DNA of 64,000 nt. Source: a virus (Duplodnaviria; Caudoviricetes). The notes under the pieces were generated by a model that was not told the origin of the DNA, searched no databases, and saw only the letters and a program-made list of their open reading frames with translations. The stretch is from IMG/VR virus record IMGVR_UViG_3300017914_002346, one strand, 5' to 3'. Of the stretch, positions 1-64,000 are shown one piece after another (position 1 is the first letter of the stretch; each line of letters opens with the position of its first letter). Both the position numbers and the translations under genes were made by a program.

Positions 1-25
1 TAAAATCGTCAATACGTACTGTCAT
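1..25 (-). CDS. gp19: Start of tail tube protein (partial, runs off the window edge)
   Basis: ATG at 25-23 immediately after the gp18 stop, preceded by GGAG; reads MTVRIDDF, resembling T4-like gp19 N-termini; canonical gp18-gp19 order. Confidence 0.6.
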
Positions 26-26
26 C

Positions 27-2132
27 TTAAGCTCCTGCTACCTCACTAAATGATACTCCAGTTCTCACAGCAACAAAGTTCAGTGTAATGAAGTTAATTG
101 AGCGAGCTGGCTTCAGGTAGATATCAGCTACGAATTGATTAGAGTCGATAACCTGACCTGTGTTATTAGATGTATCACAAACAACCTTAAAGTCAGTTAA
201 ACCTCTTCTTGCTTGTACTTCAGCAAGAAATGGCTCAATAGCATTAACGAATGTTCTTCTTGTCAAGTCATCGTTAAACTCGAACAATTGGAACTTAGCA
301 GCTGTTGCAATTGCTTTTTCAAGAACAATGAACAATCTACGTACGTTAATTCTATCAAACGCAGAAGGCCTAGACAATGCTGTCTTATCACCGTATAACA
401 GAGTACCCTGACCTCTAAAGGTTACGATAGGGTTAATTCTGTTAGGATAGAGCTGATCTCTATCTGTTTGATTTGGATTGAATGATAATTTAACAACGTT
501 CTGGATAAACCCTCTGTTTAAACCAGCAGGTGAATACCAAGCTTCGTTAGTAAATTCTGTTCTTGCTGTTAAACCTGCTGTATCAGGGTTAATTGGCATC
601 CAGAAATACTCGTCGTTATATCTATCATACTGTCTCTTCCAGCTTGAATCGAATACAGCATATGAAGTAGAGTTAATGTCTGAGAAATAGTCAATAACTT
701 TAGTTGCTGTTGGATTGTTTACAGCTGCAGAATAGCTAGGTGATAAGAACGCTATAGCATCTTTCCTTTTCTCTGCAATTGTTATAACATGTTTTTGTAC
801 TGTTTTCGATCTTTCACCAGTAATAAGTAGATTTACATCAATAACCTGATCATCGTTTAATAGGTCATAAGCAGTTGTATAGTTACCATCAGTAATAGAT
901 GAACCATCATTACCACCACCTAATGTATATCTTCTTAAACCAGTTAAGCTTACATTTGTTAACAAATACTTAAATCTATTTGATGTAGCTAAGTTTGTTA
1001 ATGTATCACCAATTGAACTTAAAGCAGTACCACCTGAACCATCAGAGTCAATAGTAGATGATTGTGCTTTGGTTTCTTCATTAAGAAGATAAACCCAATT
1101 AGAAGCATCATTAACTGCATCTACATAGAAGTTACCTGCACCGTCTGCTGTTTTACTATTTTTAGCTTTAGATAAGTATGCATATGTTTCTAATGTTTCA
1201 TTTGCTGTACCGGTAATCTTTGTATCTGTAGTATAGATAACAACATGAACTTCATCGAATAATGTGTTCGTGTAATTACCCGCCCATGTTGATGTACCTG
1301 GTCTTGTATCGAACAAATCAGCGCCTGTAGTGTTACCATATAGCTTATAATTCTTAAAGTCAGAATCGTTTATAGAAGCATCCATGATATAGATACCAAT
1401 ACTATTTCCTAACTCACCAGGGAATCTAGCATATACTGAACCGTTAACAAGTGTTGATTTTTCTACTTCAAAGTCATCAAAGTTATTAATTTGAGCTGAA
1501 GTAATTCTAGTTGTTGTACTTGCACTTGTATTTGACAAGAATGTAAATGTTACGCCGTTTACTGTCTGTGCAGCTGGTAAGGTAATACCTGTTGCAGAAT
1601 ATTTTAATGTGGGGTCTACAATACCTGCAATACCATCTGAGTCAGCAGTAACTGATGAGAAACCATCACTATCCATTGCTTCTCTCATTGCATCAAGTAC
1701 TGAATCTAATGTTAATGCATCAGCACTAAATGAAACTTCTGTTGTTCCGTCTACCTTTACATCAAATCCTGATGCAGAAGGTGTACCTGATAATACAACT
1801 GAAATTGTTGAAGAAGAACCAACAACCGGCTCTGATGCACTATTTCTTGCACCATCAGAGATTGCTCTAACTACTTGTAATTGATTTGCATAACCAAGGA
1901 AGTTAGCTGCTGCGTACCAATCATCTCTTGTACTTGAGGCCGCGTTTGTTGAAACTTTTGGGTATCCAAATTTAGCGAGAAGATCTTTCTCTGAAGATAC
2001 CGTTGTTACTTCTAACGCTGGACCCCATTCGAAAATACCAGCAAAGCCACCAATAGACGTTGCTACTGCTGGAATAATGTTGGTAAGATCTTTCTCTACG
2101 ATTTGTACACCTGGACTAACTAAAAATGCCAT
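27..2132 (-). CDS. gp18: Contractile tail sheath protein
   Basis: N-terminus FLVSPGVQIVEKDLT..F.WGP; C-terminal WYSPAGLNRG, LYGDKT, FDRINVRRLF, FEFND, KPARSINFITLNFVA typical of T4-like sheath. Confidence 0.97.
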   Translation of the reverse strand: MAFLVSPGVQIVEKDLTNIIPAVATSIGGFAGIFEWGPALEVTTVSSEKDLLAKFGYPKVSTNAASSTRDDWYAAANFLGYANQLQVVRAISDGARNSASEPVVGSSSTISVVLSGTPSASGFDVKVDGTTEVSFSADALTLDSVLDAMREAMDSDGFSSVTADSDGIAGIVDPTLKYSATGITLPAAQTVNGVTFTFLSNTSASTTTRITSAQINNFDDFEVEKSTLVNGSVYARFPGELGNSIGIYIMDASINDSDFKNYKLYGNTTGADLFDTRPGTSTWAGNYTNTLFDEVHVVIYTTDTKITGTANETLETYAYLSKAKNSKTADGAGNFYVDAVNDASNWVYLLNEETKAQSSTIDSDGSGGTALSSIGDTLTNLATSNRFKYLLTNVSLTGLRRYTLGGGNDGSSITDGNYTTAYDLLNDDQVIDVNLLITGERSKTVQKHVITIAEKRKDAIAFLSPSYSAAVNNPTATKVIDYFSDINSTSYAVFDSSWKRQYDRYNDEYFWMPINPDTAGLTARTEFTNEAWYSPAGLNRGFIQNVVKLSFNPNQTDRDQLYPNRINPIVTFRGQGTLLYGDKTALSRPSAFDRINVRRLFIVLEKAIATAAKFQLFEFNDDLTRRTFVNAIEPFLAEVQARRGLTDFKVVCDTSNNTGQVIDSNQFVADIYLKPARSINFITLNFVAVRTGVSFSEVAGA

Positions 2133-2159
2133 TGTGAACTCCTGTATAAACTCTTTCTT

Positions 2160-2167
2160 TATTTATT
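2160..2167 (-). promoter_or_regulatory. T4-type late promoter candidate (AATAAATA) upstream of gp18
   Basis: One mismatch to TATAAATA, intergenic, about 28 nt upstream of the ATG. Confidence 0.6.
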
Positions 2168-2172
2168 TTTTC

Positions 2173-3495
2173 CTAAACCCTTCTGATGATGAAGCTACCA
2201 GCATCAAAGGTCTCTATAACTTCCGCATTAAATGTCATATCTGTAAAGTCATCTTTAAATCTAAAATGTATTGAATCATCAGATGCTAATCCTGAATCTA
2301 AATCAATATACATCTTATCAATATATTGCATTGCAAGTGAGTTGCTGTTTACTGAATATATAATAAATCTTATTACGTTTTCAAATGCTGTGCCTTCAGC
2401 AACAACAAACTCTTGACTTACAATTTCTCCGCCACCTAAACCACTAATAGCCCACTTAAATGTAGTTTCTTCTGATAAAGTAGCACCTGTCTGTACATAA
2501 TCTACTGCAATAATATCTGAATCAGATGTAACAACTGCAGCAGGCGGGTTAATAGTATTTGATGAACCTACTCCTAATAATTTTTCTAGTGCTGCAATTC
2601 TTGTTAAATGTGAATCAGTTTCTTTTGTAATTGAAGTGTGTAGTGAATCACTATCTAAGTCAGATCCACCTATTCTGTTTAGATTAATAGTTCTAACAAT
2701 TCTATCTGAATCAAAGTGATCTGAATCTTCTAGTCTAGTTAATCTAGTTCTAATAATTGTAATTCTGTCTCTTGTATAACCTTCTTCTGAATCAAAGTCA
2801 TCTTCAACTACATTTAATCTTCCGCTAATATGTTGTAGTTTCTCTTCATCAGAATCTAGTCTTCTGTAAATATCTGTTAAATCAAGATTTTCAGAATCAA
2901 TATCAGATCTCAAAGCTCTAACTTCTAATGATTCTGAATCCATATCAGATCTAAGTTTTGCTATATCTTCTTCGTTCTGAGTAACTTTTTCTAATAATCT
3001 TCCATCACTATCTAAAGTAGATACAATATTTCTAATTCTTTCTGCATCTGAATCTGCATTACGTTTAAGATGCTCAATAGCAATCATATCACTATCAAGA
3101 CGTCTAATAATATCTAACAATTCTGTCTGATCAGAATCAAGTAAGGTTTGTAATTCGTCTATTCTCTTTTGTAAATGTTGAATGACAGTAGAGTCGGAAT
3201 CTCTATCTGACATTAATTGATCTACATCATTTCTAAGAGTTGAAACTACTGCTAAATCAGAATCAGTAAAGAGACTATTCTCTCTAACCATACTTCTAAT
3301 TTGATCAGAATCAAATCCTGAACCTCCACTTCCAGCAGAATGTTCATTAATAAGATCAACAATGTAATCCGAGTCTATATTGACTCGAAATACACCTTCG
3401 TAATCACTATTCTCATTATAATCAACAATGATTCCAGGGCCGGCTTCGACCCTGACCATCATGGGATAAAAATCTGAATCAAAATTGTAAGCCAT
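2173..3495 (-). CDS. DSD-rich coiled-coil virion protein (fibre/whisker-like), 440 aa
   Basis: Heptad pattern with DSD/DSE often 14 aa apart (about 17 copies by hand count); shares the GFDSDQI module with neighbouring fibre genes. Confidence 0.65.
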   Translation of the reverse strand: MAYNFDSDFYPMMVRVEAGPGIIVDYNENSDYEGVFRVNIDSDYIVDLINEHSAGSGGSGFDSDQIRSMVRENSLFTDSDLAVVSTLRNDVDQLMSDRDSDSTVIQHLQKRIDELQTLLDSDQTELLDIIRRLDSDMIAIEHLKRNADSDAERIRNIVSTLDSDGRLLEKVTQNEEDIAKLRSDMDSESLEVRALRSDIDSENLDLTDIYRRLDSDEEKLQHISGRLNVVEDDFDSEEGYTRDRITIIRTRLTRLEDSDHFDSDRIVRTINLNRIGGSDLDSDSLHTSITKETDSHLTRIAALEKLLGVGSSNTINPPAAVVTSDSDIIAVDYVQTGATLSEETTFKWAISGLGGGEIVSQEFVVAEGTAFENVIRFIIYSVNSNSLAMQYIDKMYIDLDSGLASDDSIHFRFKDDFTDMTFNAEVIETFDAGSFIIRRV

Positions 3496-3503
3496 ATATA
3501 CTA

Positions 3504-3534
3504 CTCAACTTTAATATATTTATATAAAGTTGAG
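3504..3534 (-). promoter_or_regulatory. Perfect late promoter TATAAATA (3524-3517) in the loop of a 10-bp inverted repeat
   Basis: CTCAACTTTA (3504-3513) pairs with TAAAGTTGAG (3525-3534); the loop holds the promoter; ATG at 3495. Confidence 0.75.
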
Positions 3535-3535
3535 A

Positions 3536-6073
3536 CTAGAGTTCATACTCTGCAGTTGGTGGTGTAAAGTTAGCAGTGTATCTTGCAAGACCTCTAGTAA
3601 ATCTTAAATCTTGTATGTATCCATGGAATTGATTGTTAGATAAATTATATCCGTTAGCACCTATGACAGGCGCGGCAACTCCATGATTATAACCATTTGT
3701 ATCTGAATACGTACCATCACTTACACCATCAGTATACAAAGTTGTTGTTCCATTATTTCTAACTAATGCAATATGATACCAAGTATCTACAGATAAGACA
3801 CTACCGGTAATTCTATTAGCTTGCTGAGCATATAATTTTATTCCAGCGCTAGAGTCATGAGTAATAGTTATATATGCACCGTTAGTGTTTCTAGGTCTAG
3901 TATCAAATATTGTCATACTATGATCAACTGCATTTAAGCGCATCCAAAATTCTATAGTAAAGTCATCTATTCCTCCTACACCAACTATACCTTTATTGTT
4001 ATTAGTATTAGTTTCATTTTCCCCAATAATATAATCACCATTTCCATCAAAATAAATTGCAGAAGACGTTGTAAATTTTCTTTCTGTAGTTGAAGCTATA
4101 ACATTACCAACAGTTCTAAAAGTGATACTACCGGTAGCATCATAGATATTAGTATCACTTTTATTGTTCATAATAAAAACAGTATTAGTATCAAAAGTAA
4201 CAGGTTCTGTAGGAACATCAATATAATCTCCTACTGTGTAAAGAGCTGTACCTTTAGTAATCTTTACATCAGCTATATAACCGTCAACATAGTTATTAAC
4301 ACCTCTATTAACTCCTATTTGTATATTGTCATCTGTAGAATAGTTTACTGTATCTGCAATATCACTTACCGCTCTAATACCATTGACCCACATTTGTGAC
4401 ACTGATGATTTTCTCTGTACTACAACATGATGCCATGCATCTCTTACGCCTAGTCCAGTAGTAGAATCTTGATTTCCTGTCCCTCTAGCATATCTAAATT
4501 TATCACTAGAGTAATAAATTTGCCACGTATTTCCTGATGAACCTGCATCAGTGGAGCTTATAAAAGGATCGTTGGCAGCACTAGGATTTGTTTCTGGTCT
4601 CCACCATAATTCAACAGTAAAGTCTCCAGTACCAAAATTGCCTATACCTGTGCCTGCAGCTGTTTTTACATAGTCTCCGTCACCATCCATGTATAAAGAA
4701 CCACCGTTAGTGCCCGGTATCCAAGGTTCATAATTATATGGCCCAAACGGGTATGTATTAGGAAAACTATTATTTGCTAGGGCAATTCTATTTGTTGATT
4801 TATCAATGTGACATGGTGCACCACATCCTAAAAATTGAGTATTAGTTATTGCTGTTAATGGTTCTGTTGGAGGGGTAAATGCACCAGTATATACAGCTGA
4901 GCCTATGACTACTCTTAAATCTCGTATGTAGCCTGTGTAGTATGCACCGTTACCTCCACCATTTCTAAAACCATAACCAATTCTCAATCTCGGGTTAGCA
5001 TCAGTATAACCACCACTAATAGCGAGACTTGATTGCTCGACCCCATCTACATATGATTTTAATGTACCTCCATTTCTTACAATGGCAATGTGATACCATG
5101 TTCTATTACTTACGGATGATACTAAAGTTTCCGCTGATTCTAAATTCCAAGTTGAATTATCTGATGATGAATAGAAAGTAAGGTTACCGCTAGCAACGTA
5201 AATTAGTAACGGACCTCTTAATACATCAGATGGAGCAAGTTCCAGTACAGTGCTTGTATTATACCAGTTTGTAGAGTATACCCAACACTCAACTGTCCAA
5301 TCATCGCTTCCAAACTTTAAGTTAGCATTATTATCTGTTTCTAATCTATCATCTGTACCATCAAACCATGTACTATAACCACCTGAACGATATGGTGATA
5401 AGGATGAAGATTGCGTTGAGCCGGCTCTTGTAAATAGTATCCCATCTGAATTTTCAGAATCTAGATAGACTAGGTCACCGTTGGCTATATTATTACCTGT
5501 AGCTCTCATTAACATAGTAGTGTAAGCAGAATTATCTATTATATTACTAAATGATAATGTGAATGATGAAACCGCATCTGTTTGATTAACACCATCTGAA
5601 GCTCTAAATGTAACACTACCCGTATTGGATGCTGATGGCACTCCGTTTTCACTGTCAGGTGTTACAGTAAAAATTCTACCATTATCAGAATCTTTTGTTA
5701 TTGTTGCAAAAGTGTCAAAATCACTATCTGTAATAGCGGTGAATGTTATTGGCAATCCTTCAGAATCAACTGCATTAATAGTAATAGTTGTAGCAGTACC
5801 ATCATTATTAAGTTCATATGAACCTGCAGGTGAAGTTGTGTAATAAGGTGAAGTGTTAATAAGAGCAATATTATACCAACCAGAACCTGACCATAGGTAT
5901 AATCTATTAGTTGCTGTTACGTAGCCTTGGTCTCCTTGGGTGTTACCGCTTACAGGTAGATCATCTGTACTTGACACCACAATCATTTCTGTTAGATCAG
6001 CAGTCACGTAATTTTTATTGATTGTATTATTATCGTTAATACTTCTAGATAAAGCTCTGGATTTACTTGTCAT
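3536..6073 (-). CDS. Virion protein with three LamG/concanavalin A-like domains, 845 aa
   Basis: Three units with D(F/W)T(V/I)E.W ... W.H(I/V)A.VR ... GYI.D.R ... YT..FTPP; N-terminal module shared with two neighbours. Confidence 0.8.
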   Translation of the reverse strand: MTSKSRALSRSINDNNTINKNYVTADLTEMIVVSSTDDLPVSGNTQGDQGYVTATNRLYLWSGSGWYNIALINTSPYYTTSPAGSYELNNDGTATTITINAVDSEGLPITFTAITDSDFDTFATITKDSDNGRIFTVTPDSENGVPSASNTGSVTFRASDGVNQTDAVSSFTLSFSNIIDNSAYTTMLMRATGNNIANGDLVYLDSENSDGILFTRAGSTQSSSLSPYRSGGYSTWFDGTDDRLETDNNANLKFGSDDWTVECWVYSTNWYNTSTVLELAPSDVLRGPLLIYVASGNLTFYSSSDNSTWNLESAETLVSSVSNRTWYHIAIVRNGGTLKSYVDGVEQSSLAISGGYTDANPRLRIGYGFRNGGGNGAYYTGYIRDLRVVIGSAVYTGAFTPPTEPLTAITNTQFLGCGAPCHIDKSTNRIALANNSFPNTYPFGPYNYEPWIPGTNGGSLYMDGDGDYVKTAAGTGIGNFGTGDFTVELWWRPETNPSAANDPFISSTDAGSSGNTWQIYYSSDKFRYARGTGNQDSTTGLGVRDAWHHVVVQRKSSVSQMWVNGIRAVSDIADTVNYSTDDNIQIGVNRGVNNYVDGYIADVKITKGTALYTVGDYIDVPTEPVTFDTNTVFIMNNKSDTNIYDATGSITFRTVGNVIASTTERKFTTSSAIYFDGNGDYIIGENETNTNNNKGIVGVGGIDDFTIEFWMRLNAVDHSMTIFDTRPRNTNGAYITITHDSSAGIKLYAQQANRITGSVLSVDTWYHIALVRNNGTTTLYTDGVSDGTYSDTNGYNHGVAAPVIGANGYNLSNNQFHGYIQDLRFTRGLARYTANFTPPTAEYEL

Positions 6074-8601
6074 AGTTCGAACTCTGCTGCTGGTGGTGTA
6101 AAGTTTTCAGTGTATCTTGCCAATCCATTAGTAATCATGAAATCTTGTATGTATCCATTTAAATCATATATATATGATCCACTTTTACCTAAAGCACCAA
6201 TATTTAAGTCGTCAGATGGAAACTGTACTGCAGACGAAGAGGTACCCATAGATGTTCCTGTGCCATTTATATAAGAACTAAAATCAGTTCCGTTTCTTAC
6301 TAAAGCAATATGATTCCACTGATCGTCAATTAAAGTAGTAGTTGTGTTTGTTACATTATTAAGTATATCCCAAGAACTACCGTTGCTTGTTGCTGCAGCA
6401 ACAAGCTGTCTTGATGCATTTACATATACCGCCAACCATTTGAATTCACTACCAGTATCATTTCTTTTTGCAAATAGTCCATTATTAGCAACATTAGCAC
6501 TCCAATCATCACTCCAAACCCACATTTCAATAGTAAAATCATTAGTTGCTAAATCCATTGCTTGCGAAGATGGAACATCTATTCTATCTCCAGTGCCATC
6601 AAAGTAAACCGCTGATGATGTAGTAAACTTTCTTTGTGTAGTAGATGATGTAGTATTTGCTTGTAATATAAATGTATTTGCTCCGGATGCATCATAAACA
6701 TTTACATCTGATTTGTTTTGCATTAACACTTCTGTATTTGTAATATGACTTAATGGTGCAGTTGGTGGAGTAAAATTCGCTGTATATACAACACTTCCTG
6801 GAGTGTATCTAAAGTCTGCAACGTAAGCTTTTAAATCATAATTATTAGTATTGTATGCACCTATACGGACTCTATTAGACGCTGCAGGTGTATATGTATG
6901 CGAACCGGCAAGTCTTCCATTTATATACCCTTTGGTTGTTGTACTGCTTCTTGTGACCGCAACATGATTCCAAGTATTAAGAGTAAGAGCTTCCTCTGTA
7001 AATGAAGCTTGTGCTTGCGCACCGTTATCGACTCTTATATTTGATCCTGATGCACCTCCGTACCAAATGTTTGTACCTTGTGTTGAACCACTATTAAAGT
7101 GCACTATTGTTTGTTGATCTGTAAGATTATCCCATGGTCTTACCCAAAATTCTACAGTATAATTTCCAACGACAGTAGTTAAATTACTAGCAGAAACAAT
7201 GCTTGTGTTATCGCCATCAAAGTAAACAGAACCAATATCACTATCTGCCCATGTAGAGAAATCATATGGGCCAAATGGATATGTAGCTGGTGTATTAGTA
7301 ACCGTAATACCAAACCCATTAGTAGAACCGTCTATAAAGTTTGGAGCATGACACACTAAAAGCTTGGTATTTGCTACTGGTACTAATGCTTCTGTTGGAG
7401 GTGTGAAGGCCGCGGTATATACTGCAGTTCCTACTGTATATCTTAAATCTCTAATATATCCATTATAGTAACGACCATAATATCCATCTCTACCAATTGT
7501 GTATGCACCGTTAATGTCAGCACAAGTTGCTGATGAAGTACCAGTTCCTCTACTTACTCCATCAACATAGATAGTAAATGCACTACTATTTCTAACAAGA
7601 GCAATATGATGCCATTGACCATCACAAACATCAACTCCAGAAGTATTGACTAAAGGAGTTGATGTGCTATAATTTGCAAAGTAAAATGCAACGTCACCTG
7701 CAGAAGCACTTGCTCTGTTGAGCATCAATGTCCACATTCCAGAAGCAAAAGAATTAGGAGTTCTTGCTATTAAAGTATCATATCTATCTTCGTTTGTGGT
7801 ATTAATCCACATTTCAATGGTGAAATTACTGTTACCTAATTCAAATGCTGAGTTATCACCAACAGAGAGATAACCCGAGCCATCAAAGTAAGTACTGTAT
7901 CCTCCAGCTCGATAAGGTGTAAATGTGGATGCTTCTGGACCACCACCTTCTGTAAATCCTGTAGACACATCAGATGAGTTCTGGTAAGTGATAGCATAAT
8001 TAGTTGCACTATTACCTGCTGCTTTCATTAGTAATACAGTTTCAGCTGAGTTATCCACTATGTTACTAATTGCAAACGCTACTGTAAAGGTAGCTTCTGT
8101 CACTGCAATATTAACTCCGTCTGAAGCTTTGAATACAACTTCTCCGCTGCCACTGGTTTCATTAACAATAGCGTCACTATCAGTTTTGATAATAAATGTT
8201 CTTCCATTATCACTATCTTTAGTTATAGATGCAATGTTTGTAAAATCTGAATCAGGAACAGCTGTATAGGTTAAAGGTACATCGTCACTATCAATTGCGT
8301 AAACTGTTATTCTTATTTCAGAATCAGCTACTTGAAGTAAAGTATAATCACTATCAGGAGCTGTAACCCAGTGAGGACTAAAAGTGTTTATAAGCGCTAT
8401 CTTATACCAACCAGAACCAGACCAGTTGTAAAGCAAGTCTGTACCAGTAACGTAAGCCTTATCTCCAGTAGAGTTACCTGTTGTAGGTAAATCATCTGTT
8501 GAGTTATAAACAGTAACTGAAGGACCTATATTGATAAACGTACCCTTAATAGCCGTTTTATTTGCATCCATTAATCTTGAAATTACTCTTGCTTTTGTCA
8601 T
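6070..8601 (-). CDS. Paralogous virion protein with three LamG-like domains, 843 aa
   Basis: Same architecture as 3536-6073; near-identical C-terminus ARYT.NFTPP.AE.EL. Confidence 0.8.
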   Translation of the reverse strand: MTKARVISRLMDANKTAIKGTFINIGPSVTVYNSTDDLPTTGNSTGDKAYVTGTDLLYNWSGSGWYKIALINTFSPHWVTAPDSDYTLLQVADSEIRITVYAIDSDDVPLTYTAVPDSDFTNIASITKDSDNGRTFIIKTDSDAIVNETSGSGEVVFKASDGVNIAVTEATFTVAFAISNIVDNSAETVLLMKAAGNSATNYAITYQNSSDVSTGFTEGGGPEASTFTPYRAGGYSTYFDGSGYLSVGDNSAFELGNSNFTIEMWINTTNEDRYDTLIARTPNSFASGMWTLMLNRASASAGDVAFYFANYSTSTPLVNTSGVDVCDGQWHHIALVRNSSAFTIYVDGVSRGTGTSSATCADINGAYTIGRDGYYGRYYNGYIRDLRYTVGTAVYTAAFTPPTEALVPVANTKLLVCHAPNFIDGSTNGFGITVTNTPATYPFGPYDFSTWADSDIGSVYFDGDNTSIVSASNLTTVVGNYTVEFWVRPWDNLTDQQTIVHFNSGSTQGTNIWYGGASGSNIRVDNGAQAQASFTEEALTLNTWNHVAVTRSSTTTKGYINGRLAGSHTYTPAASNRVRIGAYNTNNYDLKAYVADFRYTPGSVVYTANFTPPTAPLSHITNTEVLMQNKSDVNVYDASGANTFILQANTTSSTTQRKFTTSSAVYFDGTGDRIDVPSSQAMDLATNDFTIEMWVWSDDWSANVANNGLFAKRNDTGSEFKWLAVYVNASRQLVAAATSNGSSWDILNNVTNTTTTLIDDQWNHIALVRNGTDFSSYINGTGTSMGTSSSAVQFPSDDLNIGALGKSGSYIYDLNGYIQDFMITNGLARYTENFTPPAAEFEL

Positions 8602-8603
8602 AA

Positions 8604-9749
8604 TTATTTAAACCATATTGCGTGTACACCTGAAATACCATTTGCTTCGTGTATTCTAAAGAACGGCGCTGATCCTGAATAAGAATCACTGTATGAATAA
8701 GTCATAGTAGTCTCTGCTGATTCCATACTTGAAGGCGTTCCAAGGGAACCTTGAATTTGCACATATCCCCCTGAAGCATTAAGTGTGGTTGCACCTGGTC
8801 CGGCTACTACTTTAATTTCAGAAACACCGCTAATGTCTATATTATTTGCATCTGTATCTGGAGACCAATCAATAGTTGCGGTATCGCTTGAACCATTAAA
8901 AAATGCAAAATATCCGTCTTTAGGTACATAACTTCCAAAAGCACCACTAGTGGTACCGTCATGATAATGATCAACGCCGCTTAATGAAAACCCGTTACTA
9001 GCAGCATTTGTAATAATATATGAATTTTTAATTAGGGATTGTTTCCATGCTGGGTATGTGCTTGCTGGTGATAAGGAACCGCCTGTACCAAAAGATGCAT
9101 AAAGAGCATGACTTCCATCGAAGTAGACTGACTTTGTAACTCCGCCCATCGAAATAGAATATATACCAGCAGGTTCACCGGCATCTACAAGATCTTGTAC
9201 AGATCTTTCAACAATATATGTTACAGTAGAAGTTTTATTTAAAATGTTAATGCCATCAGTTACGCTAAACACCACCTGTCCTGTTTGACCATCTTCACTA
9301 TCAAATACATCTTTTAAAGACACGGTGAATGTTCTACCATTATCTGAATCTTTTGTAACTGTAGCAAACTGATTAAAATCAGAATCAGTTGTTGTGGTAT
9401 AAGTTAAAATAGTAGTACCATCTGAATCAGCTGCTTCAATTACAATTACTATTTCAGAATCTAAATTATTATCACCTTTATCAAAAACATAATCACTATC
9501 TGGTTCTGTTACCCAGTAAGGAGTTTGGTTTATTAAAGCTATTGTATACCACCCAGCCCCTGACCACAAATAAAGTCTATTAGTGTTAGAAACATATGCT
9601 TGATCACCTGCATCATTTCCTGATACTGGTAAGTCATCTACAGTCGCGTATACGGTAGTCTCTACTTGATCTGGTTGTAGAGCTTCTTTAATTTCATTAT
9701 TTTCATTTAATAGAGAAGCTATTGCTCTTCCTCTAGAACTAAATGACAT
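8604..9749 (-). CDS. Virion protein with the shared N-terminal module and a different C-terminal domain
   Basis: DDLPVSGN.AGDQAYV..TNRLYLWSG.GWY.IALIN and TKDSDNGRTFTV shared with both LamG proteins; ATG at 9749 overlaps the upstream TAA. Confidence 0.7.
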   Translation of the reverse strand: MSFSSRGRAIASLLNENNEIKEALQPDQVETTVYATVDDLPVSGNDAGDQAYVSNTNRLYLWSGAGWYTIALINQTPYWVTEPDSDYVFDKGDNNLDSEIVIVIEAADSDGTTILTYTTTTDSDFNQFATVTKDSDNGRTFTVSLKDVFDSEDGQTGQVVFSVTDGINILNKTSTVTYIVERSVQDLVDAGEPAGIYSISMGGVTKSVYFDGSHALYASFGTGGSLSPASTYPAWKQSLIKNSYIITNAASNGFSLSGVDHYHDGTTSGAFGSYVPKDGYFAFFNGSSDTATIDWSPDTDANNIDISGVSEIKVVAGPGATTLNASGGYVQIQGSLGTPSSMESAETTMTYSYSDSYSGSAPFFRIHEANGISGVHAIWFK

Positions 9750-12700
9750 TACCAACTAACCTCTACTGCTGATCTAATCCAAGTATCTGTTGCAACACAT
9801 ACATATAAATAATCACTATCATGTACAACTTGACCCTTAGTTCCTGTTGATGTGGGTGTAAGATCTGAACCTTCAACTAATGTCAGTGCATCTTGAGGTC
9901 TCTGAACTGTACCCATATATTTAATTACAGATAATACATCATCACTATCAGCGCCTGTTACAAGATTAACAGAAGTACCATTTGTAGCTGTATAGTCAAG
10001 AGCGTCTTTCAGTAGAATACCGTTAATATAAACTTGTACTTTACCTGCGGTATAGTTTAAGTAATTGCTGTTATCATCATTACCAGAAAAGACTGTCTGG
10101 CTTGCAGTAGCAGTAAAGTCGTATCTTTCAATATCTAGATTTTCTTTTATTCCGGAATAAGAATAAACCGATACTACATCTTCACTATCAGTGGCTACAC
10201 TTAATGTAACAGATGTGCCATTGTTAGCTGTAAAGTCTTCTGTAGGTTGAAGTAATACACCGTTAACGTAAACTTGTACAAACCCTGCTGTGTAGCTTAA
10301 AATATTACCACTAATATCAGAATCAGATAATATAGTTGTTCCTGGAGACGGCTCGTAGATGTATTCATTTAAGAATGTATCAGTTGTGTTTTCACTAATA
10401 ATTGTAACAACTTGATCTGAATCAAAACCAGCATTTACACCTTCAACTGATAATACAAAATCCGAATCAACACTAGTAGCATTTTCGTTTACAATAGCAA
10501 CTACTTGATCTGAGTCAAATCCGATCTGTGTATTACCAAGATACTTAATTACAGAAAGTCTATCATCACTATCAGCACCTGTATCTAGTCTAATAGTTAC
10601 ACCATCACTATCATAATAATCATCATTCTGAAGTAATAAAATACCGTTAAGATATACTTGAACCTTACCTGTAGAGTATCTTAAAGTGGTGCCATTGAGA
10701 TCTGCACCGCTAAACGAAGTTTGATCTTGTGTAGCTTTAAACTCGAATCTATCTATAGTTAATACATCAGACTGTACACCTAAGTATCCTACAACAGATA
10801 ATACATCATCTGAGTCAGGAGCTGTATCTAATGTAATAGTAGAACCATCAGTTGCTGTATAGTCAGTACCATCAGTTAACAATACTCCGTTTAAGAAAAC
10901 TTGTACTTTATTAACAGCATATGATAAAGTATTACCATTATCATCTGCACCTGTAAAGTCAGAGTCTAAACTACCAGTAGCTGTAAAGGTAAACACATTA
11001 ACTGCAATTGCTTGTTCACCAGGATTTTCTTGAATAATAGCTACTACCTGATCACTATCAAAACCGGCACCTCCTCCACCTGAAGGATTTTCATTAATGA
11101 TAGCTACAATTTGATCAGAATCGAAACCAGCGCCGCCACCTTGGCCTCCAGAGTTAGCACTGTCAGAATCTTGTTCTGTTCTCAATTGATTTACTGTTTC
11201 TTGAAGAGCCTGAATCTTTAAACTATCAGAGTCTACATCATTACGTAAATCTGCTATTGCTTTAAGATCAGAGTCTGTAATACCTGAACCAGCATTTTCT
11301 AATATCATAGAAGCAATTTGTTCAGAATCAAAACCTTTTTTACTTACTAAGATATTACCAACCATAGATCCATGATTAGTACACTGATAAACTAACTTAT
11401 CTGGAGCATCCATAGGTACTGTAAATACAACTCTACCGACGGCTGCTGCGTTATTTGTCACACCGTCACTATACGCACTACCACCATTTGATAATCTAAT
11501 TTCGAAAGGATGACCAGATGCGTTTACATTAAAATGATAAGTATGACCTCTCTGCAAATATAAGGTAGGATTATCAGATGAAGAAGGAAAACCATCTCCG
11601 GTAAATGAGTAAGCTGATGCTCCGTTATTACCCACTGTAAATTGAGTGTCTGTAACTCTAGCTACACTCTCACTATCTAGATGAGTTACATTTTGTAAAG
11701 TATCTACATCACCTCTTAATGTCTGTATAACTAAACTATCTGAGTCAACATCATCTCTTAATCTAGCCATTACAGTAAGATCAGAGTCAACTAATACATT
11801 AAGAGCTTCTATTTCAGTAGCAATAGCTTGAATTCTTGTTGAGTCAGAATCAGCATCTCTACGTAGCGCAGCAATCGCAACAGTATCAGAGTCTGCAGAT
11901 ATAGCATCTACCCAATCAAAACCATTTGTAGAATCATTCCATCTTAAATATTGCCCATCATTTGCATCAGCTGTATCTAAAGTAAGACCTGAAATAACAA
12001 GTCTAGTAATTTCAGAATCACCTAATGAGATTAAGTTCGAACTATCACTATCAGGTACAAAGGCTTTTCTACCTATAGCAACAATATTGCTACCATGTAC
12101 TGTTCCTTTATTTTGGAAATCAGCAGCATCTTTACCAATTAAGACATTTTCGTTACCTTTAAAGTTTAACCCTTGACCAACTCTAGCTTGTCCTACATCT
12201 CTACCTATAAGAACATTATCTGTATTAGTTGCAATACCTCTACCAGCTTGTCTACCAAGAGCAATATTATCTGTACCGGTAGCTGTAGGCCAACCCAAAC
12301 CAACACCAGGTGCCATCGCATTCTGACCTATTGCAATATTATCAGATCCGTTTACGTTATCACCAGTACTTTCACCAATAAAAGTGTTTCTTGTTCCTGA
12401 AGTAGAAGAAGTACCTGCACTTGCGCCAATATGAATATTACTTGTACCAGTTAAACCTGCTCCACTTTTACCAGCAGTCGCTCTACCAATACCAATATTA
12501 CTACTACCAGATATTCCTTCACCAGCTTCAGCACCTATTAAAATACTGTAGTTGTTGTTATTCATAGAGTGATTATTAGCAGCATCATAACCTATCTTTA
12601 CAGCTTGATTTGTTAATGGTCCTGCATTAATCTTACTATTAATAGTTGCTATTTCAGAGTCATGATCAGCAATATCAGAGTCTACATCTCTTCTAAGCTC

Positions 12701-14293
12701 ACTTATCTCTCCTGATTCAGAATCTAGATCAGATCTTAATGATTCAATATCAGAAGTGTTAGACTGAATTACTGTACTGTCAGAATCTACATCTGATCTT
12801 AATACATCTATATCACCTTGTAGAGATTGTATTACTGTTGAATCTGAATCAACATCTCTTCGTAATGCTGCTACTGCTGCAACATCTGAATCGACAGAAC
12901 CTGAAACTACATTTTCGTTAATAATAGCAACAACTTGATCACTATCAAAACCCGCCTGTACAGTTCCTAAGAATTTAACAACAGATAATATATCATCAGA
13001 GTCAGGAGCGCTTATTAAAGATATACTAGAACCATCTGTAGCTGTGTAGTCTGTATCTTCTGTTAATAGAATTCCGTTAAGATATACTTGAATCTTACCT
13101 GTGGTGTAGGATAGTGTAGAACCGTTATCATCAGTACCGCTAAATTCTGAATCGTTGTTAGGTGCTGTAAAAGTAAATACTGTAGTTTCAATTGTTTGTG
13201 AACCTGGATTCTCTCCAATTATAGCTACAATCTGATCACTATCAAAACCAGTATCATCAGTTGCGCTTTCTAATGTATTAATTCTAGTATTGAAAGCTGC
13301 AAAATCAGAATCTAGATCAGTTCTTATAGATGCTATTACAGATAAGTCTGAGTCAAGACCACTGTTTAGATCATCTACTATTAGTTGAATTGCTTGAATC
13401 TTAATACTATCAGAGTCAATATCATTTCTTAAATCTGCTACTACTTGTAAATCAGAATCAGTTAAACCTGTGGTGTTATTGTTAATTATATCGATAACGT
13501 TATCACTATCAAGAATAGTGTTTACTACTTGACCGTTAATAGTTGTCTGACCACTAATAATAAAGTTACCTTGATTCTTAGCAGTTCTAAGAGTCATATC
13601 ACTATCATCATAACCAGAGTCAACACTTAACTGTTCACTGTTATCAGAATCAATAACTGTAACGTTATCAAGTAGGTCACTAGATCTAGGAATAATTTCT
13701 AAATCAACAGTAACGTTACCATAAATTGTAGCTAAAGTTCTAAATGCAAACACAAACTCTGCTGGGCTTGTCTGCTTAGTCCATAATTGTGGTACTATAT
13801 ATTTTCCGTTATTATATTCTTCATCATAGAAAATAGACCAAGTTAAATTAGGAAGAGTGACAGATCTTAACGCTGCACTAAAATAAACAGTGTGTACTTC
13901 TGATGCGTTTTGAGCTGTCATTCTACCTGAAACTTGATAATTTTGAGAATTACCGTCTGGAACAATTACAGCTACTTTTTGATAGTCACCGTTTTCGAAA
14001 TAAGTACCATGATTACCACCATAGTAAACTTGGTTAAATTTCATCATATTAGAATTGTTAAATCTAATTTGAGTGAAGTAAGGGCTGTCAGAATCGACAC
14101 CGAAGATTGGACCGTTTAAAGTAGCAGTGTTTAAAGTAACATTATCTAGAGAACTACCTTCAATAGTACTTAATACTTCATCACTATCTAATACTCTAGA
14201 TACAGTATTACCACCAAGAGTTAAATCACCCTCGATGGTTACGTTTTCAGACACGGTTAGTCCGTGTCTTACTTTAAAATCTTTCGATGCCAT
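9749..14293 (-). CDS. Large mosaic fibre/adhesin-like virion protein, 1514 aa
   Basis: Five ~75-aa repeats (QVYLNG.LL...DYTA.DG), DSD coiled coils, YadA-head-like N.(A/G)IG repeats, a cupredoxin-like module, C-terminal DSDYLYVCVATDTW.R. Confidence 0.75.
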   Translation of the reverse strand: MASKDFKVRHGLTVSENVTIEGDLTLGGNTVSRVLDSDEVLSTIEGSSLDNVTLNTATLNGPIFGVDSDSPYFTQIRFNNSNMMKFNQVYYGGNHGTYFENGDYQKVAVIVPDGNSQNYQVSGRMTAQNASEVHTVYFSAALRSVTLPNLTWSIFYDEEYNNGKYIVPQLWTKQTSPAEFVFAFRTLATIYGNVTVDLEIIPRSSDLLDNVTVIDSDNSEQLSVDSGYDDSDMTLRTAKNQGNFIISGQTTINGQVVNTILDSDNVIDIINNNTTGLTDSDLQVVADLRNDIDSDSIKIQAIQLIVDDLNSGLDSDLSVIASIRTDLDSDFAAFNTRINTLESATDDTGFDSDQIVAIIGENPGSQTIETTVFTFTAPNNDSEFSGTDDNGSTLSYTTGKIQVYLNGILLTEDTDYTATDGSSISLISAPDSDDILSVVKFLGTVQAGFDSDQVVAIINENVVSGSVDSDVAAVAALRRDVDSDSTVIQSLQGDIDVLRSDVDSDSTVIQSNTSDIESLRSDLDSESGEISELRRDVDSDIADHDSEIATINSKINAGPLTNQAVKIGYDAANNHSMNNNNYSILIGAEAGEGISGSSNIGIGRATAGKSGAGLTGTSNIHIGASAGTSSTSGTRNTFIGESTGDNVNGSDNIAIGQNAMAPGVGLGWPTATGTDNIALGRQAGRGIATNTDNVLIGRDVGQARVGQGLNFKGNENVLIGKDAADFQNKGTVHGSNIVAIGRKAFVPDSDSSNLISLGDSEITRLVISGLTLDTADANDGQYLRWNDSTNGFDWVDAISADSDTVAIAALRRDADSDSTRIQAIATEIEALNVLVDSDLTVMARLRDDVDSDSLVIQTLRGDVDTLQNVTHLDSESVARVTDTQFTVGNNGASAYSFTGDGFPSSSDNPTLYLQRGHTYHFNVNASGHPFEIRLSNGGSAYSDGVTNNAAAVGRVVFTVPMDAPDKLVYQCTNHGSMVGNILVSKKGFDSEQIASMILENAGSGITDSDLKAIADLRNDVDSDSLKIQALQETVNQLRTEQDSDSANSGGQGGGAGFDSDQIVAIINENPSGGGGAGFDSDQVVAIIQENPGEQAIAVNVFTFTATGSLDSDFTGADDNGNTLSYAVNKVQVFLNGVLLTDGTDYTATDGSTITLDTAPDSDDVLSVVGYLGVQSDVLTIDRFEFKATQDQTSFSGADLNGTTLRYSTGKVQVYLNGILLLQNDDYYDSDGVTIRLDTGADSDDRLSVIKYLGNTQIGFDSDQVVAIVNENATSVDSDFVLSVEGVNAGFDSDQVVTIISENTTDTFLNEYIYEPSPGTTILSDSDISGNILSYTAGFVQVYVNGVLLQPTEDFTANNGTSVTLSVATDSEDVVSVYSYSGIKENLDIERYDFTATASQTVFSGNDDNSNYLNYTAGKVQVYINGILLKDALDYTATNGTSVNLVTGADSDDVLSVIKYMGTVQRPQDALTLVEGSDLTPTSTGTKGQVVHDSDYLYVCVATDTWIRSAVEVSW

Positions 14294-14322
14294 CTAGTTC
14301 ACTTTCCCTGTTTGGCGGATGT

Positions 14323-14345
14323 AGGGAGGAGATTAACTCCTCCCT
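14323..14345. promoter_or_regulatory. GC-rich hairpin in the leader of the 1514-aa gene, just downstream of late promoter candidate CATAAATA (14358-14351, minus)
   Basis: AGGGAGGAG-attaa-CTCCTCCCT, 9-bp perfect stem; no U-tract on the minus strand. Confidence 0.55.
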
Positions 14346-14353
14346 TTAATTAT

Positions 14354-16369
14354 TTATGTGTGGTTAATATGCTGTCTAATCGCTTTTACGTTACCAGCAC
14401 CATTGGTAGGTGTCGCTCTTAGACGTACATTACCACCGCTAATGTCTGCATCAAGAGTAATAAACTCACTATCATGTGTAGACACTGTACCGTATTCTGT
14501 AATGTATGCGTTAGTATCATCATGAATAACAATTACTTCAGTTGCCATGTAAGATGAATCATTAGAGTCAGCGGAAATAAAGTATTTTACTGACCTGTAA
14601 TCACCTGTAGCAAATTCGTCTAATGTAAATGTAGCTTGTGAAGAGTAATCAGTATTTACATCATCAATTTTGCCTTCAATGTCAGTTCTTAACGCTTGAA
14701 TTGCTAACTCATCAGAGTCAAGTCTTGCTTCTACATCAGCACTTGTATTTTCTCCAATAATAGCTACAACTTGATCTGAGTCAAAACCAGCTTGAACTGT
14801 ACCTAAGTATTTTACAATACTAATGACATCATCAGAATCAGGTGGATCAACAAAAGTTACTGTAGAACCGTCCGTAGCTGTATAATCAGTTCCTGATGTT
14901 TGTAAGATACCGTTTAAGTAAACATGAATCTTATTAACTACATAGCTTAATGTTTGGCCATTATCATCAGCACCTGAGAAGTCAGAATCTTCATTATTAG
15001 CCGCAGTAAATGTAAATACACTTACTTGAATAGAAGTGTTACCACCTAAGTTATCAATTCTTGTATTAATAGTCTGTAACTGAGTTTCATCAGAGTCTAG
15101 TCTAGTCTGAATTGTTTCAATATCAGTACCTAAAGATTGAATCTTTGTTTCATCTGAGTCTGCTCTATTTTGTAGAGTAGTAATGTCACTAGAAAATGAT
15201 TCCTGCAATGCTTGGATAGCAGTGCTATCTGAGTCAGCATCAGCTCTTAATCTAGCAATTTCACTTGCATCACTATCTGCATCTCTTCTTAAATGACCAA
15301 TCTCGATAACATCAGAGTCAGCATTTGTTTCTAAGATATCGATACGACCTGCTAATGATTGAATAACTGCACTATCAGAATCAACATCTTCTCTTAAACC
15401 ATGTACTACAGCAAGATCAGAATCAGCCATTCCAGTGACGTTATTATTAATAAGATCAATAACATTATCAGAGTCTAATGTATTTTGAGTTACATACTTT
15501 ACAGTAACAAGATCTGAATCATTTGTTGGGTTATAATCTGCATAACCAACTGAGATTCTAGTAAAACCTGTAGAGTCACTATTACCACCTAATACAAGTT
15601 GATTAGGTTGTGTAGCTCTTGCACCATAACCTATAACACCTGAATAATCTAAGTCAGAGTCTACATCAGCGTCTCTACCAATTGCAATGTTACCTGTACT
15701 TAAACCAGCTGAACCTTGACCAATTGCAACAGACCATTGACCGGTTTTTGCGGAATCACCAATTGCCACTGATCTAGTATCAGATTGAGCGTTATTACCT
15801 AAGCTTACACTTGATACTTTACCTTGTGAATATCTACCAATAGCTATTGTATTACTATTATTAGCTACTGAGTTAGCACCAATTGCAATTGCACCAGAAG
15901 ATGTTGCTTTAGCCCGGGCTCCTGTACCATTATACTGGAAGAAACCATTACTTATACCCGAAGCACTTAAATCAGAATCGATATTATCTACTCTATTATC
16001 TAATAATTGAATAGCCGTTTCGTCTGAATCAAGAATATTATTAATTGTTTGGATGTCTGTAGTATGGCCACTTACTGTCTGGTTTAATGTGTCATGATCA
16101 GTTCTTAACTGCTGGATAATGGTTGAATCTGAGTCAGCATCTGATCTTAAAATGTCAATTTCACCCTGTAAAGACTGAATTACGGAACTATCACTATCAA
16201 TATCTTCTCTAAGAGCGGCAACAACAGCGAGATCAGAGTCGTTATTACCTACTTCTTTAACAATATTAATTACCGATTCTGAATCGAATACGGTAATGGT
16301 ACCACCTTTGTAGGTAATATCTCCGCCTACTTCTAGGCCGTTACGTACTTTAAAATCTCTAGTTGCCAT
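14354..16369 (-). CDS. Fibre-like virion protein with YadA-head-like repeats and DSD coiled coils, 671 aa
   Basis: N-terminus MATRDFKVRNGL resembles the 1514-aa protein; (A/S)(I/V)AIG repeats; C-terminal YRSVKYFI..TEVIVIHD...ITEYG domain. Confidence 0.7.
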   Translation of the reverse strand: MATRDFKVRNGLEVGGDITYKGGTITVFDSESVINIVKEVGNNDSDLAVVAALREDIDSDSSVIQSLQGEIDILRSDADSDSTIIQQLRTDHDTLNQTVSGHTTDIQTINNILDSDETAIQLLDNRVDNIDSDLSASGISNGFFQYNGTGARAKATSSGAIAIGANSVANNSNTIAIGRYSQGKVSSVSLGNNAQSDTRSVAIGDSAKTGQWSVAIGQGSAGLSTGNIAIGRDADVDSDLDYSGVIGYGARATQPNQLVLGGNSDSTGFTRISVGYADYNPTNDSDLVTVKYVTQNTLDSDNVIDLINNNVTGMADSDLAVVHGLREDVDSDSAVIQSLAGRIDILETNADSDVIEIGHLRRDADSDASEIARLRADADSDSTAIQALQESFSSDITTLQNRADSDETKIQSLGTDIETIQTRLDSDETQLQTINTRIDNLGGNTSIQVSVFTFTAANNEDSDFSGADDNGQTLSYVVNKIHVYLNGILQTSGTDYTATDGSTVTFVDPPDSDDVISIVKYLGTVQAGFDSDQVVAIIGENTSADVEARLDSDELAIQALRTDIEGKIDDVNTDYSSQATFTLDEFATGDYRSVKYFISADSNDSSYMATEVIVIHDDTNAYITEYGTVSTHDSEFITLDADISGGNVRLRATPTNGAGNVKAIRQHINHT

Positions 16370-16392
16370 TTTTAAACTCCAAAATTATACTT

Positions 16393-16400
16393 TATTTATT
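16393..16400 (-). promoter_or_regulatory. Late promoter candidate AATAAATA
   Basis: Intergenic, upstream of a GGAG RBS and ATG at 16369. Confidence 0.6.
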
Positions 16401-16401
16401 A

Positions 16402-17613
16402 TTAGTCAATTTGAGTCCTAATGAAGGACACATTTATATTAGCAAATTCAGGTGTTATAAGAAGTCTAACTTCTTCACCTGAAACATCTGCGTCAATAGT
16501 AAACAGATCACCACTTCCGGAATCTATTATTGAATATTCTGTAGCATATGCTACACTAGTATCATGATTAAGTAGAACTTCGCTCGACTGCCAGTCCGAA
16601 TCTTTTCTAGCAGATATCATATACTTTATAGTCTTATGTTCGTTTCTATCAAAAGTATCTAATACTTGATCTTCTGTTGTAGTAGTGAACGTAGCATCAT
16701 TAAGTCTGAAAGGTGTTCTGTTAATAACATAATCAGAATCTATATCATTCATCTCAGCTCTTAATTGAGCTATAGCTGCAGCATCACTATCCGCGGCTCT
16801 TTTGAGATCAGCAATAGCTACTGCATCGCTGTCTGCATCTTTTCTTAAATTAGCAATTTCAACTACATCTGAGTCTGCATTAGTAAGTAACAATTGTATA
16901 CGTACAGTTTCTGAATCTAGATCTAATCTAAGCTTATCTACTAGCTCTTGAATGTTTTGAATTTTAATTGAATCAGAATCAACGTCATTTCTAAGATCTG
17001 CAACTATTTGCAAATCTGAATCAGTCATTCCTGTACCAGAATTTTCGTTAATTATAGCAACAATCTGATCTGAATCAAAACCGCTAGAAGAACTTAAACC
17101 AAAGTTACCTACATACGTGTAGGCTGCAATATAAACTGAATTACCAGATATACCAGAAGGTAAATTATTACCAATAAAGTTTAGTACACCTGCTTGATAA
17201 TCAAAATACCATTCGTCATTGTTTCCAGAACCAGCAGCAAAAACTTGGTTTGATATATCAGCTGCATTGTCACTATCATTAGAAGTATGAATATAAACTT
17301 TAGCTTGATATGTTGAACCAAATTCAGGCGGTATCCAATCAGTTTTATTAGCTAACCAAGTTCTATTAGTAGTAGCTGTAGCATCCGCTTCTAGTTCCAA
17401 AACATTATAGTATCTAACTACACCAGTAGTTGAACCAGGAGCTGTTGCAGGAATATCAGCTGATTGTGCCCATAAAGTATCTGATCTTATTAAAAGAGGA
17501 GAGGCTATAGCTTCGTTTGTAGGACCTTTTTGATCACTAGTATCTGTTTTCGTAGCACCGAAAGCTAGTTTCTTAAACAGGAGGTCAATTTTTTGTGCGT
17601 CAGTAATAGCCAT
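16402..17613 (-). CDS. Virion structural protein, 403 aa
   Basis: Globular N-domain, DSD coiled coil, C-terminal domain paralogous to that of the 671-aa protein (TIKYMISA..SEVLLNHD..ATEY). Confidence 0.65.
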   Translation of the reverse strand: MAITDAQKIDLLFKKLAFGATKTDTSDQKGPTNEAIASPLLIRSDTLWAQSADIPATAPGSTTGVVRYYNVLELEADATATTNRTWLANKTDWIPPEFGSTYQAKVYIHTSNDSDNAADISNQVFAAGSGNNDEWYFDYQAGVLNFIGNNLPSGISGNSVYIAAYTYVGNFGLSSSSGFDSDQIVAIINENSGTGMTDSDLQIVADLRNDVDSDSIKIQNIQELVDKLRLDLDSETVRIQLLLTNADSDVVEIANLRKDADSDAVAIADLKRAADSDAAAIAQLRAEMNDIDSDYVINRTPFRLNDATFTTTTEDQVLDTFDRNEHKTIKYMISARKDSDWQSSEVLLNHDTSVAYATEYSIIDSGSGDLFTIDADVSGEEVRLLITPEFANINVSFIRTQID

Positions 17614-17614
17614 T

Positions 17615-20600
17615 TTATGTAATACTCAACCCTGTTATTGTATCTCCGGAATCTAAACCAATTCTAACTAAGATAATATTATTAGTAGCATTTGAAGATG
17701 AAATAGTTCCAAGTGTCATAGTTTTAGCTCCACTCAAAGCACCTGAACCTATTACATCACTACCTGTAGAAGCACAACCATCTGATCCATTACCACCATT
17801 ACCTGTATCGGAGCCTGGGACACCTGCACCTGCATACTGTGCTCCACAATTTAACCAACCATTTAACCCTGAAGCAGAATCAATAGTTGTTCCTGGTACT
17901 GCTATCCAAACACCAGCTACACCAGTACTAGATGTTATATTTAAGTTAAAATTACTTACTTGTGTTCTTCTAAAAGCAAAGGTAAAATACTGTGTACCTG
18001 TTAATCCTGATCTATCTGGTCCTTTAGGTAAGTAACCTGATGTAAAATCAGTTACATCATGTTTTAATGTACCCATTCTAATAATAGCTTCTTGACCTTC
18101 AGAATCTATATCCGCTGCTTGAGTTGATTCAGAATACACATTATTAGTGTAATGATTTATAGAGCTATTTACAGGAGGGTTATCTGAATCTGCTACATAG
18201 TCTAAAATTCTTACAGCATCGTCATCATAACCTGCGCCTAAACTATCACTTACTGCTACAGCTATCTCTGATATACCATATTGTGAAGACGTGTGCACTG
18301 CTATTTTATGTGAAGTAATATTAGTATAAGAACCAGAACCGTTTACATTAGTACCTCTAATTCTTAGATTGTCAACAACTCTAACATTAGAAGTGGTAAT
18401 AGGAACTGTTAAATCTCCTATTGCATATGCACTTGAAACACCAGTATCGGCTAATGGAATACCTCCAGATAAGAATGTGGTACTTCCATCAATGTTTGAA
18501 TATGTATAATCTCTATTAGAGATCGCATTACCAGAACCTTCTGCAGGAGAACCTGATTCAACTTCAATAGGATCTGAAATATTAGCGTAGGTTTGTCCAC
18601 TTATATTACTTACAGTAGTTCCGGATAATGTTAACTGTGGAGATCCTGAATTATAATAAGGAATACCAGAAATATATCTATAAGTACCAGCTGTTGATTC
18701 TGATAATGTACCTGTACTTGAAATTGATGGTGTTGAAGTCACATCATCATGAATAAAGTGCACAGTGTTAGTATCACCGGTTGCATCATGAGATAATTGA
18801 TAAGAATGTGAACCTGCACTTAAGCTAGACTTTGAAACTCTAGCTTTGAATACTTCATACTTATTAGGAGCATAAATGGACGAAGCAAACGATACAGTAG
18901 AACCAGAAGCGTTTATAGTATTAGCATCAATGTCTTCAGTAACTACTAATGATGTATAAGTACCTGAATCGTTTCCTGTAGTAAATGCTTTGGAACCATC
19001 AGTACTACCATCAACTTTCGCACTTAAAGTACCAGAAGCAGCATCGTGAGCATACGTTGATATTGTACTAGATGAAATTGTACCTGAACCTATTGTTCTA
19101 GTTACACTATCACCAGCATTAATTGTTGTACCACCTGATACGTTGTCTGTAAACCCTGAAGCAGCTCTTGGTGAAGTACCTGTTGAAGAAGGAGCGCTTA
19201 TAGTCTTAGTACTTAATCCATTAGGAGCAGCTATTTCAGAATCATACACTTTAATTAAAGAAGATGTACTTAAAGGAATAACTGATGGATTAGCAGTGCC
19301 ATGTGTTTGTAGAGTTAATTGTATAGTATGTCTTCCTGTGCCAGAATCAGTAGTGTAGGTATGAGATATTCTGTTACCATCTACACCACCATCTTCTGAA
19401 TTAGAAACTGAATCAGAATCACCATCACCCCATTCTATTTCAAACGTTGCAGTTTGACCTGTAGTATTTGTTGTAGTATTTTCAAACCAAATAGTCTGTT
19501 CTGTCTCTACACCAGTAGTTCCTAAATTAATAGAACTACCTCCTGATTCTTGTAAATAAATTGCAAATGAAGCAACAGGATCAGCACCGTATAATACAAT
19601 GTAATCGTTTCTTAAAGATTCAGCAAAAGAACCTGCTCCTCTGCCATTATTATTTCTTGCTACAACTCTTACACTAAATGGTGTGTTTGTATTATCATTA
19701 TACGTATGAGAAGGAGTTGAATCAGAAGTATCTGAATCTATAGTTTCACCTTCACCCCAATAGACATCGTATCTGTTAGGGTTCCCATCAGCATTAATAG
19801 TAAGAGTTACGTTCATACCTTCACCACCAGAAGTTTGGTTAGCGGTAAAACTTACATTAGTAACAGCTGTACTATTAAGTACATTATGCATAGCTTCGTT
19901 TAACTGATCAATAGCTGAAGTAACAGATGTATCAGAATCAAAAGTCTCAACAATGGCTCTAGGAGACTGGTATTCTGAATCATAGGCTTCTGTACCTAAA
20001 TAAATCTCTCTTGCATTAGTAGATCCTTCAGTAGTGTTTTCGTTTATAATAGCTACAATTTGATCTGAATCGAACCCTGTATTATCTGAGACATTTTCAT
20101 TAATAATATTTACAATACCATCAGAATCAAAACCTGTTGATCTGTTTGCAAAATCAGAGTCTAAATCTCTTCTAAGTATTCTAATCTGAGCTGATTCTGA
20201 ATCCAGATCATTACGTAATATAGATACAGTAGTTAAATCAGAATCTTCTAAGCCATTAAATAGAGCTATTTTATTATTGAATAATGCATAATCAGAGTCT
20301 ACAGATTCTCTTATAGCTTGTATTGTTACACTATCACTATCAGCATCTCTTCTTAACTCAGCAATTGCTGAAGCATCAGAATCAGCACCTGCTTCTAATA
20401 TACCTACTCTAGTAGATAAGTCTTGTATCTTAGTTTCATCTGAATCAAGTCTAATATTTGTAATATAGTTGTTTGCTTGAATAGCAGTTTCATCTGAGTC
20501 TAATCTATTAGTTAATGTTTGAATATCAAACTTTTGAGTTTGTAGATTGTTTTGAATTGCTTGTCCATCAGAATCTACATCAATTCTAAGAACAGTAATA

Positions 20601-22189
20601 GCAGATGCGTCAGAATCTAATCTTGTTAAGATGTCTTGAATTCTTAAAGTTTCACTATCTAGATCTCTACGTAATGCAGCAGTTGCAGCAACATCTGAAT
20701 CCATAGAAGACTGGTTTTCATTTATTATTGCAACAATTTGATCAGAATCAAAACCTTGAGCAGCACCGGAATCTGAATCAACATCGGCTCTAAGTGCTCT
20801 TATTTCAGCAATTTCAGAATCTAGATCAGAACGTAACTTTCTAATTTCAGTTGACTCAGAATCAATAGATGCTCTTAAGGCTGAAATAGCAAGTGAATCA
20901 GAATCACTAGCAGCTAACAATGTTTGAATTCTTAAAGTTTCAGAGTCAATATTAGAGAATAGTTTATTAATATTGGAACTTTGTACACCATTAGTTTGAA
21001 CTACTTGATCTATTCTTGTTCTTAAATCTTGTATAACTATTTCATCTGAATCTAATCTTGCATTTAAAGTACTGGCATCACCTAGCTCAACTTGAACAAC
21101 TCTATTATATAAATTTTTAATATCAGAATCATGTTTTTGAATTACTACAGAATCAGAATCTACATCAGCTCTTAGAGCTCTTATTTCAATAGACTCAGAA
21201 TCTAATCTATCAAATAACACTTCAATAGATGTTTCATCAGAATCTAATTCTGCTCTTAACAATCCTATCAAATTTGCATCATATTCAGCATTAGTTTTAC
21301 TATCCTGAATAGCTAAACTGTCGCTATCAGCATCTCTTCTTAACTGAGCAATTGCAATAGCATCAGAATCAGCATTTGATTCTAGTAACTGAATCCTATC
21401 TTCATGATCTCTAATAACTGTAGATTCTGAATCTAGATCATTTCTTAAAATGCTTAATGTTTCGTAATCAGAATCAGCTAGTTTAGCTCCGACAGCTTCT
21501 ATAGCATCAATCTGTGTTTGTAAACTTTGTAATTTTTGACCATCAGAATCAACTCTAGTGTTAAGAGCATTTATAGATTTTAATGTTGATTTAACTTTAA
21601 TACTATCAGATTCATGATCATTTCTTAAAATACTTAAAGTATTATAATCTGAATCTCTAAGCGGACCTGGGTTTTCATTTATTATAGTTACTATTTGATC
21701 TGAATCAAAACCTGCAACAGGAGCGTTTTCATCTATTATAGCAACGATTTGATCTGAATCAAAACCGGTATTATCTATCTGGTTTTCTAATACCATTGAT
21801 CTTATCTGATCAGAATCAAAACCAGTATTTTCATTTTCTCTAATGATAGTAACAATCTGATCACTATCAAAACCTGTATCATCTGTTAATCTATTTTCTT
21901 CTATTATAGATACAATTTGATCTGAGTCAAAAGAATTGACACCAGTACCAGAATTTTCATTAATAATATTAACAATTTGATCGCTATCAAAACCAGCGCT
22001 GCCCAAACTCTTTCTAACAGTATCAGTTACAGAATCTGAATCATAAATTCTGTCTTTTGCATTATTCGTATTGTTTGAGATATAATTTACAATATACTCT
22101 TCAACAGAAACTTGTGGGTCACCTACTTTTAATGAAGTGATACCGCTCAGTTCTCCTGTTCGGGCATTGTATCTAAATCTTTGTGGCAT
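17615..22189 (-). CDS. Large virion protein with a long DSD coiled-coil stalk and PKD/Ig-like, Ser/Thr/Gly-rich C-terminal half, 1524 aa
   Basis: Tandem GFDSDQIV repeats, ~500 aa of coiled coil, PKD-like (Y/E)WG(E/D)G...SHTY motifs. Confidence 0.7.
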   Translation of the reverse strand: MPQRFRYNARTGELSGITSLKVGDPQVSVEEYIVNYISNNTNNAKDRIYDSDSVTDTVRKSLGSAGFDSDQIVNIINENSGTGVNSFDSDQIVSIIEENRLTDDTGFDSDQIVTIIRENENTGFDSDQIRSMVLENQIDNTGFDSDQIVAIIDENAPVAGFDSDQIVTIINENPGPLRDSDYNTLSILRNDHESDSIKVKSTLKSINALNTRVDSDGQKLQSLQTQIDAIEAVGAKLADSDYETLSILRNDLDSESTVIRDHEDRIQLLESNADSDAIAIAQLRRDADSDSLAIQDSKTNAEYDANLIGLLRAELDSDETSIEVLFDRLDSESIEIRALRADVDSDSVVIQKHDSDIKNLYNRVVQVELGDASTLNARLDSDEIVIQDLRTRIDQVVQTNGVQSSNINKLFSNIDSETLRIQTLLAASDSDSLAISALRASIDSESTEIRKLRSDLDSEIAEIRALRADVDSDSGAAQGFDSDQIVAIINENQSSMDSDVAATAALRRDLDSETLRIQDILTRLDSDASAITVLRIDVDSDGQAIQNNLQTQKFDIQTLTNRLDSDETAIQANNYITNIRLDSDETKIQDLSTRVGILEAGADSDASAIAELRRDADSDSVTIQAIRESVDSDYALFNNKIALFNGLEDSDLTTVSILRNDLDSESAQIRILRRDLDSDFANRSTGFDSDGIVNIINENVSDNTGFDSDQIVAIINENTTEGSTNAREIYLGTEAYDSEYQSPRAIVETFDSDTSVTSAIDQLNEAMHNVLNSTAVTNVSFTANQTSGGEGMNVTLTINADGNPNRYDVYWGEGETIDSDTSDSTPSHTYNDNTNTPFSVRVVARNNNGRGAGSFAESLRNDYIVLYGADPVASFAIYLQESGGSSINLGTTGVETEQTIWFENTTTNTTGQTATFEIEWGDGDSDSVSNSEDGGVDGNRISHTYTTDSGTGRHTIQLTLQTHGTANPSVIPLSTSSLIKVYDSEIAAPNGLSTKTISAPSSTGTSPRAASGFTDNVSGGTTINAGDSVTRTIGSGTISSSTISTYAHDAASGTLSAKVDGSTDGSKAFTTGNDSGTYTSLVVTEDIDANTINASGSTVSFASSIYAPNKYEVFKARVSKSSLSAGSHSYQLSHDATGDTNTVHFIHDDVTSTPSISSTGTLSESTAGTYRYISGIPYYNSGSPQLTLSGTTVSNISGQTYANISDPIEVESGSPAEGSGNAISNRDYTYSNIDGSTTFLSGGIPLADTGVSSAYAIGDLTVPITTSNVRVVDNLRIRGTNVNGSGSYTNITSHKIAVHTSSQYGISEIAVAVSDSLGAGYDDDAVRILDYVADSDNPPVNSSINHYTNNVYSESTQAADIDSEGQEAIIRMGTLKHDVTDFTSGYLPKGPDRSGLTGTQYFTFAFRRTQVSNFNLNITSSTGVAGVWIAVPGTTIDSASGLNGWLNCGAQYAGAGVPGSDTGNGGNGSDGCASTGSDVIGSGALSGAKTMTLGTISSSNATNNIILVRIGLDSGDTITGLSIT
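21671..21994 (-). repeat. Six tandem coding repeats (G/S)FDSDQI.xIxxEN, 18-21 aa period
   Basis: Read directly in the translation; synonymous sites diverged. Confidence 0.9.
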
Positions 22190-22208
22190 GCATGACCTCT
22201 AGTTTTAG

Positions 22209-22216
22209 TATTTATT
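22209..22216 (-). promoter_or_regulatory. Late promoter candidate AATAAATA
   Basis: Between the gp17 stop and the GAGG RBS of the 1524-aa gene. Confidence 0.6.
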
Positions 22217-22217
22217 G

Positions 22218-24071
22218 TTATAAATTATCAACTCTGTAAACATCATCATACCAATTAGGAAGTTCTGGCTCTCTGTCATCAACCGGAACCCACATATCAC
22301 CTGAGTTATCAAATAGCCTTTCATTCATGATATCTATTGATTGAAAACCTAGAGGCATATCATCATCTTTTTCTTCTACCGCTTCTTGGTAGATTACTTT
22401 AGATGGATCTGTCTCTGTCATTTCCTTCCAATAATCAGAACCAACACACCAACCAAATAATACCATACACATTACTAAGTCATCATTTGTGCCGGGTTCA
22501 GCTGCAAAAGCTGAATTAACATTATCATTTTTTCTAGTAAACGTAGTCATTTCTACGTATATTTCATAATCTTCTGTTAGGAGTTTATCTGTTTCAATTA
22601 ACGATTTAAAATTTGAACAACCTTTAGTCTTAACTGAAGCACTAGTTGTTACACCTAATTTAGAACCCTGTCCTTCACCTAACACAAAACCTGCTCTACC
22701 CTTACTTACAGTCTTAAGAACATTATCATATTCCATATCAGCGAATAAACTATTAACTACTTGACCACCTACATCATTAGTTTCAACTAATATATGTGCG
22801 TTATTAAAATAAGCACCAATGTTAGATAAAAACTGAGGATAGATCATAGGTGTAACAGTATTAGATCTATACTTTGCTACTACTTTATATGGCATAGTAG
22901 TTACATCAAATACTATAAAAGCAGAGTAATCTAATCTTAAACCTCTCGCACAATCAACTGTTATAAGGTATCTATGATCTGCTTTTGGTTCTTCATAAAA
23001 ATCAACTTCATCTTTCTTTCTAATAGGGTTGATAAAAGACATATTAGATAGTTTAGATGGTGAAATTAACGTAGAAGCAGATCCTATAAACTGAGTTTCG
23101 AATTCTTGTCTAAATTGATCTTCAGATGTATTAGCAATTTGTTGTTGTTTCCAGTCATCATCTCTACCTGGAACATCCCACCAGTTAATCTCAATAGGTT
23201 TAAAATTAGATCTACCTTCTTGTGCTTCCATCCACATTTTATAAAAATGATTCATACCTTTAGGAGTAGACACTACAATCATTTTTGTATCTGCGCCAGA
23301 TGAAATTGTAGGATAAACTGATCTAAAAAAGTCTTCAGCATCATGAGGCGGAACAAATGCAAACTCATCTAGAAAGATTAGAGAGAAAGACATGCCTCGA
23401 GCAGCTGACCCTGAACTTGATGTAGCAATAACTCTGCTTGCATTTTCTAAACTAATAGACCTTTTATTATATGTGTCAACACCTTGCTGTAACCAAAACG
23501 GTAAACTCTCATATGCTAATTGTAATCGTCCTAATAACTCTTGAGCAAGTTCACCTTTGTTAGCTAGAATACCTACATTCTTACCTGGGTTAAAAAGTAT
23601 ATACCAAAGAATAAAAGCAACACTAGTAGTAGATTTACCACACTGTCTTGGTAACTTGCAAATACTAAATCTATTATCTTTGAAACTATTAACCATTCCT
23701 TTTTGAAAATCATATAAGGTGAAAGGAATAGTACCAAAATCAACTGACATAATTCTTACATATGTCTCAGCAAAGTATATTGGATCTTCCATACACTTTT
23801 TATATTCTCTTAATTGTTCAGGTGTATACTCTAAGTTAGCATGTGGTGCTTTTACATTAGGATTGCCTAAGTAGTGAGGAGCATTTGTCGGATTAAGTTC
23901 AAATAATTCAGGGTGAGTTAATTCTGTAGGAGCATCTTGATAAGTTCTTTGTTCAGATAACCAACCTAGTAAGTCTTTCTTAGACTTAACTAATACATCA
24001 CCAAAGCTCTTCCAATTCTGATGTGTATTAGAATTATAATCTTTTTTTAAAACTACGTTATATTCGCTCAT
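22218..24071 (-). CDS. gp17: Terminase large subunit
   Basis: YLGNPN, Walker A PRQCGKST, Walker B LIFLDEFAFV, VSTPKG, nuclease motifs VDCARG..LDYSA and NDDLVM. Confidence 0.97.
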   Translation of the reverse strand: MSEYNVVLKKDYNSNTHQNWKSFGDVLVKSKKDLLGWLSEQRTYQDAPTELTHPELFELNPTNAPHYLGNPNVKAPHANLEYTPEQLREYKKCMEDPIYFAETYVRIMSVDFGTIPFTLYDFQKGMVNSFKDNRFSICKLPRQCGKSTTSVAFILWYILFNPGKNVGILANKGELAQELLGRLQLAYESLPFWLQQGVDTYNKRSISLENASRVIATSSSGSAARGMSFSLIFLDEFAFVPPHDAEDFFRSVYPTISSGADTKMIVVSTPKGMNHFYKMWMEAQEGRSNFKPIEINWWDVPGRDDDWKQQQIANTSEDQFRQEFETQFIGSASTLISPSKLSNMSFINPIRKKDEVDFYEEPKADHRYLITVDCARGLRLDYSAFIVFDVTTMPYKVVAKYRSNTVTPMIYPQFLSNIGAYFNNAHILVETNDVGGQVVNSLFADMEYDNVLKTVSKGRAGFVLGEGQGSKLGVTTSASVKTKGCSNFKSLIETDKLLTEDYEIYVEMTTFTRKNDNVNSAFAAEPGTNDDLVMCMVLFGWCVGSDYWKEMTETDPSKVIYQEAVEEKDDDMPLGFQSIDIMNERLFDNSGDMWVPVDDREPELPNWYDDVYRVDNL

Positions 24072-24424
24072 TCTTTACCTAATAATTCTAACAAGTCCTT
24101 AGTATTTAACTTAACATTCAAGTTATTAGTTGTAGATACTTTTTCCTTATTAGGATTATTAAGCTTCTCAGTTCTTAGCTGATGTTCCATCATCTTTTGG
24201 GCTATGTCACTTAAGGTAGCAGCAGTGTTAGTTGCTACTTCAATAGCTCTAGGGTGTTCTGACTCTTGTGCTAATTGTACTGCTGAATCTAATATATCTT
24301 GCAACCTTTCAGCAGATGCGTATAATAACTCTCTTGAGTACGTATAATCATCTTGTCTATTTTCAAGTACCTTTTTTAAATCTTTTTCAATAACAGATAC
24401 TTCTTGAGTAATAGTATCGCTCAT
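24068..24424 (-). CDS. gp16: Terminase small subunit
   Basis: DDYTYSRE.LY...LAQESEHPRAIEVA...TTNN as in marine T4-like gp16; overlaps the gp17 start; ATG at 24424 with GGAGG RBS. Confidence 0.8.
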   Translation of the reverse strand: MSDTITQEVSVIEKDLKKVLENRQDDYTYSRELLYASAERLQDILDSAVQLAQESEHPRAIEVATNTAATLSDIAQKMMEHQLRTEKLNNPNKEKVSTTNNLNVKLNTKDLLELLGKE

Positions 24425-24496
24425 AAAAACCTCCAATAATAATTTATAATGTATTGTTAGAAGCCTGTTTTACGAACGAGAAGCTACTCTCTAAGT

Positions 24497-24511
24497 TATT
24501 TATATTAAATA
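24497..24511. promoter_or_regulatory. Back-to-back late promoters: TATAAATA on minus (24504-24497, toward gp16) and ATTAAATA on plus (24504-24511, toward the enzyme operon)
   Basis: Both motifs lie in the divergent intergenic gap; the plus-strand match is weaker. Confidence 0.55.
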
Positions 24512-24516
24512 TTAAT

Positions 24517-25590
24517 ATGTATATTATTGACACTTTAGATACTGAAATTACTAATAGATGTAACGCGGCATGCCCTCTTTGTCCTAGGACAGGTACCTTT
24601 AATGGTTTAGCAGAGTTTATGGATCGCTCAGGTCCGTTAGATGTAGATCCTAAAATATTTGATAAAATATTTACCTCAGAGAAAGGTAAAAATATTAAGA
24701 GAGTTACTTATTGTGGTAACTATGGCGACCCTTGTGTGCATCCACAAGCAATGGAAATATTTAAAAAATGTGAGTCGTATGGTGTTACTTTACAAAAAAT
24801 AGATAGCAACGCTAGTATGAGAAACCCATCTTGGTGGGCAGAGCTTGGTAGTATAAAAGGTATGGAAGTAAATTTTGCTATTGATGGATTAGAAGATACT
24901 AACCATCTATATAGAGTAAACACTAAGTGGGATAAGATAATGGCTAACGCAGAAGCATTTATAAAAGCTGGAGGTATAGCCCACTGGGTCTTTATTGTGT
25001 TTAAACATAATGAACATCAAGTTGAACAAGCTAGAGAACTTTCTAGAAAAATGGGATTTAAAAGATTTGCATCAAAAGAAACAGTTAGACAATACTTACC
25101 AGATGTACCTTTAGAAAATCAAGGTCATTATGACTTAGCAGGTAACCTTTATAAGAAAAGTAGTAAACACGAAGAAAAAAGAACTATATATTCTTTACCA
25201 GAAAGTAAAAGATATCAACCTGAAATGTTAAGATACGGTTATAAAGAATCACCTATTGTATGTAGATCAGAAGATAAGAAGCAAATGTTCTTAACTAGTG
25301 ATGAAAGGATTATTCCATGCTGTCATGTACAAGAGTTTTTTACTATTAAAGATTATCACCCTGAAAGAATAAATCAAGAACCTAAATATCAAGGATATGA
25401 AATAGATGTTTTTTATAAACAATTTGGTGTCCTTTCTGATTTAAACAAAAATACATTTGATGAAATAGTAGATAGTTATATGGAAGCTTACCCTTATCTA
25501 GAGTATATGTGGCAAGAAAGAAAAATGGCTAGATGTAATAAAAAATGTGGAAGTAATTTTAGAAATGGTTCACGATATCAAGAAAATTAA
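24517..25590 (+). CDS. Radical SAM protein with C-terminal SPASM/twitch-like cysteines
   Basis: CNAACPLC; CGNYGDP; IDGLEDTNHLYR; IVC...IIPCCH...CNKKCG. ATG at 24517 preferred over TTG at 24454. Confidence 0.88.
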   Translation: MYIIDTLDTEITNRCNAACPLCPRTGTFNGLAEFMDRSGPLDVDPKIFDKIFTSEKGKNIKRVTYCGNYGDPCVHPQAMEIFKKCESYGVTLQKIDSNASMRNPSWWAELGSIKGMEVNFAIDGLEDTNHLYRVNTKWDKIMANAEAFIKAGGIAHWVFIVFKHNEHQVEQARELSRKMGFKRFASKETVRQYLPDVPLENQGHYDLAGNLYKKSSKHEEKRTIYSLPESKRYQPEMLRYGYKESPIVCRSEDKKQMFLTSDERIIPCCHVQEFFTIKDYHPERINQEPKYQGYEIDVFYKQFGVLSDLNKNTFDEIVDSYMEAYPYLEYMWQERKMARCNKKCGSNFRNGSRYQEN

Positions 25591-26017
25591 AACTGAGTTA
25601 GACACTTTACCTGAATATGATAATCAGATATACTTGCAAGGTTTTTATGCAGGTCAGAATCCAACAGAACTGACTCAAGGACAAACTTATAAGTATGTTG
25701 ATGAAAATGAGTTATCTTGTTCTGTACCTCTTTTTAATTTGCCAGTTATTAATTCAATTATAGATCACTACAACTTAGTTCGAACTAGAGTCATGAAGAT
25801 GAAACCAAAGACCTGCTACTATTGGCATAAAGATGTAACAAAGAGATTGCATATACCTGTAGTGACTCATGAACATTGTTTTCTAATTGTAGATGGTGAA
25901 CAGATACATTTACCAGCAACTGGTGATGATTATATTATTGATACTACCAAAATGCATACAGCTATGAATTGTTCTAAGATAGATAGAATTCATATTGTAG
26001 GAGCCTTTCGTGTATGA
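25565..26017 (+). CDS. Aspartyl/asparaginyl beta-hydroxylase-like 2OG-Fe(II) cupin oxygenase
   Basis: RTRVMKMKP..CYYWHKD...RLHIPVVT...DTTKMHTAMN...RIHIV (HxD...H triad). Confidence 0.72.
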   Translation: MVHDIKKIKTELDTLPEYDNQIYLQGFYAGQNPTELTQGQTYKYVDENELSCSVPLFNLPVINSIIDHYNLVRTRVMKMKPKTCYYWHKDVTKRLHIPVVTHEHCFLIVDGEQIHLPATGDDYIIDTTKMHTAMNCSKIDRIHIVGAFRV

Positions 26018-27188
26018 TATTTTATTACTATCATTACCTGAAATGGATAAAGATAAACCGTCTCCAGGTCCTGCATATCTAAAAGGTTTTTTACAACCAG
26101 AGTTTAAAGTAAAAGTTATTGACGGTAATCAGATAGGTGATATAGATCATATATTACTTACTGTTGAGCAATACCAATTTAAGTGGTTAGGTATATCTGT
26201 ATTCTCATATGAACAAGTAAATATTGCTTTAGAGATAGGATCAAATTTTAATAAAGTAGTTTACGGTGGTTCTGGAGTACATAAAGATTGGCCTACGGAT
26301 TATTTCATAGTTGGTGAAGGTGAGTATGCTCTAAGAGAATTTTTACGAGGTAACGAATATAAAAATTTTAAGCAAATTGAAGATCTTAATATGCTTCCTA
26401 TTCCAGATTATACTGATCAACTACATCCTAATATTAACGAATTAGTAATGACAGGTTCTAGAGGGTGTGTGCGTAATTGTTCTTTTTGTGATGTAGCTAG
26501 CATCTGGTCAAAGTATAGATGGGTTGATGGGAAAAAGCTTGCAGATAATATGCATGCTGTTTGTGAGCAAACTGGTATCTATAAGATATCATTTTCAGAT
26601 AGCTTAGTAAACGGATCTATGAAACACTTTCGCGAATTGGTAAAGGAGTTATCTTCTAGACCAAAAAAGATACGCTGGAATGGACAATTTATAGCTCGTA
26701 AACAAAATAGTTTTTCACAAGAAGATTTTGATAACTTACTTAATTCAGGTTGTACAGGTTTAACTATTGGAATTGAATCTGGATCTGAATCAGTTAGAAA
26801 TCATATGGGTAAAAAATTTGATAATAACGATTTAGATTATTTTATAACTAATCTAGGTGAACGTGGAATTAAAATGAAGTTTTTATTGATAGCTGGTTAT
26901 CCGACAGAAACAGAAAGCGACTTTAAAGAAACTATAGAGATGCTACATCGATATAAAAAATATTCTGCTAAGGTAGAAATATCACCTCATATGATGTTAG
27001 TTGATAAAAACACACCGTTGGATTATCACCATAGAGATCTATTTGATATATTTGGATTTGAATGGAAAAATGAAAACTCTGATTACAAAGAACGATATAA
27101 AAGATTTTTAGAAATATTTAAAGTAGGACAAGAACTTGGTTATGGATTTAAACAACATGCACTTGATAAGATAGAGAAGTTTGCATGA
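26010..27188 (+). CDS. Cobalamin-binding (class B) radical SAM protein, probable methyltransferase
   Basis: N-terminal B12-type fold (P.PGPAYLKG..., VVYGG, GEGE), GSRGCVRNCSFC, GIESGSESVRNHMGK, AGYPTET. Confidence 0.85.
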   Translation: MYDILLLSLPEMDKDKPSPGPAYLKGFLQPEFKVKVIDGNQIGDIDHILLTVEQYQFKWLGISVFSYEQVNIALEIGSNFNKVVYGGSGVHKDWPTDYFIVGEGEYALREFLRGNEYKNFKQIEDLNMLPIPDYTDQLHPNINELVMTGSRGCVRNCSFCDVASIWSKYRWVDGKKLADNMHAVCEQTGIYKISFSDSLVNGSMKHFRELVKELSSRPKKIRWNGQFIARKQNSFSQEDFDNLLNSGCTGLTIGIESGSESVRNHMGKKFDNNDLDYFITNLGERGIKMKFLLIAGYPTETESDFKETIEMLHRYKKYSAKVEISPHMMLVDKNTPLDYHHRDLFDIFGFEWKNENSDYKERYKRFLEIFKVGQELGYGFKQHALDKIEKFA

Positions 27189-28498
27189 TTATAGGATACT
27201 CTAACGGCTTTCATGATGCGGGCATGTCTGTTATTTCCTATAGTGGAGATATAGTATATGCAGGTCATGCAGAAAGATACTCAAGAGTAAAAGGTGATAA
27301 AAACCATTGTGGACGTATGCCTGTTTATAATGGTACAACTGTTTTCTATGAAGACCCTAAACTTAAAAATGAGAGATTAATATTTGCAGGACAAGAAAAA
27401 ATATATAGACCTGAATATGATCATTATTGTGAACATCATTGGTCACATGCTGCGGCTAGTTACTATACAAGACCATACGAAGAAGAGCCTGTATGTGTTG
27501 TTATAGACGCAATAGGAGAATGGGATACTTGCTCTATATGGTATAAGAAAAAGAAAGTATGGTCTCAAGAGTATCCTTACTCATTAGGTTTATTTTATTC
27601 TGCTATTACTCAACGCTGTGGTCTAAAACCAATGGAAGATGAGTATATTACAATGGGAATGGCAGCTTATGGTAAACCTATTTTTAATTTGGAATACTTA
27701 TTAGAAATGAACTTACATAAAGGTTGTGGTAATATAATACCTAATGCAAAGCGTAGCGATTTAGCAGCATCAGCACAACATTTATTAGAAACTAAAATTA
27801 TTGAGATAATGAATAAAGCTAAAGAGTACTCTAATTTTTTGTGCTATGGGGGTGGTGTAGCTCTTAATTGTGTAGCTAATTCTAAAATATATGACATGTT
27901 TAATAAAGTGTGGATATTTCCTAATCCTGGTGATGCTGGCTCTTCTTTAGGAGCTGCTGCTTCATATTTAGATAAAAAGGTTAAGTGGAAAGATTGTTTC
28001 TTAGGTAATGATATTAATCAAGAACTTGATATTAAAGGTATTGTACAAGAACTACTTAAGAACAAAGTTGCAGGTGTTGCTAATGGTAAGGCTGAGTTTG
28101 GTCCAAGAGCTTTGGGTAATCGTAGTTTGTTAGGTGATCCTAGATATAACATAAAAGACAAAATAAATGATATAAAGCAAAGACAAAGATATAGACCATT
28201 CTCTCCTGCTGTGTTATCGGAGTATGCTTCTGAGTTCTTCGATGGTCCTATGAATGAATATATGCAATATGTAGCAGTAGCTAAACATGATTACAACTCT
28301 GTAATACATGTTGACGGTACATCTAGAGTGCAAAAAGTGTATAAGGGTAACCTTAGAAAGATACTAGAAGAGTGGTATGAACAAACTGGCTGTCCTATGT
28401 TATTAAACACTTCATTAAACATTAAAGGTCAACCTATAGTAAACAGCTGGCATGACGCAGAAGATTTTATGAAAAAGTATAAAGTAAAATGTTTTTAG
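27185..28498 (+). CDS. O-carbamoyltransferase (NodU/CmcH/TobZ family)
   Basis: GFHDAG, EHHWSHAA, GGGVALNCVAN, PGDAGSSLGAA, EFGPRALGNRS, HVDGTSRVQ, LLNTSLN. Confidence 0.93.
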   Translation: MIIGYSNGFHDAGMSVISYSGDIVYAGHAERYSRVKGDKNHCGRMPVYNGTTVFYEDPKLKNERLIFAGQEKIYRPEYDHYCEHHWSHAAASYYTRPYEEEPVCVVIDAIGEWDTCSIWYKKKKVWSQEYPYSLGLFYSAITQRCGLKPMEDEYITMGMAAYGKPIFNLEYLLEMNLHKGCGNIIPNAKRSDLAASAQHLLETKIIEIMNKAKEYSNFLCYGGGVALNCVANSKIYDMFNKVWIFPNPGDAGSSLGAAASYLDKKVKWKDCFLGNDINQELDIKGIVQELLKNKVAGVANGKAEFGPRALGNRSLLGDPRYNIKDKINDIKQRQRYRPFSPAVLSEYASEFFDGPMNEYMQYVAVAKHDYNSVIHVDGTSRVQKVYKGNLRKILEEWYEQTGCPMLLNTSLNIKGQPIVNSWHDAEDFMKKYKVKCF

Positions 28499-29208
28499 TT
28501 AGTGGTTGTTCTTTTACATCAGATAAACAATATGTAGATGGCTCAGGTAAAAACTGGGCTAAACAACTATCTGAAATGTTAAATGAAGATTATGAAAATG
28601 TTGCTCTAGGTGGTTATTGCAATAATAATATTTTTAATTCTGTATATGACAAATTAGTATTAAGTAATAATAATTTCTCAAAAGTGATAGTAATGTGGAC
28701 AGGGTTTGAGAGACTTAAAATATTTCAACAATCAGTAGATCCTATTGCTTGGGAAAGAAACTATAAGTTGTTTGGACACCCTCATAACCCTAACAATACA
28801 GTTAATCCTCCTACAGGGTTAAAAACGAACAAACTTAAACATGCAATTAATTATTACAATTTTGAAAAGGTGATAGATGATAACTTAAGATACCAATACA
28901 TCTTACAACAAGAATGTTTTTTAAGAGGTATAGATTTATATTATTGTCAGGGAGTAAAAGAGATATCTAATTTGAGACAAATTAGTCATTTATTTGATTC
29001 TGATACAATAACAAAACATGATAATTTTTATAAACATATTAAAGAATCTAAATTTTATAAACTAATAGATAGAAAAAATACGTTAGAGAAAAATTATAGA
29101 ATGAGATATGGAAATACACCAAAACTAATTATACCTAAAGATAATCATCCCTCAGAATATGGACATAGTTTAGTAGCTAATGATCTGTTTAATATTATTC
29201 GTAAATAA
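28489..29208 (+). CDS. SGNH/GDSL-like hydrolase or acyltransferase
   Basis: N-terminal VSGCSFT and C-terminal DNHPSEYGH motifs. Confidence 0.65.
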   Translation: MFLVSGCSFTSDKQYVDGSGKNWAKQLSEMLNEDYENVALGGYCNNNIFNSVYDKLVLSNNNFSKVIVMWTGFERLKIFQQSVDPIAWERNYKLFGHPHNPNNTVNPPTGLKTNKLKHAINYYNFEKVIDDNLRYQYILQQECFLRGIDLYYCQGVKEISNLRQISHLFDSDTITKHDNFYKHIKESKFYKLIDRKNTLEKNYRMRYGNTPKLIIPKDNHPSEYGHSLVANDLFNIIRK

Positions 29209-29974
29209 AATTATCATCTAATTCATAATCTGAATACCAATAATCAAATACCCAATTATCATCTGAATTATGAATTAAGTTGTCTGCATTAGAAAAATGA
29301 ACCATCTTTATAGTATCACAAAAATCACCACCCATCATAAATGGTTCTTCTGAGTTAACAAACTCATTCCAGTTTTTCTGTATTTTAAGATAATCAATAT
29401 CATGATACTTTGCAAACCATTCCATAGGCAACCAATGTTTATTATTAACATGGTTATCAATAAAATTTTGTTCCCCGTTTACTGGACCTTCACATTGACC
29501 TGTTTCAATGTAATATTGTTGCCAATGTTCAGGATCTTCAATAAATTTTTTCCACAGGTAGTTTGTTTCTCCCATTCTATACATTTGAAAACCACCGTTC
29601 AATTTACAAAAATGTCTTAGATTTGACCACCATCTTTCAAAGCAACCAAAAGTATTTTCAGGTAAATTATAGTTTAGAATATCATCTAGATTGTTTATTA
29701 TAATCCAGTCTATATCTAATATAATACATGTGCTACCTTCTTTAATATCTGCAAAGCCGTTCTTATGAAAAATTAATTTATGCCATTGTAATTTAAACTC
29801 ATTAGGATCTTTTATATCTACTGTTTTAATATCAGATACTAAACCACTACTATCTTCTGTATAACAATAAAAATTAAAATCTACTGTAGAGTTTCTTTTC
29901 ATACTAAAGAAAAGATTATTAACATATTGAGAAGAATACTTATCACCAACTTTAAGAGTTAAAATATTAATCAT
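29195..29974 (-). CDS. Glycosyltransferase (GT-A fold)
   Basis: LKVGDKYS..YVNNL, FYCYTED, W.KL..., DxD motif LDID, EQNFI. Confidence 0.75.
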   Translation of the reverse strand: MINILTLKVGDKYSSQYVNNLFFSMKRNSTVDFNFYCYTEDSSGLVSDIKTVDIKDPNEFKLQWHKLIFHKNGFADIKEGSTCIILDIDWIIINNLDDILNYNLPENTFGCFERWWSNLRHFCKLNGGFQMYRMGETNYLWKKFIEDPEHWQQYYIETGQCEGPVNGEQNFIDNHVNNKHWLPMEWFAKYHDIDYLKIQKNWNEFVNSEEPFMMGGDFCDTIKMVHFSNADNLIHNSDDNWVFDYWYSDYELDDNFIYE

Positions 29975-31005
29975 GTTACTACTCTATCAGAACCTGCAGA
30001 TCTCTGACCACACACTCTTTGACAAGTACCTGGTCCGTTATACTGCCATTCATTTTTCACTTCGTTGAAAAAATCATTATTAAATGCATATTTTAAAATA
30101 GCGCCTGATTCTACTTCTAAAAGATTAACAGCTGGATTCATTTTCTCCATTAAAACTATTTCAGTAGCATTTTTATATCTATCAGGAGATGATTTATAGT
30201 TTTGAAATTGTTTATATAGATCAGAAGCTAAATGACAACAAGGCCATAAAGTACCATCACAATGAATAAAAGTATTTTTATGTTTTAAATAACTGCAGCT
30301 TATATTCTTAATTTCTTTATCTTGTTTTCTACTTACTCCTGAGCCTACAAAAGAATCACTAGGTGGTTCTAGAACTCTTTTTTCTCCTTCAGGTGTTACA
30401 TAACTAATACCATCAACATCTTTACCCCAACCTCTATTAGATTTTCTTAAAATAAACTCTTTAAAACCTAACTCTTTGGACAAAGATTTTGCTTCTTCTA
30501 CTTGATGTTCATTATGTTTAAAAGGAATAAACTCCCATACTGCGTTACCACCACTTTGTATAAAGGATTTAGCGTTATTAATAATTTTATTAAAGTCTGT
30601 TTTTTGTCTATATAAATGATTAGTATCCTCTAAGCCGTCAATATGAAAAAAAACTGTAGATGAGTTGCTATTCATACAGCTACCCATCTCACTCCACCAT
30701 TTTTCATTTCGTAAGCTGCCGTTAGTTTCTAATAATATAGTTACAGGATAATTACTCAGGTACTTAACTATAGGTAAACAGTCCTTAGCAGCAATAGGGT
30801 CACCTACATTACCACATAAGCTTACTTCATCTATAGTATAAAGAACATCTTCGTTCATTATGTGCTTAAAATCATTTACTAATAATTCTCTTTTCCTACT
30901 TACATATTCTGTAGGCAGTGAAAAATTATACCTATTAGTTCTCATACAGAGAGGACAAGCAGCATTACATTTTTCAGATAATTCAAAAGTAACTTTTTTA
31001 ATCAA
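29971..31005 (-). CDS. Radical SAM protein, paralog of 24517-25590
   Basis: CNAACPLC, CGNVGDP, IDGLEDTNHLYR, FKHNEHQVE, LWPCCH, CQRVCG. Confidence 0.88.
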   Translation of the reverse strand: MIKKVTFELSEKCNAACPLCMRTNRYNFSLPTEYVSRKRELLVNDFKHIMNEDVLYTIDEVSLCGNVGDPIAAKDCLPIVKYLSNYPVTILLETNGSLRNEKWWSEMGSCMNSNSSTVFFHIDGLEDTNHLYRQKTDFNKIINNAKSFIQSGGNAVWEFIPFKHNEHQVEEAKSLSKELGFKEFILRKSNRGWGKDVDGISYVTPEGEKRVLEPPSDSFVGSGVSRKQDKEIKNISCSYLKHKNTFIHCDGTLWPCCHLASDLYKQFQNYKSSPDRYKNATEIVLMEKMNPAVNLLEVESGAILKYAFNNDFFNEVKNEWQYNGPGTCQRVCGQRSAGSDRVVT

Positions 31006-31711
31006 CTACACCACCATCGTAAGAACCAAAACCCCATTTCTTTTCCAAACACCAATAACATATTTGACAGGGAGTTATACCACCGTTTCTTAATCTAGTA
31101 CAACTTACTGTATATGGATATAAACTTTCTAATAAGTCAAATTGTTTATAAATTTTAAACAGATAAGATTTGTCAACAGTTTTAAAAGGTTCTCTATTTT
31201 TTTTCAGGTTATTAACTTGCTTTATACTATAATCTCTTTCTTTAAGTGCGGGGGTTTCACTAACTAATTTATCTAAGGCTTCTATTTGTCCTTCCGGTGG
31301 TTTTCTAGTTGTACCTAGTAGTATTACATCTAAGTCAAAATCTAATTTAAACTGATCTCTTGTTTTTCTTAGTAAAAGTTTTTTTTCTTGTTTATAAGCT
31401 ACAAAATAATCATAAAAATGTAACCCTTCAAATTGTATTTCTGGAAACATATTTACTAAAATATCATAACATTTTTGAGCAGGTTTTATACTATAATTTT
31501 CATTTTCATATCTAGTGTTATTAGCATTAAAACAATAAACTTTAATTTGTGATTGCATATTTTTACGCATTATAGATTCACATAATACATAAGTTAAAAG
31601 ACTGGAATCTACACCACCCGTAAAAGATACAGCTATTTTATTATTATAAATTTCACCTTTTAATAATCTATCAAAATAGTCTATTTTAATATTGTCTGCT
31701 TCTAGTATCAT
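30998..31711 (-). CDS. QueC-like PP-loop ATPase
   Basis: SFTGGVDSSLL; C-terminal TVSC...PCQICYWCLEK zinc-type motif. Confidence 0.72.
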   Translation of the reverse strand: MILEADNIKIDYFDRLLKGEIYNNKIAVSFTGGVDSSLLTYVLCESIMRKNMQSQIKVYCFNANNTRYENENYSIKPAQKCYDILVNMFPEIQFEGLHFYDYFVAYKQEKKLLLRKTRDQFKLDFDLDVILLGTTRKPPEGQIEALDKLVSETPALKERDYSIKQVNNLKKNREPFKTVDKSYLFKIYKQFDLLESLYPYTVSCTRLRNGGITPCQICYWCLEKKWGFGSYDGGVVD

Positions 31712-32421
31712 TTTATACCACCATCATACATACCGAAAGCCCATTTCTTTTCTCTACACCACCAACACTCTTTACATGGTTCTGAAAAAAAACTAGTTGA
31801 CTCGGAATACTCGACACAACTTGCAGTAATAGGAAAAAGCTCATCCATTAAATTAAATTTTTTATATTGTTCAGATACAAATCTTTTATCTAAAAACTCC
31901 ATTGGACAATAAAAAGGCTTATCATGATTTTCATGATAAGGTTGCCTTAAGTTACCGTGTTGATCTCTTCTCTCTTCTCTTTTATGTAGAAGATTATTCT
32001 CTTTAGCAACATCTTCTGGTGGATTAGCTGTTCTTCCGTGAAATAAAACATCTATAATTTTTTCTTCTCTAAGTCTATCTTCATGCTGAACGTGTTGATT
32101 AGTTTTGTCCTTCTCATGTTTTTTATCATAATAATTAAACTCATGATCTTTCCAATTAAGATTAGGAAACCATTCTTTGAATAGTAAGATAATTTCTCTT
32201 ACATTCCATTCATTAGTAGGTCTTAAATTATGTACACCGGTAATAGGAATAATACCAACATCAAATTTTTTTCTGTATTCTAACTCTCTACAAGTCATAA
32301 ACAAAAGTAGAGAAGAGTCAGCACCACCAGAAAGATTAATTCCTATATTTTTAAACCTGTTAAGTTTATCTTCATAAGGATCCCAAAAATTTAATTTACC
32401 AATACTTGAATTATAAATCAT
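31708..32421 (-). CDS. QueC-like PP-loop ATPase (tandem paralog)
   Basis: NLSGGADSSLL; TASC...PCKECWWCREKKWAFG.YDGG. Confidence 0.75.
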   Translation of the reverse strand: MIYNSSIGKLNFWDPYEDKLNRFKNIGINLSGGADSSLLLFMTCRELEYRKKFDVGIIPITGVHNLRPTNEWNVREIILLFKEWFPNLNWKDHEFNYYDKKHEKDKTNQHVQHEDRLREEKIIDVLFHGRTANPPEDVAKENNLLHKREERRDQHGNLRQPYHENHDKPFYCPMEFLDKRFVSEQYKKFNLMDELFPITASCVEYSESTSFFSEPCKECWWCREKKWAFGMYDGGIK

Positions 32422-33766
32422 AATAACTATCGTGTTTAAAATGAGACTTCCATTCAGGAAAGTATTTTAAAATATTATCGCCTCTGTTTTTGTCTCTTCT
32501 TATTATAGATGCTATCATTTGATGATATCTTAATTCATCAAACTCAGCTCTTTCTAGATAATCAATAACTTTACCTAGCTTTTCAACTACATCATAACTA
32601 TTATTATACAATCTATTTAAGTGATGTTCTCTAATGTCTGGAGGTAAACTTTTAAGAGTAAACCAAGCGGGTCTTCCTATATGCATATAAGAGGGTTCTA
32701 CACCAAACTCTAAAGCGCCTTTTAGTATTTCATCTGCATAACCTGAATTTATAGGATTAATAGTAGGGTTAAAACCAATATTTACATTTGGTATCTTACT
32801 TATCTTTTTAATGTTAGTAAACACTTCATTCCAATCAGAAGGCCATCTTATATAATTATTTTTTTCGCCCCATAGTTCTAGAGAGCATCTATAAATTACG
32901 CTCTTAAACTTTGATAGTAGTTCATAGATATAATCAGGATTAGGATGGCCAAAATTATTTGAGAAGCAAAAGATAGTTATATCTTTAGCCCATCCTTCTT
33001 CTACACATTTCTCTAGCACTCTAACATTCTTTTTAATTAACCAAGTCTCACCACCTATAAGCTGAATACGTTTAGTTTTTTCTACTAACTTCCAAAAGTC
33101 GTCCATATCTAAATTATGATCGTTGTGAGTAATAAGAGGAGGAGTCCAAGGCATTTTCATATCAGCTCTTTGTTCTGATCTGTGAAGAATATCTTCTTCC
33201 GTCATTTCTCCTATATCCATAAGTTCTTGAGCTACTCCAGATGAATCTTCTGGTGAACACATTAGACATTGAAGGTTACAAAAATTACCCCAAGTCTTAA
33301 TACGAATAGTATGAACGGTTTTAGGTATAGGATATTCTTTACCTTTGTTCTCTTCAACATACTTGACTAATCTAGCAAGTTCTTTTCTTGTATCTTCATC
33401 CTTTTCAACAGGTTGGTTACTTTGCATTCTAGTACTAACATGACCGTTAGTTTCTGTTTCAATACAACGTGAACAAACTCTTTCTATCATATCAGTAGAA
33501 TGACCATGTACCATTTCTTCTCTTAGTTTAAATAGTTCTGGTTCATTCCAAATATCATCTAACTTTATAGTTGAGATATGTTTTTTAACACATACTGTAG
33601 TATTAGAACAAGGATGAGGAAGACCATAATTTGAAACATATAAATTAATAAATGGCTGCGCACAAAACCATTTTTCATCTTTAGTTAAATTTTCTAGCAT
33701 TTTTTTATAGTTAGGTTTTTCCTTGCTAGTAGGAGACATATTACCTAAATAATCATACTCTTCCAA
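32411..33766 (-). CDS. Radical SAM protein with N-terminal twitch/SPASM-like domain
   Basis: FCAQPF...PCSN...CSRC, then CNLQCLMC, IGGET, YIRWPSDW. Confidence 0.85.
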   Translation of the reverse strand: MEEYDYLGNMSPTSKEKPNYKKMLENLTKDEKWFCAQPFINLYVSNYGLPHPCSNTTVCVKKHISTIKLDDIWNEPELFKLREEMVHGHSTDMIERVCSRCIETETNGHVSTRMQSNQPVEKDEDTRKELARLVKYVEENKGKEYPIPKTVHTIRIKTWGNFCNLQCLMCSPEDSSGVAQELMDIGEMTEEDILHRSEQRADMKMPWTPPLITHNDHNLDMDDFWKLVEKTKRIQLIGGETWLIKKNVRVLEKCVEEGWAKDITIFCFSNNFGHPNPDYIYELLSKFKSVIYRCSLELWGEKNNYIRWPSDWNEVFTNIKKISKIPNVNIGFNPTINPINSGYADEILKGALEFGVEPSYMHIGRPAWFTLKSLPPDIREHHLNRLYNNSYDVVEKLGKVIDYLERAEFDELRYHQMIASIIRRDKNRGDNILKYFPEWKSHFKHDSYYDL

Positions 33767-34337
33767 TTACCATAAACCTTTTGTAAATATCAAAATCTAA
33801 TTCATCTTCATAGAATACTTTTTTAATATTATATTGTTTGTTAAGTTCCTCATAACTCTTAACACAATTAATATGTTCTTGTATTTCTGTGTAGTTATTG
33901 CTTTGTAATAAAACTATACCTGATTCTATGTTTAATGGTTTCATATGCTCACATGAAGTGCATATTATAAGTTTTCTATTACCTGAGAAAGTAATATTAG
34001 TAGCATCTTGTAGTTTGTAATTTATTTTTTTGTCAAGAGGAAAATAATAGTTCTTACATATCTCTATCGCTGTTTCGTCTACCTCATAAAAATTAATTAG
34101 TATATCATTAAACAGTTCTCTTATTATTGGAATAATTTGATGACCGTACCACCCTCCAATAACCTCAACTCTGTCTAGAGGAGAGTTTTGTATCTTTTTA
34201 TCTCTTACTTTAGTCAATTCTCTTTTAAGCCAATACTTACTTTCAATCTGTTTAGAATCAAAAGATTGTGCTATATCAGCTGCTCTCATAGGATATCTTT
34301 TAAGCACTTTTTGAGTAGTACTATCTATAGTAAACAT
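33753..34337 (-). CDS. Class I SAM-dependent methyltransferase-like protein
   Basis: QIESK.WL, VIGGWYG glycine loop, acidic YEVD, CTSCEHM, LQSNNY. Confidence 0.65.
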   Translation of the reverse strand: MFTIDSTTQKVLKRYPMRAADIAQSFDSKQIESKYWLKRELTKVRDKKIQNSPLDRVEVIGGWYGHQIIPIIRELFNDILINFYEVDETAIEICKNYYFPLDKKINYKLQDATNITFSGNRKLIICTSCEHMKPLNIESGIVLLQSNNYTEIQEHINCVKSYEELNKQYNIKKVFYEDELDFDIYKRFMVIGRV

Positions 34338-35040
34338 CCATACCCTTTAACATTTCATCTTCTGTAAATTGTTTGTCCAATCCGTTGAGTAAACAAACTT
34401 TTCTTTCTGGTCTGTCAAACATATTAATTCTTAAATCATTTTTATATTTGTTAGTTACTATTTGACCATTAGTTTCACCATCTCCGTACACTCTAGAATA
34501 AAACCATTCTTCAGGAAACGTTTCTATATGCTCTCTAAGTTCTCTTTCCCAATATAAAAATCTATCTATACCTTTGTACTTAAGCATAAAAAATTCATCA
34601 TCTTTACGAAAGTATTCCCATATAAAATCTAAAGTGTCTGCTTCCCATATCAAACAGCTTGAGTTTCTTCTCATATCAAAATTTTCTTCATTTAATACAC
34701 TTTCAGGTTTCCAATAAGAAGAAATTTTGCAAAGACCTTTAGTTTTAAAATTAGCTATCTCATCAATATTATTTTGAATTATTACATCTAAATCAAAGAA
34801 TAAACACTTACCTTTCAGATTACCAAAACCTTTTTCAAACATTGCTAACTTATTCCACCAAACTTCAAGGTTATTATGTTTGATAGGAATAATATTAATA
34901 TCTTTAAGGTTGCTACTATCTTCTGTTAAACAATAAAAATTAAAAGGTAAAGTTAAGTTCTTTTTAACCATGTAATGTAATCTGTTTACATGTTCATAGT
35001 TGTATTTGTCACCCCATTTTACACAAATAACATTAATCAT
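34321..35040 (-). CDS. Glycosyltransferase (GT-A fold), paralog of 29195-29974
   Basis: CVKWGDKY, FYCLTED, WWNKL, FFDLDVII, NSSC..W, GIDRFL. Confidence 0.8.
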   Translation of the reverse strand: MINVICVKWGDKYNYEHVNRLHYMVKKNLTLPFNFYCLTEDSSNLKDINIIPIKHNNLEVWWNKLAMFEKGFGNLKGKCLFFDLDVIIQNNIDEIANFKTKGLCKISSYWKPESVLNEENFDMRRNSSCLIWEADTLDFIWEYFRKDDEFFMLKYKGIDRFLYWERELREHIETFPEEWFYSRVYGDGETNGQIVTNKYKNDLRINMFDRPERKVCLLNGLDKQFTEDEMLKGMDVYYR

Positions 35041-35659
35041 TTTCTATATCTTCTATCATACTCTCCCACATACCTTTATGAGGTAATACAAAACTGCATG
35101 TAAGTCTATGTTCATCAAAACCTCTAGCTGTATGCCAAAAAATATCTTCTTCTTTAAAACCAAAATAACCAGCTTTAGCTGACCAACCTACAGGGTCATT
35201 TAATGTAATAATTTCTTTAGTTTTAGGGTCTTGGTATCGAAAAAAACCGTTGCCTTTTAAACTGTAAGAGAGTATAATATTATATCCATGACAGTTTTCG
35301 TTTGTATGCCATCCAATGAAACCGTTAGGAGGATAAACCATCATAAGAGAGCTAAACTTAGAACCTAATACGTCATTAATTCTAGTTTTATACTCTTCAA
35401 ACTCTTCATAAAGGTGAGTAAATTTATATTGAGAAGTAAAAAGAAAATCATAACCAAAACTATCTAAAGGAAAGCCTTCATGTTTACTATCAAGTTTAGT
35501 TTTCTCTAAACACTCTATACTTACAGCTTCATCAACGTTGCTCGCATTGCGCCAGTGTTGTTCATAACCTATCTTAGATAAATCTAGATTGTAGACTAAA
35601 TCGCTATATTCGTTAAGTACTGATAGTAGTTCTTTATTTTTAATAATAACGTTTTTCAT
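35033..35659 (-). CDS. 2OG-Fe(II) oxygenase-like / cupin protein
   Basis: YPPNGFIGWHTN ... FWHTA ... RLT pattern of a double-stranded beta-helix oxygenase. Confidence 0.6.
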   Translation of the reverse strand: MKNVIIKNKELLSVLNEYSDLVYNLDLSKIGYEQHWRNASNVDEAVSIECLEKTKLDSKHEGFPLDSFGYDFLFTSQYKFTHLYEEFEEYKTRINDVLGSKFSSLMMVYPPNGFIGWHTNENCHGYNIILSYSLKGNGFFRYQDPKTKEIITLNDPVGWSAKAGYFGFKEEDIFWHTARGFDEHRLTCSFVLPHKGMWESMIEDIEND

Positions 35660-36300
35660 ATCGTGTGATGTAGTAAAACTATCTCTTTATCTGTTTCTTC
35701 TTTTTTATACAAGTGTACAAAGTTCCATCTCGCGTCTAACTCTTTAATTTTTAGTTTATATTTCTTATTAAGATGCCAAAATGTATACTGATCCCATCTT
35801 TTAATATTATCTGGTTTATCTATAAATTTTTCTGGATTTGATATTTGTAGGTTATAATTATCCCACCACATTTTCATAAACCAATTTATATCTTTACGAA
35901 AGATAAACATACCACAGTGCCAAGTTAAGTTATCATATCCATGATTAAAATAGTATTGTGAAGCTGCATACTCTCTAATTTTAGTAAGTGCTATATCATA
36001 ATTACCAAGTTCATCGAAAACATTTTCTATATCTGAATTAATACATTCCATGTCAGCATCTAAATAACAACACAGATCATATGATGTATTGTATAAACTG
36101 TATAGTTTAGTTCTTTTGTTTACAGGGCAATCAGTTACTATATTAACGTATTTTTTATCTGAAGAATTTACGAATCGTTCTTCAGTAAAAAGAGTAATAT
36201 TAGCATCCTTATAATAATCAAGAATACTATCTATTAGTAACATAGCTGAAGTGTAATATTTTTTATCTAAGGTAGCAGATAAAACAAAGCCGTTAGTCAT
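35656..36300 (-). CDS. Glycosyltransferase (GT8-like)
   Basis: YLDAD DxD motif, HCGMFIF, WDQYTFW, RWNF, terminal LLHH; ATG at 36300 preferred. Confidence 0.75.
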   Translation of the reverse strand: MTNGFVLSATLDKKYYTSAMLLIDSILDYYKDANITLFTEERFVNSSDKKYVNIVTDCPVNKRTKLYSLYNTSYDLCCYLDADMECINSDIENVFDELGNYDIALTKIREYAASQYYFNHGYDNLTWHCGMFIFRKDINWFMKMWWDNYNLQISNPEKFIDKPDNIKRWDQYTFWHLNKKYKLKIKELDARWNFVHLYKKEETDKEIVLLHHTI

Positions 36301-36727
36301 TCCTATAGCTTTCTGAAACAATAGCAGATGCGTATGCGTATGCTTCAGAAATATTTTTAGCTTTTCTTAACTTGCTTTTTAAAATTCTATTCTGTGAAGC
36401 TTTAACTTCTTCGATTTCAAATAACTCAAGTTTTTTATTAAACAACTCTTCCTGCTCGTTGTTTTGTTTAATAACTTTTTCTTTTTCTTCTGATTTTGGC
36501 TTTTTTCTATTCCAATGCATTTCACTATGCTGTGTAATAGTTTCTTCTCCAAACTGAGAAATAATTTTTGCAAAATCGGGATTAATAGAACCTGTATCGG
36601 TTAACTTATTAACAATTGTATAAACACTTTGAACTCCACCCTCAGGTGTAGTAGTCTCTAACATACAATGTATCATTTCTTTTTTTTCATTATCAAAAAT
36701 AGGGTTTGTATAAACCATTCCGCTCAT
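36293..36727 (-). CDS. Hypothetical protein
   Basis: Overlaps both neighbours; LFNKKLELFEIEEVK..S.NR.LKSKLRKAK motif; function not recognised. Confidence 0.6.
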   Translation of the reverse strand: MSGMVYTNPIFDNEKKEMIHCMLETTTPEGGVQSVYTIVNKLTDTGSINPDFAKIISQFGEETITQHSEMHWNRKKPKSEEKEKVIKQNNEQEELFNKKLELFEIEEVKASQNRILKSKLRKAKNISEAYAYASAIVSESYRND

Positions 36728-37620
36728 CCTGTTCTTCTCCATAATTTATATACTGTGTTGTCGCTTGAAGTAGTAAGAATAGTGTTACCTGTATAATACC
36801 CGGTAAAAGTACCATAGTTAACACCTGCATAGTAAAGTATGTAGTTACCTGAGTAAGCTACGTTACCTTGATCTTTTAATGTATCTTTAACGTCCACACC
36901 CGCTTGTACCCATGTACCTGTAGCTGGTGCTGTAGGTTGAAAAGCATACGTACCGATTAATTTAGTTTGAATAATGTTTGCTAATCTAGCTGATAGAGAC
37001 TGTATTTCACTATCACCCATTTCTATTAGACCTGGACCTGAGGAATCATTAATCTTTAACGGTCTTTGACCACCATCTATTTCTGAAATACCAGGACCTG
37101 TACTTTGTTGTAAGTAGTATGTAACTGATGTTCCATCTACTTGTGTATCAGTTAAAGTACCTCTTTGTGTATGATTAGCAACAGATGCTGAGGTAGAGAA
37201 AGTATAAACACCATAAGCTGTACCAGCAGCTATTTTGTTGAGACAAGTTTGAAGAATAGTCGAATCTAAGCTGTTATCATTAGATTCAATTAAACCTACC
37301 GCAACATTACTATCACTATCTATTTCAACAGGTCTAATAATATTAGACTCGTCATCTGAGTCTGTAACTTGATAAAGAGTTGTAGTAGTACTTGATGTTG
37401 ATCCTGTAGCTGGATGAGTACCTACCGCTTCAGTTCTAACAGCATTAACGTATGAGCCAATACTAACCTTACCTGTAGCTGAACCTCCTACAGTTAAAGT
37501 TGCGCATGTATTATTCTGAGAGAAATTCAATAATACTAAATCAGCAATGTAACTTAGATCGCTATCTTGTGCTTCAATTACACCGCCATTGTTTAAATCA
37601 ATTACTACTGGTCTTGCCAT
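36724..37620 (-). CDS. Putative virion structural protein, 298 aa
   Basis: Thr/Ser/Gly-rich; three RPxxI...G(L/V)IE..DS repeats; Tyr/Gly tail. Confidence 0.55.
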   Translation of the reverse strand: MARPVVIDLNNGGVIEAQDSDLSYIADLVLLNFSQNNTCATLTVGGSATGKVSIGSYVNAVRTEAVGTHPATGSTSSTTTTLYQVTDSDDESNIIRPVEIDSDSNVAVGLIESNDNSLDSTILQTCLNKIAAGTAYGVYTFSTSASVANHTQRGTLTDTQVDGTSVTYYLQQSTGPGISEIDGGQRPLKINDSSGPGLIEMGDSEIQSLSARLANIIQTKLIGTYAFQPTAPATGTWVQAGVDVKDTLKDQGNVAYSGNYILYYAGVNYGTFTGYYTGNTILTTSSDNTVYKLWRRTG

Positions 37621-37630
37621 AATCTAATCC

Positions 37631-38764
37631 TTAAGGTGTATCTGAATCGTGTTGTAATACACTTCCAGAAAATGCTGTGCTACCATCTACTCTCTTAATA
37701 GTAAATCTTTGAGGATGAGTAAAGGTGCTTCCCGCAAAAGTAATCTCACTATCTATATTAAGCTTTCCTACTGATAATTTATTACCTTGAGCAGAAGAAG
37801 ACCAAATTTTTCTCCAAATAGCATATAAAAGATTACCATTACCATCTGAATCATATACTACATATTTTTGAGCTACTAAACTATCACTATCAGTAGTTCT
37901 AATATTGTATTGATAATCAGAATCATCTGTAATTGATGTATCTAACCAATACAATTCTCCTTGTTCAGAGTCTTTATTTTGTATCCACAAGTTACCAATA
38001 TTTAAAGCTTTTTCGGGCGGTGTGTTCTTTACAATAGGAATATTGTTAAGCTCAATTATTTCGTATTCTTCTCTAGGATTACGTTGAGCTATTTTATGAC
38101 CTGATGCAACTGAACCTGCAAAGTCAGTTAAGAATATTGTTGAACCTGAATGTGAGATTAACCTACCATTACCTAATGTTCTTCTTACACCACCACCCTG
38201 ATCTTGATCAAAGTCAATAATAGTACTAGCTGAAGTATTAGTTAGAGAAGGTGTGCCTGAAAGATTAACTCTAAGAATAGTTTTTGTAGTAAAGTCAATA
38301 TATCTGGCAAAGTCTGAATCTTGTGTAAATGTTGCTGTACCTGTTGAATTATAATATGTTACAGAATTAGATGTAGAAGAAACATTAGAAGCTCCTACCT
38401 CTGCTGTAGCTGCATTTTTAATTTGAGTAACTACATCAGCAATCACAGTATCAGAATCAATGTTTAATGATTTAGCATTACCATTAATATTATATCCTAA
38501 TGTAATTGTATCTGAATCATAATCAACATCTTGAATAGTAATAACAAAACCAGCATTTTGATTGAATGTAGTTACTGTTTGCGAGTATTGAAATGAAGTA
38601 AATCTTTGTCTCTTAGTATACAATTTCCTCGTAATGAGGTTCATTGCAATTTCACCTTCAAGCACTTGACTTGGAAGTGGTTGACCTTCTCCGTTTACAC
38701 CGTTAATTCTAGCTCTTCGGTGTTGTACGAAACCTCTTTGAATTTGGGTATCACTATCAATCAT
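37631..38764 (-). CDS. Tail fibre-related protein, 377 aa
   Basis: PLPSQVLEGEIAMNLITRKLYTK resembles the T4 gp36/gp37 N-terminal LAEGELAINL.D..IFTK motif; DSD-rich. Confidence 0.6.
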   Translation of the reverse strand: MIDSDTQIQRGFVQHRRARINGVNGEGQPLPSQVLEGEIAMNLITRKLYTKRQRFTSFQYSQTVTTFNQNAGFVITIQDVDYDSDTITLGYNINGNAKSLNIDSDTVIADVVTQIKNAATAEVGASNVSSTSNSVTYYNSTGTATFTQDSDFARYIDFTTKTILRVNLSGTPSLTNTSASTIIDFDQDQGGGVRRTLGNGRLISHSGSTIFLTDFAGSVASGHKIAQRNPREEYEIIELNNIPIVKNTPPEKALNIGNLWIQNKDSEQGELYWLDTSITDDSDYQYNIRTTDSDSLVAQKYVVYDSDGNGNLLYAIWRKIWSSSAQGNKLSVGKLNIDSEITFAGSTFTHPQRFTIKRVDGSTAFSGSVLQHDSDTP

Positions 38765-40160
38765 CTACTCTTGCTCCTGGCACTAATAACTGAACCATAC
38801 CTGGAAAAGGATCATCAGCAATTAAAATAATATTACCTGTTTGATCAACTATAGAACCTGTAGTAACTTGTTTATAAACTTGGCTTGGATTAGCATCTGC
38901 AAAACCATTGTATATAACAGGTCTACCTTTTCCGTCAGAGTCTAAATCTGGAGAGTTAGTAAATGCTCCGTCTGAGTCTCTACCAAATACAGCTTTTAGT
39001 CTTTTAAATTTATCTCTATTAGAAGATGTTTCTTGCTCTGTATTAATGTAATCATACAAGAAAGTATTAATTTGATTTAGAGCTTCTGAATCTGTTTTAG
39101 AAGCAGTCATTCTTCTATAGACTTGAAAAACTGGCTGAGATGTAGCATCATCAATATCATTTTGTTTTGATGTAGGAGCTACAGGTAGTATATACTGACC
39201 GTTAAGTAACTCTAATTCTCCACCAACTGTTAAGTTAGGTTTATTCCATTCAATCCAATCAGCTGATTCAAAATTATCTTGTCTAGCATTCATTACTTGT
39301 TGTGTGCTAGTAAGTGTAGTTCTTCTTAGAATCCAACCAGTATCAGGACCCTGATATGTAAAGATCATAGTATTGTCTTGTGCAGTGCTAAAGTTCACAT
39401 AAGATCTTCCACTACTATCTACAAATTTTTGATCTAACTTTGGATAAGTTGTAATTACATCAGAGTCAATATAGGTTTGATCTGTAAAGTTTACTCTCTT
39501 ATATACAGGGTAAAACTTTTCACCGTTATGATCAGTAATAGCAACTGCATCTGAATCAGGATATGAACCTGATGCTTCAGGTGTGTTAGTTTTCCATTCA
39601 GTTACTTGAGCAGTTTTTCTAAACTCATATGGTGTAGTCCAAAAAGAAATATTTTTATGCTGCCATGATGAAAACGAATCTCTAATTTCTACAACATCAC
39701 CAGCTCTTGCTAAAGGTAAAACCATATGTACTGTTCTACCTGCAGAAACTTCTCTCAAGTCAGCTGTAATTCTTTCACCTCTAGATAAGAAATACCATTC
39801 ACTATCTCTATAGATATCTGGAATACCATCAGCATTTGAATCTACAAACACACTTTCACTATCTACACCATAACCATAATTATTAATAGAATCTTTAGGT
39901 GTTGCAGGTCCACCTGATTTAAACTGTACAATAGTGTATTTTCCTGCAGGGTGCAATTCACCAACTTTATATTCATAATCCTGAAACGGTCTTCTATATC
40001 CATAGAAAGCATTATTAGGATCATTGCCTATCGGGTTATCACCAAAGTTAGAATAAATGTCAGCAAACAGGTTATTGATTTTCTGTCCACCTCTACGAGC
40101 AGAATCACCTGTACCTGAATCTGGTGTTACACCTAAATTAATTAAATCTCTTGCAGCCAT
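38757..40160 (-). CDS. Baseplate wedge / tail-fibre connector, gp9/gp10-like
   Basis: LINLGVTPDSGTGDSARRGGQKINNLFADIY matches the gp9/gp10 N-terminal signature; LPLARAGDVVEIRD. Confidence 0.7.
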   Translation of the reverse strand: MAARDLINLGVTPDSGTGDSARRGGQKINNLFADIYSNFGDNPIGNDPNNAFYGYRRPFQDYEYKVGELHPAGKYTIVQFKSGGPATPKDSINNYGYGVDSESVFVDSNADGIPDIYRDSEWYFLSRGERITADLREVSAGRTVHMVLPLARAGDVVEIRDSFSSWQHKNISFWTTPYEFRKTAQVTEWKTNTPEASGSYPDSDAVAITDHNGEKFYPVYKRVNFTDQTYIDSDVITTYPKLDQKFVDSSGRSYVNFSTAQDNTMIFTYQGPDTGWILRRTTLTSTQQVMNARQDNFESADWIEWNKPNLTVGGELELLNGQYILPVAPTSKQNDIDDATSQPVFQVYRRMTASKTDSEALNQINTFLYDYINTEQETSSNRDKFKRLKAVFGRDSDGAFTNSPDLDSDGKGRPVIYNGFADANPSQVYKQVTTGSIVDQTGNIILIADDPFPGMVQLLVPGARVDD

Positions 40161-40164
40161 ATTT

Positions 40165-40172
40165 TATTTATT
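40165..40172 (-). promoter_or_regulatory. Late promoter candidate AATAAATA, 4 nt from the ATG
   Basis: Fills most of the 14-nt gap after gp15. Confidence 0.45.
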
Positions 40173-40174
40173 TC

Positions 40175-41041
40175 CTATATTAAGCCAAAATCGCGAACAA
40201 CCTTAACAATGTTTCCATCTGAGTCACTTAAGTTTAGAACTGTAGGACCTATTCTATAATCACTGTCAAGTACTGCATCTGAGTCAGAAGCTGTTACATT
40301 TACAAATCCAACCTCAGAACCTATAATATTAGAAGCTCTAGTTAAAGTATCAAGCTCTGGAGATCTTCCATCTGAATCTCTTCCTGGGATAGCTAACATT
40401 GCTCTTGAATCAAAAATTACATTTGATGTTACAGCTGGGCCCCATAGATAAATTTTAGCAGTAAATTCAAAAGTCCATTCTACTAATCTTCTATCTCCCA
40501 AATCACCTGTCCAATCATCAGCCCATGTAGCAGCTGTCAATATGATAGGTAGGTCATAAGTATTAGTAGGAATTGGAGTATCAGAATCGTTATCTAATGG
40601 AAAGTTTCTAACTCTAACAGTGTAAGCAGGAGTAAAGAAGGGTAATATTTGTTCTGCTATTTGCCAACCATCATTTAAATTTTTAGTTGTAAGATACATA
40701 GTAAAATCTAAATTGTACGGAGTAGGTGAATGTACTCTCTGTCTTGGTATACCTAAAGTATCAGGTGTTCTAATTACAGTTTGTTTGTTAGTAATCTTTC
40801 TATCAATATCATAATTCATAGCAACTACTTCATATGACATTCTAGGAAGAAGTTTCTCAAACATTTCTTCTTCTCTTTCAAATTGTTTTTGAGCTTCTAA
40901 CCATTTTTGTCTAGGGCCATAAGCTATTGGCACCGGTACAAACTTACCATCTCTTCTTTTAATTACAATATTATTAAACAAGCTGCCAAAGACAGCAACA
41001 GCTGATTTAATAGTTTCGTTATAAAAGTGTTGCCCTATCAT
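40175..41041 (-). CDS. gp15: Tail terminator / sheath stabilizer
   Basis: HFYNETIK..V..FGSLFNNI, VPIAYGP.QK, LPRMSYE, EQILPFFTP. Confidence 0.93.
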   Translation of the reverse strand: MIGQHFYNETIKSAVAVFGSLFNNIVIKRRDGKFVPVPIAYGPRQKWLEAQKQFEREEEMFEKLLPRMSYEVVAMNYDIDRKITNKQTVIRTPDTLGIPRQRVHSPTPYNLDFTMYLTTKNLNDGWQIAEQILPFFTPAYTVRVRNFPLDNDSDTPIPTNTYDLPIILTAATWADDWTGDLGDRRLVEWTFEFTAKIYLWGPAVTSNVIFDSRAMLAIPGRDSDGRSPELDTLTRASNIIGSEVGFVNVTASDSDAVLDSDYRIGPTVLNLSDSDGNIVKVVRDFGLI

Positions 41042-42093
41042 TAGATTTCATCTATATTATTAATTACACCGGCGTATCCAAACGCCTCAGCTGTGTAGTC
41101 TTTATCCACTACCTTAGCTTTTTCTTTTAGAGGTTTACCTTCATTGTCATACTTAGTTTCTAATTGTGCACGTTCTTCTATATGCATGTTTTCAGCCCAA
41201 GTATCAAAATGATCATCGCTATCATCAGCAATATTAAGATTCTTAGTATCCGAATCTGTAAGTTCAAGACCCGACTTCGCTCTAGCAATCGGTCCAGTGT
41301 CTGAATCAATGAGGTTAGCTTGTGTTCCATCCTTCTTATATTCCACAACTCTAGGGTTAAATTCGAGGTCTTCACCGCTAAGCTCAAACAATCTACATCT
41401 TAATTTATATTGATAATTGTCTCCTATTTGATAAAAAGCACCGTCATGATAAGTTGTAACTCTTAAAATTTCAAATACTTTAGGAATATACTGCTCTTTG
41501 TTTTGTGCTGATCTACCAAAAGGGATTACAACTAAGTCACCTTCTAGAGGTCTAGATCTTTTAAATGTTTCTGCGTCATCACTATCACCAGCAACTTTTA
41601 AGTCTGAATCAAAATTATTATATAAGTTTTCAAAATTGTTAATAGCTACTGAAAGAATAACTTCTTCTCTAAACTCAATACCATAAGTAGTCATTACATC
41701 GCCTTCACCTTCAAAACCAGCAGCTGCAACTAATAACATATCCATTTGTAGACCTCTATGAAATCTACTTTCTGGTCTTTCATTCCAAACATTATCTGTA
41801 TAAGGAGAAGAACGAGGCATATAACGAACGGTAATACCGTTTACGTTAATAGACTCTCTTATCATATTTTGAATTAGTCTTTGTTCGTTTGTCGAGAAAC
41901 GAGAAGAGGCTCCGAACTGGTTAATATAGCCATCGATATAAGTATTTCTAATGCCTGCTGAGATGGCATAGTCGCTATTGACTTTTTGTATCGATCTGTT
42001 GAGATTAACGCCGAAGTCTGAATCATTGTCAGCATTGTTTAAGTCTGTTGTAGACGCTAATGTAAAACCTGAATAGTTGTTCTTTATTGCCAT
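41041..42093 (-). CDS. gp14: Neck protein
   Basis: NEQRLIQNMIRESI..NG..V.YMPR, GFEGEGD, RPLEGDLV, FYQIG, LRCRLFE.S.E. Confidence 0.88.
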   Translation of the reverse strand: MAIKNNYSGFTLASTTDLNNADNDSDFGVNLNRSIQKVNSDYAISAGIRNTYIDGYINQFGASSRFSTNEQRLIQNMIRESINVNGITVRYMPRSSPYTDNVWNERPESRFHRGLQMDMLLVAAAGFEGEGDVMTTYGIEFREEVILSVAINNFENLYNNFDSDLKVAGDSDDAETFKRSRPLEGDLVVIPFGRSAQNKEQYIPKVFEILRVTTYHDGAFYQIGDNYQYKLRCRLFELSGEDLEFNPRVVEYKKDGTQANLIDSDTGPIARAKSGLELTDSDTKNLNIADDSDDHFDTWAENMHIEERAQLETKYDNEGKPLKEKAKVVDKDYTAEAFGYAGVINNIDEI

Positions 42094-42860
42094 TAGCCAT
42101 AGTATCCGGAATCGAACCCTCTTTGTGAAAAACGTAAATGTGCTTCTGTAATTGCATCACTAACGTTTCTTGCTTTAATATCTAAATTTGAATTAGTACC
42201 TGCTTCTGTTTGCACAAAATTATCATAAAGAGATTTCTGTTTAGCTGCTGTCATATCAGTGTCAGCAGTTCCGGCTTTATACTTAGCAATAGATGTTTTA
42301 AAATCAAATTGAATGTTATCAGCTTTACTCTGATAAACTACTTTGTAATTGTTGTTACTCTTATCATATTGTAAAATTGAACCCGCGTGTAGAACAACAT
42401 CACCTTCAGCGAGATCAATATTATCAGAAACAATATTTGGATATGTAGACTTCCAGGAAGTATAACCATTAGCTCTTAAAGTCGTTTTCAATACCGCTAT
42501 ATTCTCATCACTAATCATAGTAAGAGGGAGTTCTGAATAATTTAACACACCTAGGAAAGGTCCAAAAAATTCTAATCTATTAAGCTCTTGATCTAGAATT
42601 TCACTTGTTCTATATTCTGCTTCAATAAAGTTGTTTATTTTAATAAAGGCTGTACGTAATGGATCACCATCATTAGAGTTAGGTGAAGTACCTACATCTA
42701 CAACAGTTGATTCAGTAGTAATTCTATTAGCACTTGTATATTGTATAATACCAGTATCAGAATCAATAACGTTAGGAATAAGAGTAGGTTCAGAGGCTGA
42801 ACGACCTTTTGGAAATAAGTGGTGATCTAATCTTCTATTTGTTGATGCGTATCTAGCCAT
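42093..42860 (-). CDS. Virion protein with a gp9/gp10-like anchoring motif, 255 aa
   Basis: VDVGTSPNSNDGDPLRTAFIKINNF. Confidence 0.55.
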   Translation of the reverse strand: MARYASTNRRLDHHLFPKGRSASEPTLIPNVIDSDTGIIQYTSANRITTESTVVDVGTSPNSNDGDPLRTAFIKINNFIEAEYRTSEILDQELNRLEFFGPFLGVLNYSELPLTMISDENIAVLKTTLRANGYTSWKSTYPNIVSDNIDLAEGDVVLHAGSILQYDKSNNNYKVVYQSKADNIQFDFKTSIAKYKAGTADTDMTAAKQKSLYDNFVQTEAGTNSNLDIKARNVSDAITEAHLRFSQRGFDSGYYG

Positions 42861-43038
42861 TTCTCTCTACTAACTTTTCTAACAAATTTTCTATTCTATT
42901 TATTTTAGCTTCCATAACGTCTAAACGCTTAGCATCTTGCTTTCTTTTCTTCGCAGCTTCATAAACTTTCCAGTTTGTATTTAGAATAGCGTTTGTATTT
43001 TCATTCTTTATTAAATCGCTTTGACCTTTAATTTTCAT
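42853..43038 (-). CDS. Small hypothetical protein, 61 aa
   Basis: Tightly coupled ORF; KIKGQSDLIK...AILN plus a short coiled coil, the type of gene that follows the large structural gene in marine T4-like phages. Confidence 0.65.
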   Translation of the reverse strand: MKIKGQSDLIKNENTNAILNTNWKVYEAAKKRKQDAKRLDVMEAKINRIENLLEKLVERNG

Positions 43039-43040
43039 TA

Positions 43041-46000
43041 TTAAATATCCGCTATAATTCTAAGATCTTTTATTCTAGGTATTTGTGCTTCGTTCTTACA
43101 TATCATTCTAATTCTAATCTTAAACGATGTGAATTCAAAAGGAACTTCTTGTTCAGCTTTAAACTGTTTATAATCAGTATCAGAACTGAAAGGACCATGA
43201 CTACCTTCTGTAATAAACTGTGTAGCTCTAAAGTCAGTCCAATCAATTTGATCAAAAGGTGTGGTATCGCCTCTTTGTCTAGCTTTATAAGCAAATTCTA
43301 ATTTAGAATCTGGTTCCATATCTGCGTCAAAGATAATATTAAATCCATCAGCAGGTATTTCAAGATCAATTTGTTTAGTTACATAAGCAGAAAATTCTGT
43401 TTCTGATTGCTGAGCAGCAATATAAGAAGCATATTCTTGTAATGTTGCATCTGCATCTCCGCTTGAAATAGAAGTGGTAGTTAATCCAGTACTAATCTCA
43501 GAATCATTTAACAGAGTACCTGTAATGTTTCTAAAGACTACTGGATATAAGTTATCATCAACGTTAAAGACAGGAGACGAATATTTACTTCCACTTTCTA
43601 ATTCAATCTTCATAGTCAAATCTGCAGTAGTAGCATTTAACTGATTTCTAATTATGTAAGGATTTTCTAACTCAATATATTCATTCATATCAATTTCAAC
43701 AGGATCGTTAGTTGAAACATTAGCTGCAGCACCATTTTTAATTTTATTCGAATCAATTTCTAAATTAAGCGAGTTAGTTTCAGTACCTGTAAAAGTAATA
43801 CTTGCTGCATCACCTTCAGCTTTTGACATTAAAATGTTAGTAATAAGACTATCATAAACTATAGGTTGAGTAGCAAAAGTATCAAACACTGGTACAGGGG
43901 GTTTACCTGAACTTGTAGCTTTAGTAGTAGTTTTAATAAAGTAACTATCTAATGTAGCAAACAAAACATCATGTGTACCGTTTAGTTCTGAATCAGGAAT
44001 ACCGTTAAAGTTGTTTGGTGTACCAAATTTATCAAACCCTTTCAAAGTAACCTGTGCATTGTTAAAATGCATTCCATGATTAGGATGAGTTACTTTTACA
44101 TAGTTAGAATATTCATAAGTTTCAATTGCTAACCCTCTAGTAAACGCTCCAATATCTGCATTAAAGTTTTTCAAATTAGATATTGTATTCTTTAATGTAA
44201 TACTAGATGTAGGTGGTCTTTGATCATTGTTAATATCAAAGTTAGCTTGATTTAACCTAAACATCATATCAGTGTTTTGCTCTGGAGACCATGTACTTTG
44301 ATTTTGTGAAACAAAAAACGATCCAAAGTAACCACCTACATTAGGTTGCGCGTCGTGAGTACCTGTACCGTCTAATTTTTGTTTGCCAAGATCTGCAACG
44401 AAGACTTCTGTAGCATCGGAAGGTGATTTCAATACAATACAATACTCTTCATTAGGTTCTCTAATTTCTACAGGTCTTTTAAATCTAAACCTTGTATAGT
44501 TAGTGGAAGAAGGGGTAGTTACTTGCATCGACTTATCTACTTTTACTCTTCCTGTAGTTCCTATTCTCTGCTTTGGACCCCCTGGATATCCATTAATCAT
44601 TTTTCTAATTTCAACAATGATATTATCCATAACAGGTCTATCATCTACAAAACTCAACCACAAATCACATGATGTAATAATAGCTTCTGGTTGTGTAGGA
44701 AATTCTTCACCAGCTAAAATTTGTTCTGCTGTAACTTTTCCTACTACGGGTAGTTTAAATGCTTGTGCTATAGGATCCCCATTATCATCATTATCATCTT
44801 CAATTGGTGGAGGAGGAGGTAAAGTTCTTCTACCTCTTACTTGAACACCTAGGTTTTGAGTATCAACTCTTTTATTATCAACTGAAGTTGTAACATCAAA
44901 GAAATCTCTATGTCCAATAGAATTAAAAGTAGCAGCAGCGTTTGAATCTCTACCATCTACAGGCTCATCTTTTATCTGTACAGTCTCTTTACCAGCTTTG
45001 AAAGTTTGATAAGGTATATTAAATGTACCTGAAATCTTACCATCACTATTAGAAACTAAACCAGTTTTTATAGGTACACCACCTATATCAATCTTGTGTG
45101 AGGTGTTAGGTCTTAGACCCTCTGCTTCAAATTTAATACCACCTGCTGGGTTTCTCATCCAGTGATCTTTAATGTTTTGAATAATTTGAGTACCTCTCAA
45201 AGTCTCAGAAGGTTTAGTTCCTGCTATTGCTCTTGGTTTACCAAAAGTGGTAGTAGTAACTCTTCTTCTTGCTTGAGATGTAGTAATAGTTCTACCTCTT
45301 CTTGAAGTTCTTTGAGACCCAAACCATTGTAATCTAGAAGTTGAACTACCACCAGGCGAAGCAGTTGTAACCTTTAAGAACTGACTAAACTGATCAGAGT
45401 CTCCACTAAACGGTCTTATTCTACCATTAAAATTAGTGAAGTAGTTATTTACTCTATCTCTCCAATGATTTTCTGAAGGTGTAAGAGTTAAAGAACCTAC
45501 AAAGATCCAAGTTGCAAAAGGATTAATTTTATGACTACCAGTAGCGTTTAATTGCTCTACCATAGTCTCTTCATTGTACTTTTTAATTACAATATTTTTA
45601 GCTAAGTAATAAGGATCAAGACTATCAGTACTATCAACAGCCATTTCAATTTGTTCACCATCTGTTTGACCTGGAATAAGATGATTTTCAATTACATCAA
45701 TAGATGCGTTATACTCTTCATGTAAAGAGTCTGCTGAGCTATTAGGATTATTTTCAGCAAGAGCAAAATCATCAGTAACGAATCCTGATTTTGATCTACT
45801 TCCTAAATCATCATGTAATGCTTGTGATTCCAGTAATGATAGAGCAACTGATTCTTCTAGACGATTAATTCTAGATTCAATTTCACCGATATCTCTCATA
45901 GTATAACGTTTGTTATCTACTGTTTCAATGTCTATTTCTTTTTCTGGATATCTAACTGCTGGTGGAATCGTTAGATAGTAAAGTGGCATTGCATTAGTAG

Positions 46001-48728
46001 CTGTAGTTGGTTTCTGAGGATTATCGACTACAGCTTGACCTTTCTTAATTACAAAACCACCGTCTTTAGAAATAGAAATACACATTACATATTGTAGATA
46101 TTCTTCTAAGTCAGCTGTAAAGTAAGTATTAGGTTTAATCTTTGGTTGCTTGTAATAATTTCTTTCAGAGAAGATAAACGGTGATTTAGTAATATCAGTT
46201 ACTATATCTTCTACTCTAAATCTAAAGTCAATTGAGTTTCTTAAATCGCGACCTGAATCATCAACCTTGGGAATAATTTCCTTTGGTTCAGAGTAATATC
46301 TTACATCTTCATCATAAAAAGGTAGCTTACTATAACTATCTGCGCTATAGTAAAAATTATTAACTGGCGATGCTTCAAAATAAGAATAGAAAATAACTAG
46401 ATCACCAGATGGTGCTGGTTTGTTTTCATTCTTTAGAGTAAGTCTACCAATATCATAAAATTCACTTCTTTGACCATTATCAAAAACGTAATTAGCAATA
46501 TAGTCTTTACCTTTAGCTGCTGTATTACTAACATGAGTGATAGGACTGTTATAAGCAGCAACACCTGCTGGTGAAATAACACTTAAAGTTTCACCAGTAG
46601 TAAAGCTTGTATTTTTTCTATAAATTACTTCTAAAGTAGTTGTAGAACCTGTACCTGTTAAAAAACTATGGTAACCTGAAGTAGAAGCAATATCACCTGC
46701 TCCTGTTGTAGTAGAGTTTTGTAATGTAACAATAGCTTCTGTACCTGAAGATAAACCTCTAACTATAGCACCCTGAGGTACTAAGCCCGTTGTATTAATC
46801 TCAATTCTAGCAAATTGACCATTAGCAAAAGTACTATCTGAAGATAAATTAATACCATACACTTCATGAACATCTGGGTAGGCTAAAGATATAAGTTTAT
46901 CTTGAGCTGACCAACCAAAGTTAACACCAGTTCTTGCAGATGACCCTGTGTTTTTTACTTTAATGTATTTGAACTTTAAACGCTTTTCAATTTCTTCTTG
47001 ATCATCAACTCTTGATTCGTTATAGTAACCATTAGCATCACCAGAAGAGATACCAGTATCATCTAAGATAGTAAAATCATTATCAAATACTGTTGCAGTT
47101 CCTCTAAAAGTTTTAATATGTCTTGATAAGGTATTAATAAGTTCAGGGTTTGGATTAGTAAATGAATCCGGATCTACAGTAGCAGAAAAACCTCCTGCTC
47201 CAGTTATAGTACTAACATCATTAACACTAAACACTTGAGCTGTAGAAATAGTAGATGAAGTTGACTGTACAGTTGATTTTATAGTCTGATTAATTCTAAA
47301 TTTACCTGACCAGTTTATTAATGTAATAGCATTACCAGTTATACCTGCTTGTCCATCTGCATTATATACGTAACCTGTATTTCTATTTGTAAATGCATCA
47401 TTACCATCAGACCAGCTTAAAGAAGTAGCCGTAGTAATAACTTGAAACATTTTTACGTCATAGATAAACAATCTACCATTAGTATAGCTATACCCTCTAG
47501 CTACGCCAATAGTTTCAGCATCTGAATCTTTAAGTAACAATCTATTAGCATAAGTAAACGGATCACTACCTGTCTGACCTGGAAGAGTACCTGTAGGTGT
47601 ACCTGACACTTCATAACTTGAAATATTATTAAACGGTACTTGAAAGTTTTTAGTTCTTTTAGTATCACCATCTTTTGTGACTGTTAATTTAGTAGTACCA
47701 GTTTTATCTACTTCATAACCATATACATATGCTTTGGAAGGACCCAGTTTAGCTACAAAGGTATCTGAATCACCGTCTTCTAAAGATAATGAGAATGGTT
47801 TAAGAAAATAATTTCCTGATTCATCATAGGTTCTTCTTGCAAGCGTTTTTCCTAAATCAGCATATTGAGGGTTAGTAGTTTTATTTTCAACTTCATTACC
47901 ATCTTCTACTTCAGTTAAGAAATAAAAGTTTTCTGGTGTAGTAGCGCCTTTTGCTACAACAACAAAAGTTAAACTTTGAGTTAATCTATGCGCGCCAGGG
48001 GCGCCTTCGTTTGAGGAACCTCTAGCGTTGTCAAACAAAGTAGCATCAGTGTTTTGAGTAGCAATACTTTGTTCTGCTTTGAGACCTATTTTTGCTGACG
48101 GTGTATGACTATTGTTATCAATAATAACTGTTTGTTTATCTACTCTACTAAAAATACCGTTTACAAAATATACACCTTCTTCAACTTCAGCTATTGTAAC
48201 TGGATTTACTGCATTAAATGTCTGAACTAATTCTGTAGTAATAAGATTAGAGTTATCAGCTAATGTAGCATAAATGTAATCACCTGTAGCAGCAAACTTC
48301 TTTTGAGTAAGATAGTAAAAATATAAATTGCCTACATTATTTGTACCTGTAGTACCTGTAGGTTGTTTAATTACTTTAGCTCTTACACTTCCATCAGCAT
48401 TAGTAATAATTAAGTTTTCTAAGTTACCTATTGTAGATAAGATAGATGCAGTTCTTGCACCTGATAAAGGAAATGATGTATTACCAGAACCTGTTAAAAA
48501 CAGTCTATAGATCTCATTATTGATAGTAGTAGAACCACCAGTTACTTTAGAACCTTCTTTAAATACATGCTCTCCAAATCTATTGATTTGAGTTTGCAAA
48601 AAGCTTTGTAATGTAGTTAATTCTCTTGCTTGTACAGGAAAGCCTGGACGAAATAAAACTCGGAGATAATCTTTTTCCGGGTCATAATCATCAAAGTAAG
48701 GAGATACGTTTAAGTTAATTTCTGCCAT
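43041..48728 (-). CDS. Large virion structural protein (VrlC/DUF4815-like), 1895 aa
   Basis: NLNVSPYFDDYD, VLFRPGFPVQARELT.LQS, APGAHRL, LARRTYDESGNY, RYTMRDIG, GDPIAQAF, PRIKDLRIIA. Confidence 0.82.
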   Translation of the reverse strand: MAEINLNVSPYFDDYDPEKDYLRVLFRPGFPVQARELTTLQSFLQTQINRFGEHVFKEGSKVTGGSTTINNEIYRLFLTGSGNTSFPLSGARTASILSTIGNLENLIITNADGSVRAKVIKQPTGTTGTNNVGNLYFYYLTQKKFAATGDYIYATLADNSNLITTELVQTFNAVNPVTIAEVEEGVYFVNGIFSRVDKQTVIIDNNSHTPSAKIGLKAEQSIATQNTDATLFDNARGSSNEGAPGAHRLTQSLTFVVVAKGATTPENFYFLTEVEDGNEVENKTTNPQYADLGKTLARRTYDESGNYFLKPFSLSLEDGDSDTFVAKLGPSKAYVYGYEVDKTGTTKLTVTKDGDTKRTKNFQVPFNNISSYEVSGTPTGTLPGQTGSDPFTYANRLLLKDSDAETIGVARGYSYTNGRLFIYDVKMFQVITTATSLSWSDGNDAFTNRNTGYVYNADGQAGITGNAITLINWSGKFRINQTIKSTVQSTSSTISTAQVFSVNDVSTITGAGGFSATVDPDSFTNPNPELINTLSRHIKTFRGTATVFDNDFTILDDTGISSGDANGYYNESRVDDQEEIEKRLKFKYIKVKNTGSSARTGVNFGWSAQDKLISLAYPDVHEVYGINLSSDSTFANGQFARIEINTTGLVPQGAIVRGLSSGTEAIVTLQNSTTTGAGDIASTSGYHSFLTGTGSTTTLEVIYRKNTSFTTGETLSVISPAGVAAYNSPITHVSNTAAKGKDYIANYVFDNGQRSEFYDIGRLTLKNENKPAPSGDLVIFYSYFEASPVNNFYYSADSYSKLPFYDEDVRYYSEPKEIIPKVDDSGRDLRNSIDFRFRVEDIVTDITKSPFIFSERNYYKQPKIKPNTYFTADLEEYLQYVMCISISKDGGFVIKKGQAVVDNPQKPTTATNAMPLYYLTIPPAVRYPEKEIDIETVDNKRYTMRDIGEIESRINRLEESVALSLLESQALHDDLGSRSKSGFVTDDFALAENNPNSSADSLHEEYNASIDVIENHLIPGQTDGEQIEMAVDSTDSLDPYYLAKNIVIKKYNEETMVEQLNATGSHKINPFATWIFVGSLTLTPSENHWRDRVNNYFTNFNGRIRPFSGDSDQFSQFLKVTTASPGGSSTSRLQWFGSQRTSRRGRTITTSQARRRVTTTTFGKPRAIAGTKPSETLRGTQIIQNIKDHWMRNPAGGIKFEAEGLRPNTSHKIDIGGVPIKTGLVSNSDGKISGTFNIPYQTFKAGKETVQIKDEPVDGRDSNAAATFNSIGHRDFFDVTTSVDNKRVDTQNLGVQVRGRRTLPPPPPIEDDNDDNGDPIAQAFKLPVVGKVTAEQILAGEEFPTQPEAIITSCDLWLSFVDDRPVMDNIIVEIRKMINGYPGGPKQRIGTTGRVKVDKSMQVTTPSSTNYTRFRFKRPVEIREPNEEYCIVLKSPSDATEVFVADLGKQKLDGTGTHDAQPNVGGYFGSFFVSQNQSTWSPEQNTDMMFRLNQANFDINNDQRPPTSSITLKNTISNLKNFNADIGAFTRGLAIETYEYSNYVKVTHPNHGMHFNNAQVTLKGFDKFGTPNNFNGIPDSELNGTHDVLFATLDSYFIKTTTKATSSGKPPVPVFDTFATQPIVYDSLITNILMSKAEGDAASITFTGTETNSLNLEIDSNKIKNGAAANVSTNDPVEIDMNEYIELENPYIIRNQLNATTADLTMKIELESGSKYSSPVFNVDDNLYPVVFRNITGTLLNDSEISTGLTTTSISSGDADATLQEYASYIAAQQSETEFSAYVTKQIDLEIPADGFNIIFDADMEPDSKLEFAYKARQRGDTTPFDQIDWTDFRATQFITEGSHGPFSSDTDYKQFKAEQEVPFEFTSFKIRIRMICKNEAQIPRIKDLRIIADI

Positions 48729-48744
48729 AGTACACCATTTTAAT

Positions 48745-48752
48745 TATTTATT
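48745..48752 (-). promoter_or_regulatory. Late promoter candidate AATAAATA
   Basis: Between the gp8 stop and the ATG at 48728. Confidence 0.55.
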
Positions 48753-50179
48753 CAAAAACTTAATATGAAATTCATAGATTCAATCTGATCTTGAGATCTT
48801 ATAAGAGGTGTTGTTTTCCAATCAGATACAATTATATTACCTGAGTTGAAAACTACCTCTCTATCAAAAGTTTTATTAATAGTATGAATTTTGTTAATTC
48901 CATCATTTAATGAGACTTGTTCACTATCTGTAAACTTATCATTTTCTTTATCATTAATATAGTTAATGTAATACACTCTATCTAAGTCCACAGAAACAAC
49001 TCTACCTCTTCTACCGTCATCAGTAGGGTATGGAATAATAATATCATTTACATTGAATGTTGAAGTGTTATCTGTTTTAAAACTTTTACAAGCTACATAA
49101 AAATCTTGCGTCGCGATTTTATTAGTATTTACATCAATAGGGTTTCTAATTAAATTACACATTTGATATTGATTTTGCGCTAACGGTAAAAAACTATCTT
49201 GAGGAATATTTCTTGCTACTAACATAATATTTTTAGCATTAAGATCTTCTGTACTGTTAGATCCATGTCCTAATCCGTCAGATATTCTTGCTGAAAGACC
49301 TGTAATCTTTCTACCATCTTCATCCACTACTTTTAATAAACCTTGATAACCTAACCCTTCACTTATTAAAGTAGGTACAAAAGAATTAATATCTGAATCA
49401 AATTTTATAGTAGCTTCAAAATGTTGTGTAATAAGATCGCTATCATTTCTTGAATCAGTAATTCTAACTTTAATTTCTCTTTTTAACTGCCAATCGCTAT
49501 CTCTACTAGTTAATAAAGCATCACTATCAATAGTTACATTGTATATAGAACCCACTGAAGCATTTTGTTGTACAGCATATTGTAAGTATCTGTTTGTACC
49601 TGCTACTAAAGTTTTAGCTTCTTCTGCAGATACTTTCTCTGGTACAGGTATATATTCTGAGTTTAAAAATCTTACTGCATCTGAATTACTAATTGTATAC
49701 AAATATTGCCATACATAATTATCACTAGAAGTAACAGGGGTTGCTGATGTACCTGTAGGAGGGTTTATTGAGGGTTTTCTTGGAGAAAATAGACATTTAT
49801 AAACGTTTAATCTACCTACACCACTTACAAACTCTCTTAATAGTACGTACGAGTCGTTTGTAGAAGGCCATGCTTCGTAAGTTCTACCTTTTATCCAATC
49901 TACTCTTTTAACTGCTCTGCTAACACCACCTGGTAAAATTCTATGTAGTGTAGTTGTGTTTTGGTTATAAAAAGCTTGATCATCTCTTCCATAGTCTGAA
50001 TCAGCTCCACCAAAAAATTCTGATTCACTATCAAAACTACTTGAGTAATTGTAGTAATCACTATCATGAATAAAAGTAGCAGAAGCATAATATGTCTCAT
50101 TATTAGTAGCTTCTTTGAGCTTACTATACATAGCTTCTGCTATAAGTAAATTAATATCACCTGTTACTTTAGCTGTCAC
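48752..50179 (-). CDS. gp8: Baseplate wedge subunit
   Basis: R.DW..G..Y, NVYKCL, PTGTS.....SDNYVWQYLYTI, F...EYIPVP; position after gp7. Confidence 0.8.
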   Translation of the reverse strand: MTAKVTGDINLLIAEAMYSKLKEATNNETYYASATFIHDSDYYNYSSSFDSESEFFGGADSDYGRDDQAFYNQNTTTLHRILPGGVSRAVKRVDWIKGRTYEAWPSTNDSYVLLREFVSGVGRLNVYKCLFSPRKPSINPPTGTSATPVTSSDNYVWQYLYTISNSDAVRFLNSEYIPVPEKVSAEEAKTLVAGTNRYLQYAVQQNASVGSIYNVTIDSDALLTSRDSDWQLKREIKVRITDSRNDSDLITQHFEATIKFDSDINSFVPTLISEGLGYQGLLKVVDEDGRKITGLSARISDGLGHGSNSTEDLNAKNIMLVARNIPQDSFLPLAQNQYQMCNLIRNPIDVNTNKIATQDFYVACKSFKTDNTSTFNVNDIIIPYPTDDGRRGRVVSVDLDRVYYINYINDKENDKFTDSEQVSLNDGINKIHTINKTFDREVVFNSGNIIVSDWKTTPLIRSQDQIESMNFILSF

Positions 50180-53100
50180 GTTTTCTACCCTTCATAGAAG
50201 TAATAGGATCTCTCCATACTTCATAATCATCATTTGCGTTAGCACTATTCCAATCAAAAATAGTTCCGGCACTATTATTTAATAGAGCATCTTCACCTAT
50301 TTGATAATGACGATTCCAAATAATATTATCTGAATCTAAATTATCCCATACAATAACTTTAAACGGAGTTTTGACTTTTTGATAGTCTGGAGTTCTTCTC
50401 TCTGCGTATGCAACTTTTAATTGTCTAGGTTTAATTTTAGCATTCTGAATGAAGGATGAATATCCGTTTATTTCCCAACCTTCACTATCTAATCTATATT
50501 GATTAATCTCATTCCAAATTCTTTCATAAGCTTCAATATCTTTATACTCTGTACCATCCTGATCTTTAAATGTTAAAGTACCATCAAGTCTCATAGCTAG
50601 GTTAAGATCAGAAGCTTTCTTAAAACTCATTTCTCTTTTTCTATCTGTATTAAACCACTTAAATGTTCTGGTATCATTAGTTGATTTAAGCCTGCCATAG
50701 TCAATAGCTCTATAAACATTAGATTCACTGTCACTCCATCTTAAGTGAAAACCAACTGGTAAATCTGAATCATATACGTTGTACAATTCATTGATAGGAT
50801 CAATGAATTTTGTAGAAGCTATTTGTACTGGGTCATAGCTTCTTCTAGTTCTAGATTCTTTCTTATAAAAATCTTGAACGGTGTTATTATATTTTTTAAA
50901 GTTATCTAATAGTTGTTTTACATAACCAGAACCATCAGAGTCTTGAGAAGTAACACTCTTGAGAAGTTCATCAGAATCATAATTTAAAGTAGAATCGTAA
51001 GCTCCATCATAATCTACTTCTTCTTTTCTAACTAGACCAACAGGTTCAAAATCAAACCAGCTTGTACCGTATTCTGATACAATTGCTTCATCGTAACCTC
51101 TTTCATAGTTACTAGCTCTTAAAGCATACATATTTTGATTTGTTTGCTGATAGAAAAGAAAACTGTTAGATTCATATCTTGTATTATCAGCAGTTACTCT
51201 ATTTTCGAGATCAGGATCCGAATAATGGTCTAAAGCTGTATCAAAAGTGAATTTAGTATCTTGAACTTCTCTACTTGATTCAGCAGTAACATTAATATTC
51301 ACAGGAGTAATCTGATTAAGATTTGTTTCACCTAATAAAATCATACCAGCAGGGTGGAGAGTTTTCTTAATTTTATCTCTCCAAAGACTAATTGAAAGAT
51401 TACTTTGAATAATATAAGTGTAATTTGAATACAAATAATTATCTTGAATAACACCACCTGATAAAGAGTTTAGAAAACCGTCTTCATTGATAAAAGTCTT
51501 AGTACTTTCAGAGAAAGCTTTTAACTGTGCTTCAAATCTAGCTCTATTATGAGATGCAATAACCCCTGTCAAAGGTTTCTTATTTCTTACAGCTACCTTA
51601 CCTGTAGCTACATTGTAACCCGCAACTCTTAATATTCTGTTCTTAGGTATATCAAATAATTCTAAATCACTATCAGTAGGAAAAAGAGTATTTTCGTATT
51701 GAGCTATAGAAATATTTTTCTTTGTTGAATCTATTCTGTTTACTAAGCCAAAATAACCAGTATTAGTCCATATTGCTATTTCACTATCTACTCCTAATCT
51801 AGGATCCGTAAAGTCATTTCTCCAATTAAATGTATAATCAGAATCATTGAATTTATAGTTATTAAGTAAGTTGTAATGATAACTATCAAGTTTATTGATA
51901 AACTTGCTATAAATTCTTACTTTAAATCCTTGATCACTATCTTCTGTAACTTCATAATTTAATCTATTTGCTTTGGTTTTCCATGACGTAGTAGCTAAAG
52001 ATAATCCTTGATCAGAATCAATTTTGTATTCAGAATCTATCCAGTTGAAATTTTCACTATCAAAATCTATAGGTAAAGTAATAGTTCTAATTTTATATCT
52101 TAAATCATCACTATCATAATTTATTACCTTATTAGCTCTAATAGTGATATCGATTCTATCTGAGTCATTTAAGAATGAATCATTTACTTGTCTTAGATAT
52201 TGAATGCTTACTACTTGACCATTATCAAAATTAACAGGACTTTCTGTTACAATATTCATAGGTGCAGTTATAGAGATATCACTCGCATTGTTAAAATAAC
52301 CTCTATCAAAAATATTCAGCTTTGCGATTGTACCAATATTTGTAGAAACAGGAGAAAAGATAGCTCCCTGACCTGATACAGGTGCTTTACTGTAAGGTAA
52401 ACCTTGATTAGAAGTAGAGCTAGCAGTAATTTTTAAATTAGGCAGCGCTCTATAACTACCACCATTAGTAATAGGGACAATTACGTTTTCAAAATCATCT
52501 GCTAAAAAACCGTTGTTTAGTTTACCTGTTCTAACTTTAAAACCATCTACTTCTGTTATTCTACCATTACTGTCAACAGCTGATATTAAAGCTGTACCAC
52601 CAGTACCATCACCTGGTGTAGCAGGAGAGAACTCAAATAAGTCGTTGACTTTATAGAACTCACCTCTATCTCTAAAGTGAATACCTGTTACAGATCCTGG
52701 ATTAACAGAATCAACAATAATATTAAAATTTTTATTAGCAGATATAGATTTTACTCTAATAACATCACCAGGAATATAACCAGGTGCATTTTGTTTAGTT
52801 GTTATACCTGTTAAAGATAACATCGGTTTAACATCAATAAAAATTGTTGTATCGTTTTGATCTGTTATTCTGTATGTCTGTGATGAGTCAAACTCATACG
52901 TAAAGTTTAGCTGTACTTGAATGACCTGCTGCTTATCACTATCACCTGTTTTACCCAAAACTTGACCGCTTAAAGAAGTAGCTATATCTGAATCAGTAGA
53001 AAAATTATCATCAGAATGAGATATAGGTGCTAGAGTAAAATCTATATCATTAAGTTTAGAAGCATTGTTTACAACTCTAAAAGTTACTAACGGAAAAGCT

Positions 53101-53537
53101 AGATACTTTCCTTCTGAAGCTTCTATAATATTCTCTCTAGTTTCAAAAAGATCAATATCTTCATCATACAACATTCTAAAGAATAATTCAAAAGACTTGG
53201 GTGAACCTTTAGCAAGATATAAATCTCTTATCTTCTTAACTAAAAATCTATCTTTTACTTTAGAAGTTTCAATAGCAATAGGTAGTACTTCGTTTTTAAA
53301 ATATTTAAAATATTTGTCTAAAGTACTGTCAATATCTTTATACTGAGCAGCATTGCTAATTATACCGCCAGGGTTATGAAGCTGTTTAAACAAATCTTTT
53401 ACGTTTTTAGATTCACTATCGTTTCTTTTTTCAAGAAACTCATAATAAGCTTCAATAAACAGTTTAAATTTATCATCTGACTCAGAGATAAATTCAGGTA
53501 AGTTATCGCTTATAAAAGGTTTAAGTACTTTATCCAT
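50169..53537 (-). CDS. gp7: Baseplate wedge initiator
   Basis: LPEFI....KF..FIEAYYEFLE, LYLAKGS..SFELFFRMLY, IQDNYLYSNYTY, KKTLHPAGM. Confidence 0.78.
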   Translation of the reverse strand: MDKVLKPFISDNLPEFISESDDKFKLFIEAYYEFLEKRNDSESKNVKDLFKQLHNPGGIISNAAQYKDIDSTLDKYFKYFKNEVLPIAIETSKVKDRFLVKKIRDLYLAKGSPKSFELFFRMLYDEDIDLFETRENIIEASEGKYLAFPLVTFRVVNNASKLNDIDFTLAPISHSDDNFSTDSDIATSLSGQVLGKTGDSDKQQVIQVQLNFTYEFDSSQTYRITDQNDTTIFIDVKPMLSLTGITTKQNAPGYIPGDVIRVKSISANKNFNIIVDSVNPGSVTGIHFRDRGEFYKVNDLFEFSPATPGDGTGGTALISAVDSNGRITEVDGFKVRTGKLNNGFLADDFENVIVPITNGGSYRALPNLKITASSTSNQGLPYSKAPVSGQGAIFSPVSTNIGTIAKLNIFDRGYFNNASDISITAPMNIVTESPVNFDNGQVVSIQYLRQVNDSFLNDSDRIDITIRANKVINYDSDDLRYKIRTITLPIDFDSENFNWIDSEYKIDSDQGLSLATTSWKTKANRLNYEVTEDSDQGFKVRIYSKFINKLDSYHYNLLNNYKFNDSDYTFNWRNDFTDPRLGVDSEIAIWTNTGYFGLVNRIDSTKKNISIAQYENTLFPTDSDLELFDIPKNRILRVAGYNVATGKVAVRNKKPLTGVIASHNRARFEAQLKAFSESTKTFINEDGFLNSLSGGVIQDNYLYSNYTYIIQSNLSISLWRDKIKKTLHPAGMILLGETNLNQITPVNINVTAESSREVQDTKFTFDTALDHYSDPDLENRVTADNTRYESNSFLFYQQTNQNMYALRASNYERGYDEAIVSEYGTSWFDFEPVGLVRKEEVDYDGAYDSTLNYDSDELLKSVTSQDSDGSGYVKQLLDNFKKYNNTVQDFYKKESRTRRSYDPVQIASTKFIDPINELYNVYDSDLPVGFHLRWSDSESNVYRAIDYGRLKSTNDTRTFKWFNTDRKREMSFKKASDLNLAMRLDGTLTFKDQDGTEYKDIEAYERIWNEINQYRLDSEGWEINGYSSFIQNAKIKPRQLKVAYAERRTPDYQKVKTPFKVIVWDNLDSDNIIWNRHYQIGEDALLNNSAGTIFDWNSANANDDYEVWRDPITSMKGRKRDS

Positions 53538-55342
53538 TAGATACTACGTGATATGTTTAAGTTTTTAATAGTCGCTGTTTCGTTCTTTTCTAATACATCT
53601 ACAATTGAATCATCAGTAGCTACTTGTAGAATAATATTATTGTCTGCTTGAACATCAAACGAGTCCGGTATAACTGTAAACTCGATTGTTGTATCAGTAG
53701 GATCGAAATCTTGAATAGTTATGGCACCGGTTTCATAATTAATTGTCCCTGCGTTAGGTTCTACAGTTATTTTTTTGTCATCTACTATATCGAAAAGTCT
53801 TATATTACCAAAACCGTCTTCATCAAAACCTGATTGATTAGTTCTTCCTTCTCTTAAGAATAGATTAGTTGAAAGTATACCACCATTTGCAGAATTAAAT
53901 CCATCATTAGGATGGTAAAGTTTATTATTATAAGTCCAGTTATAGAAAGCTAAAGTTCCACCAGTTACTTTATTATCAACTCTTAATGAAACTCTAGTAT
54001 TAGAACTTTCTATAGCACTGTCAAGATCTTGAATTTGAGAAGAAAGATAAGATTCTCTAAAATTGTTTAAAAACTCTCCTAAGTAAACGGTGTTTAAATT
54101 ACTTAATAAACTAGTAATTCTAGCTTTTAATGCTGCTCTATTTGTTACTAGTTTAGTATCATCATAAATAGCTACTGTCTTTAAAACTACTTTAAGAATA
54201 AACGGGTCAACAAACTCTGGTCTTACAGTTACAACACTTGACTTGTTAAGTATGGTTGTTAAAAGTGTATCTTTAGTTGATGCTGTCAGCTTATCGCCTG
54301 ATTTAGGTTTAATAGCAATAAAAACTTTACCAGGTTGATTTACTTTTTCACCACCATAGACATTGATTGATTGAATGTCGGAAAATTTGTTTTTAAGTAA
54401 TGCTGAATAATCGTTTTCTGTAACAGCTCTGAACTGAGCTTGATACCAATGAGGAGCATTATCTTTAATCTCTTGAATAGACTCAGGGCTTTGACCGTTT
54501 TGAGATATATTAGGTGTACCTGAAATGGTAATATCTGTTCTACCTGGAACATTTACAGAGAAACTTTTGACACCATTTGCAGCTTCTCCAGATGATTGTA
54601 AAAATGTAGCAATAATTTCATCACTTATGTTAAGTTTTTTACCTATTACATTATTACCAAAAATAATTTTTAAAGTTCTATCTCTAGTTTCTTCAACAAA
54701 ATATAACTCACTGTTTCTGTTTTGACCAACAATACCTTCTTCTTCAGGAGTAACTTGATTAAACTTAGTACCGTTAACTGAAACTGTTAAGGTGCTGTTA
54801 TCAATATTAGTGTATCCTAGATCGAATGCAGGAAACTCTGTAGTTTTATCAGTATGCACAAATCTTTGAGTAAACAGTTTACCTTCAAATACATCAACAG
54901 TAATGGTATTGGAACTTTGAGCAGAACTAAAGTTTACAGTATAATCTTGTATAGTATAAAAATTAAAAGTTAAACTACCACTTGTAGCTTTAAATAAACT
55001 TCCAGCGGGTATAACAAAAAAACCTTCATTTGATAATCTAGGAACGTTTAATTTAATTTTTGTTGTAGAACATTTAGCAGTTCTTGGTAAATAATTTAAA
55101 CTTTTAGCTAATGAAACTACATTTGATCTTACTAATGCAGTATCAATAAATGATTCATTAAGCATAAAATTAGCTGCTAATGAGTTGTAATGGGTATTAT
55201 AAGCTAAAATATCCATTAATAAGTTTAAACCTGAACCAGCAAATTCATAATCTGCAAATTCAGGCCTATTCTTAAAATAGGTTATCATATCATCTTTAAT
55301 AGATTGGAAATCTAAATCACTAACTACTGGTCTATTGTCCAT
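53537..55342 (-). CDS. gp6: Baseplate wedge subunit
   Basis: LDFQSIK, DYEFAGSGLN.LMDILAYNTHY, NESFIDTA..RSNVVSLAK, RAVTENDY, GKVFIAIKP. Confidence 0.95.
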   Translation of the reverse strand: MDNRPVVSDLDFQSIKDDMITYFKNRPEFADYEFAGSGLNLLMDILAYNTHYNSLAANFMLNESFIDTALVRSNVVSLAKSLNYLPRTAKCSTTKIKLNVPRLSNEGFFVIPAGSLFKATSGSLTFNFYTIQDYTVNFSSAQSSNTITVDVFEGKLFTQRFVHTDKTTEFPAFDLGYTNIDNSTLTVSVNGTKFNQVTPEEEGIVGQNRNSELYFVEETRDRTLKIIFGNNVIGKKLNISDEIIATFLQSSGEAANGVKSFSVNVPGRTDITISGTPNISQNGQSPESIQEIKDNAPHWYQAQFRAVTENDYSALLKNKFSDIQSINVYGGEKVNQPGKVFIAIKPKSGDKLTASTKDTLLTTILNKSSVVTVRPEFVDPFILKVVLKTVAIYDDTKLVTNRAALKARITSLLSNLNTVYLGEFLNNFRESYLSSQIQDLDSAIESSNTRVSLRVDNKVTGGTLAFYNWTYNNKLYHPNDGFNSANGGILSTNLFLREGRTNQSGFDEDGFGNIRLFDIVDDKKITVEPNAGTINYETGAITIQDFDPTDTTIEFTVIPDSFDVQADNNIILQVATDDSIVDVLEKNETATIKNLNISRSI

Positions 55343-55746
55343 TATCTAAGCCTTTTAAGTACTGTTTCAAAATCAGTAACAATATTTTTGCTTAATATTC
55401 TATATTGTAAGTTAATATGATAAGCATTCTGATCTTGTAAATCTTCTATGAATAAATTAAGAATTTCTATTCTAGGTTCATGATTTTGCAAAGTCTCTTT
55501 GATAGCGCTTCTTATTTCTTCAATAGTAATAGGATCCGCTAACTCAAAAAGTAAACCTCTAATATTACAGCCAAACAAAGGATTGAAAGGTCTTTCATAA
55601 TAATTTGTATTAATCAAGTTTTTTACGCTTTGATTAATCGCATTTACATCAGACTTAGTTCCTATATCTCCTGTTATTGGGTTATTTGAAAAAGAGATAT
55701 CAAAATCTTTAAATACATTTTTTGTTTCAAACGTTTGTTGTGCCAT
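55342..55746 (-). CDS. gp25: Baseplate wedge subunit (sheath initiator)
   Basis: FKDFDISF..NP, AINQSVKNLI.T...ERPFNP.FG, HEPRI. Confidence 0.93.
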   Translation of the reverse strand: MAQQTFETKNVFKDFDISFSNNPITGDIGTKSDVNAINQSVKNLINTNYYERPFNPLFGCNIRGLLFELADPITIEEIRSAIKETLQNHEPRIEILNLFIEDLQDQNAYHINLQYRILSKNIVTDFETVLKRLR

Positions 55747-55750
55747 GTTT

Positions 55751-55768
55751 TATTTATTTAGATAAATA
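55751..55768. promoter_or_regulatory. Divergent late promoter candidates: AATAAATA (minus, 55758-55751) and GATAAATA (plus, 55761-55768)
   Basis: Both lie in the 59-nt gap between divergent genes. Confidence 0.55.
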
Positions 55769-55805
55769 CAATTGATAGAGCTCTTTACATGTAAAGGTAT
55801 GATAT

Positions 55806-57275
55806 ATGTCTGGTAGAAAAAACCACGGAAACAACGCAAAAAGGTTTGACGTAAACGCTTTCTATGCTAATCTTAGAAAAGCTAAAGTATTAGAATTACT
55901 TGATAAAGACGGAAACACCCCATACGACTCAGATGCTATAGACAACAGTGTATGGGAATATGCTGCATACCTTTACAACGATATTAATAACTTAGGAATT
56001 CTATCATATTTTGATTCAGATTCATTTAGACATGATTCAGATGGTAGTGGAGAAAATGGTTTTGGTGATCCTATCACTAGAACAGCAGCGGTTACTAAAG
56101 TTTATAATCCATTAAGACGTTTTCTATATTCAGTAGATAATCAAGATGGTATTGACGATTCTGATGATGTTATTACTTCTGGGTTTAGAAGAAAATATTA
56201 TACACTTCCTATGTCCGATTCTGAAGGTACTTTAAGACATGTTAATATCTATACGATTCTTAAAGCACACTTTAATAGATGGTTAAAATATGATCCTTAT
56301 GAAAGACGTTATATAGCAAAAAGAGTGTTTGATGTACTGAATGCAGATTCAGATATGAGATACGATTTTGCTAGAATGACTGTTGTAGCTTTCGAAGAAG
56401 ATTCTGATCTTATGAGAAGAGTAGTAGAACAAGTAAGTAATGTTCTACAAAGCGACTCTGAAATAAGAAACGAAATGGTTTTAACTACCATTACAGCTTT
56501 TCAAAATGATTCAGATGCAGCTAGAAGTTTAATTGATATTATTCATAATGTTTATCAAACAGACTCTGATAGAAGAGTTACTTTAATTAATCATGTGATG
56601 ACAGGTTTTGAGAATGACTCAGACTCTGCTAGACGTTTTGAGCAAATAATTAGTAATGTATATCAAAACGATTCTGATACTATAACTAATTTAGTTACTC
56701 TTATTAATAGAGTATATCAACATGATTCTGATAAAATAAGTCAGATTGTAACTTTAATCAATAGAGTATATCAAAACGACTCAGATAAAATTAGTAATTT
56801 AGTTACATTAATTAACAGAGTATATCAAAACGATTCTGACAAAGCAATACATCTTACTCAAACTATTGTTAATGTGTTAGAATCTGATTCAGATTCTGCT
56901 AATAAGCTCACAGAAGTAATTCTAAATCAAATAGAGAACGATTCTGATTATCAGACTATTTTCAGTACTATCTTAAATTCAACACCTATTACACAACTTA
57001 TACCAGGTAGTTCTACAACTAACACTTTCTTAGGTGATTCTGATCATCACTTCCATTTTGGTTTCATAAACAATTTAGTTGTAGATAGTGAATTACGTAT
57101 TACAGATGGCACCGTAGTAGTTGATAGTGATTCTACATTAAAGATAGAAGGTGACATAGAAATAGACAATGTTAAGTTAAAACATGCTATGTTATTTTCT
57201 ATTAAGAATGTAAGTGGTGATCCTGTTATGCAAGGTTACTTATTATCACCTCAAGATTCAGAAATAATTATTTAA
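55806..57275 (+). CDS. DSD-rich protein with twelve 18-aa helical repeats, probably virion-associated, 489 aa
   Basis: Repeats of type VYQNDSDKISNLVTLINR; C-terminus resembles that of the 377-aa fibre-related protein. Confidence 0.7.
   Translation: MSGRKNHGNNAKRFDVNAFYANLRKAKVLELLDKDGNTPYDSDAIDNSVWEYAAYLYNDINNLGILSYFDSDSFRHDSDGSGENGFGDPITRTAAVTKVYNPLRRFLYSVDNQDGIDDSDDVITSGFRRKYYTLPMSDSEGTLRHVNIYTILKAHFNRWLKYDPYERRYIAKRVFDVLNADSDMRYDFARMTVVAFEEDSDLMRRVVEQVSNVLQSDSEIRNEMVLTTITAFQNDSDAARSLIDIIHNVYQTDSDRRVTLINHVMTGFENDSDSARRFEQIISNVYQNDSDTITNLVTLINRVYQHDSDKISQIVTLINRVYQNDSDKISNLVTLINRVYQNDSDKAIHLTQTIVNVLESDSDSANKLTEVILNQIENDSDYQTIFSTILNSTPITQLIPGSSTTNTFLGDSDHHFHFGFINNLVVDSELRITDGTVVVDSDSTLKIEGDIEIDNVKLKHAMLFSIKNVSGDPVMQGYLLSPQDSEIII
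56334..56981 (+). repeat. 12 x 54-bp (18-aa) coding tandem repeat, each with DSD/DSE at positions 5-7
   Basis: Read directly; exact register with no indels. Confidence 0.92.
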
Positions 57276-57715
57276 GATAAGAATAACTCTTTTTCGTCAG
57301 CTCTTCTTTTAACTAATCCTTTGAGTACTTTACCACCTGCTCTACGCCATTTCCAGAACTCATTCGACGCGCCTTCATAATCCCCTCTGTTGAGTTTCGA
57401 TCTGAGCGTACTCGATTGATAGTTTCCAAGACCCACGTTAAATGAAAAAGACACCAAAGCGTCAAATTGACCTTGCGAAAGACTGACTTTTGTGAGTCTT
57501 TCGATACCATCTTCAAAACGGATAAGATCATCATACAAGATTTGATCAATCTCTTCATCTGTGAACTCCTTATTCCATTCTTTTGGTAACTTTTTACCAT
57601 CACCAATAAGATGACCTACACCTACAGTCCACAACCCAATTGGATCTTGATAAGGTTTACGAACAAACCCCTCATGGTGTTTAATCATCTTAATGCACTT
57701 ATCGCTTACCTTCAT
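57272..57715 (-). CDS. Phage lysozyme (GH24) endolysin
   Basis: IKHHEG...PYQDPIGLWTVGVGH (E-x8-D-x5-T), QFDALVSFSFNVG, GLVKRRADEK.LF. Confidence 0.93.
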   Translation of the reverse strand: MKVSDKCIKMIKHHEGFVRKPYQDPIGLWTVGVGHLIGDGKKLPKEWNKEFTDEEIDQILYDDLIRFEDGIERLTKVSLSQGQFDALVSFSFNVGLGNYQSSTLRSKLNRGDYEGASNEFWKWRRAGGKVLKGLVKRRADEKELFLS

Positions 57716-58164
57716 TTTTTAACTGCTCTAGAACCAAACCAGAAAGCAATAATAGCAGCGAATATAGCTTGTGTTTCTTCTGACCATAGAGTCTCTGTTA
57801 CAGCGGCTACATCACCACCATCACGAAGTACCACATAAACTGCTACTCCTTCTACAAAAAAGAAAAGTAAGAAAAACAAATATGTGATTACAGGTCTAAC
57901 AGAAGAACGCATATTGTTAACCCAAGTAGATGCATGGGCAGCTGACTTAGTATCATGTTCTAATAAACCTATCTCTCTTTGAATTTCTGATTGTAAGAGC
58001 ATCGCTTCTGCTTTAGCGTTTTGTAATCTTTCTTCTCTTTCGATCTGAAGAGCCATTACTTCCAATTCATGCTTCTTATCTTTACCATCCTGCCATGTAT
58101 CCAATAATTTAGGTACAAAAGAAGTACCAAACCCTAATGCAGTTGAAATAATAGTTGATATCAT
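57712..58164 (-). CDS. Holin-like membrane protein
   Basis: Hydrophobic segments, SVRPVITY, IIAFWFGSR; overlaps the lysozyme start. Confidence 0.7.
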   Translation of the reverse strand: MISTIISTALGFGTSFVPKLLDTWQDGKDKKHELEVMALQIEREERLQNAKAEAMLLQSEIQREIGLLEHDTKSAAHASTWVNNMRSSVRPVITYLFFLLFFFVEGVAVYVVLRDGGDVAAVTETLWSEETQAIFAAIIAFWFGSRAVKK

Positions 58165-58181
58165 AATAAAACTCCTTTATA

Positions 58182-58189
58182 TATTTATT
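58182..58189 (-). promoter_or_regulatory. Late promoter candidate AATAAATA for the lysis cassette
   Basis: Upstream of an AGGAG RBS and ATG at 58164. Confidence 0.55.
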
Positions 58190-60260
58190 AACTATTAGCA
58201 ATATCATACCAGTCCCTAGTACTTGGTAATATATCAAATCTTTGATTATCTGTTGCAGCTTTATATTCTAAATATAAATCATGATGTTGTTGTGCAATAA
58301 GCATAGCTTCTGGTATTAAAATACCAAAGAAATTAGCTGCTCTGATACTACTCATTGTTGGAATAGTAGCTGATGGTCCGTAAGTATCAGTATAAATCCA
58401 AGCACGAGTCTTTTTAAACTCAAAATAATTTTTCATATAATTTTCTGATCTACCTTCAGGTGTAGTTCTCCAACTCCAATCATCGACTAATTCTGCACCA
58501 TTATTTCCTAATCTAGGATCAGTTGGTGTACCGATATACTTAGTTGGAGTTTGTAGTTCGTAACCTGTATCAAGTATCTTATTTTCTGGCATTTTTATAT
58601 CACCAAAAACTGCAATAACACCTCTAGAGCTACTGTCAGCTAATACAGTTATATAATGACCTATAACAGAATAATAAAATTGTATTTCATTATCAATTTG
58701 TTCTTGTTCTAAGTTAGCTGATATAAACCTTTCATAAAAATCTAAATCATCTTGACTTAAACCTGCATCAAAACCATACTCTCTTACTTTTTGAGTATCA
58801 AGAATACTAATACCTCTTTTAATACCCTCATCTGTATTTCTATATTCTTTTAAAGTTGATTTCATAACCTTATATTGTTCTTTAGATCTAAATTCATCTT
58901 TATAGAACTTACGCATTTTTTTACTTTCAAGGTAATTTCTTGCTTCAAAATTAGGATATTGTTTAGGCAATTCTAGAGATATATTTCCAAAAGGACCTGT
59001 TAAAGAATCAACAAATTTAGATACTATTAATTTATTTGACGCTATAATATCTTCTTCAATTTTATCCAAAGATCTAGTAATAGGTTTTACTTCTTTAGAA
59101 ACCGGGTCTACAACAGCTGCTTCTGGTTTAATTGTTTCAATGGGCTGTTCTTTTGGTTTTACTATTGTTTCTTCAGTTTCTATACTTGTAGTATTTGATT
59201 GTTCAGAGGTAGGTTCTTTAACTTGAGGTGGCTTTGCTTCTACTTCTTTCTTACCTCCTCTAGTGGTAACTTCCGTATCTTCTGGGAAGACTTCACACAA
59301 GTCTAACTGACTAATAGGTGTGGTTGAGGTAAATGCAAGAGGGTCCTGAGCTTGTAAGTTAGGTATTAAACTTGCAGGGTCTGTTAAATTTATACCACTT
59401 GTAAATTCACTTAAAGCACCTGCAGCTATATTAGAAATTGCGCTAGCTGGATCTTTTGCAAAAGTGTTAATAGCATCTAAAGCATTTAAAGCATCTGTTA
59501 AACCACCTATGTTAGTATTTGTTCCTAGTTCAGAAAAAGCGTTATTATTAGCAACTTGAGGAGTAGGAGGTGGTTCTTGAATACCGTATTCTTCTCTAAG
59601 TTTTTGAGCTGTAGCTTCCACTTCAGGAACAAATTCTAAGAATGTATCTATTATTTCCTTCGCTAAAGAATTAAATTGTTTAGGATTTTCTTTTGAATCA
59701 ATTAGTTTTTGCAACTCTTCTTGAAGACTCTTTTTAGGATCTGTATCTTCAATAAGAATAGTCCATCTTACTCTAATTCTATTACCTTCAGTTTCTACCA
59801 AGTATGGCCAGTCAGTATCATCGTTTGGTGTTTCTATACCGTTAGACTCTAATGTTGCAAGTCCATTTAAGATAGCTCTTCTATAACTACCGTATTTTTG
59901 TAGATATACCGCATCATTTCCTACTATAGTGCTTTGTTTAGAAAATAGAAAAGTAGGACCAAGCCAGGGTGATGTCCATTTCTTTTTCTTTTCATCCCAT
60001 ATTTCAGGTGAGTTTATTCTTTTATATGATTTAGATGGTAATGCAATAGGTAATATACCAGTTAATGTATATTCAACATATCTCTTTTTTGCTTCTACTT
60101 TTACATTATTAATCTTTGTGTTTACTTCTGTAGTAGTCTCAGTCATTTTAGCAAGATTAGCTTTTGTAGCCGCGCCACCTTTAACTAAGTTTGCGAGTTC
60201 TTTTTCTTTCTTTTTAATCTCCTCTAGCTCTACACTAGTTACACATCTCTTCTTAGCCAT
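58188..60260 (-). CDS. Hypothetical protein, 690 aa
   Basis: Long ORF directly after the PAAR gene; no family recognised. Confidence 0.7.
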   Translation of the reverse strand: MAKKRCVTSVELEEIKKKEKELANLVKGGAATKANLAKMTETTTEVNTKINNVKVEAKKRYVEYTLTGILPIALPSKSYKRINSPEIWDEKKKKWTSPWLGPTFLFSKQSTIVGNDAVYLQKYGSYRRAILNGLATLESNGIETPNDDTDWPYLVETEGNRIRVRWTILIEDTDPKKSLQEELQKLIDSKENPKQFNSLAKEIIDTFLEFVPEVEATAQKLREEYGIQEPPPTPQVANNNAFSELGTNTNIGGLTDALNALDAINTFAKDPASAISNIAAGALSEFTSGINLTDPASLIPNLQAQDPLAFTSTTPISQLDLCEVFPEDTEVTTRGGKKEVEAKPPQVKEPTSEQSNTTSIETEETIVKPKEQPIETIKPEAAVVDPVSKEVKPITRSLDKIEEDIIASNKLIVSKFVDSLTGPFGNISLELPKQYPNFEARNYLESKKMRKFYKDEFRSKEQYKVMKSTLKEYRNTDEGIKRGISILDTQKVREYGFDAGLSQDDLDFYERFISANLEQEQIDNEIQFYYSVIGHYITVLADSSSRGVIAVFGDIKMPENKILDTGYELQTPTKYIGTPTDPRLGNNGAELVDDWSWRTTPEGRSENYMKNYFEFKKTRAWIYTDTYGPSATIPTMSSIRAANFFGILIPEAMLIAQQHHDLYLEYKAATDNQRFDILPSTRDWYDIANS

Positions 60261-60262
60261 TG

Positions 60263-60559
60263 TTAACCCCCTGCAAACACATTAGGAGACCCAGATGCAG
60301 AAGCATTAGGTACCCAAGATCCGTGGCCGCCTGTAGAGTCTCCTTGTCTATGTACACCTATTCCATTAACAAAAACAGTACCGCTTCCACCTGTAGCAGG
60401 ATCACCACAACTAGTTGCATCTCCAATTCTCACTGTACTAGCATTATTAGTAAACACATTTGATGAACCTGAAGCATAAGCCGTTTGATGAAACGGGTTA
60501 GGTGTTGGTGATGCATGTCCTACGTGACTGTCTAATCCTACTCTAGTTACTGCTGGCAT
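60263..60559 (-). CDS. gp5.4: PAAR-type spike tip protein
   Basis: MPAVTRVG.D.H.GH, GS.NVF.N, RIGD...CG, GS.NVFAGG. Confidence 0.9.
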   Translation of the reverse strand: MPAVTRVGLDSHVGHASPTPNPFHQTAYASGSSNVFTNNASTVRIGDATSCGDPATGGSGTVFVNGIGVHRQGDSTGGHGSWVPNASASGSPNVFAGG

Positions 60560-61839
60560 TAGTTAAGATCTATCCTCGCTGCATCTACGTCTAAGTTACC
60601 AGTAATCTGGGTAGTTTGATCACCAGTAATAGTTTCACTTACATTACCACCTACTGTTTCAGTAATATTTTTATCTACATTAATTATTTGATTTTCTGGG
60701 GTTTCAATAGTCATGTCTTTTCCTGATATAATAGTCATAGTACTCATAGAAGTAGTTGAATGAGCTTTAACAGAAATTTCATCATGATTACCCATTACAA
60801 ATTTGGTTGAATCTCTATTAATAGTAAGATCTTCATTTCCACCTATAGTTGTTTTTCTATCCGAATCAACTATTCTAGTTTCCATTCCACCAACTCTTTG
60901 AACATAATCTACTTTAACATTTGAACCAAAATCTTTACCTATTTCTGTAAAATCAGAATTGTGTATTTTACTATGTCTACTACCTCTGTTAATTCTTTCA
61001 GTTTTATTACCTTCAACTTCTAAGTGATAATTACCCTTTACCAAGGTTCTCATATCACCTTCAACAGTAATGTTAAGATTACCTTTTACGAACATATTAT
61101 TATTTTTAAATGTTACTTCGTAATTATCACCTACAACAGTAGTTGCCATATCGCCATTATGTAACATTTCATAATTAGTTCCTGAATTATGAAACTGTGC
61201 AATTCTTGTTGCACCTGGTGTATCATCCACTTCTAATACATGACCAGTTTCAGATTGTGTAACTTTATTAAAAGGATATACAGGTTTTTCACCACCATGT
61301 ACGTCTGGATAATCCCATGTGTTTCTAGAATAGTAAGTATCACTTTTATCATCTACTAAAGAATTTACTCTAGGTGGAACAGCAGTTTCTACTCCTGTTA
61401 CTCTCTGATTTTCTCTAGCTGTAAAACTAGGATCAATCTCATAAGTAGATGTTCTTGCATGCAGAGGTTGATCAGTACTTGTAGTATAAACTGGATTTAC
61501 ACCTGTACTATCAGAATATGTACCTTCTGGGTCTAAAGTATTAGGTTGAGAAGGAAGTACACCCATAACTAAAGGCTGTTGCATATTTTTACCATCAGTA
61601 AAGAAGCCTACAACCCAGGCACCTTCTACAATACCTGTAGCTGATTGTCCTACTGAACCTGTACCGGCACTATTAGAAGGTAATATCATACTAGCCCATG
61701 GTAAATCATTTACAGATAACTCTTCTTTAGGTACGTCATGAATACCAAAACATCTTACCTTAACTCTACCCATTTCTTCAGGGTCGTTTCTATCTTCTAC
61801 AACACCTACAAACCATACCATTTCGCCTGAATACATCAT
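60559..61839 (-). CDS. gp5: Baseplate hub central spike (OB fold plus beta-helix, no lysozyme domain)
   Basis: WFVGVVEDRNDPEEMGRVKVRCFG.H, LPWA, WVVGFF.DG..QQP, YPFNKV..SETGH..EVDDTPG, 8-residue beta-helix repeats, RIDLN end. Confidence 0.93.
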   Translation of the reverse strand: MMYSGEMVWFVGVVEDRNDPEEMGRVKVRCFGIHDVPKEELSVNDLPWASMILPSNSAGTGSVGQSATGIVEGAWVVGFFTDGKNMQQPLVMGVLPSQPNTLDPEGTYSDSTGVNPVYTTSTDQPLHARTSTYEIDPSFTARENQRVTGVETAVPPRVNSLVDDKSDTYYSRNTWDYPDVHGGEKPVYPFNKVTQSETGHVLEVDDTPGATRIAQFHNSGTNYEMLHNGDMATTVVGDNYEVTFKNNNMFVKGNLNITVEGDMRTLVKGNYHLEVEGNKTERINRGSRHSKIHNSDFTEIGKDFGSNVKVDYVQRVGGMETRIVDSDRKTTIGGNEDLTINRDSTKFVMGNHDEISVKAHSTTSMSTMTIISGKDMTIETPENQIINVDKNITETVGGNVSETITGDQTTQITGNLDVDAARIDLN

Positions 61840-63077
61840 TGTTCGCTACTCTCTAATTGTGACTCTTTACTTAAACCTAACAGCATATTATGTTCATCTC
61901 TACTGTAGATATCTCTTTTTGATGTAATATAATACTTACCTGATACTCTATTATCAATTCTTCTATTCTGTTCAGATTGAGGCTCAGGTGTAGCAATTTC
62001 AAGTTCAATAATTTGACCCACGTCTATTAAAAAATTACCTACAACTTCAATTGTTAAGCTCTGTGATCCGTCAATATTATTGACTTTAATTTTACTTATA
62101 TCATTACTTTTATTAATTGTTCCATCACTATGAATGTTACTAGTTAATATGTCATATTTTGTTAAAGCTGGTTCATACGCATTTGATTTGTATTGTGGAA
62201 AATTATTTAAATGGTTTTCTTTATCAAAATTAGTAAAATAGTTATATACTACTTTATTGTTTGTCTTAGCAATAATATCAGGAGAATAAACTATACCTGA
62301 TATCTTACCTTTTCTCATACTTTCATGAATATTAAATTGATTATTATAGGTTAGTTTTTTAACAGCTCTTAAAGCTAGCTCAGAGTTAGGAGCTTGTTGT
62401 TCTCCTTTTGTACCTACAACTAAATTATAGCTATATTTAAATGCTGGTCTTTCACCATAATTATCTAAAGCTTTCTCTACAGGCATGAAGTTATAATTTA
62501 ATTTTGAATCTTGAAAAAATTTAAATCTAACTTGGTCTTTGGTCCAAACAGCTTTACCAGCTAACCAGTTAAGTGTATGTATTGGAGACCAGTTTGGAAC
62601 TACAACTTTTGTACTATTAGAACTTGGTTCAAAAGTGCCTATAGTGTCTACATCTGTTGCAAATTCATCAAATACTTGTCTTGCTATTTCACTTATATTA
62701 CCATTATATGATTTTATAATTCCTGCGTGTAAAGAAGTAAATGCAAAATGAGAGATGCACTTTAAGCTATACCCTCTTTGACTATCAAAGTTAGACATCT
62801 TTTCTAAACTAATTACCTTTAGAAAAAACTCTCTAGTCTCATCATTAGAACTTAAAGTAATAGATACATTATCTCCACCAGAGATTTTATATCTTTCAAA
62901 AACGTTTTGACTATCCATTATTAAAAGATCAACTGCAGTAGTATCACCATTAATAAAAGTGTTAACGTTTAGTTCTACAAATAAATCAGACACATCAACT
63001 TTAGTAACACCATTACTGATTATTACTTCATCTACTTTTATTCTACCCGGATAAAATTGATAGTCTAAATTACTCAT
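61836..63077 (-). CDS. Baseplate hub protein, gp27-like
   Basis: Lies between gp53 and gp5; VVVPNWSP...NWL, FFQD, GN..IDVGQII, SGKYYIT. Confidence 0.65.
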   Translation of the reverse strand: MSNLDYQFYPGRIKVDEVIISNGVTKVDVSDLFVELNVNTFINGDTTAVDLLIMDSQNVFERYKISGGDNVSITLSSNDETREFFLKVISLEKMSNFDSQRGYSLKCISHFAFTSLHAGIIKSYNGNISEIARQVFDEFATDVDTIGTFEPSSNSTKVVVPNWSPIHTLNWLAGKAVWTKDQVRFKFFQDSKLNYNFMPVEKALDNYGERPAFKYSYNLVVGTKGEQQAPNSELALRAVKKLTYNNQFNIHESMRKGKISGIVYSPDIIAKTNNKVVYNYFTNFDKENHLNNFPQYKSNAYEPALTKYDILTSNIHSDGTINKSNDISKIKVNNIDGSQSLTIEVVGNFLIDVGQIIELEIATPEPQSEQNRRIDNRVSGKYYITSKRDIYSRDEHNMLLGLSKESQLESSEQ

Positions 63078-63720
63078 TTGTTAATTTTCTTAACTCTTTT
63101 TCCATTTGCTGCACCAAATTTGAATTCGGTATTATAATATCTCTTTTCGCTTCGTTTAAATTAAATTCATAAGTAAATATAGAAACAGGAGTTAAGGTAG
63201 GTCTGGTGTATTGTCTATTAAAAGCATCTTTAGTTTCACCAAACTTAGTATCAAAAGAATAATAATTACCGTTAGTGTCTTCAAAATGATGTGGTCTGTA
63301 TTTTACACCGTGTACACCATCTGAGTCTTCGAAATTATTAGAAGTTGAACCTGTAAAATAAATTAACTCTCTAGTATCTACATCTGAAAGAGTAACTTCT
63401 GAATCATTAGGTTTTCTTTGTACTCTATATTTTTCTAATAGAAAACTATCTAACTGTCTTGAAGTTTTAGGCCAGTCATTATAAAGATTCATAATATTGT
63501 TAGCTAACATTATACACCAATGAAACTTAACTGTTCCATAAGTATTAAAACTTATGTGTTCTGGTGTTTCGTTTTCTTTTACATAATATGGTTGAAAGTT
63601 TGTTTGATCTAATAAAACTTTATCTAAAAGAGTTAATCTTGTAGAAAGATTTTTAAACAACCTTACTTTATTATCAGGAAATTGATATTCAATGTAGTTA
63701 AAATTATTAAAGTAGCTCAT
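63070..63720 (-). CDS. gp53: Baseplate wedge subunit
   Basis: MSYFNNF..I.Y, ETPEHIS...YG...HW.IMLANNI...DWP, HH(F)E, YE..LNEAKR.I. Confidence 0.9.
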   Translation of the reverse strand: MSYFNNFNYIEYQFPDNKVRLFKNLSTRLTLLDKVLLDQTNFQPYYVKENETPEHISFNTYGTVKFHWCIMLANNIMNLYNDWPKTSRQLDSFLLEKYRVQRKPNDSEVTLSDVDTRELIYFTGSTSNNFEDSDGVHGVKYRPHHFEDTNGNYYSFDTKFGETKDAFNRQYTRPTLTPVSIFTYEFNLNEAKRDIIIPNSNLVQQMEKELRKLTNE

Positions 63721-64000
63721 TATACACCACCATTACCACCAGGTCCAGCCGGCTGAGCTGCTGTGTTATTACTACCCACACTACCTGAAGTACTGTTTTC
63801 ATTTCCAAATATATCCCCAGCTTTTTTATTATCAAAAGACCCGGTTCTGTAAAGAGGTTCAATTTCAACAAACTGCAATCTAACAACTACTTCCATGGGA
63901 GCACCGTCATTAAACGTAGAGTTTTGTGTTTCACCGCCATAAGCTACATCTACACTTTGCAAAAAACAGTTTTTAGGTTGCATATGAAACTCCAAAGGAC
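63720..64000 (-). CDS. gp48: C-terminal part of baseplate tail-tube cap (partial)
   Basis: CFLQSVDV.Y......F.DGAP....LQF.EIE; position upstream of gp53. Confidence 0.7.
   Translation of the reverse strand, partial: PLEFHMQPKNCFLQSVDVAYGGETQNSTFNDGAPMEVVVRLQFVEIEPLYRTGSFDNKKAGDIFGNENSTSGSVGSNNTAAQPAGPGGNGGV

What the first reader, a model, noticed from the sequence alone, without database searches (positions are those of the whole stretch)
27..63720. A D-S-D/E tripeptide written into unrelated virion proteins: candidate modification sequon
Seen: DSD/DSE recurs in proteins of unrelated folds (sheath, gp14, gp15, gp7, gp8, gp53, gp9/10-like, all fibres). Hand counts give about 17 in the 440-aa protein and 21 in the 489-aa protein, against under 1 expected if D and S are each ~8%. 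Terminase (617 aa), holin and lysozyme have none, and I found one in the whole enzyme cluster. Ser is encoded by both TCN and AGY, so selection acts on the peptide. Known: staphylococcal Ser-Asp repeats are O-GlcNAcylated by SdgA/SdgB, and some actinobacteriophages glycosylate their virions. Inference: DSD/E is a recognition site for a virion-wide covalent coat, or an acidic metal-binding coat.
Basis: partly seen in the sequence, partly recalled or inferred. Interest (0 to 1): 0.96.

Follow-up and report, generated by a model that had tools for sequence, protein, structure and literature searches.

The report
Asp-Ser-Asp tag on phage tail

Summary
D-S-[D/E] occurs 245 times in 20 outer tail, neck, baseplate and fibre proteins, against about 17 in shuffles. 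It occurs once in 17 enzyme and terminase proteins and once in 10 inner-baseplate and lysis proteins. Only the exact order counts, and serine codons follow background use.

The excess is specific to one clade. Relatives with terminase at least 67% identical have it; cyanophage-like relatives and Pelagibacter phage Mosig do not. It marks the tail exterior, not the whole virion: in a 109-kb relative the capsid protein, portal, tube and scaffold lack it.

New here:
- The motif sits in at least four structural settings: core position d of a heptad-phased trimeric coiled coil, another phase in 18-residue repeats, helix N-caps, and variable loops. So the tripeptide itself appears to be selected.
- The enzyme island in the window is unlikely to be the writer. 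The closest relative lacks it at this site yet keeps the motifs, and Mosig has a similar island without the motif.

Best reading (0.4): a serine-centred tag read by an unidentified factor, probably a modifying enzyme. The main rival is divalent-cation binding. This scan found the same signal before on other genomes of this clade.

The parts
27..2132 (-). Tail sheath (gp18-like), 4 DS[DE].
   Evidence: phrog_23, E 4e-121. 4 observed against 0.61. In clade orthologs there are 3-7 motifs in indel-rich loops with turnover; 11 outgroup sheaths have 0-1.
2173..3495 (-). 440-aa coiled-coil fibre (fibritin-like), 17 DS[DE], mostly 14 or 21 residues apart.
   Evidence: It has no PHROG family; the only Pfam matches are generic coiled-coil ones below cut-off.
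3536..9755 (-). Three paralogous outer proteins (845, 843 and 383 aa) sharing an N-terminal domain. In that domain a DS[DE] precedes nearly every short strand (5, 7 and 6 motifs). Two of them carry Laminin_G_3 domains.
   Evidence: The AlphaFold model of the 383-aa protein was too poor to use (pLDDT 40.5).
9749..14293 (-). 1514-aa fibre protein, 43 DS[DE].
   Evidence: 43 observed against 2.6. Matches phrog_677 and phrog_38058, tail-fibre families.
14354..16369 (-). 671-aa fibre protein, 21 DS[DE].
   Evidence: 21 observed against 1.45.
16402..17613 (-). 403-aa fibre protein, 10 DS[DE]. Residues 172-300 were modelled as a parallel in-register trimer, with the third motif residue at core position d.
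   Evidence: ipSAE 0.74, best control 0.00; the mark was reached by 21 of 30 solved pairs and 0 of 23 single chains; contact agreement at least 91%; pLDDT at least 83. Heptad profile.
17615..22189 (-). 1524-aa fibre protein, 45 DS[DE], with both 14-residue arrays and GF-DSD-QIV units.
   Evidence: 45 observed against 3.0. Contexts, spacing.
22218..24436 (-). Terminase large and small subunits, 0 DS[DE] (negative control).
24454..36742 (.). Variable enzyme island, 1 DS[DE] in 16 proteins. It holds radical SAM proteins, an Asp/Asn beta-hydroxylase-like protein, a B12-radical SAM, a carbamoyltransferase, SPASM radical SAMs, two weak PP-loop ATPases, one GT-A glycosyltransferase (34321-35040), a GT8-like lead (29195-29974) and a methyltransferase-like lead (33753-34337).
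   Evidence: The island is absent at this place in the closest relative G004/L012. A similar island lies in phage Mosig, which has no motif excess.
36724..40160 (-). Three outer baseplate or short-fibre proteins of 298, 377 and 467 aa (the last with a gp9/10-type N-terminus), carrying 4, 10 and 7 DS[DE].
   Evidence: In the 57%-identical ortholog of the 377-aa protein, 7 of 10 motifs are kept while the flanks differ.
40175..42860 (-). gp15-like sheath stabiliser (5 motifs), gp14-like neck protein (6) and a 255-aa gp9-like protein (1).
   Evidence: phrog_227, phrog_460 and phrog_679. Motif conservation.
43041..48728 (-). 1895-aa VrlC-like structural protein, 5 DS[DE] against 1.3.
   Evidence: phrog_358. 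Orthologs carry 8-11 motifs.
48752..50179 (-). gp8 baseplate wedge protein, 8 DS[DE]: 3 at helix N-termini and 5 in loops or turns.
   Evidence: AlphaFold model pLDDT 88.7. Top PDB match is T4 gp8 1N7Z, E 3.7e-11. 58 homologs at 34% identity or more carry 2-10 motifs; 51 more distant ones carry 0-2.
50169..53537 (-). gp7-like baseplate protein, 18 DS[DE].
   Evidence: 18 observed against 1.27. 26 of 36 motif-ortholog comparisons keep the motif.
53537..55746 (-). gp6 and gp25 inner baseplate wedge, 0 DS[DE] (internal controls).
   Evidence: phrog_219 and phrog_261. The gp6 orthologs in G001 and G003 also have 0.
55806..57275 (+). 489-aa repeat protein on the opposite strand, 21 DS[DE], 11 of the spacings exactly 18 residues.
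   Evidence: No PHROG family. Relatives carry one or two DS[DE]-rich genes beside gp25.
57272..63077 (-). Endolysin, holin-like protein, 690-aa unknown protein, PAAR protein, gp5-like hub and gp48-like protein: 0, 0, 0, 0, 1 and 0 DS[DE].
63070..63720 (-). gp53-like wedge protein, 2 DS[DE] against 0.12.

Best explanation
D-S-[D/E] is a clade-specific short linear motif kept by selection on the peptide in the exposed parts of the tail machine: sheath outer loops, neck, outer baseplate and all fibres. It sits in several unrelated structural settings with almost free flanks, and sites turn over while their density is kept. The tripeptide itself therefore seems to be what is read, by a trans-acting factor.

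The most likely reader is an enzyme that modifies the central serine, by O-glycosylation or another O-linked group. It would act in the infected cell before or during tail assembly. The writer is not identified. It may lie elsewhere in the phage genome or be encoded by the host.

Shown: the enrichment, its exact order, the clade limits, the protein classes and the structural settings. Inferred: that a factor reads the motif, and that the reading is a modification.
For: 1. Exact order and chemistry. DSD is 196 observed against 13.0 expected and DSE 50 against 6.2. DT[DE] is 4 against 15.1, and ESD, DDS, SDD, DAD, DGD and DND are not enriched. Serine codons match background.
2. Flanks in 88 non-repeat motifs are almost unconstrained.
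3. At least four structural settings:
- position d of unbroken heptads in 74 arrayed motifs;
- a different phase in the 18-residue arrays;
- a helix N-cap in GF-DSD-QIV units;
- loops, turns and helix starts in gp8.
4. Motif columns are better conserved than their flanks, which are more variable than the protein average. The motif is kept in 95 of 159 ortholog comparisons, and all three residues are kept about equally.
5. Sheath and gp8 orthologs gain the motif at loops where outgroups have Gly/Asn turns or gaps, with site turnover but steady numbers.
6. The clade boundary is sharp. Clade loci have 391 against 67.0, outgroup loci 54 against 97.5 and Mosig 18 against 24.7. This fits a discrete gain of a reader.
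7. Precedents: SdgB glycosylates the minimal peptide DSD (PMC8561734); phage virions can be glycosylated (Freeman 2023, PMC10527164, cited); a host enzyme can modify a phage tail protein (PMC13445384, abstract seen).
Against: - No writer was found. No GT-B family PF00534 and no KpsS/C family PF05159 occur in four clade contigs.
- The island in the window is hypervariable. It is missing at this place in the closest relative, which keeps the motifs.
- Its enzyme classes and its two transferase homologs also occur in Mosig, which has no motif excess.
- In the main fibre arrays the third residue is buried at a fixed core position. That points to a structural role, and it means an enzyme would have to read the chain before trimerisation.
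- Cytoplasmic proteins do not avoid the motif beyond the baseline seen in other phages (6 against 16.0, baseline ratio 0.59, P = 0.17).
- Thr never replaces Ser, which is unusual for many O-glycosyltransferases.
- No chemistry is available.
Confidence: 0.4

Rival explanations
1. DS[DE] is a divalent-cation (Ca2+ or Mg2+) binding unit. In the fibres the third residue forms rings of three carboxylates in the core of a trimeric coiled coil every 14-21 residues. In globular proteins, neighbouring DS[DE] loops form acidic sites. In sea water these sites would be filled, and they would stabilise or switch the tail exterior.
For: - The trimer model has ipSAE 0.74 against a best control of 0.00 (mark reached by 21 of 30 solved pairs and 0 of 23 single chains; contact agreement at least 91%; pLDDT at least 83). 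D200, D214, E235, D249, D263 and D277 are in the interface every 14 or 21 residues.
- Independently, the heptad profile of 74 motifs shows 77-88% hydrophobic residues at -10, -7, -3, +4, +7 and +11, with the acidic residue exactly at d.
- 61 of 151 fibre spacings are multiples of 7.
- Non-repeat motifs cluster: 46% of spacings are 6-17 residues, against 16% for random placement.
- Precedent: the NxxQD layer of the P22 tail needle gp26 binds Ca2+ in a trimer core (PMC13580157).
Against: - A carboxylate site should tolerate other middle residues and E at the first position. Yet DAD, DGD, DND, DTD and ESD are not enriched, and Ser is as conserved as the two acids.
- In the 18-residue arrays and the GF-DSD-QIV units the motif is in other registers, so 'D at d' is not general.
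- A single DSD loop offers few ligands.
- The model does not report any ion position, and the calibration of the score held no ligands.
Confidence: 0.27
2. The enzyme island inside the window (24454-36742) is the writer of a DSD modification.
For: - The island lies inside the late structural region.
- One protein is a GT-A glycosyltransferase (phrog_1962, E 1e-12). One is a GT8-like lead and one a methyltransferase-like lead.
- An Asp/Asn beta-hydroxylase-like protein passes the Pfam cut-off.
- Three of these proteins, plus the hydroxylase-like one, have 28-37% identical counterparts in the islands of G001-G003.
Against: - The closest relative (terminase 87% identical) has no enzyme gene between its last fibre gene and the small terminase. 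Yet it keeps 5 of 6, 4 of 5, 7 of 7 and 7 of 10 motifs in the orthologs.
- L003 has an AMP-binding enzyme at that place instead.
- Mosig carries three Asp_Arg_Hydrox proteins, a carbamoyltransferase, radical SAM proteins and homologs of both transferases at the same ~31% identity, with no motif excess.
- Such variable islands are a known feature of this phage group and are thought to act on host surface glycans (PMC7029224).
Confidence: 0.08
3. There is no reader. The excess comes from repeat amplification in fibre genes plus the ordinary liking of Asp and Ser for helix starts and turns, fixed in this lineage by history.
For: - 157 of 245 motifs lie in tandem repeat families that expand by duplication.
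- The repeat family is small: only 45 representative clusters match in 1.84 billion, of which 41 carry 5-50 motifs each.
- In gp8, 3 of 8 motifs are helix N-caps and the rest are turns.
- An earlier report of this scan on another genome (e1-5360407) read Asp-Ser pairs this way.
Against: - 88 motifs in 14 non-repeat proteins still exceed every one of 1000 shuffles (7.1 +/- 2.7, maximum 17).
- Helix-cap and turn preferences exist in all phages, yet outgroup orthologs of the same folds have 0-1 motifs.
- Other good cap or turn tripeptides (DTD, NSD, DSN, DGD) are not enriched.
- Motifs are kept while their flanks diverge.
Confidence: 0.1
4. DS[DE] is a docking motif for a protein partner. Candidates are stowage of folded-back fibres on sheath, neck and baseplate (possibly bridged by cations), or recognition by a tail-assembly chaperone.
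For: The set of motif-bearing parts (fibres, sheath exterior, neck, outer baseplate) matches the surfaces that fibres touch in T4-type tails (from general knowledge of T4, not tested here). Head, tube and inner baseplate lack the motif. Cytoplasmic proteins show no avoidance.
Against: The motif also lies inside the fibres' own coiled-coil cores.
Confidence: 0.1

Closest known systems
SdgB/SdgA O-GlcNAcylation of staphylococcal Ser-Asp repeat adhesins (PMC8561734)
   Same: The enzyme recognises and modifies serine in the minimal peptide D-S-D. The targets are exposed, elongated surface proteins.
   Different: - Those targets are long disordered SDSDSD tracts; here the tripeptides are isolated or heptad-phased, in folded proteins.
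- The enzyme there is a GT-B with a DUF1975 insert; none was found here.
- The host there is Gram-positive.
- No modification is shown here.
Mycobacteriophage virion glycosylation by phage glycosyltransferases (Freeman et al. 2023, PMC10527164; reference seen, details from my own knowledge)
   Same: Phage-encoded transferases near structural genes are proposed or shown to modify virion proteins.
   Different: - As I recall, capsid and tail-tube subunits are the targets there. Here the capsid and tube lack the motif and the tail exterior carries it.
- No short sequon of this kind is described there, to my knowledge.
Polar core layers of trimeric coiled coils: N at d anion sites, and the Ca2+-binding NxxQD layer of P22 tail needle gp26 (PMC13580157)
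   Same: A polar residue recurs at a fixed core position of a parallel trimeric phage or adhesin coiled coil with unbroken heptads. The P22 layer binds Ca2+.
   Different: - The residue here is Asp or Glu at d, always preceded by Asp-Ser on the outer face.
- No ion is shown.
- The same tripeptide also occurs outside coiled coils and in other registers.
General O-glycosylation motif of Bacteroidota, D-(S/T)-(A/I/L/V/M/T) (PMC8550257)
   Same: A three-residue sequon starting with Asp and then the modified Ser, spread over many unrelated exposed proteins.
   Different: - The third residue here is acidic, not aliphatic.
- Thr is excluded.
- D-S-[AILVMT] is at expectation (46 against 46.8) and D-T-[AILVMT] below it (22 against 43.0).
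- That system works in the periplasm.
Host recognition cluster of pelagimyophages and cyanomyophages (PMC7029224)
   Same: A hypervariable island with tail fibres, glycosyltransferases and other enzymes inside the structural region of marine T4-like phages. The window's island is of this kind, and Mosig has a comparable one.
   Different: - That paper ascribes the enzymes to changes of the host surface and does not report a tripeptide excess.
- Mosig, a cultured member, has none.

Membership tests
SdgB/SdgA-type Ser-Asp repeat glycosylation | Acceptor contains D-S-D with the central Ser as the modified residue. | tested here: met
   There are 195 DSD and 50 DSE in the outer proteins. This shows only that the motif is present, not that it is modified.
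SdgB/SdgA-type Ser-Asp repeat glycosylation | GT-B (GT4) glycosyltransferase with a DUF1975 insert encoded with the targets. | tested here: not met
   No such Pfam match in any island protein of the window. PF00534 is absent from G001-G004. These are fragments, and the rest of this genome was not searched.
SdgB/SdgA-type Ser-Asp repeat glycosylation | Long tandem SD dipeptide tracts. | tested here: not met
   The motifs are single tripeptides spaced 14, 18 or 21 residues apart, or scattered in loops.
SdgB/SdgA-type Ser-Asp repeat glycosylation | GlcNAc on serine. | not testable with these tools
   Needs mass spectrometry.
Phage virion glycosylation (mycobacteriophage type) | Phage glycosyltransferase genes next to structural genes. 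| tested here: inconclusive
   One GT-A (34321-35040, phrog_1962) and one GT8-like lead (29195-29974). Both lie in a variable island that the closest relative lacks at this place.
Phage virion glycosylation (mycobacteriophage type) | Glycan attached to virion proteins. | not testable with these tools
   No chemistry is available.
Bacteroidota general O-glycosylation | Sequon D-(S/T)-(A/I/L/V/M/T). | tested here: not met
   D-S-[AILVMT] is 46 against 46.8 and D-T-[AILVMT] 22 against 43.0.
Ion-binding polar core layers of trimeric coiled coils | Parallel, in-register trimeric coiled coil. | tested here: met
   Model only: ipSAE 0.74, best control 0.00; the mark was reached by 21 of 30 solved pairs and 0 of 23 single chains; contact agreement at least 91%; pLDDT at least 83; same-residue contacts such as 228 with 228.
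Ion-binding polar core layers of trimeric coiled coils | Polar residue at a fixed core position with an unbroken heptad phase. | tested here: met
   In 74 arrayed motifs the third residue is at d. This does not hold in the 18-residue arrays or the N-cap units.
Ion-binding polar core layers of trimeric coiled coils | Ion bound in the layer. | not testable with these tools
   The complex tool gives no ion position.
T4-type baseplate protein gp8 (example of a conserved fold carrying the motif) | gp8 fold. | tested here: met
   Model pLDDT 88.7; T4 gp8 1N7Z at E 3.7e-11, probability 1.00; PF09215 on the homologs.
Host recognition cluster of marine T4-like phages | Hypervariable island of fibres and enzymes inside the structural region. 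| tested here: met
   The content differs between the window, L012, L003, L018 and G001-G003. Compared with PMC7029224.

The most novel reading that the evidence does not exclude
A T4-like phage lineage has a proteome-wide serine sequon. Nearly every exposed loop and fibre repeat of its tail, about 245 sites in this window, would be covalently modified at D-S-D/E by a still unknown phage or host enzyme. That would give the tail, but not the head, a chemical coat. Alternatively the same tripeptide is a new minimal cation-binding unit that also forms acidic core layers in trimeric fibres.
Probability: 0.35. Interest if true: 0.9.

Novelty: new variant of a known kind. Interest (0 to 1): 0.74.

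Why it matters
Short sequons that mark a whole class of virion proteins are not described for T4-like phages, as far as I know. If the serines are modified, this abundant marine clade would show that tailed phages can coat their host-contact machinery chemically. The gp8 cluster P0018 alone lies on 89 contigs, so the clade is common. A coat of this kind would bear on host recognition, particle stability in sea water and escape from host surface defences.

If instead the motif binds cations, the fibres would be a natural case of repeated acidic core layers in trimeric coiled coils, which is of interest for coiled-coil design.

Either way the signal is strong, cleanly bounded in phylogeny and testable with one recombinant fragment.

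Tried and rejected
- **DNA-level motif:** rejected. TCT, TCA and AGT are all used at background ratios.
- **Plain acidic composition:** rejected. DDS, SDD and ESD are not enriched.
- **Repeats only:** rejected. Non-repeat proteins have 88 motifs against 7.1.
- **Island as writer:** weakened.
- **Asp beta-hydroxylase link:** weakened. Mosig is annotated with three such genes and has no motif excess.
- **SdgB-like GT-B and KpsS/C-like transferases:** not found in four clade contigs.
- **Avoidance of the motif in cytoplasmic proteins as a sign of a promiscuous enzyme:** inconclusive. Observed 6 against 16.0, but the baseline ratio in other phages is 0.59 (P = 0.17). Extra loci sit at the baseline.
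- **AlphaFold model of the 383-aa paralog (8604-9755):** unusable, pLDDT 40.5.
- **Pfam and PHROG searches of the fibre repeats:** no family.
- **Host assignment through GTDB genome contigs with a clade gp8:** no hit.
- **Walking the 150-kb contig beyond the window:** failed. The sheath and the 440-aa protein are not on record letter for letter. No whole genome is held.
- **tRNA scan:** no tRNA in the window.
- **Literature search for 'DSD motif' in tail fibres:** nothing found.

Full report
**What the window is.** The window is the late structural region of a T4-like myovirus. The large terminase is 50-54% identical to those of cyanomyoviruses and has no closer relative among 50,697 phage records. 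PHROG, Pfam and fold matches identify these proteins:
- the sheath, gp15, gp14 and a gp9/10-type protein;
- a VrlC-like giant protein;
- gp8, gp7, gp6, gp25, gp53 and gp5, plus PAAR and gp48-like proteins;
- an endolysin and a holin-like protein;
- several very large fibre proteins.

No whole genome is held. The protein database shows that the source contig is 150 kb long.

**The observation.** DS[DE] occurs as follows:

| Protein group | Observed | Shuffles |
|---|---|---|
| 6 fibre or repeat proteins | 157 | 9.8 +/- 3.0 |
| 14 non-repeat outer proteins | 88 | 7.1 +/- 2.7, maximum 17 in 1000 |
| 10 inner-baseplate, hub and lysis proteins | 1 | 1.7 |
| 17 enzyme and terminase proteins | 1 | 2.6 |

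- An unbiased ranking of all tripeptides puts DSD first and DSE second.
- The signal is order-specific. ESD, DDS, SDD, DTD, DAD, DGD, DND, NSD and DSN are at or below expectation.
- After D-S only D (195 against 11.9) and E (50 against 5.1) are enriched. D-T-[D/E] is depleted, at 4 against 15.1.
- Serine codons of both families are used at background ratios, so the constraint is on the peptide.
- In non-repeat proteins the flanking positions are nearly free.

**Where it is and is not.** 'Virion-wide' is too broad.
- In the window gp6 (601 aa), gp25, gp5, the PAAR protein, the gp48-like protein and a 690-aa protein have 0-1 motifs.
- In the 109-kb relative G001, 13 outer-tail genes carry 167 motifs against 8.9 expected.
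- Also in G001 the capsid protein has 1, and the portal, the tube and a D/S-rich 701-aa scaffold have 0. About 77 non-structural genes have 3 in all.

The motif therefore marks the exterior of the tail machine, not the head.

**Lineage.**
- Among 80 viral contigs found with the terminase, the 25 with 67-87% identity carry 391 motifs against 67.0 expected. The 55 with about 52-55% identity carry 54 against 97.5.
- In the gp8 family, all 58 homologs down to 34% identity have 2-10 motifs. The 51 more distant ones have 0-2.
- Clade sheaths have 3-7 motifs and outgroup sheaths 0-1.
- Pelagibacter phage Mosig, the only cultured phage with homologs of two island proteins, has 18 against 24.7 genome-wide and essentially none in its tail proteins.

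The boundary is sharp, as expected for a discrete gain.

**Selection.**
- Against orthologs, the motif is retained in 95 of 159 comparisons.
- Its columns are more conserved than the +/-5 flanks. Those flanks are in turn less conserved than the protein average, so the sites lie in variable regions.
- In the 57%-identical ortholog of the 377-aa protein, 7 of 10 motifs persist while the flanks differ.
- D1, S2 and D/E3 are kept about equally (109, 106 and 112 of 159). D and E interchange freely at position 3, and Thr seldom replaces Ser.
- In the sheath and gp8 the motifs lie at indel-rich loops. There the outgroups have Gly/Asn turns or gaps, and sites turn over while their number stays similar.

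**Structural settings.** There are at least four.

1. *Heptad arrays in the fibres.* A model of residues 172-300 of the 403-aa fibre protein as three copies gives a parallel in-register coiled coil.
- The score is ipSAE 0.74 against a best control of 0.00. That mark was reached by 21 of 30 solved pairs and 0 of 23 single chains. The runs agree in at least 91% of contacts, and pLDDT is at least 83. The job carried calcium, which the calibration did not.
- The third residue of every motif (D200, D214, E235, D249, D263, D277) lies in the 3-4-spaced interface.
- A sequence-only profile of 74 motifs spaced 14 or 21 residues apart confirms this. Hydrophobic residues make up 77-88% at -10, -7, -3, +4, +7 and +11, so the acidic residue is at d and Asp-Ser at b and c.
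- 61 of 151 fibre spacings are multiples of 7.
2. *18-residue arrays of the 489-aa protein.* Here the core phase falls on D1/S2, or the helix breaks.
3. *GF-DSD-QIV units.* The motif begins a helix, between a Phe before it and an Ile after it.
4. *Globular proteins.* In a confident gp8 model (pLDDT 88.7; T4 gp8 is the top PDB match), 3 motifs start helices and 5 lie in loops or turns.

The D:E ratio at position 3 is the same in repeat and non-repeat settings. Because one tripeptide is kept in such different settings, the tripeptide itself appears to be the selected object.

**The enzyme island.** Between the small terminase and the outer baseplate genes lie 16 proteins:
- radical SAM enzymes, one of them with a B12 domain;
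- an Asp/Asn beta-hydroxylase-like protein, 30.8 bits against a cut-off of 22.6;
- a carbamoyltransferase;
- one GT-A transferase (phrog_1962);
- a GT8-like lead, a methyltransferase-like lead and two weak PP-loop ATPases.

It is tempting to call this island the writer, but three results speak against that.
- The closest relative (L012/G004, terminase 87% identical) has only one 308-aa beta-rich protein at this place. It keeps the motifs in gp14, gp15 and the outer baseplate proteins, and its own fibres carry 16-43 motifs each.
- Another 87% relative has an AMP-binding enzyme there instead.
- Mosig has three Asp_Arg_Hydrox genes, a carbamoyltransferase, radical SAM genes and homologs of both transferases at about 31% identity. 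That is the same identity level as between sub-clades of the motif-bearing clade, yet Mosig has no motif excess.

The island matches the hypervariable 'host recognition cluster' described for marine T4-like phages (PMC7029224). No GT-B family and no KpsS/C-type family was found in four clade contigs. All four are fragments.

**Reading.** An exact-order, Ser-centred tripeptide with free flanks, in many folds and settings, restricted to exposed tail parts and gained at one node, behaves like a linear motif read by some factor.
- SdgB shows that an enzyme can read exactly D-S-D (PMC8561734).
- A host-encoded enzyme that modifies a phage tail protein is also on record (PMC13445384).

I therefore rank a serine modification first (0.4), with an unknown writer.

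The main rival (0.27) is cation binding. The acidic d layers are a real feature of the arrays, and a Ca2+-binding polar layer is known in the P22 tail needle (PMC13580157). But the strict need for Ser and for Asp at position 1, and the other registers, fit this reading less well.

Other readings:
- Pure repeat history or cap and turn propensity (0.1) fails on the non-repeat excess and on the motif-free outgroup orthologs.
- A docking motif for stowed fibres or a chaperone (0.1) could not be tested.
- A test for avoidance of the motif in cytoplasmic proteins was inconclusive.

**Repeat family.** A search of 1.84 billion representative proteins with the coiled-coil segment found only 45 clusters. 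41 of them carry 5-50 motifs each, so this fibre repeat is confined to a small group.

**Earlier work of this scan.** The same signal was reported before on at least five other genomes of this clade, with the same leading reading and no writer. One note linked it to a conserved sugar-transferase core. Here I find such a trio in G001-G003 and in the window, but not at this place in the closest relative, and equally distant copies occur in Mosig. Another report read Asp-Ser pairs as starts of structural repeats. That holds for part of the fibres but not for the non-repeat proteins.

Noticed in passing
window 24454-36742: The enzyme island holds at least four radical SAM-type proteins (one with a B12 domain, two with SPASM hints), an Asp/Asn beta-hydroxylase-like protein, a NodU/CmcH-type carbamoyltransferase, one GT-A, a GT8-like lead, a methyltransferase-like lead and two weak PP-loop (QueC-like) ATPases. 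Five proteins have no family at all. Its product and target are unknown.
   Followed up: partly
L003:132-1583 (-), L012:8356-9282 (+): At the place of the island, one 87% relative has an AMP-binding (adenylating) enzyme. The other has only a 308-aa beta-rich protein without any family. The slot is hypervariable even among close relatives.
   Followed up: partly
window 3536-9755: Three tandem paralogs share a roughly 230-aa N-terminal domain with an invariant block (YLWSG.GWY.IALIN). They differ in their C-terminal parts. Two carry three Laminin_G_3 / concanavalin-like domains each, so they are likely receptor-binding modules.
   Followed up: partly
window 55806-57275 (+): This is the only large plus-strand gene inside the minus-strand baseplate operon. 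It encodes a 489-aa protein with eleven exact 18-residue spacings of the motif and has no family. Relatives G001 and G003 carry two such genes (650-783 aa) beside gp25.
   Followed up: partly
window 58188-60260 (-): A 690-aa Glu-rich protein between the PAAR protein and the holin-like gene. It has no PHROG or Pfam match and no homolog in G001 or G003. It may be a tape-measure-like or internal protein.
   Followed up: no
G001 (L089): 92146-93138 and 94095-94475 of the contig: Two head-module proteins carry 4 and 2 motifs: one of 330 aa after the portal gene and one of 126 aa. The capsid protein, portal and scaffold carry 0-1. They may be neck or decoration proteins exposed on the outside.
   Followed up: no
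Mosig MT647606.1 54.7-74.4 kb (L100): The cultured Pelagibacter phage Mosig has an island of the same general make-up: three Asp_Arg_Hydrox genes, a carbamoyltransferase, MoaA-like radical SAM genes, aminotransferases and methyltransferases. It could serve as an experimental stand-in for the island chemistry, though not for the motif.
   Followed up: partly
all phage sets examined: DS[DE] is under-represented against composition even in phages without the tag (ratio 0.55-0.73 in Mosig and 55 outgroup loci). Simple composition-based expectations therefore overstate the baseline.
   Followed up: partly
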